NCBI RefSeq assembly: GCF_004010195.1
Contig: NC_057718.1
Location: 87,686,570-87,745,313 of the forward strand
Direction of reading: 5' to 3'
Length of the DNA: 58,744 nt
Source: Chiloscyllium plagiosum
Lineage: Eukaryota
Made by a program: the position numbers and the translations under genes
The notes under the pieces: model-generated
Seen by the model: the letters and a program-made list of their open reading frames with translations, nothing else
Told to the model about the DNA's origin: nothing
Database searches by the model: none
Part shown: one piece after another, positions 1 through 58,744 of the stretch
How the letters are laid out: each line of letters starts with the position of its first letter
Position numbering within the stretch: position 1 is the first letter of the stretch

Positions 1-3000
1 TTCTGTTCTCCAACACATTGCCCATTATCCTTGATCACAATTGACAAGAATCCTGCTCTGGCTAAAGAATTCTTTTCTTCTGTGTCCTTGGCTCCAGCAT
101 CAATTTCCTTCAATTATAACGGGTTGGAATGTGTTCTGTTAGGCCTTTCAAAGGCACAAGAGAATGTAATTCCCATGTGGTCAGCAGAAACTCTTCAGAC
201 ATGTGTTGACTGTAGCCCCACCTCCCACCATGAAGGGGGCTTGGTGCCTTCACTGACCAGAATCTCCTCTGCATATTACACATTCCAGCAGGAGTGGGCT
301 TTGTCCCAACTCCCAGTATCTTCCCTCTACCCAGAGATCCACATACCCACCACACCACTTGTACCAGATACCATAATTTCAGATCCCAAGTATTTAACTA
401 ATGTAATAACACAGTCCTATTGCTTGATGTTCTATATAACTAACTCAAATTCTTTGATTATTACATTATATTTCCCCACCTAGCATTATAATGATACTGG
501 AAGCTTTATCGTGTCAATTGCAGTGTATTTTAATATAAGCTTCTGATTCTCCTTTTGGCTTTGATGTTAATTAAAAACTGGATCATGTGTCTTGAACATC
601 TGGTCAAAATGTAAGACTCATCGTAAATGTTGATAGCAAATTGAAAATATTGAAAAGCAGCACAAAATTAAACTGATGCACTTTGTGTATTTGAGAATAT
701 TTAAGTAACTTATTATATGTTTCCTTAACAATGTAAGTAACTATAACATACTGGTAGCAAAACATGCTTATAAAGTGTAGTCAATCAAAGGTATGCCTTA
801 TTAATGTGAGGTATGTATGTGTAAATATTCCTATCTGTTCCATTTAGCAGAATAATATTGAAATGTTTTTCAATAAAGTAACATTTGGATGAATTTCTGA
901 ATTTTCCTGAAAAACGAGAAGTTACTCATTTCCACTCTCATCCAGTTAGTTATAACAACAGCGTATTTTGTTACGCTGCAGCTGATGCTAATGCTGGACA
1001 AGTCAGATTCCAGAGTAAAACTGGATTGATAAACCATAAATTTTATGATTTGGTTACTGTACAGGCCAGTTACTGAACATATTCAGAGGACTGCCAGTGT
1101 ACTTCTAACAAAAGAACATACTTTTTTCCCCCTTTTGTGTAATAAAGGTATAAAAGAAGTTTTGAAAATATCTTATTATGACTTGCAAGCCTTTCTCAAG
1201 CAGTATGCTTTTCAGACACTGAACCTGAGTGAAGAATTGATCATATTTTCACTCTTTTTAATTTATTACTAAACAGATGGGTGTGCAAGCTTTTTCTTGG
1301 AATTTGCTATAGTTTCATCAGGTGTGATTCTCTGCATTTAATTCCAAGACACAGGCTAACTCATTAACTTTTCTCTTACTTTGATGATTTGGCTGCTAAA
1401 CAGCCCATTTGGTGGTATGTACCTTTTTTGAACTAATACTGGCTGTTCTTTCTCCAGATTGTAAAGCGTAACTTAAAGTAGTTGTTTCAGCAATGATCTC
1501 ACCAGGTAGCTTGTGTAGTCATTTAGTTTAAGTCACGTGACCTGTTAGAAATGTTGTTTTGACCCAATGTTAGATAATATGAACTCTGACCCTTAAAACA
1601 ATTCATCTTCACAGAATTGAACAGCCATTTGCCTCCACTTTCAGATTAAAGCTCCCAAACATCCATACATCATAAGCATTGTACTTTCATATGTTTAAAC
1701 TTATCAACACACTCCAGCATTCATGACACTGAGCCTTATATGGAGATAGTGAGGGAAGTTGACCAAAAGCTTGGACTAAGAGGTAAGTTTTAAGGGGTTT
1801 ATCAAAGGAGTGTAGAAAATGAAATTCAGAGCTGCACGTTGACCGCTGAAGGTATGGTGACTGATGGTGGGGCAAACAAAACCGGTTTCCAAAAGACCAG
1901 AGATTTGGAGGATTTGAGAGCTGGGGGATGCTACAATGAGAGGGAGGGTGAGGTTATAGAGAAATTTGAAAGCCAGAATGAGAATTTTTAAACTAATGCT
2001 TTGCTGGTGATGGAACCCAGGGATGGAAATAGAGAAGCTGGCTGAACAGAAAATGGTGCAGCCAAGTTTTGAATAATTTCAGGTTTCACAGAGAAGCATA
2101 TTTGTGATTTCTTAATACTTTTACTGATAAAATATTGGCCACTCATGGCTCTAATAATGGGAATTCAGTGCTACCAAAGTGGATCACCTTAATTAGGCTA
2201 AATATCAAAAGGCTGAACATTTATGAAGTTATGCAAACACTCCGTTTGGAGTCCAGATAGGGCATTAGACAGGATTGATACTGGCTAAAATGTTATGAAA
2301 AGAAATGTGCGCAAATGTCCATGCCTGAAAGAATTACATCAGCGAATCATAAAATTGTTACAGCACAGAGGAGGCCATTTAGCCCACTGTGTCTATGCTA
2401 GCTCTCTGCAAGAACAATACATTTAATGCCACTTTTTTCCTCTTCCCCATACCCATACAAGTTTCCTCCCCTTCAGTTAGTGATCACAGTTTCTTTTGAT
2501 AGTCACCATTGAATCTGAATCCACCAACACATTCTGGCAGTATTTTTCAAATCCAATTGATGCACTGAATGAACAATTAAGTCTGCCTCCTCTACTTCTT
2601 GATCCTTCCATCAATGGGAATAGATTTTTGCTATCGCCTTTGTCCAGACTTGGAGAAGAAATGGTTGAGAAGAGATTTTCTGAGGAGAAAAAGCCCCGGC
2701 TTCTACAATCTAGCTATAAAACACAAGTTCTTCATCTCTCGAACCATTCTCATGAATCTTTCCTCAATCGTCTATAAAGCCTTCATAACACTGTGAAAAT
2801 GCAGTGCCCAGAACTGGATGCAGTATGCCACTTGAAGCTAAAGAGTTTTTACAGTCCAGAAAGCAGCTCTTTGCCCATTGTATGCATTAGTCATCAAGCA
2901 TCTATCCTCACCCCATTTTCCAGCACTTAGCCATGTATAATGTGGCAGTTCAAGTACTCATTTAAATGCTACTAAAATATTTTGGGGGTTCTTACTCCTA

Positions 3001-3289
3001 ACACCTTTTGAGCAATGAGTTCCAAATGTCCAATACCCACCACCCTCTAGATGAAAAGATTGTTCCTTAAATCCCCTCTAAACCTCCTACTTCCTACCTT
3101 AAATCTATGCTCCCTGGTTATTGATCCCTCTCTGAAGGGGAAATATTTCTCCACATTTACCTTGTCCATGCACTGCAGAACTTCGTAAACCTCAATCAGA
3201 TTCCCTTTCAGCCTTCTCGAAGGAAAACAATTTCAGACTATCTAGAATAAAACAAAATTACAGTGGATACTGGAAATTTGAAAGAATCA

Positions 3290-3603
3290 CAGATTCCCTC
3301 CACTGTGGAAGCAGGCCATTCAGCCTATACTGACCCTCAGAACAGCATCCCACCCAGACCCACCTCTCTGCTCTATCCCTGTAACCCTGTATGTCCCATT
3401 GCTAGTCCAATTATCCTGCACATCCCTGAATGGGCAACTTAGCATGGCCAGTCTACCCAACCTGTACTCTTTGGACTGTGGGAGGAGATCCACGCAGACA
3501 TGGGGAGAATGTACAAACTGCACACACAGTGACCCAAGGCTGGGATTGAACTCGTGTTCCAAGTACTGAGAGGTAGCAGCGCTAACCACAGAGCCACTAC
3601 GCT
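3290..3603 (-). mobile_element. HE1-like V-SINE (degenerate)
   Basis: Reverse complement shows a tRNA-like head, the V-domain (TGTGTGCAGTTTGTACATTCTCCCCATGTCTGCGTGG) and a CR1-like tail. Confidence 0.8.
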
Positions 3604-3959
3604 GAAACAATCCTGGCCTGTCTGTTGACTCTTCATAGTTGAACCGCTCCAGCCCAAGCAACATCCTTGTGAATCTTCTCTGCAATCTAGGGAAATTGCA
3701 TCCTTCCCATAGTGAGGTTAACAGAACTGCACACAGTACTCCAGCTGTACCCTAACTAATGTTATGTACAAGTCTCTTATAACCTCAAATAAAGAGAAAT
3801 TTCTGGTAAAACGCAGCAGGTCAGGCAGCATCTCTAGGGAGAAAGCAGAGTTAACATTTTGAGTGTCCATCAGAATTGCCTGTAGTTTGGTTAATGCTGA
3901 AGACGAGGTTGGAGGAGGAGTGCTTTATAAAATAATGGGGGATATTGATAGAATTAATG

Positions 3960-5305
3960 CAAAGAGGGAGGTGAGTGCATAGGTGGTGTCCATTGTGAAG
4001 GACGAAATTTCTAACTACTTGGAAATGCATGGTAAAATAGGACAAAAGTCGGCATGGTTTCATCAAGGGGAGGTCATGCTTGACAAATCTTTTAGAATTC
4101 TTTGAGGAGGTAATGAGCAGGTTAGACCAAGAGGAGTCAATGGCTGTTATCTATATGGACTTCCAGAACGCCTTTGATAAAGTGCCGCACAGGAAGCTGC
4201 TGAGTAAGATGAGGGCTCATGGTGTGAGAGGCAAGGTACTAGCATGGATAGAAGATTGGTTGTTTGGCAGAAACCTGAGAGTAGGGATAAAAGATTCTTT
4301 CTCAGGATGGAAGCTGGGTGACTGGTGGTGTTCCACAAGGGGCAGTGTTGGGACCACAACTTTTTACTTTATACATTAATGATCTGGATGAAGGAACTGA
4401 GGCATTCTGGCTTAGTTTGCAAATGATACAAAGATAGGTGAAGAAACAAGTAGTATTGAAGAGATGGGGAGGTTGCAGAAAGATTTGGACAGGTTAAGAA
4501 AGTGGCAGATGACATACAGTATGGGAAAGCGTGAGGTCATACACTGAGAGAAAGAATAGAGGCATGGACTATTTTCTAAATTCAGAAATCTGAAGTGTAA
4601 AGGGAGTTGGAATCCTAGACTAGGTTTCTCTTAAGGTAAGCTTGCAGGTTGAGTCGATAGTTAGGAAGGCAAATACAATGTTGGCATTCGTTTCAAGAGG
4701 ACTAGAATATAAAAGCAGGGATGTACTTCAGAGGCTTTAAAAGGCTCTGGTCAGACCATATTTAGAGTATTGTGAGCAACTTTGGGCCCCATGCTTCACA
4801 AAGGATGTAATGTCCCTGGAGTCAGTCCAGAGAAGGTTCATGAGAATGGACCCAAGAATGAAAGGCTTTACATATGAGGAACATTTGAGGACTCTGGGGA
4901 CTATACTCAATGGAGTTTAGAAGGATAAGGGGGGATCTGATTGAAACTTACAGAATACTGAATAGCCTGACAGAGTGGACATTGGGAAGATGTTCTCACT
5001 GGCAGGAGTGATGAGGACCTGAGGGCACAGCCTTAGACTAAAGGGAAGACCTTTTGGAATGGAGATAAGGAGAAACTTCTTTAGTCAGAGATTGGTGAAT
5101 CTCTGGAATTAATTGCCACAGAAGGCTGTGAAGGCTAGCTTATTGAGTATATTTAAAACAGAGCTCTTGATTACCAAGGAGATCAAAGGTTACAAGGAGA
5201 AAGTAGGAAAATGGGGTTGAAAAACCTATCAGCTATGATCAAATAGCGGATCAGATTCAATGGGCTGAATGGCCTAATTTCTGCTCCTATGTCTTATGGT
5301 GTTAT
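3960..5305 (+). mobile_element. CR1 LINE, 5'-truncated RT/3' end
   Basis: HGF..GRSCLTNLLEFFEEV...YMDFQNAFDKVPH motif, frameshifted, followed by a CR1 3' UTR. Confidence 0.9.
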
Positions 5306-5309
5306 ACTT

Positions 5310-6935
5310 CACAGAGAGGGAGAGATTTGAAAGGTGTAGGTAAATGAGGGGATTATGGATGGCAGGCCAGGGCAGAATAGAAGCTGAATAAATGATAATG
5401 AGATCTGAGGTAGCAGAAAATGGGTAGTCTCTGCTGAAAGCAGACCATGTCATAACAGGACGAGATGTGGGATGGATAAAAAAAATGAGAAGACAGAATC
5501 AGTTTCTAAAGTTATTGAACTCCGTGTTGAGTCCTAGAGGCTGCAGGGTTCCCAAGCAGAACATGAGGCATTGTTCTTTGAGATTGCGCTGAGCTTTGCT
5601 GGAACATTGCAATAGGTCTGCGGCAGATGTTGGCATGGAACGCAGTAGTGTGTTGAAGTGGCAAGCAACTACAAGCTAAGAGTCGTTATTGTGGACAGGA
5701 CATAGGTGTTTTGTAAAGCAGTCACCTAGACTGCATTTTATTTCCCCAATGTAGAGGAGACCACATTGTGAACAGTGAATATTTTGGACTAGGTTGAGTG
5801 AAGGGCAGGTAAATTTCTGCTTCACCCTGAAAGGTGTGTTTGGGGCCTTAGATAGTGAGGAGGAAGAATTAAATGGGCAGGTGTTACCTTTTCTGCAATT
5901 GCATGGAAACCTGTTGTGGGGCTCCGGGGAGGTGTTGAGAATTGAGGAGGAGTGGAGTAGAGTTTCGCAGAGGGAATGGTCCCTGCAGAATATTGACAAA
6001 TGAAGGTAAGGGGATGTGTGTTTGTTCGCGGCATCATGTTGGAGGTGAAGGCAATGGCAGATTCCAATCCTTTGGATGTGGAGGCTGGTGGAATGGTCAG
6101 TGAGGACCAGGGAGGGATCGAAAAGCAGGAGATGGGATGGACATGGTAGTAGGGAATCTTTGGCTGAGGAAAAAGGTGGACTTTTCTGTGCGCAACCTCA
6201 CCACCATCACTGCAGAAAATGGTATCATTGGAACAATTACTATGAAGGTGGAGAAGCTGGGAGAAAGAAATAGTGTCTTTTCAGGAAACGTTGTGAGCGT
6301 GGATAGTCAAGGTAATTGTGGGAGTCAGCAGGTTTGTAATGGATATTGGTGTTGAGATACCAGTGTCGGACTGGGGTGGACAAAATCAGAAGTCACATGA
6401 CAGCAGGTTGTAGTCCAACAGGTTTATTTAAAATCACAAACTTTCAGAGCACTGTTTCTTCGTCAGGTGAAGTTGAGGGAGGCACAGAATATATACACAG
6501 AGAAAATGGCAAGATAATTCCAGGTAATGGATCCAGTGTGAATAGTTTGTCAACAGTCTGAATAACAAGGGAAGGGAAGTTAAATAAACTTATTGGACAA
6601 TAACCTGGTGTCGTGTGACTTATAGATATTGGGGACCAGCCTAATCTCAGAAATGGAAACAGATGTCAAGGAAGGGAAGGGAGGAGTTGAAAGTGGACCA
6701 AGTAAAGGTGAGGGCAAGGTGGAAATTGGAATTGAAATTGATAAACTTTACCAGTTCAGAACAAGAGGGGGAGGTGGCACCGATATCATCAGTATACCAG
6801 AGGAAGTGTTATGGGTGGGGACTGGAGTAGGACTGGAATAAGGAATGTTCCATACATCCCACAAAGAGACAGGCATTAACAGGAGCCCATGTGGGTACCC
6901 ATGGCCACCCCTTTGACCTGAAGAAAGTGAGGGGA
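5310..6935 (-). mobile_element. Penelope-like element remnant (RT C-terminus and GIY-YIG endonuclease)
   Basis: Minus ORF 5676-5999 reads PCNCRKGNTCP...FTCPSLNLVQNIHCSQCGLLYIGEIKCSL, a Cys-rich linker plus GIY-YIG. The reverse complement near 6890-6915 gives KGVAMGTHMG, a PLE RT motif. Confidence 0.8.
6350..6624. mobile_element. Penelope-derived terminal fragment (family B), partly fold-back
   Basis: Minus-strand copy of the 13075-13199 sequence plus an inverted arm at 6581-6620; flanked by GATATTGG at 6342-6349 and 6625-6632. Confidence 0.7.
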
Positions 6936-6944
6936 GTTAAAGGA

Positions 6945-7700
6945 GCAGACTGGGTGACTGCTTTGCAGAACACCTCTGGTCTGTGCACAAGCAGGACTCA
7001 GTCAGTCATTTTAACACCGCATTCTTCTCGCTTGCCCCACATGTCTGTCTTTGGCATCGTGCAGTGAGTCACAGCGCAAACTGGAGGAACAATATCTTAT
7101 CTTCAAACTAGGCACTTTACAGCCTTCTAGACTTAATATTGAGTTCAATACCTTTAAATTTCTCCCCCTTCTTTTACCTTATCATGTCGGGGAGAAAGTG
7201 AGGTCTGCAGATGCTGGAGATCAGAGCTGGAAATGTGTTGCTGGAAAAGCGCAGCAGGTCAGGCAGCATCCAGGGAACAGGAGAATCGACGTTTCGGGCA
7301 TAAGCCCTTCTTCAGGAATGAAGAAGGGCTTATGCCCGAAACGTCGATTCTCCTGTTCCCTGGATGCTGCCTGACCTGCTGCGCTTTTCCAGCAACACAT
7401 TTCCAGCTCTACCTTATCATGTCGTCCCCTCCCCCTCATCCCGCTTACTGTCCTTTCAAGTCTGGCAGGAGACACACCATTGTTCTGCCATTCTCACATT
7501 CTGATCACTTAATCTACACTATCAACAGCTTTTCTTCACTGGCACCCTACACTCACTAACACCAGCAACATGCCCCCACAACCCTACAATCGCATAAATA
7601 CTGTCTCCTCCATACACTCTCTCCATGGGTGCTGCCTGACCTACTGTGATCGCCATCAGTTGTTTTTAGTGCAGATTCTAGCATCTACAGTAATATGTTC
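6945..7700 (+). mobile_element. Penelope-like 3' segment in inverted orientation to the adjacent copy
   Basis: Encodes QRKLEEQYLIFKLGTLQPSRLNIEF (GIY-YIG C-terminus), followed by a pyrimidine-rich tail and TGCTGCCTGACC terminal motif. Confidence 0.7.
7190..7409. mobile_element. Penelope-derived fold-back element (family A)
   Basis: Long inverted arms centred near 7316; flanked by 15-bp direct repeat TACCTTATCATGTCG (7175-7189, 7410-7424). Confidence 0.85.
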
Positions 7701-7724
7701 CCATCTGTTATGACATAACTCCCC

Positions 7725-8295
7725 CTCCCAATCCCCAAGGACATGCAAGTCCTGGGCTGCCTCCATCGCCAAATCAAAGCCACTGCCAACTGGAAGAAGA
7801 ACACTTCATCTTCTGCCTCAGGACCCTACACCACACAGCATCAACATCAACTTCACCAATTACCAAATCTCCCCTCCCTCCACCTCATTCCAGGTCCAAC
7901 ACTCCAACTCAGCACTCCTGTCTTACCTGTCCATCTTCCTTCCCACCTATCTGCTCTACCCTCCCCACCGATTTATTGCAATTACCTCCCTCCTGCATCC
8001 GCCTATCACCATCCTACCTATCTCCCCCCACCCCCACCTCTGTTTATCTCTTAGACCCCTTCCCACTCCACATTCCTGATGAAGGGCTTATGTCTGAAGC
8101 ATTGACTCTCCTGCTTCTCAGATGCTGCCTTTAGAAACATCGATTTTCCTGCTCGTCAGATGCTGCCTGACCTGCTGTGCTTTTTCAGCACCACTCTAAT
8201 CTAGACTCTGGTTTTCAGCATCTGCAGTCCTTGTTTTTAACTCTGATGCTGCCTGACTTTTTTTTGCTTTTCCAGCACCACACTTTTTGACTATG
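7725..8295 (+). mobile_element. Penelope-like 3' fragment with tandem terminal repeats
   Basis: GIY-YIG C-terminal remnant (QLEEEHFIFCL), C-rich tail, CATTCCTGATGAAGGGCTTAT and repeated GATGCTGCCTGAC ends. Confidence 0.7.
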
Positions 8296-8309
8296 AGTTT
8301 GTCTTAGCA

Positions 8310-10780
8310 TGGCAACCCATTTTGATCCACTTTCAGGTCTATTATCAGATTACATAGAATAAAAAAGTTTAAGAATTGCAGATGCTGAAAGTGAGAAACA
8401 AAACGCCAAAATTGCTTAGGAAATGGCCCTTGCAGAGGAAGGACTAAAGAGAGAACTTTTGAATTTCAGAAGTTGGAACTGAAAAGTAAAGGTTTTCTTA
8501 AAATGAGGGAGTTTAAACATTCACATCCAGAAGTTGAGAGAGCTTGTGTGCAAGATTCGCACCTGAATTGGCAGATATTCATGAGTTAGTTCATAAATCA
8601 AAGTTTGGCTTCTGACATTAATTTCAGTCTGTGAAGGATAGAAATTGGGGAAAAGAGAAATTCTCAGATGGTATAAGAAAAGGATATCTCATTGTAGATA
8701 GTAATAATAGTTTACCACAGATCATAAAAGAAGTCCATGAGGGGGAGAAGAGAAGTGTAAAAGACCCCAGGTGTTCTCACTGTAATAAAGTAAAACACAT
8801 GAAGTTGCAGTGCTGGTGGTTTAAAAAATGGCACTGGGAAGATTGGTGTGGGAAAACAGGAGAAGCCAGAGATTTTGTTGAAGTTGTAAAGGAATGCACA
8901 GTGGAAGCTAAAAAGCTGTGCCAGAATGTCAGGAGTTGGTTGAGAAGAAAGAACTCATTAAAGAATTTACTTGTATGGGTAAGGTTTATTCATGTGCGCC
9001 AGGAGGAGCAGTTAAAGAAATTAAGATTATAAGAAATACAGGAGCAAGTCAATCTTTGATGATGAAAGACGAGGAGATATGTAATTCAGAAGGAATATTA
9101 CCAGAAAAGATGTTACTGGAATTCATGGTGAGAAGAGCAATGTTCCATTAAATAATGTAAGGCTGGAGAGTCCTTTGAAAAGAGTGCAGGTGAATAGTTC
9201 CTTGGAAGTAGAGTCGAGGGTAGATAGGATAGTGAAGAAAGCGTTTGGTATGCTTTCCTTTATTGGTCAGAGTATTGAGAATAGGAGTTGGGAGGTCAAG
9301 CTGTGGCTGTACAGGACATTGGTTAGGCTATTTTCGGAACATTGTATGCAATTCTGGTCTCCTTCCTATCGGAAGGATGTTGTGAAACTTGAATGTGTTC
9401 AGAAAAGATTTTCAAGGAAGTTGCCAGAATTGGAGGATTTGAGCGAAAGGGAGAGGCTGAATAGGCTGGGGCTGTTTTCCCTGGAGGCTGAGGGATGACT
9501 CTATAGAGGCTTATAAAATCTTGAGAGGCATGGATAGGGTAAATAGACAAAGTCTTTTATCCTGTGGTGGGGAGTCCAGAACTAGAGGGCATAGGCTTAG
9601 GGTGACAGGAGAAAGATATAAAAGAGACCTAAGAGGCAACTTTTTCACACACAGGCTGGTGTATGTTGGGAATGAGCTACCAGAGGAAGTGATGGATGCT
9701 GGTACATTTGCAGCATTTAAAAGGCATCTGGATCGGATGAATAGGAACGGTTTAGAGGAATATGGACCAGGTGCTGGCAAACGGGACTAGATTAGGTTAG
9801 GATATCTGGTCGGCATGGACGAATTGGACCAAAGGGTCTGTTTCTGTGCTGTACATCTCTATGACTCTGTGAAGAGTGGTGAAGTAGTGGTAGCAGTAAT
9901 AGAGAAATTTTCTGTTCCAGAGATACAGCATATCCTCAGTCATGATGTAGCTGGATCACAGTGGAAGTGATGCCTACTGTGGTTGAAAAACCATTGGAAA
10001 ATTCAAACAATTGAGGTGTTACCGGAAGTATATACTGGGATTTTTCTGACTTTCTGTTAACAAGGTCTCAAAGCAATTGGTTGAAGCAGGAGGAGAAATC
10101 AAGGAGTAAAGATAAGAAAGATTGAAGACTAATTATCGGAAACTATGTTTGATTAAATGTTTGAGAAAAACAAGAACAGGTGAAGGACAAAGTGGATATA
10201 TTTAATTCAGAGAAGTTGGCTTAATTGCAACAGAAAGATGATAAAATGAAGCAGTTGTATCAAAAAGCATATACTAAATGTATCCCAGAATCTTTCTAAA
10301 AAATGAAGCCTTCATGAGGAAATGGAGACCATTGTGTATTCAGGCAGATTAGAAACGGGCAGATGTTCATCAAATTGTATTACTGGTGGGTTATAGAAAG
10401 GAGGTGTTGCAGGTAGCACATGAATTACCAATAGGATAATTGGGAATAAGGAAAGCTCAAGCCAAATTACAAAAACATTTTTGTTTGCCTAGACCGCATA
10501 AAAAGCAGTTGAATTTTGCCAGGTATCATTCATGTCAGGCAATAAGAAAACTTCAGGCATTGATAAAACTAGCATCCTTAATATCCACTCCAGCATTTGA
10601 GGATTTTGTTTTTACAAGAGTCTTAATTGATTGCACAGGACCTTTCATTGAAAGAAAAAGTGAGAATCCGTATTTGTTGACCATAATGGATGTGTTTATT
10701 AGATTTTCAGAGGCCATTACATTTTGCAATATCATGGCTAAAATGATTGTAGAAGAGTTACTCAAGCTTTTTAGTAAAAA
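8310..10780 (+). mobile_element. Gmr1-like Gypsy LTR retrotransposon remnant (gag-PR-IN), interrupted by CR1
   Basis: Zinc knuckle CSHCNKVKHMKLQC (~8773); protease IRNTGASQSLM (~9030); integrase HELPIG...KHF...SCQ and FTRVLIDCTGP...YLLTIMD (10420-10720). Confidence 0.8.
9184..9870 (+). mobile_element. CR1 LINE 3' fragment nested in the Gypsy element
   Basis: LYRTLVR..LEYC.QFWSP and RTRGH...RGNFFT motifs; ends in TACATCTCTATGACTCT. Confidence 0.9.
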
Positions 10781-10782
10781 CG

Positions 10783-11345
10783 GAAAGAAGTTGGGACGTT
10801 ATGTTGCAGCTGTATAGGATATTGGTGAGGCCACTTTTAGAATACTGCATTCAATTCTGGTCTCACTGCTATAGTAAAAATGTTGTGAAACTTGAAAGGA
10901 TTCAGAAAAGATTTACAAGGACGTTGCTGGGAGAGGCTAAACAGACTGGGTATTTTCCCCTGGAGCATCGGAGGCTGAAGGGTGACCTTATGGAAGCCTA
11001 TATTATAAAATCAAGAGGGTCATGGATTGTCTAGGTCTTTTCCGCAGGGTTGGTGAGTCCAAAGCTAGAGGGCATACGTTTAAGGTGAGAGGGGAAAGAT
11101 TTAAAAGGGGCCTAAGGGGCAACCTTTTCATGCAAACAGTGGTGCGTGTAAGGAACAAACTGCCAAAGGAGGTGGTGGAGGCTGGTACAGTTACAACATT
11201 TAAAAGGCATTTGGACTGGTTCATGATTAGGAAGGGTTTAGAGGAAAATGGATCAATTGCTGGCAAATGGGACTAGATCAGTTTCGGATATCTGGTTGGC
11301 ACAGATGAGTTGGAACAAAGGGTCGACTTCCATACTGTAAACTAT
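10783..11345 (+). mobile_element. CR1 LINE 3' fragment
   Basis: MLQLYRILVRPLLEYCIQFWS and KARGHTFKVRGERF motifs. Confidence 0.9.
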
Positions 11346-11645
11346 GAGGAGAAAGTGAGGACTGCAGATGCAGGGGATCAGAGCTTAAAAATGTATTGCT
11401 GGAAAAGCGCAGCAGGTCAGGCAGCATCAAAGGAGAAGGAGAATCGACATTTTGGGCATAAGCCCTTCTTCAGGAATGAGGAGGGTGTGCCAAGCAGGCT
11501 AAGATAAAAGGTAGGGAGGAAGGACTTGGGGGAGGGGCGTTGGGAATGCGATAGGTGGAAGGAGGTTAAGGTGAGGGTGATAGGCCGGAGAGGGGGTGGG
11601 GGCGGAGAGGTCGGGAAGAAGATTGCAGGTCAAGAAGGCGGTGCT
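11346..11645 (-). mobile_element. Penelope-derived terminal repeat (family A, longer single arm)
   Basis: Same GGAGAAAGTGAGGACTGCAGATGC end as the fold-back copies, extended into a purine-rich tract matching the PLE tail. Confidence 0.8.
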
Positions 11646-11861
11646 TTGCTTATGTTTATGTGATCCTGCAATATTGGAACAGTTGATGAGTAGTACTTTG
11701 TTAAGTATTTTGAAAGATTTTAAATTATGCTAATTTTTAAAAGTTGTATTTTATCTGTTGTGTCAGAATAAAGTGTGCTTGCTTATGCCTCATAGTTTGA
11801 TCAATCGAGTTGCACCTGGAACATAACGCCTCACACTTGCCACTAAATAAGTTCACTGGCA

Positions 11862-11938
11862 CAGCTGGAGCTGCAGAGGGTGCTGTTTCTGGAGGACTGG
11901 TTATTGTTGCTGTGGTGAAGCTGGAGCTGCAGAGGGCA
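11862..11938 (+). repeat. Isolated, diverged ~1.3-unit copy of the minisatellite
   Basis: GCTGGAGCTGCAGAGGGTGCTGTTTCTGGAGGACTGGTTATTGTTGCTGTGGTGAAGCTGGAGCTGCAGAGGGCA matches the long unit with the CpGs lost. Confidence 0.85.
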
Positions 11939-12522
11939 TGAGAAACAAAACCAGAAATTACTGAAAAAAATTCAGTAGTTCTGGCACCATCTGTGGAGAG
12001 GAATTAGAGTTGATGTTTTGGGACTGCAATGTTGAATGAGCCAGAGAACCAAGTGGAACTGGGGGGGGAAGTAGGGCTGCTCTGAGCCACCGTGAGGTGG
12101 TGCTAAGGGAGAGAGAGTTGAGAGTGTGCAAATGGCAATACATGGCACTGTGTGTGGATCTTAGGACACAGTGAGAACAGTTGTCTGAGGAACATTGCAC
12201 ATCACAGAGATGCTTGTGATCCTGGATTCAAAACACGAAGGATGAAACTTGAGTTAGAATCCATGTGGATGAGTCTATATTGGAGGTAGTCACTGAGGAA
12301 TTTGATGTGGTTGTGAAAACAGGTTTTGGTAAATATCTTGTCAAACATCAGGAGCAACAGCAAAATTAATGATGGTGAACAAGAAAAATGGTTGGAATGG
12401 AAGCCCTGTCAGAGAGAGGAGCAGAACTTTTTCAATGTGGGCCTATCTGGAAGAGATTTGGTAGTGAGTAAACACTAAACAAAATTTCCACATTGTAGGG
12501 AATCTAATCTAATCGAAAGACT

Positions 12523-12830
12523 GGGGTGGCACAGTGGCTAGCACTGCTGCCTCACAGTGCCAGGGACCTGGGTTTGATTCCAGCCTTGGGTGAGTCTGTT
12601 TGGAGTGTGCACGTTCTCACTGTGTTTGCGTAGGTTTCCTCCAGGTGCTCCAGTTTCCTCCCACAATCCAAAGATGTGCCGATCAGGTGAATTGGCTATG
12701 CTAAATTGCCCGTAGTGTTAGGTGCATCTGTCAGAGGGGAATGGGTCTCAGTGGGTTTCTCTTCAGAGGGTCGGTGTGGACTCGTTGGGCCAGAGGGCCT
12801 GTTTCCACACTGTAGGGAACCTCATCTAAA
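12523..12830 (+). mobile_element. HE1-like V-SINE
   Basis: GGTGGCACAGTGG A box, GGTTTGATTCC B box, V-domain and CCTGTTTCCACACTGTAGGG tail. Confidence 0.9.
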
Positions 12831-12974
12831 CTAAAAAAGTGACCCTTCTTCAGGAGACAAAAATAGAGATTGCTACTAAGGCTCAACAGGTCTAGCAGCA
12901 TCTGTGGAGAGAAATCAGAGTTTACATTAACTGGAACTCAGCTGTGAGGAAGGGTCACTATCATGATATTCTAA

Positions 12975-13199
12975 GAGATGAAAGGCTTAACAATCAATTT
13001 ATCAATGTATCATTTCAGTTACATCACACTGTAAATTTTTGCTATAAATTATGTATTAGGATTGAGCCCTCCACTACCACCTGATGAAGGAGCGACGCTC
13101 CGAAAGCTAGTGTGCTTCCAATTAAACCTATTGGACTATCACCTGGTGTGGTGTGATTTTTAATTTTGTACACCCCAGTCCAACACCGGCATCTCCAAG
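12975..13199 (+). mobile_element. Penelope-derived terminal fragment (family B) abutting the minisatellite
   Basis: CACCTGATGAAGGAGCGACGCTCCGAAAGCTAGTG...CCCCAGTCCAACACCGGCATCTCC; homologous to 6353-6470 (-) and 54448-54520 (+). Confidence 0.7.
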
Positions 13200-13206
13200 T
13201 CGAATT

Positions 13207-14033
13207 TGCAGAGGGCACTGTTTCTGGAGAACTGGCCGTTGTTGCTGTGGCGGAGCTGGCGCTACAGAGGGCACTGTTTCTGGAGGACTGGCCGTTGTTG
13301 CTATGGCGGAGCCGGCGCTGCAGAGGGCACTGTTTCTGGAGGACTGGCCTTTTTGTTGCTGTGGTGGAGCCGGCGCTGCAGAGGGCACTGTTTCTGGAGG
13401 ACTGGCCGTTGTTGCTGTGGTGGAGCCGGCGCTGCAGAGGCTCCTGTTTATGGAGGACTGGTTGCTGTGGTGGAGCCGGCGCTGCAGAGGGCACTATTTC
13501 TGGAGGACTGGTTGCTGAGGTGGAGCCGGCGCTGCAGAGGGCACAGTGTCTGGAGGACTGGTTGCTGTGGTGGAGCCGGCGCTGCAGAGGGCACTATTTC
13601 TGGAGGACTGGTTGCTGTGGTGGAGCCGGCGCTGCAGAGGGCACAGTGTCTGGAGGACTTGTTGCTGTGGCGGAGCCGGCGCTGCAGAGGGCACTGTTTC
13701 TGGAGGACTGGTTGCTGTGGCGGAGCCGGCGCTGCAGAGGGCACTGTTTTTGGAGGACTGGTTGCTGTGGCGGAGCCGGCGCTGCAGAGGGCACAGTGTC
13801 TGGAGGACTGGTTGCTGTGGCGGAGCCGGCGCTGCAGACGGCACTGTTTCTGGAGGACCGGTTGCTGTGGCGGAGCCGGCGCTGCAGAGGGCACTGTGTC
13901 TGGAGGACCGGTTGCTGTGGCGGAGCCAGCGCTGTAGAGGGCACTGTTTCTGGAGGACCGGTTGCTGTGTCGGAGCCGGCGCTGCAGAGGGCACTGTTTT
14001 TGGAGGACTGGCCGCTGTTGCTGTGGCGGAGCT
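13207..14033. repeat. GC-rich minisatellite, 16 units of 50-58 bp
   Basis: Consensus GCTGCAGAGGGCACTGTTTCTGGAGGACTGGTTGCTGTGGCGGAGCCGGC. Unit starts have an exact 50-bp period from 13431 to 13981; longer 56-58 bp units start near 13207, 13261, 13317 and 13375. Confidence 0.97.
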
Positions 14034-14410
14034 GAAGCGTGTTGCCTGTCAGATCAAGCAGAGGCTCTAACGGACGTGTGGTGACTGCGGTGGCAGAGCG
14101 GGTGCCCGATGGGCGGTGGATCGGTGTGGGTGAGGCAGCTAAGGATGGTTCTGAGGAGGCTCATCAAGTGCTCTCTCCGGGATTACGGTTTCTGCCTGGC
14201 TTCGTTGCTGTTGTTGAGTTTAGCCTCGCTGTGTTACCAGCTGAACGGTGGGGCTCCGGCCCTGCTGCTGGAACTCCGCAAGTTTCTGGGTAGGTGCCAC
14301 GCCGGAGGACCTCCGCATCTCTGCCTCTGCCAGACAAAGCCTGAGGACCGCGGCTTTGTCTGGCCTGCTTTCCTCAGAGGGACCTTGGAGAAGAGTGAGG
14401 GACGGGAGGT
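13240..14410. promoter_or_regulatory. CpG-rich region over the probable promoter/5' end of the UST-like gene
   Basis: GC and CpG content are visibly higher than in the CpG-depleted background, and the region spans exon 1. The TSS cannot be determined. Confidence 0.55.
14109..14289 (+). CDS. UST: UST-like coding exon 1 (cytosolic tail and type II transmembrane anchor)
   Basis: ATG 14109 follows an in-frame TGA at 14082. It translates MGGGSVWVRQLRMVLRRLIKCSLRDYGFCLASLLLLSLASLCYQLNGGAPALLLELRKFL, resembling the vertebrate UST segment SLRDYGFCMATLL...YQLSGGPPRFLLDLRQYLG (recalled). Phase-1 donor G|GTAGGT at 14290. Confidence 0.85.
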
Positions 14411-14459
14411 GGGTGAGGGACAGACAGATAGGGATGGGGAGATGAGGGCTGGTGGGGGG

Positions 14460-14613
14460 NNNNNNNNNNNNNNNNNNNNNNNNNNNNNNNNNNNNNNNNN
14501 NNNNNNNNNNNNNNNNNNNNNNNNNNNNNNNNNNNNNNNNNNNNNNNNNNNNNNNNNNNNNNNNNNNNNNNNNNNNNNNNNNNNNNNNNNNNNNNNNNNN
14601 NNNNNNNNNNNNN
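14460..14613. other. Assembly gap (N run) in a G/A-rich tract
   Basis: Run of N. Confidence 1.
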
Positions 14614-15269
14614 GGCGGGTAAAAGAGGGGGGTGGGTTTTGTGTGAGAGATGGCGGTTCTGTACAACTAGGAGAATGTGAAGGGAGTATGTTGCGAAGGC
14701 ATGAGGTGTGTGTATGGGGGGGGTTGTGAGAATAGTGCAGGGGGATTGAGACTACTGTGGTTGGGAATGGGTCATAGAATATTTGGCAGAGAGAGTTAGA
14801 TGTATCAGAGTGTGAGGGAGAGGGGTGATTTACTGGATACTATGTTTCATTTACTTGTATTTAGTGTGAAGCTCAGTGTTCTTTTAGGAAATGTCGCATT
14901 CTTCCTTTTAGCTTAGGAATTTCCAACTGTACTATGTCTAAAGTTTGGAAAGTGATGTTTAAACAACCTCAAACTTAGTTTCCAACTTTAGAGGTGATGT
15001 GGAGGGTGGGAAATCATCTCGGAAGCTGAGGAATGGGCTAAAAAACAGTCTGAAAAGATATTAATGGAATCCTTGAGAGAAATGCTGGAAGTGAAAGTAG
15101 AAATTAACAATGTGCATCAGTTAGAAACATGAACATGCACATATAGGGGAGAACAGGTAAATTAAAATCACTAACTTTTCATCCCAATGGGCTGTGAAAT
15201 GTCCTTGCTGATATTTTTAGGACCGGTTGGATTTTGGTCATGTTCCAAATGATTGGCAAATAACATGGA

Positions 15270-16900
15270 TCAATTATAGTCCTACAGCATTGAAGCAGAC
15301 CCGTCCATCCAATCAGTCTGTGCTGACCATTATCACAAATTAAACTGGTCCCATCTGCTTGCACCTGGCCTATATCCCTCCAAATGTTTCATGGACTTAT
15401 CCAAATGTCTTTTTAACATTCGAAGTGTACCTGTATCCACCACTTCTGGAAGTTCATTCCACATGTGAACCACTGTTTTAAAAAAAAAATCCTCCTCATG
15501 TCTTTTTTAAATCTTGCTCTTCTTATGTTAAAAATCGGCCCCCTGGTCTTGAAATTTCATACCCTCAGGAAAAGACACTAGCCATTCATCTTATCTGTAT
15601 CCCTCATCATTTTATAAACCTCTATAAAGTCACCTCTCAACCTCCTAACCAGTGGAGCAAGTCCCAGCCTATCCAGCCTCTCCTTATAACTCAGACCTTC
15701 CATTTCCAACAACATCCAGGTTAATCTTTTTTGAACCCTGTCCAGTTTAATAATATCCTTCCTATTACAGGGTGACAAGAACTAGACACACTACTCCAGA
15801 AGAGGCCTCACCAATGTCTTGTACAACTAAACGCCTCCTTAACAACCCTGTCTACATGTGATGCAAACTTCGAAGAACTATGTATCTGAACCTCTAAGTC
15901 TCTGTGTTCTACAGCACTACTGAAGGAGAAAGTGAGGACTGCAGACACTGGACATTAGAGTCAAAAAGTGTGGTGCTGGAAAAGCAAAGCCAATCAGGCA
16001 GCATCCAAGGAGCAGAAGAGTTAGCATTTCCAGCTTAAGCTCTTCATCGCTGTTGACTCTCCTGCTCCTTGGATGCTGCCTGACCAGTTGTGCTTTTCTA
16101 CCGTCACACCTTTTACACTACTGAAGGCCCTATTTTTATTTTATAAGTCCTGCCCTTGTTTGTTTTACTAAGATGCAATACCGTGCATTTATCCAAATTA
16201 AACTCCATCTGCCATTCCTCAGCCCATTCACTCAATTGATCAAGATCTCTTTGTAATCTTAGATAACCTCTTTAACTGTCCACTATACCACCAATTTTGG
16301 TGTCATCTGCAAACTTACTAAGCATACCTTTTATATCCTCACCTAAATCATTTATGTAAATAATAAACAGGAGTATACCCATATCCGATCCCTATGGAGC
16401 ACCGCTGGTAACAGGCCTCCAGTCTGAAAAAACAACTCTCCACTATCATTCTGTCTCCTGCTGTTAAGCCAATTTATATTCAATTGGAAAGCTCACCCTG
16501 AATCCCATGTGATCCAATTTTACCAATTAGTCTATGTGGAACTTTGTCAAAGGCTTTGCTAAAGTCCACGTGAACACATCTACTGCTCTGCTCTTACCAA
16601 GCTTCTAGGTTACTTCCTCAAAAAGCTCAAATCAAGTTTGTGAGACATGATTTCCTTCACACAAAACCATGTTGACTATCACTAATCCTTCCTTGACACT
16701 CTAAATGCACACAAGTCCTATCTTTTAGAGTCACCTTCGACAACTTCCTTGACACTCTAAATGCACACAAGTCCTATCTTTTAGAGTCACCTTCGACAAC
16801 TTACCCACCACTGAAATCAGAGTTCATAGTTCTGAGGCTTTTGCAATCCCTTCCTAAACAACAGCACAATATGAGCTAGTCTCCAGTCTTCCGGCACCTC
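15270..16900 (-). mobile_element. CR1 LINE RT/3' fragment with a nested Penelope-derived insertion
   Basis: Minus-strand KLDRVQKRLT...RRLRGDFIEVYK and KFADDTK motifs. Insertion 15927-16115 is flanked by CACTACTGAAGG (15915-15926, 16116-16127). Confidence 0.85.
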
Positions 16901-18548
16901 TAAACATAGATTTCAATAAAGGCATTTTGGTAAAGGATTTTGTTGAAGTTCAACAAGAAGCCAAAACATAGAAATCACAAACTGCTTGGAAGATGAAAAA
17001 CTAAATGTTCATGTTTCAGGTCATGAGCACTGAATGAAGGGCTGGCAAATAACCAATGAATACTCCAGTCATAATAAGTGAATTAATGTGATGAATGACC
17101 TGCAATTCATTAGAAGAAGAAGGCTGAAATTGAACCAGACCCAGTGTGGAATGTGTTGGAGACAAAGTGTTGGGATAACACAAAATTGACTCAAAAAATG
17201 GGGCTGGGACAGATTCAGGGTTGTACTTTGATTAGATTAGAAATCATGGTCAGCACTCTATTCAGGCCATCATATCTGTGTTAACTCTCCAAGATCTACT
17301 TAGTGGATCCAATCTCTTACTCTTCTGTTTTTCAATTATTTCTCCATTTCCTTTTTTAAAAATATTTATGGTTTTCCTTTCACTTGTATTTTTGGTAGGG
17401 CTTGGCTATCTACTAAGGACACTCTGCTATAACAAATCTCTTGACCTCTACAATGTTCTTTTGACTTTAAATGAATGCTCGCCATTTAGAAACTCATCAG
17501 TGAGGGGACTGATTTTGCATTATCAAACTCAGGATTTGGAACATCTCTGTTAAATCCCTCATTCGTTATCCTTACTGAGACCAAACTCGTGCTCCTGACT
17601 AACCCTTCATACCCTCCTATTTGGAGTGAAAATTGTCTGAACCCTGACTGATGTGACATTTTCTAAAATAAGGATGGAAAATGAATCTCAGTATTCAAAA
17701 TGTGTTGAAATCAATTATCATTGAACATTACTGTCACTTTTGTTTTTGTAGGCAGTTGAGAAACCCATTTCTTTAAGTATAAGACCTTGTTCTTTCAACG
17801 CTTTGTGCATGAACTCTGAAATCTTGAGTCATTTTCAAATTTTATGTTTCATATACAATTCCTTTTTCTTTGCAGAACGTATCAGTTCATATCTGTTTGT
17901 TCAATACTTCATCTAATACCTGTCTACACCATGCAAGTAGTCTGTTAACATTCTCTGTCATCATCATGATTAATTGCTCTGCTTGTTTTTATTTTGTCTG
18001 ACTGTTGGTTTTATGCTTCCTGTAACTGCATCCTGCTCATTTGTAAATATATAAAAGTACATTTGGTACTTATCAATTGCGATAGTGTGCACATGATTTG
18101 GACATTATGTTCATTGATCACTAGAACATGGCAGCACTAATATATATTTGTAGATGCCTGAATCACGACCTGAACTCCAAACTGATTGATCCTATACCTG
18201 ACTAAGGACTGATTGACGTGAAAAAGGGAAGCTTAGCCAGATAGTGAACAGTGAGACTTCAAAATCTGAATTGCAGCATGCAGGTTCTTCACTAGGGCAG
18301 AGGAACTGAATTACTTAATTAATATAACAAAACAAAGAACTGTTGATTCTGGAAATGTGAAACAAAAAACAAAATTGCTGGAGAAAATCAGCAGATCTGG
18401 CAACATCTGTGGAAAGCAACCAGAGTTAATGTTTCAAGTACAGTAATTCTTCTACAGAACTGTTCTGACAAAGCTGACACTACTTGACACAGCTTCTGTT
18501 CCTCATTATGTTTGCTAGATTATATTCAGAGTCTCCTCGTTCAGTAAC

Positions 18549-18673
18549 CTGAAGAAGGGCCTGTGCCCGAAACGTCGAATCTCCTGTTCCCTGGATGCTG
18601 CCTGACCTGCTGTGCTGTTCCAGCAATAAAGTTTCAATTTTGATCTCCAGGATCTGCAGACCTCACTTTCTCC
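18549..18673 (+). mobile_element. Penelope-derived single-arm insertion (family A)
   Basis: Starts at CTGAAGAAGGGC and ends CCTCACTTTCTCC. Direct repeat TCTCCTCGTTCAGTAACCTG (18532-18551, 18669-18688) overlaps both element ends. Confidence 0.85.
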
Positions 18674-18769
18674 TCGTTCAGTAACCTGTCAGGGCTCCAT
18701 GTCTTTTTAAAATGTTGAGTTCATCATTATTTCCAGTACAACTTCGTGATATACATTTTAAAATAAGAA

Positions 18770-21280
18770 TTATGGGATATGGGTCTTGCTGGAAAAGCCA
18801 TCATTTATTGTTTTGAGAAGGTGGCAGTGAGCTGCCTGTATGAACTACAGGCAATGATGGTTACAGTTTGGAGGAGAGTGCCGACATTGGCAAAGGTTGC
18901 AACTTTGGAAGGTGTTGCCAGGGAGACCTAGTAGGTTGCTACAGTGCATCTTGTGGGTGGAACACACAAACCACTTTTCATTGACGGTGAACTTAGTGAA
19001 CGTTGGAAGTGTCAGATAGTGGTTTTTTTGGACATTTTTGGAGTTGGACTCAAACCACGCATTTGGAGAGTATTCCATCACAATTTTAACCTGTACCTTG
19101 TAGGTGGTGGACAGCCTCGGATAACCAGGAGATGATTGACTTCATAGCCACAGTGTTTGTTTGGCTGGTTTACTTCAGTATTTGGACAATGGTAACCCCC
19201 AGAATATTGATAGTGTGGGATTCAGCATTGGAGATGATCATTTTCTGACACGTGTGGCATTAATGTCACTTGCCACTTCATCAGCTCAAGTCGGAATGTT
19301 GTCAATGAGCTTGCTGCACTTGGACATTGATTGCTTATGTATCTGAGGAGTCATTAATGAAGTGAACATTATGCAATCATCAGCGAGCACCCTCATTTCT
19401 AACTTTATGATGGACGTTAAGTCATTGATGAAGCAACTGAAGATTGTTGGATCTTGGGCACTACCCCAAGGAACTCCTGCCAAGATGGGCTGGGCTGAGA
19501 TGGTTGACCTCTGACAACCAATACCATCTTCCTTTATGTTAGACATGACTTTAACCAGCAGACCATTGCCCACCATATCTCTTTGATAGCCAATCATAAA
19601 TTACCAGACCTGTTTGAAATCTGTTCCATTTAACACAGTACAGTATCCTTGCTGTGAAAATGGAACTTTGTCTCTATGAGGACTGTGCGTTCATCATACC
19701 TACAGATATTGTCATGAACAGATGTGGCTACTACAAATGCAGATAAGGTCAAGTAGATTTTTCCCACTTGTTAGTTCCTTCACATCTGTTGCAAGCTCCA
19801 TCTAGTAGTTACGTCTTTCAGGATGCAGCTAGCCTGGTCAATCACGGTGCTACCATGACACTGTTGATGAATGTTGAAGTCCCCCATGAAGAGTATATTG
19901 TGTGCCCTTGCCACCTGACTGAGCCCTCCAAGTGGTGTTCATCATGGTCAAGTATTTATTCATCAGCTCAGCAGCACAGTGGGCGGCGGGGTGGCACAGT
20001 GGTTAGCACTGCTGCCTCACAGCGCCTGAGACCCGGGTTCAGTTCCCGCCTCAGGCGACTGACTGTGTGGAGTTTGCACGTTCTCCCCGTGTCTGCGTGG
20101 GTTTCCTCCGGGTGCTCCGGTTTCCTCCCACTGTCCAAAGATGTGCAGGTCAGGTGAATTGGCCATGCTAAATTGCCCATAGTGTTAGGTAAGGGGCAAA
20201 TGTAGGGGTATGGGTGGGTTGCGCTTCGGTAGGTCGGTGTGGACTTGTTGGGCTGAAGGGCCTGTTTCCACACTGTAATGTAATCTAATCACAGTAGAAT
20301 GTTTCCTTGCCCAAGTTTGACTTGATGCCATGAGACTTCACAGGATCCAAAGTCAGTGTTGAGGACTCTGAAGGCAACTTCCTTCCAACAGTACACCACT
20401 GTGCCACCACCTCTGCTTGGTGTTCTGGTGGTAGGACAGATGTACCTAGGAATTCTGATGTTGTCTGGAACATTGTAAGAATGACTGTGTCGGAGTGTTG
20501 CTTGACTAGTCCGTGGGACAACTCTCCTAATTTTGGCATAAGTCTTCAGGAGGAAAGGTCATCAGAGGTGTTTGTTGTCATTTCTGTTGTCTTGATTACG
20601 AGGCTAAGCAATGTCACAAAGAGCTAAGCACATTTTAGAAGCTATTTAAGGGTCAACTGTATTGCTGTGGATTTAGAGATCTACATTTGGCCCACACTAG
20701 TTGAGGATATTTCTAAGGGACATGAATGAACCAAATGGTCTATATGAACATTGACAGTGTTTTGAGTTCATCAGTAGAGTAGCTTTTAATTCCTGGTTGA
20801 TAAATTAATTTCAGATTTCGCTGTCTATTTTATGGTATGTTTGGAGTCCACGTTCCCAGAGGTGTAACTGGATTACTAGTCTATTGATAATGCTATTACT
20901 CCATCACCTCCCCCTAGTTCTGGGCCTTAAATCTGCAGTATAACCAACAAGAATTTGTCAAGACCTGTGACCCTGGCTGTATACAGTGCCTTCTATAGTT
21001 TTATGGAATGAACCGTGTTGGCCAAAGACCAGCATTTTGCTGTGGGCCTCAGAAGGTGGTACGAGTGGATTATCTGCCCAGTACCTCTGCCTCACATGGT
21101 TGCAAATGCATCAGCTTTGTGAAGGAATGAGCTGGGCTCTCACATTATTGACTGTGAAGATGTTTGTGGAGCTACCCATACTGATTGCTTGTTTAATTGT
21201 TCACCATTCACCAGTGGAAGTTGCAGAATTTAGATGTGATTTGTTGGTTGTGACATTGCTTAGCTTTGTGTATGGCATAC
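18770..21280 (-). mobile_element. Old, decayed non-LTR retrotransposon (CR1/L2 group)
   Basis: Minus ORF 19286-19597 reads AGVPWGSAQDPTIFSCFINDL...LADDC (RT); endonuclease-like remnants near 20285-20540. Confidence 0.7.
19981..20289 (+). mobile_element. HE1-like V-SINE, young (CpGs retained)
   Basis: A/B boxes, V-domain and TAATC tail; flanked by CACAGT at 19975-19980 and 20290-20295. Confidence 0.95.
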
Positions 21281-21411
21281 TGCTTCTGAAGAATTCAGCT
21301 ATCCTGACTGGATTGCTGTCTTCAAAAGTGCACAAATTGGTGCAATTGACAGATTACGTTTAATGCAGAGAAATGGGAAATAATTCATTTTAGTAGGAAG
21401 AGGATAGAGAC

Positions 21412-23313
21412 TTAGGATAAATAGACAAAGTCTTTTTCCTGGGGTCAGGGAGTCCAGAACGAGAGGGCATAGGTTTAGGGTGAGAGGGGAAAGATATAAA
21501 AGAGACCTAAGGGGCAACGTTTTCAAGCAGAGGGTGGTGCGTGTATGGAATGAGCTGCCAGAGGAAGTGGCGGAGGCTGGTACAATTGCAACATTTAAAA
21601 GGCATCTGGATGGGTATATGAATAGGAAGGGTTTAGAGGGATATGGCTGGGTGTTGGCAGGTGGGACTAGATTGGTTTGGGATATCTGGTCGGCATGGAT
21701 GAGTTGGACCAAAGAGTTTGTTTCCATGCTGTACATCTCTATGACTCTATGGCAATAAAGAATATAATTCTAAAGGGGATGCAGGAGCAAAGGGAACTGG
21801 GGGTATGTGTGTACCAATTATTGAAGGCAGGGGGACAGAGCTAGAGAAAATACAAATAAAGCATAGCAGCATGGGATTATAATTAAAGGCACAATGTACA
21901 AAAGCAAGCAAGTTTTGGTGAGTATTTAGAAAACGCTAGTCATTCTTCATCTGGAGTATTGAGCTGTATTCTGGGCATCACACTTTAGGAGCGATGTGAA
22001 GGTACTGCGAGAGGTGCAAGAAAGATTCATTGCGATAATTCCAGGCAAAATTCAGGCCATGAGTAGATTGGTGTAGTTTGGATTGTTCTCCTTAGACAGG
22101 GGAGTGTTGAGAAATGCTCTGACGGACTTATGCAAAATTATGAAACACTTAGACAGCATGGATAGACAAAAACTTCTCACCAGTGAAAGGGTTAATTAAA
22201 ATTTTGAGCAGTTGCCAAACATGAAACAAAACCTTTTTATCGCAGTGAGTGGGCTGGAACTGTTTTCCCTGGAGCGTCAGAGGCTGAGGGGTGACCTTAT
22301 CGAGGTTTACAAAATTATGAGGGGCATGGATAGGCAAAGTCTTTTCCCTGAGGTCGGGGAGTCCAGAACTAGAGGGCATAGGTTTAGGGTGAGAGGGGAA
22401 AGATATAAGAGAGACCTACGGGGCAACCTTTTCACACAGAGGGTGGTACGTGTATGGAATGAGCTGCCAGAGGAAGTGGTGGAGGCTGGTACAATTGCAG
22501 GATTTAAGAGGCATTTGGATGGGTAAATGAATAAGAAGGGTTTGGGAGGATTTGGGCCGGGTGTTGGCAGGTGGGACGAGATTGGGTTTGGGATATCTGG
22601 TCGGCATGGATGGGTTGGACCGAAGGGTCTGTTTCCATGCTGTACATCTCTGTGACTCTCTGATTAGGATATAGAATACACTAAGTGTGAGTTTGGGCAG
22701 ACTGAATTATGGCTTTCAAGAGGGAATTCAATCATTAACTGAGGAAAAAAAAATGCAAGACGACAGGGATTAGTCATAGAGTCATAGAGAAGTACAGCAC
22801 AGAAACAGACCCTTCAGTCCAACTCATCCATGCTGACCAGATATCCTAACTTACTTTAGTTTTAAATTCCATCTGCCACTCCTCAGCCCATTCACTCAAT
22901 TGATCAAGATCTCTTTGTAATCTTAGATAACCTCCTTAACTGTCCACTACACCCACCTTTTTGGTGTCATCTGCAAACTTACGAACCATATCTTCTATAT
23001 TCTCATCTAAATCATTTATATAAATGGTAAACAGGAGTAAAATTAGAGGGAGTCAATTTAAAATGGAAATGAGACATTTCTTCAGCCAGAGAATGGTGAG
23101 CCTGTGGAATTCATTGCCGCAGAGCGCAGTGGAGACCGGGACGTTAAATGTCTTCAAGGCAGAGATTGATAAATTCTTAATCTCGCAAGGAATTAAGAGC
23201 TATGGGGAGAGGGTGGGTAAGTGGCATCGAAATGCCCATTAGCCATGATTGAATGGCAGAGTGGACTCGATGGGCCGAATGGCTTTACCTCTACTCCTAT
23301 GTCTTATGGTCTT
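21412..23313 (+). mobile_element. Cluster of CR1 3' fragments (mostly +; short - pieces at 22772-23040)
   Basis: Repeated RGERYKRDLRGN.F.QRVVRVWNELPEEV motifs and CR1 3' ends near 21750, 22660 and 23313. Confidence 0.85.
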
Positions 23314-23314
23314 A

Positions 23315-26300
23315 TTTACCAGCACTTGGCCCATATATCTCTAGACCTTTTTCTATTCATACACCCATTCAGATGTCTTTTAAATGTTGCAATTGTACTA
23401 GCCACTACCACTTCCTCTGGTAGTTCATTCCATACGTGTACCACCACCCTCTGCATGAAACAGTTGCCCCTTAGGTCCCTTTTATATCTTTCCCCTCTCA
23501 CCCTAAACCTATGCCCTCCAGTTCTGGACTCCCCCCACCCCAGGGAAAAGATCTTGTCTATTTACCCTATCCATGCCCCTCATGATTTTATAAACCTCTA
23601 TAAGGTCACCCCTCACCGTCTGAAACTCTAGGGAGAACAGCCCAGCCTCTTCCTATAGCTCAAATCCTGCAATCATGGCAACATTCTTGTTAATCTTTTC
23701 TGAGCCCTTTCAAATTTCACAACATCTTTCCGAGAGGAAGGGATCAGAATTGCATACAATATTCCAAAAGTGGCCAAACCAATGTTCTGTACAGCCGCAA
23801 TATGACCTCCCAATTCCTATACTCCATGTTCTAACCAATAAAGAAAAACATACCAAACGCCGCCTTCACTATCCTATCTACCTGCGACTCCACTTTCAAG
23901 GAAGTATGAACCTGAACTCCAAGGCCTCTTTGTTCAGCAACACTCCCTAGGACCTTACTGCTAAGGGTATAAGTCCTGCTAAGATTTGCTTTTCCAAAAT
24001 GCAACACCTCACATTTATCTGAATTAAACTCCATCTGCCACTCCTCAGCCCATTGGCCCATCTGATCAAGATCCTGTTGTATTCTGAGGTAACCTTCTTT
24101 GCTGTCCACTACACCTCTGATTTTGGTGTCATCTGCAAACTTACTAACAATCCCTCCAATGTTCACATCCAAATCTTTTATATAAATGATGAAAAGTGTT
24201 GAACCCAGCACTGATCCTTATGCCATTTTATTGGTCATGGGCTTCCAGTCTAAAATGCAACCCTCCTCCACCACCACCCCCTGTCTTCTACCTTTGAGCT
24301 AGTTCTGTATCCAAATGGCTAATTTTCCCTGTACAGTTCTGTATCCAAATGGCTAGTTCTCCCTGTATTTCATGAAATCTAACCTTGCTAATCAGTCTTC
24401 CTTGTCGACACCTTACTGAAGTCCATATAGATCATGTCCACGGCTCTGCCCTCATCAATTACCTTTGTTACTTCTTCAAAAAACTCAATCAAATTTGTGA
24501 GACATGTTTCTAACACACAAAGCCATGCTGACCATCCCTAATCAGTCTTTGTCTTTCCAAATACATGTAAATCCTGTCCCTCAGGATTACCTCCAACAAC
24601 TTGTCCATTACTGATGTCAGGCTCACTGGTCTATAGCTCTCCAGCTTTTCCTTACCACCTTTCTTAAATAGTGGCACCACGTTAGCCAACTTTGTCTTCC
24701 GGCACCTCACCTGTGACTATCAGTGATCTCAGCAAGAGGCCCAGCAATCAGTTCCCTATCTTCCCACAGAATTCTAGGGTATACCTGATCAGGTCCTGGG
24801 GATTTAAACACTTTTATGCGTTTCAAGACATCCAGCACCACCATCTCTGTAATATGGACATTTTTCATGCTGTCACCATCTATTCCCCACATTCTATATC
24901 TTTCATGTCCTTCTCAACAATAGGGTGATCATCCCTTCGTTATTTCTCAGTTCCACCCAAATAACCTCCCTGAATGTATTCCCAGGAATATCCTCCCTAA
25001 GAACAGCAGTAATGCTATCCCTTATCAACCCCCCCCCCCCCCCCCCCCCCATCCTTCCTGTAGCATTTGTATTCTGGAACATTAAGCTGCTAGTCCTGTC
25101 CATCTCTGAGACATGTCTCTTTAATTGCTATGATATCCCAGTCCCATGTTCTTAACCATGCCGAATTCATTTGCCTTCCCTGTTAGGCCTCCAGCATTGA
25201 AGTTAATGCAGTTTGATTTATCAGTCCTACCTTGTTCCTTCCCTCCCCGACTGTTTGACTTGCTCTCTTTCCCAGCTGTTCCAGTCTCAGATTGATCTCT
25301 TTCCACACTATTTCTCTGGGTCCACGCCCTCCTACCGTACTAGTTTAAATCCTCCCGGCAATCCTAGCAAATCTCCCTACCAGTATATTAGTCCCCTTTC
25401 AATTCAGGCGTAATTCTTCCTCCTTGTACAGGTCACTTCTACCCCAGAAGAGATTCCAGTGATCTAAAAATATGAACCCTTCTCCTAGGCACCAACTCCT
25501 CAGCCACGCATTCATCTGCTGTATCCTCCTATTTCTACCCTCACTAGTTCATAGCACTAGGAGTAATCCAGATATTACTACCCTTAAGGACCTCCTTTTA
25601 AAATTCCTGTCTAGCTTTTCATATTCTCCCTTCAGAAACTCGTCCTTTTCCCTCCCTACATCATTGGTACCAATGTGTACAATGACCTCCCGCTGGTCCC
25701 TCTCCCCTTTGAGAATATTCTGCACCCTCTTTGAGAAATCCTTGATCTTGGCACCAGAGAGGCAACATACCATTCTGTTCTCTCATTGCTAGCTGCAGAA
25801 ACGGCTGTCTGTGCCTCTGACTAGAGAGTCCTCTATCACAGTCGATCGATCGGAACCTGACATGCCCTTCATTACATTATGGCCCATCTGGATATCAGAA
25901 GCTTGGCTGTTCATCTAACATTCCTCTGAGAGTCCATCACCCCCTTCATTTTCCAAAGCAGCATACTTGTTTGAAATGGAGATAGCCACAGAAGACTCCT
26001 GTACTACCTGCCTACCTCTTACCTTTCCTGGAGTTAACCCATCTATGTGACTTTATCTGTGGCTTTTCTCCCTTCCTCTAACTGCCTCACTCATGTAAAT
26101 TCCTCATTGCCTCTAATTTTCACTCCAGTCAATCCATGCAATCTGATAGGATTCGCCACCAAAGACGCTTCCTGCAGACATAATCGTCATTAACATGTAA
26201 TATGTCCCTAAATTCTTACATCTGACAAGAAGAGCATTATCACTCTACTAAAGGCCATGTTTGCTCCTTCACAATCTACAGACATAGAAAATAGCACCAT

Positions 26301-26330
26301 CTTTTTGCTCTTCAACAGTGCTCCAGGTTA
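23315..26330 (-). mobile_element. Long degenerate CR1 LINE (esterase ORF1 plus internally deleted ORF2)
   Basis: ORF1 VHIGTNDVG (25549-25773); endonuclease remnants; KSPGPD, YRPVSLTS and KFADDTK RT motifs. Confidence 0.9.
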
Positions 26331-27829
26331 ACTTACTACTTGTGGTTTATATTTTTAAAATTTAATCCAGAGACAGATTTCAATAAAATATATAATCAAG
26401 AAAGAATCCACTTTACTCACTACTGTAGACTTACAGCGAAGTTAGCGGAAGAGTCATATTCAATAAACTACTCTTTCAGAGCGTCACCACAGACACAACT
26501 TTTTGAATGCCTTCCTATCCTGCAGCCGTCTCTTTATTCCATGAATCCCCATTCATGCCCTTCTGGACTGAACCAGACACAATTCTGATTTGGTATCTGG
26601 CTACCTTATATCACCTTATCATGCTTGAGATGTTTTACACCAGAAAGAATTGGAAAAGAGGTCTTTAATTATTGTATTTTAAAGCATTTTGTATTTTTTT
26701 TATAAAGGGACAGTGTACGAATGGGTAGTTTCCGAATTAATAAAAGCTGTTTTCTCTAAAGACTTTACAGGGAGCCTACAGCAATAGATCTTTATCAGTG
26801 TTTGTGCTCCACTCAAGCCTCCACCTATCATATTATTTCATCTATTAGTTTCAGTACGTCTGTTTATTCCTTTCTAACTTAGATGCTTGAGGTCACATTG
26901 ATGTATAGCTAAGTGTTCAGGTCAGGGTAGGATTTAGTATCAGTGTTACTGTAAGCATCCGGGTGATTATGGTTAGAGTTCCTGCATTAACTGTGAAAGT
27001 AAACAACTTGAAACAGGTCAATGGAAATGTGCCTTGACGATCTTCGAGCAGTCATTGTGGGAAATCTCTTGTTGCTTCTCACTGCCTGGAATAGCTTTAG
27101 GAAATAGGATGTATCAAAAATAAATAGTTAATGGGCTATATTTAGGTTATACGTATCTGATCTTGGTAAGGCAGTAATTTTTACCCCAAGCAGTAACACT
27201 AATCTTTTTTATGCTCCACATGCAGCATCGAGTGCCAAGCACTCAAAAGTATCGTTACCATTTACCATGAAAGGCTGGCAGTTTATAACTCAGCAAGTTA
27301 AATTCAACTATTGAATTTTTCATCTGCCAGGCATGTGGGGACTTTCCATGTAAATATGTTTTTGAAATAAATTTGAATGGTTGCCAATAGCAGCCGTGAA
27401 AACAGGCTTAACATTTCCAACATCAATAAGTACTTTTTATAGTTGTACAGTGCCCAGAAGACAATTTGCAACAGCACATGTCCAACATTATTGCAGTGTT
27501 CCTCATGCTGTAGGCACAGGGAGAAGGAGGTAACATACTACTATAAATATAAATATCTAAAATAGGAGCAAAAGTAGAACATTTGCCCACCCAAACCTGC
27601 TCTATCATTCAATAAGATCATGGCTGATCTGTTTTAGGTTTGAATTCCACACTCCCATTTACCCCTTTGATTTCCCAGTCTAACAAGAATCTATTCAGCT
27701 CTGATTTTAAAAAAAATTGATGACCCAATCTCCACCACCACCTCAGACAGAGAATTCCAAAGTCTCTCAAATCTCTGGAATGTAGTGCAGCAAGGTATGA
27801 AATTGTTCACTTTGGCAGGAAGAATGAAA

Positions 27830-29850
27830 AGGCATAGAGAACAACTGATTAGGGATAGTCAGCATGGCTTTGTGTGTGTGAAATCATGTCTCACGAACTT
27901 GATTGGGTTTTTTGAAGAAGTAACAAAGAGGATTGATGAGGGTAGAGTGGTGGGTTGATCTAAATGGACTTCAGTAAGGCGTTTGACAAGCTTCCTCATG
28001 GGAGACTGATTAGCAAGGTTAGATCACATGGAATACAGGGAGAACTAGCCAGTTAGGTACAGAACTGGCTCAAAGGTAAAAGTCAGAGGCTGATGGTAGA
28101 GGGTTGTGTTTCAGACTGGAGGCCTGTGTGTTATGAAGTTGAAGGCATGAACTGTACTTTTTAGAGTGAAAACAGAAAAGCTGGCAGGCAACTGTCATGT
28201 GACTGACTACAAGCACAAAGTTTACGAGACAGTTTGAAGATGTAATATTTTGCTGTGATCTAGATATCAGTTGTTTTCACAGTAGTTTGAATTTAACCAG
28301 TTTAAATTATGCACCAACATACTAAAACCCAATCAAATTTGAATTTTACTGTTTTGACAACATTGAACCAATGAGATGATCCAATGTTTTGGGGTATAAA
28401 AAGCTAGCATTTTGGACAGTTAGCCAGAGAAAGAGCACCTTCTGCCATCGAACAACTGCTATTCAAAACACTCTCTAAAAGGTATCTTTTTATATGAAAC
28501 ATTTTTGCAGGAGAAGACTGAAAACGACCCAGGAGGATCGACATTGCTGTCTGGTTTTGAAAATCAATTTGCTGTAAATTTATTAGGGGCTTTATCCGAT
28601 CAGTATATTGTTACAGAGTGGGAGGTAGATAACAAATTTTGAAGAGAAAGGGGACGTGGAGTTTTAAATAGTTGTTGTTTAGTATCCTCTTTTAGAGTTA
28701 AAGAATAAATTGTTACTTTTTTCTTTAAATAATGGAATTGGGTAGTTTTCTGTCACTCATACTTTAACAGATTACGAGGCGGGGTGAGCTTTTCTGTGTT
28801 TGGTTTAATTAGCAGAAGGGTTCACTGCCGTGTTGTAACATGTGGCAGTCCACTGGTCACAAGGATCGGTGCTGGGTCCACTACTTTTCATCATTTATAT
28901 AAATGATTTGCATGTGAACATAGGAGGTATAATCAGTAAGTTTGCAGATGACACTAAAATCAGTAGTGGACAGCAAAGAAGGTTACCTGACCTTACAACA
29001 GGATCTTGATCAGATAGGCCAATGGGCTGAGGAGTAGCAGATGGAGTTTAATTTAGATAAATATGAGGTGCTGCATTTTGGAAAAGCAAATCAGAGCAGG
29101 ACTTATACACTTAATGGTAAGGTCCTAGGGAGTGTGGCTGAACAAAGAGACCTCAAAGTGCAGGTATATAGTTCTTTGCAAGTAAAGTTGCAGATAGATA
29201 GGATAGTGAAGAAGGCTTTTGGTATGCTTTCCTTTATTGGTCAGAGCATTAAGTATAGGGGTTGGGAGGTTATGTTGCGGCTGTACAGGACATTGGTTTG
29301 GCCACTTTTGGAATATTGCGTGCGATCCTGGTCTCCTTGCTATCAGCAGGATGTTGTGAAACTTGAAAGGGTTCAGAAAAGATTTACAAGGATGTTGCCA
29401 GGGTTGGAGGATTTGAGCTATAGGGAGAGGCTGAATAGGCTGGGGATATTTTCTAACCTGGAGCGTCAGAGGCGGTGGGGTGACCTCATAGAGGTTTATA
29501 AAATCATGAGGGGCATGGATAGGATAAATAGACAAGGTCGTTTCCCTGGGGTGAGGGAGTCCAGAACTAGAGGGCGTGGGTTTAGAGTGAGAGGGGAAAG
29601 ATATAAAAGAGACCTAAGGAGCAACTGTTTCATACGGAGGGTGGTGTGTGTATGGAATGAGTTGCCAGAGGAAGTGGTGGAGGCTAGTACAATTGCAACA
29701 TTTAAAAGGCATCTGAATGGGTATATGAATAGGAAGAGTTTAGAGGGATATGGGCATGTGCTGGCAAATGGGACTAGATTGGGTTGGGATATCTGGTTGG
29801 CATGGACAAGTTGGACCAAAGAGTCTGTTTCTGTGCTGGACTTCTTTGAC
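27830..29850 (+). mobile_element. CR1 LINE RT/3' part, split by a solo LTR
   Basis: QHGFV..KSCLTNL before the LTR, QGSVLGPLLF after it; ORF 29041-29913 is the CR1 C-terminus. Confidence 0.9.
28129..28840 (+). mobile_element. Solo LTR (712 bp)
   Basis: Termini TGTTA...TAACA; 4-bp TSD TGTG (28125-28128, 28841-28844); CCAAT boxes, TATAAAA at 28395 and AATAAA at 28704. Confidence 0.85.
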
Positions 29851-30391
29851 TCAAACTGCATGGTTCCCAAGTGCAAAAGTCAGTGTATGGATCGCAACTT
29901 TCAATCTCAATGACTTCGACAAAATAACTGAGTTTGTTCCCAATATAAAACTAATTGGAAATATAAGCTGTGAGGAGAACATAGGCAAGACAAGTGAAGT
30001 AAGTGGGCAACATGATAGGGAAGTATAAAGTTATTCACTGTGTAATAAGAATAGAAACATTTTTTTAAAATGGCTTGTAATTTATAAATATTGATGCTGA
30101 GAGAAACTTAGATATATTCATACAAGAAAAATGTTAACGTGGACACAAGCAAGGGAAATGACATTTTGATCTTATTGCAAAGAAATTAATGTACAAGAAG
30201 AGGGATGCCTCGGTACAGTTAATATAAGGATTTGGTGAAGCCTTATGTGTACTGTGCAGTTTGATCTCTAAACATGGAAAGAAATATTTGCATTGGAGAT
30301 ATTACAGTGGTGGTGAATCTGAGAAAATTGGGCTGTATCCTTCTGAGTTTAGAAGAATGAGACATTCCCAGCCATCGCAAGTTTGTAGTTT

Positions 30392-30717
30392 AGGGCGGCA
30401 TGGTGGCACAGTGGTTAGCACTGCCTCCTCACAGCGCCAGAGATCCTGGTTCAGTTCCTGCCTCAGGCAACTGTCTGTGTTGAGTTTACACGTTCTCCCT
30501 GTGTCTGCGTGGGTTTCCTCCGGGTGCTCCGGTTTCCTCCCACAGTCCAAAGATGTGCAGGTTAGGTGAATTGGCCATGCTAAATTGCCCGTAGTGTTAC
30601 GTGAAGGGATAAATGTGGGGGAATGGGTCTGGGTAGGTTGCTCTTCGGAGGGCCAGTGTGGACTTGTTGGGCCGAAGTGCCTGTTTCCAGAGTGTAAATA
30701 ACCTAATCTAATCTAAT
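30392..30717 (+). mobile_element. HE1-like V-SINE
   Basis: A/B boxes, V-domain and (CTAAT)n tail. Confidence 0.95.
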
Positions 30718-30979
30718 CATGATCACATTGAAACATAAAAATTTGCTGCAGTTAACAGGGACACCCATTAAGGAATTGTTTCCCCTTGTTGGGTAATGTA
30801 GAAAGTTAAGGCACTGTTTCATAGAGTACAGGTTGATCATTTATTACGGAGATGGAGAGAAATTTCTTCCCTTGGACAGTTGTGAATCTTTGGAATTTTC
30901 TACTCTAGACGGCTGTGGATGCATGCTTATTGAATATATTGAAGGCTGGGATTAATTTCTGGCCTGACAGAAAAGAAAT

Positions 30980-31170
30980 GGGCGGCACGGTGGCACAGTG
31001 GTTAGCACTGCTGCCTTGCAGTGTCAGAGACCCGGGTTCAATTCCCGCTTCAGGCGACGGACTGTGTAGAGTTTGCACGTTCTCCCTGTGTCTGCGTGGG
31101 TTTCCTCCGGGTACTCCGGTTTCCTCCCACAGTCCAAAGATGTGCAGGTTAGGTGGATTGGCCATGCGGT
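30980..31170 (+). mobile_element. HE1-like V-SINE, 3'-truncated
   Basis: GGGCGGCACGGTGGCACAGTGG head, GGTTCAATTCC B box and V-domain. Confidence 0.9.
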
Positions 31171-32877
31171 AAAAGATTAACAATGATTGCATGAATGGTA
31201 GAGCTTGCTTAGGGAACTATATGATTCACTCCTATTTCTTATGCAGTTAGGCCAATGTATTCTGCTCCACAGTGTTAGTTTCTGGATGAAAATAGTTACA
31301 CTCAATTAACAAGTAGTGCACAGCAAGGTTGCTTCTGCAAGATGCTGTTTATATTTACTTATTGCCCTCCTAGCTCAGGTAATTTCCAAAATTATGGCAA
31401 TGTAAGTCATATCCTCCTTCCCTGTATCTCAGCTGGAAAACTGAAAAAAGAGAGTTATTAAAAGAATTAAATAACAAACCTAGACACAGGCATCTGACTT
31501 AAATTACTATTGCTGCACATGCGCAATATGTCCAATCAAGCCTGCTCAACCTTGTCTGATTTTCCACCTTAGGTCGACTTTCATACCCTAGTCACAACTT
31601 GGAGGAAAAAAATTATCCTGTACTCAATCCCAAGTGGCTGACTCCTGACTGAAAAGTTGTTCTGTGCTTTAAGAACCTATGCTTCTGGATAGCAGCCTCT
31701 CAGCATTTCCCCTGTCAAACCTCAAGAATTTTATACCTTAACCTCAAGTTTTAATGAAATCTCCTCTTGTGCCTCTCAATACCAGAAAATTTTATTTGAT
31801 CTCTCCTCACTTGTTGACTCTCTCATCCTGGGAATTAATCTAGCAAAACCTTTGTTCCTCCTCTTGTCATCCCGTTCCCGTTCTTAACGTTGTTAACTGG
31901 ATTCATACAATGAAAACTTTTCCCCTTGTTAGCTGACCTTGCATACTGAATGCTTCCAATATTGTTAAGTGGCTTTACATAATGACTGCTTTTCCACCTT
32001 GTTAACCCATTACCCTTGCCTCCAACACCCCATTGTTAACTGAAATTCTTACTTGATCTGAGTCAGCTGAACCTTTTGTTTCATAAAACTCAACTTAACT
32101 TTGCCTGCCTGCTTATACCCTATACACATTCTCATTCTAAGGTAAGTATAAAGATGACTTGAGTCTTTAATATGGTAAAATATCCCAAGGTGCTTCACCA
32201 GGATTATTATCCCTCAAAATTTTGACATTTATCTTTGCTTGGCTAAGGAGATCAAAATTGCACATGGTATTCCAAAGTCCAACAATTATAGCAAAACCTC
32301 CTTATTCCAACCTTCATTCAGTAAAGGCCAGCATAACATTTGCTTTCCTAATTGCTTATTGTATTGCATGATAACTTGTTGTAGGTTTTGTGCAGGGGTT
32401 CACAAGTTATTTGAATATCAACCATTATTAGTGTCATATTATTTTACTATTTTCCAGTTCATTCCTATCAAAGTAGATAATTAAATATTTTCTCACATTG
32501 GTCTGTTTCCATGCTGTACATCTCTGTGACACTGACTAGTCTCCATTTGTCCTCTCTTCATCCCAGACGGCTGCAGTTCTTTGCAGGCTTTGTACCTTCC
32601 TCACAGCTTACTTCCCCACTTAGCATTCTATTATCAGCAAATCTGGATACATTACATTCCTTCCTCCTCATCTAAGCTATCAATATAAGTTGTAAATTAC
32701 TGAAATCCAATCTCTGATCCTTGCAGCATTCCACCAATTATAATCTGCCAACATAGAAAATTGTTTATTCCTGCATTCTGTTTTCTATCTGTTGGTCAGT
32801 GCTCAGTGCATACCAATATATCTCTAATTCCATGAACCATTGTCTTGTGTAGCAATCTCTTGTGCTACAGTGTATCA

Positions 32878-32971
32878 GTGATTCCTGAAGAAGGGTTTAT
32901 GCCCGAAATGTCGATTCTCCTGCTCCTTGGATGCTGCCTGATCTGCTGCGCTTTTCCAGTAACACATTTTT
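32878..32971 (+). mobile_element. Penelope-derived single-arm insertion (family A)
   Basis: ATTCCTGAAGAAGGGTTTATGCCCGAAA...; flanked by CAGTGTATCA (32868-32877, 32972-32981). Confidence 0.8.
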
Positions 32972-33526
32972 CAGTGTATCAAATACCTGTGTAAAAATCC
33001 TATCTATGTTGACCTTCCTTATCTACCCTCCTAATTATACCCCTCAAAATTGATAGATTTATTAAGTACTATTCCCTTTCATAAAACAATTTGATTATAG
33101 CAAAATAAGGAGGTTTTGCTATAATTGTTGGACTTTGGAATACCATGTGCAATTTTGATTTCCTTAGCCAAGCAAAGATAAATGTCAAAATTTTGAGGGA
33201 TAATAATCCTGGTGAATATGATTCTTGAAGTGATCTGTTAACATGTTCCTCATGGCAGATTGTAGTGATTCCCAACTATTGATGTCAAACCAACTAACTA
33301 TAATTCCCTTTTTACTTGCTTCCTCCTTTCCTGAACAGCGAAGATATGTTTGCTATCTTCTAATACGTGAAGAGGACTGTTCTTGAAAACGAATAGATCG
33401 CTGTAGGTGCCTTCCAGGGATTTGTCAGTTTTAGGTCCATTAATATTTTAGAGCTGATATTAATTTTATGTCCCTCATGCACAGTAGACCCTTGATTTCC
33501 TCACTAGTTCTAGGATGTTGTTTACA

Positions 33527-36500
33527 TAGAACATTACAGCGTAGTACAGGCCCTTCGGCCCTCGATGTTGCGCCGCCCTATCTTACTAATCTGAAGCCCA
33601 TCCCACCTACACTATTCCATTTACATCCATATGCCTATCCAATGAAGACTTAAATGAACTTAAACTTGGCGAATCTACTACCATTTCAGGCAATGCATTC
33701 CATATCCTTACTACTCTCTGAGTAAAGAAACTACCTCTGACATCTGTCTTATACCTATCTCCCCTCACTTTAAAGCTGTGTCCCCTCGTGTTTGCCTTCC
33801 CCATGCTTGGAAAAAGGCTCTCCCTGTCCACTCTATCTAACCCTCTGATTATCTTGTACGTCTCTATTAAGTCACCTCTTAACCTTCTTTTCTCTAGCGA
33901 GAACAGCCTCAAGGCCCTCAGCCTTTCCTTGTAAGACATTCCCTCCATACCAGGCAACATCCTAGTAAATCTCCTCTGCACCCTATCCAAAGCTTCAACA
34001 TCCTTCTTATAATGCGGTGACCAGAACTGTACACAATACTCCAAGTGTGGCCACACCAGAGATTTGTACAGCTGCAGCATAACCTCCTGGTTCCAAAACT
34101 CAATCCCTCTATTAATAAAGGCCAAAACACTGTATGCCTTCTTAACAACCCTGTCAATCTGGGTGGCAACTTTCAGGGATCTGTGTACATGGACACCGAG
34201 ATCCCTCTGCTCATCCGCCCTCCCTAGAATCCTCCCATTAGCCCAGTACTCTGCATTCCGATTACTCCGTCCAACCTCACACGTGTCCACATTAAATTCC
34301 ATTTGCCACCTCTCAGCCCAGCTCTGCATCCTATCTATGTCTCTCTGCAACCTACTACATCCTTTATCACTATCCAACTCCTTAGTGTCGTCTGCGAATT
34401 TGCTAACCCACCCTTCTATGCCCTCATCCAAGTCATTTATAAAAATGACGAACAGCAGTGGACCTAACACTGACCCTTGTGATATGTCGCTAGTAACTGG
34501 ACACCAAGATGAACATGTTCCATCAACTACAACCCTCTGTTTTCTTTCAGTAAGCCAATTACTTATCCAAACTGCTATGTCTCCCACAATCCCATTCCTC
34601 CGCATTTTGTATAATAGCCTACTGTGGGGAACCTTATCGAATGCCTTGTTGAAATCCATATACACCACATCAACCGGTTTACTCTCATCTACCTGTTTGG
34701 TCACTTTGTCAAAAAACTCAATAAGATTCGTTAGGCACGACCTACCCTTCACAAAACCGTGCTGACTGTCCCAGATCAGATTATTCTTTTGTAGATGGTT
34801 ATAAATCCTATCTCTTATAACCTTTTCCAACACTTTACCAACAACTGAAGTGAGACTCACTGGTCTGTAATTACCAGCGTTGTCTCTACTACCCTTTTTG
34901 AACAGGGGAACCACATTTGCTATCCTCCAGTCTTCAGGCACTATTCCTGCAGACAATGATGATTTGAAGATCATTGCCAAAGGCTCGGCAATCTCTTTCC
35001 TTGCTTCCCAGAGGATCCTAGGATAGATCCCATCTGGTTAAAATCTTCAAGGAGAAAATGAGGACTGCAGATGCTGGAGATCAGAGCTGAAAATGTGTTG
35101 CTGGAAAAGCGCAGCAGGTCAGGCAGCATCCAAAGAACAGGTGAATCGACGTTTCGGGCATAATCCTGAAGAAGGGCTTATGCCCGAAACGTCGATTCTC
35201 CTGATCCTTGGATGCTGCCTGACCTGCTGCGCTTTTCCAGCAACACATTTTCAGCTCTGGATCCCATCTGGCCCAGGGGACTTGTCTATCTTCACATTCT
35301 GTAATAATTCCAATACCTCTTCCTTATGAACCTCAATCTCTTCTAGTCTAGATGAAAGTATCTCTGTATCTTCCTCGCCAACATTGTCATTTTCTATGTT
35401 GAACACTGTTGAAAAATGTTTATTTAGTGTTTCCCCTATCTTCTCTGCCTCCACACACAACTTCCCACTACTATCCTTGATTGGCCCTAATTTAATTCTC
35501 GTCATTCTTTTATTCCTGACATACCTATGGAAAGCCTTAGGATTAACCCTGATCCTATCTGCCAACAACATCTCATGTCTCCTCCTGGCTCTTCTGAGCT
35601 CTCTTTTTAGGTCTTTCCTGGCTTCCTTGTAACCCTCAAGCGCCCTATCTGAGTTTTCACATTTTGCCCTATCATAAGCCGCCTTCTTCTTGACCATAGA
35701 TTCCACTTTCTTAGTAAACCACGGCTCATGCGTTCTATAACATCTGCCCTATCTAACAGGTACATACTTATCTGGGACACACTGGAGCTTTTCCTTGAAT
35801 AAGCTCCACATTTTTAATGTGCTCATCCCCTGCAGTTTTCTCCCCCAATCTACGCTTCCTAAATCTTTCCTAATTGCATCATAGTTTCCGTTCCCCCAGC
35901 TGTAACTCCTGCTTGGTGGATTATGCCTATCCCTTTCCATCACTAAAGTAAACTTGACAGAATTGTGATCGCTATCTCCAAAGTGCTCGCCTACTTCCAC
36001 ATCTAACACCTGGCCAGGCTCGTTACCCAGTACTAAATCTAAAGTGGCTTCGCCCCTTGTAGGCCTGTCTATATATACTGTGTCAGGAAGCCCTCCTGCA
36101 CACAATGGACAAAAACTGACTCATCTATAGTACTCTCGTTCTGTAGTGTTCCCGGTCAATATTTGGATAGTTGAAGTCCCCCATGAGAGCTACCTTGCCT
36201 CTCTTACTCCTATCGAGAATCATCTTTGCAATCCTTTCCTCTACATCTCTGGGACTATTCGGAGGCCTATAGAAAACTCCCAGCATGATGACTTCTCCTT
36301 TCCTGTTTCTAACCTCAGCCCATAGTACCTCAATTGATGAGTCCCCAAACGTCCTTTCTACAACTGTAATATTGTCCCTGATCAATAATGCCATACATCC
36401 CCCTCTTTTACCATCTTCTCTGTTCTTACTGAAATATCTGAATCCTGGAACCTGCAACACCCATTCCTGCCCCTGCTCTATCCGTGTCTCTGTAATGGCC

Positions 36501-37475
36501 ACAACATCGAAGTCGCAGGTACCAACCCACGCTGCCAGTTCACCCACTTTATTTCGGATGCTCCTCGCGTTGAAGTATACACACTTCAAACCAGGTTCAT
36601 ACTTGCCAGTGTCAGGTAAATGATTTTGTAACTCCCTACTCTCATCCTCTTCTGCACCTGTCCTACAATTTTGGTTCCCATCCCCCTGCTGTATTTAAAT
36701 CCACCTGAATAGCTTTAGCGAATTTCCCACCCAGGATATTGGTACCCCTTTCGTTTAGATGAAGACCATCTTGCTTGTAGAGGTCCCACCTACCCCAGAA
36801 AGAGCTCCAGTTATTCAAAAACCCGAAACCCTCCCTACTGCACCATCCCTGTAGCCATGTGTTCACCTCCTTTCTCTCCCTATTCCTCACCTCACTAGCA
36901 CATGGCACGGGCAGCAAACCAGAGAAAACAACTCTATTTGTCCTAGCTCTAAGCTTCCATCCTAGCTCCCTGAATTTCTGTCTCAAGTCCCCATCTCTCT
37001 TCCCACCTATGTCGTTGGTGCCAATGTGGACCACGACTTGGGGCTGCTCCCCCCTCCCCCTGAAGGATCCCAAGAACACAATCAGAGACATCACGGACCC
37101 TGGCATCCGGGAGGCAACACACCAACCGTGAATCTCTCTCATCCCCACAGAACCCCCTATCTGTCCCCCTAATTCTCTAGTCCCCAATGACTACTGCTCT
37201 GTTCCTTTTCCCCCTTCCCTTCTGAGCAGCAGGTGCCCCACTGCTTTCCCCTGGTAAGTCATCCCCCCCCCACAGTATCCAAAACGGTATACTTATTGTT
37301 GAGGGGAATGGTCACAGGGGATCCCTGCACTCCCTGCCAGTTCCCTTTCTGTCCCCGAACTATCACCCATCTATCTTTTTCTTTTATCTGGGGAGTGACT
37401 ACCTCTCTAAGTCCTGTCAATAACTCCCTCTGCCTCCCGAATGATCTTTGTGTCTTCCATTGTGAATGTATCTGA
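33527..37475 (-). mobile_element. Near full-length CR1 LINE (SGNH-esterase ORF1; APE-RT ORF2), disrupted
   Basis: ORF1 VVHIGTNDIG...DGLHLN (36663-37187); APE KCVYFNARSI...MGDFN...LDLVL...SDH (35749-36589); 457-aa RT ORF 33607-34980 with YRPVSLTS and FADD. Confidence 0.95.
35038..35259. mobile_element. Penelope-derived fold-back element (family A) inside CR1 ORF2
   Basis: Inverted arms about 35161-35165; flanked by GATCCCATCTGG (35026-35037, 35260-35271); splits the CR1 motif KSPGPDGI|YPRILWE. Confidence 0.9.
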
Positions 37476-39206
37476 TCAGAAAGCATATCAAATGTATGGT
37501 CCAGGAGAAGATGCAAGTCAGCGCAAATGAGATAGGATCTTATGTAGCATTTTGCATGTGAACATTTATTTGTAGGATATTCTAGTTACCCAATGTCCTT
37601 TCTTTTTCCACTTTGCTGATGAGTGTGGTAAATCTGACTTCTGAGTCATAGGGTTGTGGGTCAAATGCCATTGTAGTGCCTTAACACAAAGTCTGGGCTG
37701 ACGCACATCTGCGCGGTCAGAGGTTCCCTTTTTTGGATGAGTTTTAAAGCCAAAACTGTGCCATCCCTGTCAAGTGATTTTTGAACAATCAATGTAACTG
37801 TTTTGAAGAAGAGTGTATTCTCCCTACGTCTTGACTGATTTATCCCTTGATCAGCAATCAAAACAGATTATCTGATTATTGTTAAATGTTTTCTGGTCCT
37901 TACTGTGTACAGTTGGTTGTCACATTTCCCATTTCACAATAGTCATTGCACTTCAAAAGAAATATTGATGATAATACGCTTTGGGGTTCCTGAGATTATG
38001 AAACCACAAGATAAAATCAAGTTTTTAAAAAAAAAATCGAATTGTACTCTGCAAGTACTAATTAATAGATATTAACAGAGTTATGATTTCTACTGATTTT
38101 ATTTTCTTAAAATCCTTAAATAAGCATGCAGGTGAAAAGCCTCCTTCCTTGCATGGGCTACACTAATCCAGTTCTGGGCTTAGTCATGGTACACGGTGGC
38201 ATGAAAAAACATGCAATTTAATCAGCAAATGGGACTAGAATAGTTTAGGATGTCTGGGCGGCATGGACGAGTTGGACTAATCAGCACACCCATTACTAGA
38301 TTACTAGGTCTAAAAACTAAGGCTAAGAAAAGGAAGTGTAAAATATGAATTTAAGGATAAGAAATGGTTTTATCTCCGGTCTTGGACATGAATTTCTACT
38401 TTTATTTCTGAGTTGTATTCTGGGAAATTTTCAGATTCTTTATTTTGTTCTGATAAAGTGACAAAAATAGATGAATGTAAGACGGAAGTGTGGATTGTGC
38501 TGTAGTTCTTTTGAAGCAAAAATGATTAATTCTGGAGTGACTGATTCTGGGAAAGTATATACAGTACTTAGAAAATTTGTTTTCACAGTCAAATACTGAA
38601 TCATCTTACACTTTAAAATGCTAGGAAATGGCAAAGAAACTGATGCAATGTTAAGTATATATCCCGCTTAAGTAATAGCAAGTTCTTGCCTGATTGAATT
38701 TCCATATATTATTTTCATCTGTCCTAGGTGAGAGGATGGGGTGTTTCAGTTCATATGATCCCAAAGAGAAGAACTCCTGAAATGCAATGCAATAAATGAA
38801 AGAATTTAGCTTATCCATTTTACTGAAATTAGTAGCTTGAGGAATAAGGAATTGGCAGCAAAGACATTTGAAATAGAGTTTTGTGTAAGATTGGAAGAGT
38901 TAATGAGTTCTTACATCTTTGTTATCACTAGAAGCATGAGGATCATGTATAGGCCATTCAATTCTTTGAAGCCTATTCCTAAGTTTTTGGGGTTCTTGTG
39001 GTGCAATGGTAGTGTCCCAACCTCAGACAAGATATCTGGGTTCAATTCCCACCAGCTCCAGAGGTGTGTCATAATAAATCTGAACAGGTTGATTTAAAAG
39101 AAACTTCCCAAGTTCTACATAATTTGAGTTGCATGCCTGATATTGTGCTCGCTTTTGTTTACCACATTTTCTGATTCTTACTGAATGTTGACTCCTTTAA
39201 GAATTC

Positions 39207-39412
39207 GTGGAGAAAGTGAGGGCTGCAGATGCTGGAGATCAGAGCTGAAAATGTGTTGCTGGAAAAGCGCAGCAGGTCAGGCAGCATCCAAGGAACAGGA
39301 GAATCGACGTTTCGGGCATAATCCTGAAGAAGGGCTTATGCCCGAAACATCGATTCTCCTGTTCCTTGGATGCTGCCTGACCTGCTGCGCTTTTCCAGCA
39401 ACACATTTTCAG
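39207..39412. mobile_element. Penelope-derived fold-back element (family A)
   Basis: Nearly identical to the 35050 copy; flanked by CTCCTTTAAGAATTC (39192-39206, 39413-39427). Confidence 0.9.
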
Positions 39413-39535
39413 CTCCTTTAAGAATTCCCTTACTTTATTTGATACCAGTTTTCATGCTCACAATTTTATTATATTTATGTTTTGGTCAACATTTGCAACC
39501 GATTTATGATCATTTTGTTTTGTTTTGTCTTTCAG

Positions 39536-39579
39536 GAAATTCGTCTTTTCTGGATGGGTATCATCATGAACCCACTAAG
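39536..39579 (+). CDS. UST: UST-like coding exon 2 (44 bp, stem region)
   Basis: Polypyrimidine tract and TTTCAG acceptor; donor AAG|GTAAAT. Completes Gly with exon 1 and reads GNSSFLDGYHHEPTK (cf. UST GNSTYLDDHGPPPSK). Phase 1 in and phase 0 out fit both neighbours. Confidence 0.85.
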
Positions 39580-42007
39580 GTAAATAGGATTATTGGGATA
39601 GAAGGTTCAGCTGCTACTTGTGGGGCAAATAGAAAATATTCCTCCTGAGTGTCCTATGTGTCTTTAAATATGCCCGTCCGTCTTTTCAGCTTAGAATATC
39701 ATATGCGATCAATTCAGGTCACTAGTGAAACTGAAAGGCAACCATTAATTATCTTCAATTGACTTCTCTGTTTGCATTCATGATTAAATTGTTATTGAGT
39801 GTTAGACTATCAGTGAGTAGTGTTAATTTTTGTCAATGACAGTAGAGTAGAAGTTAATCACTCTTACTGGTATTAATTAAGAATTTGAGGACTTGTATTA
39901 ATATAGCACCTTTCACATCCTCAGAGCATCCCAAGGCACTTGACAATCAAAGTACATTGGAATTTTCTTATCATATTGCTGCATGATTAATAAATACTGC
40001 AGCTAATTTACACGCAAGTTTCCACCGGTATTCATGAGATGAAATAAAACACTAATAAAAACAAGGGAGTGGAAGCTAATGCAGCAGTTACATAATTTAA
40101 GGTTATATCCAAAGTGGGACAGTGTTCAGTTCTCTACTGTACATTGAGAAAGATATATTGAATATGCAAGGCCTTAGTGCAGATTTAGCAGAATATTACC
40201 AGAGTTGTTAAAATGTAAAGTATAAATTTGCTCTGGCAGTATTTTGCTTTTAGAATTTTGAGGAATAAGCTCATTAAAATGATCAAATGTTAAAAGAACT
40301 TGAAACAGATAAGTCAAGAGAAACAATTTCCTCTGGGGATTTACAATCAAGGGTGAGATTATGCAGGGGTAATGTGACAAAGCGCATCTGTATGAAAATG
40401 ACAATGGAAATCTGGAATTCTAACTACCTCCATATTTCTCCCTGCCCCTCAGATTTTTGATAAACCAGGTTAGTAAGGACTACAGAAATGAAGTTAAAAT
40501 GCTGGTGCCATTAAATGGAAGAACTGGCTCAATCAATTGATTGGGCTACTCTCCATGTTCCTGAGGAATTCTGCTCCAGCATCACTTGCATGGCAAAATT
40601 TCTCTTAATCTTAATTTTGCAGTGATTACTCATCACTGACTTCCAAATTAAAGGACATAGTCTTTACGTACTCACTCTGTCAAGACACTTGCTAATTTTA
40701 AAAATCAAGTCTCCTTATGGCAAATTTAGGATGTGTTGACAAAATATCCATGTTGTTCAGAGGAAATTTATGACATACAGTCATGCACTAAAAGATATCA
40801 GTATTCTGGGCGGAGAGAAAAACTGGAAAGGCAGTTCAGTGGTCTCTGTCATCAGAGTTTGCTGAGATGACCGTTTTGTTGATCAGAAAACTGATCAGCA
40901 AATCTCAGTTCCTTCTCCTGGTTCTTAGAATTGTTTGCAAGAGACCAGGATGATTAGTTCACCCTTATGTTTAATAAATAAGTCTCTGACTTATTAATTA
41001 AACATATTAGCTTATAGTAACCGATGAGAGGAAATAAAATGGCTGTCATCAAGCTTTTACTGCAGATAACAACAGCTCCTTTCCTTCGAGGTCAAATAGC
41101 TTCTGACCCAAGCATTCACAGCTACAGGCTTTTAAGCTAGCTAGGAGCCAATCCCATAGTTGTTGGCAGGCTGGAGGTTTTTTTCCTGGGCTTTTAAAAT
41201 TATCCTCCCTTTTCAATCCACAATCAAAAATGTTTAAAAAAAAAGATACAATAGCTGTCTTGGTCGATCATTCTGGCTGACGCAGTAACTCCACCCATGA
41301 CAGTTATTTTCATACATTCACCACCATCAGCCTAAAGAATCTGAATCAAAATTGCCTTTGTTGTCCCTTTAGGTTTAAAGTTGTCTGCTGTTGTTAATGA
41401 GATTATTTTAACATATTGGGGTGTATCTCCTGTTGGGATGTTATAATAGTAGTGGAAACTCTGGTTGTACATGTACTTTGTTTTCGGCGTAAAGTTAGTG
41501 CAGCAGATAAAGCTCGAAAGGACGTTATCTTATTTATGCTAATCTTGTATCAGAGATCAAAATACTTCCTTTTGTGGCTGCCCTCGTTGAGGCTGTTTTT
41601 TTTGGGGGGGAGTTGGGTTGGGGTGGGGAGGGGAGACTATATTTGGGTTTCAGGAGCTCATTTTTAATTTTCAATATCTCACTTCTTATGTGATGCAGTC
41701 AGACAATAGCAATACCTTCTAAATTTATGTTGACATATTGAGTATTTGGACTCTCGCAGAAGCAGGATTAGAAGAATTAATTAATATTCTCAAAAATGAC
41801 CAACACTTCAATAAAATAAGAGCCAATGCACACAAGTAAAGTATTGATTTCCCAACTGCAGCAATACTTAACTTGACACTAGAAAATGTGCACAATTCAA
41901 CAATGAGTTTTATTTTTCAAAATAACTGAAATCTTCTACACACAATCATCACCTCAAGCACACTTTCTGCAAACTGATGAGGTCACAGCTAATACAGGTA
42001 CTGTATA

Positions 42008-42130
42008 CAGAGGAACCTTGATTATCCGAACGTCAGTTATCCGAATTTCAGATTATCCGAACAAGATCGCAGGGTCCCGATGCTTGGCTAAACTATGTTG
42101 TCTGGCATTCAGATAATCAGGGTTCCTCTA
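42008..42130. mobile_element. Tc1/mariner-pogo type MITE (123 bp)
   Basis: TA on both sides; TIRs CAGAGGAACCTTGATTATCCGAA / TTCAGATAATCAGGGTTCCTCTA; internal TTATCCGAA repeats. Confidence 0.8.
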
Positions 42131-42899
42131 TATATTTAGAACATCTCAAATCTCAATCTTAGTTTTAAGTTGAAAATTTGAGTTCATCACAACAGCGACT
42201 ACTATAATTTTCCCCGTGTACGGATAAATTGTGATTATGAAGTTGTCAGCCATTGACAGAATAGGAAATCCAATTGAAGAAGTAAGTAACTGTGATAAAC
42301 AAAAATTCTGGTCTGGTAACTCCAATTTAATCAAGCATATGCATGTGTGTCATATAATTGCGCCAACCAATTGGGACAGAGTTGGGTGCAAAAAGGCAAG
42401 TCATCATTTGATATTGAGATCTCTCTGTGAAGGGATGTTCATACCCTGCAACTACTGCTCAATGTTGAGGAAATGAAAAGTGCTGTCAACAAGTGATAGA
42501 GATAAATTTATGCAGCAAGTGGAAAGCAGTGGTGCAAACAAAAAAGCAGGCACCCTTACGGGTGCTAAATTCCAGATTTGAGTTTTTCCATTATTTTGAA
42601 ACATAAGGCGAACGTTTTGAATAGTTTAACCAGCAGGTGTTCTCTCCAACAAGGGAGAGGGTGAAAATGGCTGCTGACGTTAAAGAAGCGCTGCTAATGC
42701 GGTTTAAGGCAAGTTAAGCAGAGAATGTTCCCATCTCCAGTCCAATCCTGCTTGTAAGTGGTGATCAATCTGGAAAAGACATTGGATCACAATGCGTGCA
42801 TCTGCAGCTGCACTGATTCAGGATGAGACATGGCATCATCTTCCATGTGATGAAAGTGCAACAGTTACAGCAGAAATGACATCATTGACTGCAATGATG

Positions 42900-43385
42900 G
42901 TCTCTTTCTGTCTGTCTCTCACCCCCCTCTCTGTTTCTCCCCCCCCACCCGTTTCTCCTTGTCTCTAAGCCCCCCGTCTCTCTCCCCATCCCATCTCTCA
43001 CGCTCTCTCACTCTTTCTGCCCTCCCGTCTCTCTCTGCCCCCCCGNNNNNNNNNNNNNNNNNNNNNNNNNNNNNNNNNNNNNNNNNNNNNNNNNNNNNNN
43101 NNNNNNNNNNNNNNNNNNNNNNNNNNNNNNNNNNNNNNNNNNNNNNNNNNNNNNNNNNNNNNNNNNNNNNNNNNNNNNNNNNNNNNNNNNNNNNNNNNNN
43201 NNNNNNNNNNNNNNNNNNNNNNNNNNNNNNNNNNNNNNNNNNTCTCTCTCTGCTCCCCCCACCCCGTCTCTCTGAACCCCACCGTCTGTCTGCTCGTCTC
43301 TTTCTGCTCTCCCCACCCCATCTCTCTCTCTGCTCCCCCGTCTCTCTGCCCTCCACCCTCCTGTTCATCCTGTCTCTCTCTCTCT
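42900..43385. repeat. Pyrimidine-rich low-complexity tract containing an assembly gap (N 43046-43241)
   Basis: CT-rich degenerate repeats flank the N run. Confidence 0.9.
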
Positions 43386-45399
43386 ATGAGTAAGAACTTT
43401 TAAAAAAGTGCTGACAACTATTAATCTCTCCAATTATTGACTACATTGATAATGTGCCTGATCACTTTAAGTCTGGTGAATGAACATCTGCCTGTTTCCT
43501 TAGCTGAAGTTGTAAAGGCCACAGAGATGTTCCAAGATTTCTCACTGCTTCTTGACAACATGTTTGACTGCATTGACAACATGGCAGCCTGCTGCATTCA
43601 TCTGAAGGCATCATGCCTAGCAGAAAAAACATTGAAAATGTGAATGCATTTAAAAAATAGACATGTTTCACAGTTACTGCTTCATTCCCTTAATTTTTTA
43701 TTGACATAAAACATGTTTGTAAACAAATTGGATTACATAGCAGTTTACTTGCCTGTCTCAAAGCTCCACATAACAGGGTGGATAATGCCTCTCATTTGAT
43801 CTACCTTGATTCTATTGTAGTAACTTCTGTATGTATATAGCCCTAAGATATAGATTCTCCATTCAAGAGATCAGATTACCTGAGCAGTCTCGAGTTTCTC
43901 TGTTTCCCAGCTGCTTGAGAATTCAGCTGACAGGTTTAAAACTATTCACCGCACAAGCACAACAGAAGTGTAAAGTGTCTTAATGACCAAAAATAGCTGA
44001 TTTGTTTCCATACATTAATTAGAACAGAAAAATACTTTGAAGCTTTTTTTAGAAAGTCAAAAATAATGTATCTTACAGGCTTACTTATTCTGGCAAACTG
44101 GTTACCAACTGAGCTACTATGTCAATTAACTATATCCCCCTTAATCCCAAACACTCATTCATACACAGACAAGATGTGATTTACACAGCTCTGCAGCACA
44201 ATTTTGAGTGGGAAAAATAGGAGAAACTTTTTGTCAGTTCCATTTGTTGATGAGTTCATATTGTGCAATGATTGGAAATCTTCAGACCAGATTTCAGATT
44301 CAGTTGAGAAACAGTTCAGAGCCTAATAATTGAACCTTTATCAAGTGGATTTGTTTTAATCTATTTAGCTAAGGTATTAAAAGTTCTGCTTTCATCACAA
44401 AGATCTTACTCTTGCAGGCAAGAAAGACAGTACTACATCCTTACAAATTTCTACAGACAGCTGCCCAAAAGCTTCCATTGTACACTGAAAAAACATCTAT
44501 TACTTCAGCCTAGAGGCTCTTGCTAGGTGACCGCAGCATAAATACATTCGGGTTTGTTTACTCAACAATTAAAGCAATAAAATTCCAGCCTTCTCTCTCT
44601 CTCTCTCAAAAGTCGTTGATCACTACTTTCCAAAGCCACGTTTTGTTTATAAATAGCAACTAGTTAGTCTCCTTTAACCTTCTGACTTTCCAGTTCCAGG
44701 CAATCACATAAATCATTTGCAACCCAATAATGCCTAAATGTCCATTTTCCAGTTCTCTTATCCATGAATATATGTTCACATCATGTCTCCATCCTTTGAA
44801 GATGAAACCCCCTTTTCAAATACCTTTGATTATGATATAACATGACTCATACAACAATAACAAAATTCTCGTTCACTCTTTAGACAAAATTTATACAATT
44901 TCCTGCCATCACTTAATCTCCAAGCTATTTTGACAATATTACATTTTTGATAACATGTCAGCAATTAATTAATATAGTGACATTGTTCGGCTGTTGCAGT
45001 AGGTTAATGTATCATAATTAGGTACACTCCTGAAAGCCTTGTTTATTCATCTTGAAATGAAACTGAAGTGTTTTTAAATTGAATAACATGACTTAACGTT
45101 GATGCAACCCAGTTGGTGTGAACAAAAAGCTGATATCTCTTCAGTTTTTAATGTCTTTGGTCCTTGCCAAAACTCTTTCAATACATGAATCTTAGTAAGA
45201 AACAATACACTGCCAACAATGCAATCTTTTAATCAAGGAATTGGTTACAAATTCATTTGTATTACTACATTTGCTTTTCTGTAATCAGTGCATAATTTAG
45301 TTAATGCATTGGGTTTAGGAACTGATACAACTGGTAGATTTCATCTGCTATGCCTCTGTTTATTCAAGTCACTTTCTAACTTGTACCAAATCTCTGTTT

Positions 45400-46400
45400 T
45401 CACCTGAGTTTATGTTCCCCAGCTAAAATTATGAATGTTGTTGTACTGGCGCTGTTTCCCTTTTAACCACATCTGTGTGTATCTCTACAGATTTCTTAGA
45501 ACTCAGTGAGTCACTACGCTTGATCTTTATTTTGCTCTTCGTCCAACGAGGAAAATATGGTGTCTAATTGTCCCAGTATTTCAGCATTGGCTAATCTGAA
45601 GTGGGAGTCATGTTGTGATTGCCTGCATCTCCTTATACCTCACCATTATTATGTCTGTCGTCCTTTACTATTCCCATCACCTAACTCATTTGATCCTTAG
45701 CTCCTCCATCCAATATTATTTTAATATATTTGTGACCATTTATTCTGAGAGCTGCATACATGGCACATTTGTTTCATCCTTTCAAATTCTTTGCAGGTCA
45801 GCACAGGCTGTTTCCATAAGTTTTAAAACATTTGGCTGTATGTTTCAGGAGCCAACTCATATGCACCATGAATAGCCTTTTCTTTAACTGCCTCATGATC
45901 TGCTTCATTGATGCCTCTTCTGACAGTGAGGCATACATTTCTTTTGTTCCATCCATCAACCTTTTCTGCGTGGGCTGTGTCCCATTTTCCTTCAGCCGCT
46001 TCATTTGTTTTGCTGTGTCTTTTTCATACGATATAATGCCTGCATATCCTTTACGTTAAATTTCATAACAGCCTGTGGACATTTAAACATTCCTTACTGG
46101 ATTTTAGCTTATGGCTAGATTTTTTTTCTTATCAAAACCTTCCTATGCATGAAATATGTTCTTTTTTTTAAAGACTCCAATTTCTACTTGAACTTCCTCT
46201 ACTTCTCTCTGTTCTGAAACTTCAATTTTAGCCATTTGCATTTCTTAAGTTTTCTGCTTTTAGCTGAAGTTCAAGTATTTTAAGTTCCATTTCCCATTTG
46301 TGCTTTAATTTCCTTTTCTGGTTCAAGCGACTTCATCATTAACTTCAGTGATTTACCACTTTGTGTACATGGTCACTCTTGTATTTTCACCAATTCCAAA
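45400..46400 (-). mobile_element. Second Gypsy (Gmr1-like) remnant, gag region
   Basis: Frameshifted minus translation EMYASLSEEAS / DHEAVKEKAIHGAYELAPETYSQMF*NLWKQP resembles Gypsy gag (AYELVPEAYRQKFR). Confidence 0.6.
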
Positions 46401-46749
46401 TGCTGTGCCAGTGTGTTAATTATCTCTGCCTTCCTACCTTTTGCAGAAAATTCTATCGTTATCACCTCCCTTTCTTGCCTTCGTTAAATCTTCGAAATTC
46501 ATCAGAGAAGCTGCTGCCATATTTTTTAAAAACTGCTTCGCAAGCCAGTTTTTTTAAATATGAAAGACTTGATATCCGTACTTTTAACTAATTGCCATTT
46601 GTCCATATCCAATTTCACAATGTCCATGTCCAAACAATCCTACACTAGTACCTCGAGCTTATTCTTGACTCCGGCAGGAGGAGTACACTGGAAATCAAGC
46701 CCCGTAATGCCACATCAAAAGTGAAAACGTCTTATTCAATTATCAGGTG

Positions 46750-47095
46750 ACAATGGGGACTGCAGTTGCTGGAGAAATCAGAGTTGATAAAGCACAGCGC
46801 TGGAAAAGGCACAGCAGGTCAGATATCATCTGAGGACCAAGCGAGTCAACATTTCGGGCAGTCCTGAAGAAGGGTCCTGCCTGAAAGGAATGCTGCCTGA
46901 CCTGCTGTACCTTTTCCAGCGCCACACTTAATTAACTCCTCTTCAATCACCTTCAATAAAAACCCCCAAAAAAACTGTGACTGTTGGAAATCAGAAACAA
47001 AAAACAGGAATTGTTAGACAAGCTCTGCAGGTCTGACAGCATCTGTGGAGAGAAGTCAGAGTTAATGTTTCGGTCCTGTGACCCTCAGACTGAAG
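46750..47095. mobile_element. Older Penelope-derived fold-back and terminal fragments
   Basis: GGACTGCAG.TGCTGGAG...CCTGAAGAAGGG...TGCTGCCTGACCTGCTG, then a family-C end. Confidence 0.7.
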
Positions 47096-48464
47096 TAAAC
47101 GCTGCTTCAAATGTGGTCAGTTTGTTTCCCTACATTACTGTTGATTAGAACAGAAGAGGCTTTCAATGGTCTTTTAAATAAACTCAAAAATAGCACATTT
47201 TACAGGCAGAAGTATTCTTCAAATAAGTGGCAAACTGATTATAAACTGTGCAGATTAAAAAAAACAGGAAGTGCCTCGGTTGCAAATGGGTCCTGTTCTT
47301 GAGTCTGTTCCAAGTTGATGTATATGGAAGTTGGAGCATAATACAGAACGAGATTAAATAGCCGCTTGCCAGCATGAGTTTCACATGTCGGATCTTTAAA
47401 ATTAATGCACCCCAGTATGGGATTACATTCATAACTACATGCTCTAATTACTCTGCAGAACTTTGTGGGTATATTTCATTCTATCGGTGCATGACTGTAC
47501 GTGCGTTTGGAATTAAAAGGAAATACACGGGCAGTTCCCAGTTTATCCCACCTCATTTTCTAGGACCAGCTCCTGCAATATCTCCATCCGCAGTCTACTG
47601 AGAACATGTTAGTGTAGAAAATTATCCAAAACCTACTTTAGAATCACTTTTCCCTCTCTGTCTGTTGCACCGTACTATTCCCAGGCTGTGCTCTGAGAAC
47701 TGAAATCCCATATTGTGAATACTTTTTGGTTTTTGCCCCTCTGTAATTTCCTTGCAAGTTTATCTCTCTATATAATTCCCACTAGCTGGAGGTCTTTCAA
47801 GTGCACCAAGTAATGTCATTATGTCTTTATTGTTCCTTAGCTCAAACCAAATCTGTTTTGTCTTTGACCTCTGTATGTTTACCTCTCTCTCAGGCACTGT
47901 CATTATCTTTGAGTATCTCTGTACATCGTTTCCTTTCCTTGATTCCGTTGCATCCATGAATACTTAGTACCCAATCCTGCTTTATTTTTGAGCCAGGTTT
48001 CCTTTTGCCAAATCATACTCCCCTGTGGCTGCCTGCACGTGCAGGTGGCCAACTTTATTTGCCATCCTCTATTTATTCAGTCATCTTATTTCATTGTCTT
48101 CTATTCCAGTCTCACTCAATGACTTGCTATTTCTCACCAGTTTTACATATTGTTTTTCCCCTCTAATGTTACCTCCTAGCTTTTGGCCCCCTAACAAGTA
48201 GGTTTAAACATTCTCCTCTGGCAATTACAAATACCCTGAAAGCATATTGGTCCAGGTGTAATCCCTCTAGCCCTTTTACAGAGTCCTTCTTCTTCCCCCA
48301 AACTGGTCTCAAAATCCCAGCACTCCCTCTGCAATATCTCTGCAGCATACACTCTCCTTTATTCTCATTAATGTGTAGCATTAAATAATCTAATTTCTGT
48401 GATGTGCATTAGGATTATGCAATTTGGGACACTGGGGTGAATTCCTCAGTTCTTCGAATAGCGA

Positions 48465-49862
48465 GAGTCATAGACATGTACAGCATGGAAACAGACCCTT
48501 CAGTCCAATTCGTCCATGCCGACCAGATATCCAGAATTAATCTAGTCCCACTTGCCAGCATTTGGTCAACATTCCTCTAAACCCTTCCTATTCATATACC
48601 AATCTGGATGCCTTTTAAATGTTGTAATTATATCAAACTCCTCCACTTCCTCTTGCAGCTCATTCCATACACACACCACCCTTTGTGAGAAAAGGTTGCT
48701 GTTTAGGTCCCTTGTAAATCTTTTTCCTCTCACCCTGAAGCTATGCCCTCTAGTTCTAGACTCCCCCACCTCAAAGAAAAGACCTTGTCTATTTACCCTA
48801 TCCATGGCCCTCATGATTTTATAAACCTCTATAAGGTCACCCCTCAGCCTCTGACACACCAGGGAAAACAGTCCCAGCCTATTCAGCCTCTCCCTGTAAC
48901 TCAAACCTTCCAACTCTGGCAATCTCCTTGTAAATCTTTTCTGAACCCTTTCAAATTCCACAACATCTTTCTATAGCAGGGAGACCAGAATTGAATGCAG
49001 TACAGTCATTTCTGATGTAATGTAATAGTTCTGTTCTCGCGCAATCTCGCATTATAAGAAATTGTATAATAGTCGCACTATTAAAACTAATGGGGATAGC
49101 ATTGTGTTATAGCCAGTACAGGTAAGGAAAGTTCACTATCTACAAATAATGATCTAAATTCTTCAATCATGTTAAAGCCAATTCGTGTTGAAGAAACACA
49201 TGTTATAGCAGAATGGACTGTATTCCAAAATTGGCCTAACCAATGCCCTGTACAACTTCCTATGACCTCCCAACTCCTGTAATGAATGCACTGACTACTA
49301 AAGGCCAGCATACTAAACACTGCCTTCACTATCCTGTCTACTTGTGACTTCACTTTCAAGGAACTATGAACCTGCACTCCAAGGTCTTGTTGTTCAACAA
49401 CACTCCCCAGGACCTTACCATTAAATGTATAAGTCCTGCCCTGATTTGCCTTCCCAAAATGCAGCACGTCACATTTATCTAAATTAAACTCCATCTGCCA
49501 TTCCTCAATCTATTGACTCGTCTGAATAAAGGTCTCATTAAACTCTGAGGTAACCTTCTTCCTTGTCCTCTACACTACCAATGTTGGTGTCATCTGCAAA
49601 CTTACTAACCATACCTTCTACATTCGCATCCAAATCATTTATGTAAATGATGAAAGGCCTTGGGTGCAGCACCAATTCTTGTGGCATACCACTGGTCACA
49701 GGCCTCCAGTCTGAAAAGCAACTCTCCATCACCACCCTCTGTCGGCTACCTTTGAGCCAGTTCTGTATCCAAATGGCTACTCTCCCTGTGCTCCATGTGA
49801 TCTAACCTCGGTAACCAGTTTACAGTGTGGAACTTTGTCGAATGCCTTCCTGAAGTCTGTGT
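48465..49862 (-). mobile_element. CR1 LINE RT/3' fragment
   Basis: Minus ORFs with KFADDT, MEFNLDKC and RVQKRFTR motifs. Confidence 0.9.
49003..49220. mobile_element. TA-targeting MITE (218 bp) nested in CR1
   Basis: TA duplicated (49001-49002, 49221-49222); imperfect TIRs CAGTCATTTCTGATGTAA / TTATAGCAGAATGGACTG. Removing it restores the CR1 sequence TGCAGTATTCCAAAA. Confidence 0.85.
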
Positions 49863-52034
49863 GGAGTTCAGTGGATTTTTTTTCGTTCACTGAGATGTCA
49901 GATGGAGACCTTGATTTAATGATTCACCTGACAGATAACAATTCTACTAGTGCAGCACTCCCTCTGTACTGTACTTATTTAGCCAAAATACAGAAAAGCT
50001 ATAGAGATTGATGAATATTTATACTGGAAAAATACGCCAGAGAAGTAGGAGAGTTTGCTGAAGTTTTCCAAGTTTTTATAACGAGTCTGTAAGGAACAGA
50101 CTGGCCATGGGCACCAGTTCAAGATAGGACTATGTAAATATTGGTAAAGAAAGCAAATGAGCACAGAAGATAGAGCAGTATGGAATGCTTCTACTTCTGG
50201 ATCAGCCTGAAGGACTCCTATGGCATTTTCTGTTGGTGTACCCTCCAGGATTCCTTATAAATATTATGAATTAAAGACTGATTGATATAAGCCAAAGGGC
50301 AAAAGCAAAATGCATTGAAAGGAAAAGACCAGATGTCCAGAAAATGAATGAAACAGCAAGGCTAAAAAAATTCCTAAAGAAGGAAGGGCAGACTATTTAC
50401 ATTAACGTCCTGTTAACATTTTCTCTAGAACAAAGAATTGTTTGTTAAAGCATGTTTTCTGCTATTATTCTGTATTAGAAGTTGGTGAAAATTATGCCTT
50501 TGTGTCACAGTCAGTAGGATTTTCTTTATTATTGTAGTAAATAAAGAATTCATTTCTAGGGCAAAAAGAGTACTAAGTTTATAGTACTGACCAAAGAGAA
50601 AATTCGCAGTCTTGCTCCCTTCAGCCTCAGGTGAGTTAGATACTGTGCAGAATGTGACTCTGTCCATAAATACCGTCTTTTGTGACCTCAATAAGCTCTT
50701 GCCTTTTCTGCAGACACTGGTTTAGCTTTTTTAAATTAGCATAGTTGAAACTTTGTTTGTCTGCTGGTTCTCAGTTCAAATAAAGACCTTCATTTAGCCT
50801 CTGCCATGAATGCAGCATAGTGGTTCTGGAAACATCAGGTATGCAAACTCCAGCCCCAGATTAGAACAGAGACGCAGTGTTTAGTAAGCAGACTGGTTTG
50901 ACGTACACGTTAGGTTAGTTATGGAACTGTGGCTCTCTGTGTCTACATCAAATAGTCGAGCCACAGAAGTGACACAGTAATCTTCTGTAGTATTAATAGT
51001 ATTGGTTTTGAATCAACTCACTGTAGGCTGCTTGTATAAACTTCAAAAACTGAATGGCTTCTAAAATAAATCTCATGAGCATATTGTGAGGAAGGGGATT
51101 TGGTTGTGTGGAAATTACATTTCCTGAGGGGGAAGAGAGCATTATGAAACAGCTTCTCCAGTGGGTTGTTTTCTTCCTCGAGTTTAGAAGTGCATTTAAT
51201 TGTTATTGCATTTTACAATTGTCAGTTGATCTCTGGTGAATCCAAGAAGTGAGAGCTAGCTGACATTGGGTCGAGGGTTTGTCTGAGAGGCTGAGTGGAA
51301 GATAAACATTACGAGGCTAGTTTTGTACCCAGTGTTCAACAGGAGCCAGCTAATGGAGATCAAGTTTATTGATCAAGTGGTAATTAGACTAACTTTGTTT
51401 TTCACTTGCTCAGCAATATTAATCCACTATTTCACCTCTCTCTTGCAAACATGGTTCAGCTGTGTTTGAGTTGATGAGGTAGTCTAACTTGATGCAGAAT
51501 AAATATCTGTAAACTATTAGTTATCGTGGTCTTAGAAAATCTTTGTATAACTTCATGTCCTACTTTCTCAGGTCTAGGCTCACAGCAGTTTTGTCATTTA
51601 ACTATATTCAAAGTATTCTTAAATACACAGCGTCAAGTGGTATTTTGATTCTCTCTTTTGACCCAGCTGTAGTGCTAAATTGAACAACTCTTGAGTAATT
51701 TGGAATAAAACTGTTCAGCCTGGTCCAAGTTGTGGATAATGGAATTTTGAAGCCATAACTATCTCTCTTTCATTGTGTTGTCAAACTAGAGTGGGTAATG
51801 TGATTAGTAACACATGCAAGGTAAGAAAATAATCTGATATCTGGAATTTGAGAGTATAAGATTCTGAAATTGAGTGCCAGACATAAATTTAGTTCAAATA
51901 ATATAAAGAAAATAGTACACTGCAAGTCTGTTTATTGTATCAGAAGTAACTCTCAAGGTGATTCGAATTTTGCAGAATTACACTTTATTGGTTCATACAT
52001 TCTGAAGAACCATATGCCGTCCATGCATGAAGAA

Positions 52035-52470
52035 GCTATAGGGAGAGGCTGAACAGGTTGGGGTCGTTTCCCCTGGACCGTCGGAGGCTGAGGGGTGACC
52101 TTATAAAGGTCTACAAAATTATGAGGGGCATGGATAGAATAAATAGACAAAGTCTTTTCCCTGGAGTCGGGGAGTCCAGAACTGGAGGGTATAGGTTTAG
52201 GGTGAGAGGGGAAAGATATGAAAGAGACCTAAGGGGCAACGTTTTCACGCAGAGGGTGGTAAGTGTATGGAATGAGCTGCCAGAGGAAGTGGTGGAGACT
52301 GGTACAATTGCAACAATCAAGAGGCATTTGGATGGGTATATGAATAGGGAGGGTTTAGAGGGATATGGGCCGAGTGTTGGCAGGTGGGACTAGATTGAAT
52401 TGGGATAGCTGGTCGGCATGGACATGTTGGACCGAAGAGTCTGTTTCCATGCTGTACATCTCTATGACTA
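52035..52470 (+). mobile_element. CR1 LINE 3' fragment
   Basis: RRLRGDLIKVYKIMRG...WNELPEEV and a CR1 3' end. Confidence 0.9.
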
Positions 52471-52872
52471 TAAGATACCATGATACTTTTTTATTCGCTT
52501 ATGGGCAATGAACATCAATGACAAGCCAGCATTTATGACTTGTCCCTATTGTCCTTGAGAAACTGTTGAAAGCACTATAGGTATCTCCAAAATGTTATTT
52601 GTGTAGCATTTTGGTATAACTCAGTAGCTTGCTCAGCTTTTTTCAGAGGAAAATTAGAAATATGGTAAACTCTTGATGTATAGTCTATTATATAACCTTG
52701 AAAGATAATGACTGGAACAGTTGAGAGGCCATAAGGTCACTTAAATATGAAGACTGACGGGGAGTAGAAATTCACCCGTAGTGCAGAGTGCCTAAATATT
52801 TCTCTCAGTATCACCACAATTGCGATGCCTTTACAGCTATTTAACGTGCTGTTTTCTTTCCGTTCTGAACAG

Positions 52873-53028
52873 GTTCTGCCATTCCCCAGCCAGCTGGTTT
52901 ACAACAGAGTTGGAAAATGTGGAAGCCGAACTGTCGTGCAGCTATTGAGAGTATTGACGGAGAGAAATCATTTCAATCTTATTAATTCAGACATTCACAA
53001 TAAAACCAGATTAAATAGGATTGAGCAG
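52873..53028 (+). CDS. UST: UST-like coding exon 3 (156 bp; 5'-phosphosulfate-binding loop)
   Basis: Acceptor AACAG, donor CAG|GTTAGC. Reads VLPFPSQLVYNRVGKCGSRTVVQLLRVLTERNHFNLINSDIHNKTRLNRIEQ; YNRVGKCGSRT is the UST-type PSB motif. Confidence 0.95.
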
Positions 53029-53980
53029 GTTAGCATCCCACGACTCCTGTTTTTAGAATAAAAGCTTAATCTCCTTCATTGTTCCAAATAGCTTTGAATT
53101 TGGATACCCAGGATAAACTTCACTACACTACACACCTCTGCAGTATTTTAATGACGGTGAATGTAGAGGTGATTAGAACTGCACACAGCACTCTAGATGG
53201 AATCAAGCTAGCTGCATTTCAGCCTCTCCACAATTGTTAGCCTGTGCCTTTTTCTCAGTACCAAGCGAATATTGTGATGATTTCAAGATTTAATCAACCA
53301 TAATCATTTCCTTTCTTACCTAATTGGCATATTCCATTAAAAAGATATTCCTTCCTTGCTTCAGCTATGATTTTATGTTTGTCAGTATTGATCTGATTCT
53401 GTCATCTATTGCTCGTAATGTTGGAGGATTCTAGGCCTGCTTACACAAGCATCCAGAGACTGAGTTACTAAATAGCCTGCAGCAGTTAACTATCACCTTC
53501 TGAAAGGCGCTTAGGGATAAGCAATAAATTAATGGCCGAGCCAACACAGCCTAATATACCTTGAGTTAATGTTCTTTAAAAAATGATGAGCATTTGGATT
53601 TATGATGTGCTGCAGAACAAATTTTCCACTTGTTCTCATTTATTGTTTGATGACCAACTCGTGGCTGTGCCTGAAGAAGAGAGGTCCTTTTCGGGATCAA
53701 GCTGGCTCTGTGGTGCTAAACTCTATTGCCAGACTGAGTAAACCGATCCTTGGCTGGACAGGATGGCAGTAGTGCTGAGCAGTTTCCATGATTGGTCAGC
53801 CTGTCTGGTCCAATAAATGAAGGTTATATGGGATTTTTATTTCAACTCTGCTTCTGATAACCCCCATTGCCCTCATTGGATAGTGCTGTGATTGAGCAAG
53901 CTGTGGGGAAAAAAATGCAAGGAATTAAATGACATCTGTTTTTAATACACATCGCCTCTCTGTCCTTTCTCCTCTTACAG

Positions 53981-54060
53981 ATGGAATTAATAAATAATAT
54001 CAGTCTAGCTGACCAACCTTATTTGTACACGCGACATGTCCATTTCCTTAACTTCACAAG
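53981..54060 (+). CDS. UST: UST-like coding exon 4 (80 bp; catalytic His region)
   Basis: Acceptor CTCTTACAG, phase-2 donor AAG|GTAATA. Reads MELINNISLADQPYLYTRHVHFLNFT(R), containing the RHVHF motif. Confidence 0.95.
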
Positions 54061-54147
54061 GTAATATGCATTTTTGCATCATTTTTGCATTTGCATAATT
54101 GCATTATCCTTCTATAATATAGTACTGAATTTGTTTTGAATTAAATG

Positions 54148-54520
54148 TTTGGCACTGTTAGCACTGTTGCCTCACAGCACTTGGGATCTGGTTTTGATTC
54201 CACCTTCGGGTGACAGTGTCGAGTTAGCATATTCTCCCCTTGTCTGCGTGGGTTTCCTCTGGGTGCTCCAGTTTTGCTCCACAGTCCAAAGATGTACCGG
54301 TAAGGTGGATTGACCATGATAAATTGCCCACGACATCCAGGGATGTGCAGGCTAGGAGGATTATCCATGGGAAATGCATGGTGGGGTGGGGTTTGGGTGA
54401 GATGCTCTTCAGAGGGGTTGGTGTGAACCTGATGGGCTGAAGAACTTCACCTGACAAAGGAGTAGCGTTCTGAAAGCTCATGATTTCAAATAAACCCTTT
54501 GGGCTATAACCTTATGTCAT
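54148..54520 (+). mobile_element. Degenerate V-SINE joined to a family-B Penelope tail
   Basis: V-domain at 54230-54290; CACCTGACAAAGGAGTAGCGTTCTGAAAGCTC from 54448. Confidence 0.7.
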
Positions 54521-56077
54521 ATGAGTTCTGACCATTTTTGTACAAGTGGTAGAAAAGACAAAGATTTAGCATGGGACATGGGCAGTAGTGGGTGGAATGA
54601 TAGGCAAAGCTGGACCACCAATATTTTTTTCTCTTCAGTTGGAATTCAAATTCAAATTCCAACTCCAGAGGAGGAACAAAGAACATTTGGCTTCTGTTGG
54701 GTCAGGTGGGACTATGCCTATGGAAAGTAGTTCTGCAACCTAGGGTTTAGGGGTGTTGGTGATAGGGGTGAGAGGTTGGAAAAGCTTTACATTTGTGGGG
54801 AGAGGGAGTTTTGTTCTGATTGAATAGGAAATTATTTATAGAAGGTTGTGAAGCAGCATTTATATAGAACCAGAAACAGGCCATTCAACCTAGCATTTGA
54901 AAGATTGGTGTTCCACAAATCGTCATCTTCATCTCACTCTGTCCATAAATCCATGCTATTCACCTTAATTATTTGTGCTAGCGAGTCTCACATTCTGCTT
55001 TATCCATATGATTAAGCCCTAATGTATGCTTCTCTTTCAAGTTTATTTAGTTTTCTTTTGATGCATGCCCTTTTATAAAAGGTGGAGTGTAGGTTAATTA
55101 TTAACTGGTGCTAGCATATTGAAAGAGTCCCAGTTTCAGTAGGCTGTTTTGTTCTGAATGGTTTTGAGCTTCTTGAGCATTGGAGCAGCACATATACAGG
55201 TAAAGGCTATGAAACATCTATGAATGTTTGCTTTGAATTTTTATCCTACTGCTTCCTGAAATATTGTCCCAAATAATTTTGACTTTCAAAAACTGTAGTT
55301 TACATTTTATTTATTGCAGGCCACATACATATCGACACTCGGTGCTTAAATGGTTCCTTTGTGTTGTTTTAAACATACTGTGTCTCAAAGACTGTGCAGA
55401 GATATGAACAGCAGTCATTTCAAAGTCATCCTCCTCCCATTTACTGCTTTGTTGAATCTGAAGTTTATCATGAACAACCTCCGACAAAAACATTTTCTAA
55501 GGCAATTGCCAGAAATCGGTGAGAGATGAAAATTTTCTTTTCAATGTTGCAGTGCTCTGGAATGTGCTGCCTGACAGGGTGATCAAAACAAAATTCAGGG
55601 TAACAAACAAAAAGGAATTGGTTAAATAATTTCATATAATTTACAACATTATGGAGGGAATTGGGATGAATTGGAAGCTTAAAAACATCAAGGTATGATT
55701 GGCTGAATGGTATCCTGTGGTACATGATTCTTGAAATCTTAGCATTTTGTGATGTTTGAATTGGTGTGATGCTGTTTCTGTAAATATATCTTCAGAGAGT
55801 GGTATGGTATAAACACTGTTTTATTCAAACGTAGGTTCGAGGTTACCACTGAGGAAAATTCTAAGCTTGATCTTAATTCCTCCTGATAAGATAGTTGCTG
55901 TTCATTGAAATCAGTTCCCCCAATTAGTTGGTTATGAACTGACGTGACGAGATCTCGTAGAAACCAGAGCTATTAAGGTCTCCGTTGTGGTGAAACAAAA
56001 GCAGTGGCTCCTCCAAGTGGTCATCAGAGCAACTGTATAAATTGGATTTATGCATGATACAACACTGAACAAGAACT

Positions 56078-56592
56078 TAGAGTTATAGAGATGTACAGAA
56101 CAAAAACAGACCCTTCAGTTCAACCCATCCATGCCGACCAGATATCCTAAATTAATCTAATCCCATTTGCCAGCGCTTGGCCATATCCCTCTAAACACTT
56201 CCTATTCATATACCCACCCAGATGCATTTTAAATATTGCAATTGTACCATCCTCCACCACTTCCTCTGGAAGCTCATTCTATACACGCACCACCTTCTGC
56301 GTGAAAAAGTTGCCCCTTTACGTCCCTTTTAAATCTTTGCCCCTCTCAACCTAAACCTATGCCCTCTAGTTCTGGACTCCCCCACCCAAAGGAAAAGACC
56401 TTGTCTATTTACCTTATCCATGCCCCTCATGATTTTATAAACCTCTATAAGGTCACCCTTCAGCCTCCGACACTCCAGAGAAAACAGCCTCAGCCTATTC
56501 AGCCTCTCCCTATAGCTCAAACCCTCTAACCCTGGCAATATCCTTGTAAATCTTTTCTAACTCTTTCAAGTTTCACAACATCCTTCCTATAA
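56078..56592 (-). mobile_element. CR1 LINE 3' fragment
   Basis: Minus ORF PGLEGLSYRERLNRL...RTRGHRF and a CR1 3' end. Confidence 0.9.
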
Positions 56593-56716
56593 GGATCTGT
56601 AATTGAGTGGTTTGGCTGCAATTTTGTGTATCTGAGAATTGTGATGTACCATTGGTAGCGTTCTATAACATTTGATGGGTTGTAGTTAATTTTTAAAAAA
56701 ATATTTCTCCACTTAG

Positions 56717-56870
56717 GTTTGGATTGGAGCAGCCAGTTTACATCAATATAATCAGGGATCCAATTAATCGATTTGTATCAAACTACTTTTTCCGACGTTT
56801 TGGGGACTGGCGGTCTGAACAGAATCATCAAATCCGAACACCAGGGATGAAAGATGAGGAGCGCTACCTT
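56717..56870 (+). CDS. UST: UST-like coding exon 5 (154 bp; 3'-phosphate-binding motif); gene continues past the window
   Basis: Acceptor CACTTAG, donor CTT|GTAAGT. Reads (R)FGLEQPVYINIIRDPINRFVSNYFFRRFGDWRSEQNHQIRTPGMKDEERYL; IIRDP..RF.SNY is the 3'-PB motif. Confidence 0.95.
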
Positions 56871-57054
56871 GTAAGTTTGATTTGTGCAAATTAAACAAAA
56901 CAAAAGGGGCCTCTCTCCCTTCAGTTCAAATGCTGGTGAAAGTGGGCATTTCTTGCACTTGCCCAATTCTGTTCACTTTTGAGAAGGTGATAGTGAGTTC
57001 CTTTTTGTATTGCTGCATATCATGTGGTATAGGCATACCCACAGCACTGATAGA

Positions 57055-57480
57055 CAATGGGTGCAGGAGTAGGCATTCAGCCCTTCAAGCCAGCACCACC
57101 ATTCATTATGATCATGGCGGATCATCCACCATTAGTATCCTGTTCCTGTCCTATCCCCATAACCCTTGATTCCACTATCTTTAAGAGCTCTATCCATCTC
57201 TTTCTTGAAAGTATCCAGAGACTTGGCCTCCACTGCCTTCTGGGGCAGAGCATTCCATATATCCACCACTCGCTGGGTGAAGAAGTTTCTCCTCTGTTCT
57301 AAATGGCCTACTCCTTGCTTTTAAAATGTGTCCTCTGGTTCTGGACTCACCTATCAGCAGAAACCAGAATACCTCCAGAACCTCCAATCCTTTAATAATC
57401 TTATACGTCTCAATCAGATCCCCTCTCATCCTCCTAAACTCAAGTGTATACAAGCCCAGCCGCTCCAATCTTTCAACATT
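57055..57480 (-). mobile_element. CR1 LINE 3' fragment (different subfamily)
   Basis: ERLGLYTLEFRRMRGDLIETYKII...SRTRGH motif. Confidence 0.85.
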
Positions 57481-57484
57481 AATC

Positions 57485-58744
57485 AGATAAGTTAATTGTA
57501 GTTTTAAGTCTGTCCAAGAGAAAGGCTGCAGTAGTGAGTATAGTGGATTCTTTCTTGATTATATGTTTTTGGAGATAAGTCTCTTAATTAAACTTAAAAT
57601 ATAAGCCATAGCTATTAATTTAACCTGGGTCAGTGTTTGTAGAGGAATAAGACGGTGTTTATTTTCTGGGTCTGTAGATTGTGAAGGAGCAAAAATGGCC
57701 TTTGCAGTGATATGTACTTCTTGTCAGATGTGGGAGTTTAAAGAGAGTTTAAGGGTTACTGCGGATTATATCTGCCATAAATGCTGTTGGATGCGAATCT
57801 TATCAGTTGGATAAGATAGATTAGTTGGAGAGACAGATAGAAGCAATGAGGAATTTGCAACAGCAACAGTATGTGATGGATGGCAGATATAGGAAGGGGG
57901 GAAAGTCTCAGACACAGTCACATAGATGGGTTAGCTCCAGGAAGGGTAAGAGAGGTAGGCAGCTAGTGCAGGAATCTTTTGTGGATGTACGCATTTCAAA
58001 CAGGATGCTGTTTTGGAAAATGTAGGGGGTGATGGATTTTCAGGGGAACGTAGCACGAACAGCCAAGTTTCTGGTGTTGAGACGAGGGGTACATCGGCTT
58101 CCAATTGTGTTAGGGAATTCTGTCGCCAGAGGTACAGACAGACATTTCTGTGGCCAGCAGAGAAAAAGCATAATGGTGTGTTGTTTCCCTGGTGCCAGGA
58201 TCAAGGATGTCTCCAAGATGGTGCAGAATGTTCTCACAGGGGAGAGGGGCCAGCAAGTGCTCATTGTCCACATTGGAACCAACGACATTGGAAGGGAAAA
58301 GGTTGAGATTCTGAAGGGAGATTACAGAGAGTTAGGCAGAAATTTAAAAAGGAGGTCCTCAGGGGTAGTAATATCTGGATTACTCCCAGTGCTACGAGAT
58401 AGTGAGGGGCAGGAATAGGAGGATAGAGCAGATGAATGCATGGCTGAGGAGCTGATGTATGGGGGAAGGATTCACATTTTTGGATCATTGGAATCTATAT
58501 CTGGATTACTCCCAGTGCTACGAGATAGTGAGGGGCAGGAATAGGAGGATAGAGCAGATGAATGCATGGCTGAGGAGCTGATGTATGGGGGAAGGATTCA
58601 CATTTTTGGATCATTGGAATCTCTTTTGGGGTAGAAGTGACCTGTACAAGAAGGACGGATTGCATCTAAATTGGAAGGGGACTAATATACTGGCAGGGAA
58701 ATTTGCTAGAACTGCTTGGGAGGATTTAAACTAGTAAGGTGGGG
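57485..58744 (+). mobile_element. CR1 LINE 5' part (5' UTR and ORF1 zinc finger/esterase), running off the window
   Basis: VICTSCQMW...YICHKC after ATG 57695; CCFPGARIKDV, VHIGTNDIG and DGLHLNW; homologous to 25400-26330 (-). Confidence 0.9.

Follow-up and report, generated by a model that had tools for sequence, protein, structure and literature searches.

Minimal hammerhead motifs of a known class in Penelope-like element tails around the UST gene of the shark Chiloscyllium plagiosum

The stretch of Chiloscyllium plagiosum contig NC_057718.1 analyzed here (58,744 nt in total, hereafter the window) carries uronyl 2-sulfotransferase (UST) as host gene on the + strand. A UST-like gene in this orientation had been anticipated in the original prediction, and it is borne out by 98% identity to a carpet-shark UST and by a tblastn exon map. 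Within the window the gene occupies 14109..56870, with coding exons at approximately 14109-14291, 39535-39582, 52873-53028, 53978-54061 and 56715-56870. The map covers residues 1-205 of 379, and UST likely extends beyond the window end. Sequence searches of the PDB with the UST exons returned nothing informative. Thirteen copies of a minimal hammerhead ribozyme motif (min-HHR), assigned to repeat families A, B and C, were tabulated in the window.

The protein-coding traces of Penelope-like elements (PLEs) lie upstream of UST. A broken ORF on the - strand (5505..6925), running from the RT core to the GIY-YIG C-terminus and interrupted by a family B insertion, was located by tblastn against RT and GIY-YIG proteins, with E values down to 1e-28. 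Both RVT_1 and GIY-YIG were found in 9 of 12 matched proteins that were scanned, the GIY-YIG calls being mostly below Pfam's curated cut-off. For the decayed ORF itself, matches were obtained with a full HMMER scan, while two word-based protein searches gave none; the ORF at 5676-6197 had no Pfam match. In the ESM Atlas the remnant fell with HTH_animal, GIY-YIG and RVT_1 clusters at 0.90-0.91. A cysteine-rich linker precedes GIY-YIG, and judged by eye the remnant appears Neptune/Nematis-like. It is adjoined by a copy of the endonuclease end that is both inverted and 5'-truncated (6932..7158, +). Thus 5' truncation, a 5'-end inverted copy and a one-ended tail are all present, matching the pattern of PLEs (EN+), in which inverted copies, and a 30-40 bp tail at one end only, are usual (PMC8557442). 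No full-length parent element directly joining families B and C to a PLE ORF was found within the window. Head-to-tail tandem units are also absent, the copies being solo or inverted and kilobases apart.

The motif was searched with a strict descriptor comprising CUGANGA, an optional extra base, a stem II of at least 4 bp, GAAA, a Watson-Crick NN', UH and stem I. Four sites were found in the window (13081+, 18549+, 35166+ and 7315-), and none in any of 200 dinucleotide shuffles. A loose pattern matched 18 times, compared with a mean of 7.1 in shuffled sequence; a count of 18 was reached in 1 of 100 shuffles, and by itself the pattern is not significant-looking. The motifs of the original prediction are real, but several of the copies listed are damaged. 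CUGANGA, GAAA and UH in type I order are kept in 7 of the 13 tabulated copies; four of these seven also keep the Watson-Crick palindrome, and a stem I of at least 2 bp is present in three of the four. All 13 copies have an unpaired extra A between A9 and 10.1. The closing pair 10.1-11.1 is G-C at the four intact sites and G-U at several decayed copies. Helix III and loop 3 are absent, and the palindromic 15.2-16.2 segment reads ACGU in 4/9 family A and AGCU in 2/3 family B copies. Helix I measures 1-4 bp in intact copies; the 2-4 bp originally given does not hold, as intact copy 18549 has 1 bp only. Coordinates and the predicted cuts GUC^ 35193 and CUA^ 13109 were correct on checking.

Family A is highly repeated, and its sequence is present in runs from four organisms, none of the runs listed being annotated as RNA. 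A first fold-back insertion lies in UST intron 1 (35051..35259, +), where an inverted arm precedes an intact min-HHR spanning 35162-35197, with the predicted cut after 35193, and 12-nt target-site duplications (TSDs) are found at 35026 and 35260. A second fold-back insertion (39209..39415, +; HHR from 39324) has a 15-nt TSD and ends approximately 120 nt 5' of UST exon 2. These two copies share the same hairpin-tip junction, and their TSDs differ. A third fold-back insertion, at 7190..7410 with a 15-nt TSD at 7175 and 7410, carries an intact min-HHR on the - strand and a + copy from 7319 lacking C3; the - motif, previously placed at 7292-7315, actually spans 7317-7286. Two solo tails were found in intron 1. 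The one at 18548..18676 (+) has a target-site repeat overlapping the CUG of the core, and the one at 32881..32972 (+) has an intact core and a 10-nt TSD. Hence, in the list of intact family A motifs put forward originally, 35166 and 7315(-) stand as intact, but 39324 has lost its palindrome (ACAU) and 32885 has AUGU, which allows G-U wobble pairing only, while 18549 keeps core and ACGU with a stem I of 1 bp.

The remaining family A copies are older or more decayed. The copy at 7760..8235 (+) comprises a pyrimidine-rich 3' UTR, a decayed HHR from 8076 and a partial tandem tail, together with a weak remnant of a GIY-YIG C-terminus at approximately 7770-7835 (tblastn E 0.001 to P0123 in a 500-nt search), which had no match in the whole-window tblastn. 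This weak endonuclease match and the neighboring ORF remnants lend some support to a PLE pseudo-LTR (pLTR) location for family A. A UTR of approximately 200 nt also accompanies the copy at 11347..11690 (-), whose HHR from 11473 has G12 changed and AUGU as palindrome; the UTRs of the two copies align with a score of 137.5, whereas the highest score among 200 shuffles was 114. In UST intron 2, the decayed fold-back copy at 46799..46929 (+) has its HHR from 46864 deleted after GAAA. In addition, a decayed fold-back copy with a 12-nt TSD that was absent from the original prediction was detected at 15927..16115. Overall, nine family A stretches were checked for TSDs, and six of them have one of 10-20 nt; the fold-back structures bear the tail on a single arm.

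Family B is best represented by the tail at 13078..13198 (+), which precedes the UST start codon (14109) by approximately 1 kb. Its intact min-HHR (13078-13112, cut after 13109) has a stem I of 3 bp, a stem II of 5 bp and the palindrome AGCU. A second copy with an inverted arm and an 8-nt TSD lies inside the PLE ORF remnant (6350..6624, -); its HHR from 6466 retains 3/5 stem II pairs and has lost the palindrome. The third, decayed copy in UST intron 4 (54448..54544, +) has G8 changed. Family B is tied to PLEs only by motif and insertion style, no ORF being linked to it in the window. Family C is tied to family A via a shared tail; none of its copies in the window is intact. It comprises a decayed copy at 18340..18460 (-), with a motif at 18457 that reads CUGUAGA, keeps 3/5 stem II pairs and has ACAU, and a partial copy at 46985..47090 (-). 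In reads of other family C copies from two DNA runs, A at core position 6 accounts for approximately 90% of the contig depth; two stem II pairs are restored in such reads, and variation occurs at the free core position 7. We infer the family C palindrome from CA and UG, which would be its decay products.

The original prediction had also proposed compensatory changes. These can be seen by eye between the three families, but within family A none of 8 pairs changes on both sides. A covariance model built on family A recovered the A copies and the C copy at 18340..18460 (E 0.02), but family B was missing among its 26 matches, so that an alignment spanning the three families was not obtained from it. 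The decay of the family A motif is CpG-biased, with changes in 7/40 cells of CpG columns vs 7/184 of non-CpG columns (p 0.005). Conservation of the core does not significantly exceed that of the tail (3/88 vs 20/256 changes, p 0.22). The stem swaps between families likely reflect selection in active parent elements and not in these copies.

The shark motifs correspond closely to the min-HHRs of PLEs described by Cervera and de la Peña (2014; PMC4209133), who defined loop-less forms with helix III absent, an extra base after A9 and 2-bp stems I, and listed CG, GC, UA and AU palindrome swaps. The features in common are CUGANGA, the extra base, a G-started helix II, GAAA, palindromic NN', UH, a short helix I, solo copies along with opposite-strand pairs, and several families per genome. 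In Fig. S3 of that study, 2-bp stems I occur in the Culex, Drosophila and Oikopleura rows, CAC/GUG stems in Lottia and Petromyzon, AGCU in Chrysemys and a CUA site in Marsupenaeus. The host here is a shark, and the 4-bp helix II of family A lies near the lower limit of the published lengths. Thus, reading the Penelope-tail motifs as minimal type I hammerheads whose stem III is replaced by a palindrome agrees with the published consensus, as does the extra base after A9 as a tolerated natural variant. Since these forms already fall within the min-HHR range of that study, "ultra-minimal" does not denote a new form. Likewise, the need for dimers or protein help is in line with their data (no monomer activity, low dimer activity, helper factors proposed), but it had been offered as a new inference and is an already published model. 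The word "shark" is absent from the one supplement file searched, the other lying outside that search.

Several other systems are comparable. Small PLE hammerhead variants cleaving as dimers have been reported by Lünse, Weinberg and Breaker (RNA Biol 14:1499, via PMC6765202), and resemble the shark motifs in being type I, with a palindromic very short stem III, dimer cleavage and low rates. The hammerhead of an anole PLE has been shown to cleave with the assistance of protein (Frangieh et al., 2024; PMC11167929). In that Poseidon element, PAc, stem III is likewise not annotated, RNA-seq ends are reported as absent at the cut site, and two RT start sites account for a one-ended tail such as is seen here. 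However, PAc belongs to the Penelope/Poseidon clade and has its motif at the ORF start, while that of family A is in the 3' UTR. Non-LTR retrozymes, found in the sole chondrichthyan sampled (Li, Clavereau and Pollet, 2026; bioRxiv 10.64898/2026.07.22.740005), share derivation from PLE pLTRs, type I hammerheads and many solo copies with the shark elements, but form tandem arrays with a motif per unit, whereas the shark copies are solo or inverted and not head-to-tail. The ultraconserved amniote hammerheads of RECK and CTCL also reside inside introns of vertebrate genes (PMC6155905); they are conserved single loci drawn with tertiary interactions, in contrast to the high-copy, decaying shark copies with TSDs. 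The canonical type I hammerhead of Rfam has loop-loop contacts and a helix III, the latter being absent here, and no hammerhead family was among the 22 Rfam matches up to E 5. The sub-threshold Rfam matches, mostly hairpin miRNA families on fold-back copies, were attributed to the long inverted repeats and set aside as artefacts. A scan of viral contigs with the family B pattern gave no matches, and 29 metagenome loci obtained with the tail pattern, whose matches to the window did not exceed 25 nt, were taken as chance. No description of the three shark families was found in the literature searched, the Lünse paper itself, the supplements of Li et al. and Repbase/Dfam lying outside that search.

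Folding was evaluated in sequence context. The hammerhead fold of 35166 is 35.9 kcal/mol worse than the hairpin, the fold-back hairpin of 39324 reaches -170.4 kcal/mol (z -21.9), and the 7315 copy has a ddG of 48.8 kcal/mol against the HHR fold. All three are thus predicted to be locked in long hairpins, by 30-49 kcal/mol. For 13078 the ddG is 1.4 kcal/mol in short and 4.5 kcal/mol in long context. A 4-bp helix III is worth approximately -1.7 kcal/mol, and when two monomers were cofolded the dimeric hammerhead was not the best structure, the program being unable to represent the crossed topology. RNA reads contain family A sequence. At its predicted cut no pile of read ends was seen among 2,777 reads of one raw RNA run, with depth continuous across the cut; this concerns family A only, in a fragmented poly(A) single-cell library of which approximately 2% was read, with 0 reads on the unique flank of the locus and 0 reads placed from sister run X24.

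A chance resemblance to hammerheads, arising in ordinary short repeats, is the most improbable of the readings considered. The shuffle mean of the loose pattern, the lack of an Rfam hammerhead and the absence of two-sided pair changes within family A would be compatible with it. It is nevertheless largely refuted by the strict descriptor, by one architecture shared by three families with different stems, and by an exact match to the published consensus (PMC4209133); furthermore, in the family C reads the free position 7 varies, and position 6 and stem II pairs are restored. A hint that sense copies affect UST pre-mRNA fared little better. In 6 of 13 copies the motif is indeed sense within UST introns, but the intact family B copy precedes the start codon. 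Intron 1 contains four sense copies of family A, one of them close to exon 2; ACGU is kept by both 18549 and 35166, and family A sequence occurs among RNA reads. On this basis, active or domesticated copies might cut the pre-mRNA and tune expression, e.g., by pairing in cis within the intron. We consider this very unlikely. Of the 6 sense copies in introns, only 2 retain the core as well as the palindrome, namely 18549, which has a 1-bp stem I, and 35166, for which burial in a long hairpin is predicted; 39324, 46864 and 54448 are broken. The hairpins of 35166 and 39324 are predicted to be 30-36 kcal/mol more stable than the hammerhead, and partner copies are 2-17 kb apart, with little to be gained from a 4-bp helix III. 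The lack of an end pile in the one RNA run and a core not kept significantly better than the tail also leave the hint unsupported, and the motif copies likely do little to UST.

It is also conceivable, though doubtful, that the folded motif serves as an RT stop or second-strand priming site in integration, with cutting secondary. Eight of 10 family A copies keeping the core start begin between approximately 6 nt upstream and 2 nt inside C3, rather than at the cut, which lies 28 nt downstream; 35166 and 39324 have one fold-back junction with different TSDs, and in vitro the anole PLE can insert without cleavage (PMC11167929). On the other hand, this small sample was picked by having the motif, at least five further arms or fragments of family A start downstream, within motif or tail, and a pyrimidine-rich UTR or a promoter start could give the same clustering. 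An RT stop is, moreover, compatible with the explanation that we prefer rather than exclusive of it. Somewhat less probable still is a stronger version, in which the fold would be mainly an RT stop or strand-switch signal spawning very abundant short motif-plus-tail and fold-back hairpin elements, some of which (the shared 35166/39324 junction) may spread as non-autonomous units. If true, the PLE hammerhead would have a role beyond cutting.

Minimal hammerhead motifs of an already known class exist in these shark PLE tails. With high confidence, we regard the copies as 5'-truncated, mostly decayed 3'-end (pseudo-LTR/tail) copies of three PLE families carrying the known min-HHR and probably inactive when solo. 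The same confidence extends to its counterpart, that the motif likely cuts only slowly, either as a dimer or aided by the protein of the element. From published work, two motifs in a tandem PLE transcript would pair via the 4-nt palindrome, supplying helix III, or a PLE protein would chaperone the fold. The anatomy of the copies suggests that each one with both motif and downstream tail was copied from RNA still uncut at that motif, so that cutting there would have to be slow or conditional. The present finding adds three shark repeat families to a known motif class and does not settle what PLE hammerheads do. That role is left open in the literature (PMC8557442), and the copy-rich shark genome is well suited to addressing it by mapping 5' ends and covariation.

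The motifs of the three Penelope-like element (PLE) tail families A, B and C are real and were correctly recognised in the original prediction. They were found at the places where it had put them. A strict minimal-hammerhead descriptor returned four sites in the window (13081+, the family B copy also named 13078, and 18549+, 35166+ and 7315- of family A) and no site at all when 200 dinucleotide shuffles were scanned; the loose pattern alone gave 18 matches versus a shuffle mean of 7.1. The 22 Rfam matches in the window up to E 5 include no hammerhead. The full core (CUGANGA/GAAA/UH) is kept in seven of the 13 tabulated copies, four of which have a Watson-Crick palindrome in place of stem III, and in three of these four stem I is at least 2 bp long. 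The predicted cut sites at 35193 and 13109 proved right. Among the family A copies given as intact, 35166 and 7315(-) indeed are so, while the palindrome is broken in 39324 (ACAU), 32885 keeps the core with a palindrome that pairs by wobble only (AUGU), and 18549 keeps core and palindrome with a stem I of 1 bp.

Compensatory changes, which had also been claimed, are seen by eye between families and not within family A, where 0 of 8 pairs were changed on both sides in seven copies. In these copies stem II is paired in all cells via three one-sided changes to G-U. CpG columns were changed in 7/40 cells versus 7/184 non-CpG cells (p 0.005), and changes were not significantly rarer in the core (3/88) than in the tail (20/256; p 0.22). 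The pattern in this small sample fits selection in active parents together with neutral decay after insertion. A covariance model of family A recovered the family C copy (E 0.02) and did not detect family B; a tail segment is common to families C and A.

None of the family C copies in the window is intact. The stretch 18330-18690 was compared at 80% likeness with two raw RNA runs and two DNA contig sets. In other family C copies core position 6 is A for 4347/4791 and 8141/9096 units of contig depth, and for 10 of 11 RNA reads. The free position 7 varies (about 14% of contig depth), and taking the majority letter at each of 18447, 18445 and 18440 brings back two stem II pairs. The proposed reconstruction of family C therefore holds despite the dead local copy. 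Since the window copies read CA or UG at the palindrome, the dinucleotides into which CG is expected to decay, the family C palindrome would be ACGU, judging from sequence. Further decayed family C fragments, beyond those already listed, lie at 12843-12965, 11938-12018 and 3797-3878.

Regarding the parent elements, the broken ORF 5505-6925(-) is similar to proteins in which GIY-YIG follows a reverse transcriptase (RT) (431 protein matches at E up to 0.001; tblastn E down to 1e-28). Both domains were present in 9 of 12 scanned matching proteins, GIY-YIG mostly under the curated cut-off. An inverted copy of the endonuclease end of this ORF occupies 6932-7158(+), a weak endonuclease C-terminal remnant precedes the family A motif at 8076 (E 0.001, 500-nt search), and the pyrimidine-rich UTR upstream of that motif is common to the 11473 copy. 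For family B no direct ORF link exists in the window. Direct repeats of 10-20 nt edge six of the nine family A stretches tested, and those of four family B and C stretches measure 5-8 nt. In fold-back copies, i.e., those with an inverted arm, the final ~30 nt are present on one arm only. PLEs are described as showing 5' truncation, a neighbouring inverted copy and a one-ended tail of 30-40 bp (Craig et al., 2021, PMC8557442), and the one-ended tail, inverted copy and truncation of the fold-back copies are exactly these traits. The fold-back family A insertions 35051-35259 and 39209-39415 share an identical hairpin-tip junction and differ in their target-site repeats, which means that the junction arises repeatedly or that the hairpin form is spread as one unit. 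The target-site repeat 18532-18551/18669-18688 extends into the start of the hammerhead core, and target DNA thereby supplies the 5' strand of stem I; microhomology at the 5' junction is the likely origin of this overlap.

The host gene, originally called 'UST-like', is confirmed as uronyl 2-sulfotransferase (UST) by a carpet-shark protein, the best match (98%) of the coding exon at 52867-53028, and by five tblastn exons on the forward strand, at about 14109-14291, 39535-39582 (the small exon 2), 52873-53028, 53978-54061 and 56715-56870. The family B copy 13078 sits upstream of the coding region. Six sense copies lie in UST introns; two keep both core and palindrome, and both of these are handicapped. 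An almost perfect hairpin at 39204-39415, some 85 bp long (predicted -170.4 kcal/mol and z -21.9 over 39200-39420), ends about 120 nt before exon 2, and could serve as an ADAR substrate or influence splicing.

Concerning cleavage, modelling in context puts the hammerhead fold behind the best fold by 35.9 kcal/mol for 35166, 30.1 kcal/mol for 39324 and 48.8 kcal/mol for 7315, because the inverted arm pairs over GAAA and the cut site. The palindromic helix is predicted to be worth -1.7 (ACGU) or -2.5 (AGCU) kcal/mol. By the same modelling, the best candidate for cutting would be 13078, with a predicted penalty of 1.4-4.5 kcal/mol. Solo copies are likely inactive. In raw RNA run X23, the 2,777 matching reads from about 2% of the run revealed no place where many molecules begin or end, a weak test of cut ends in a fragmented poly(A) library, and read depth is higher after the cut (bins 711+948) than before it (bins 615+788). 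These reads derive from other copies, because the unique flank has no depth; X23 carries the same species label as X10, of which a contig is identical to the window over 18394-18575. Run X24 gave 0 matching reads. From anatomy, we infer that any copy which holds the motif together with the tail downstream of it stems from RNA uncut at that motif.

The sole unexplained feature is the clustering of copy starts near C3. Where the start of the core survives (10 family A copies), eight copies begin between ~6 nt upstream of and 2 nt inside C3, in a set chosen by having the motif; other family A arms start downstream of that point. This clustering is the basis for an unlikely reading, in which the hammerhead fold would serve mainly as a stop or strand-switch signal for the RT.

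The window also holds other repeats. Between the family B copy and UST exon 1, units of ~50 nt form a GC-rich tandem array (13207-14070), to which a fragment at 11872-11963 is related. A long LINE-type remnant, CR1-like by eye, at 33607-37585(-) contains an RT stretch that is open over 476 aa (RVT_1, E 1.8e-29) and is broken by the 35166 insertion; the window is full of shorter pieces of similar LINEs. Open stretches at 8622-9032 and 10440-10817 (+) appear by eye to be what is left of the zinc knuckle and integrase of an LTR retroelement, and a ~216-nt dispersed family, SINE-like by eye, occurs at 12514-12729, 19981-20196, 30393-30608 and 30980-31195. Inverted arms of 113 nt (32194-32306/33104-33216; 99% complementary) enclose 797 nt including the 32885 copy, and possibly bound a young, DNA-transposon-like element.

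The minimal hammerhead of PLEs (min-HHR) was defined by Cervera and de la Peña (2014, PMC4209133), who argue that helix III and loop 3 are unnecessary, record the palindrome, the G-C pair and the base that separates 9 from 10.1, and call min-HHR families 'full of covariations'; in their Fig. S3 palindromes of the types CG, GC, UA and AU occur, as do stems I of 2 bp. Activity is given there as none for monomers and low for dimers, with host factors proposed, and dimer cleavage is summarised in a 2019 review (PMC6765202). More recently, Frangieh et al. (2024, PMC11167929) report cleavage of a PLE hammerhead only with protein, insertion that does not need cleavage, and RNA-seq ends absent at the cleavage site. 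Related retrozymes were found in one chondrichthyan (2026 preprint, bioRxiv 10.64898/2026.07.22.740005). Our literature search brought up no description of PLE hammerheads from sharks, though examples may be contained in supplements and in the Lünse paper. The motif is of an already described kind, and its shark members are new.
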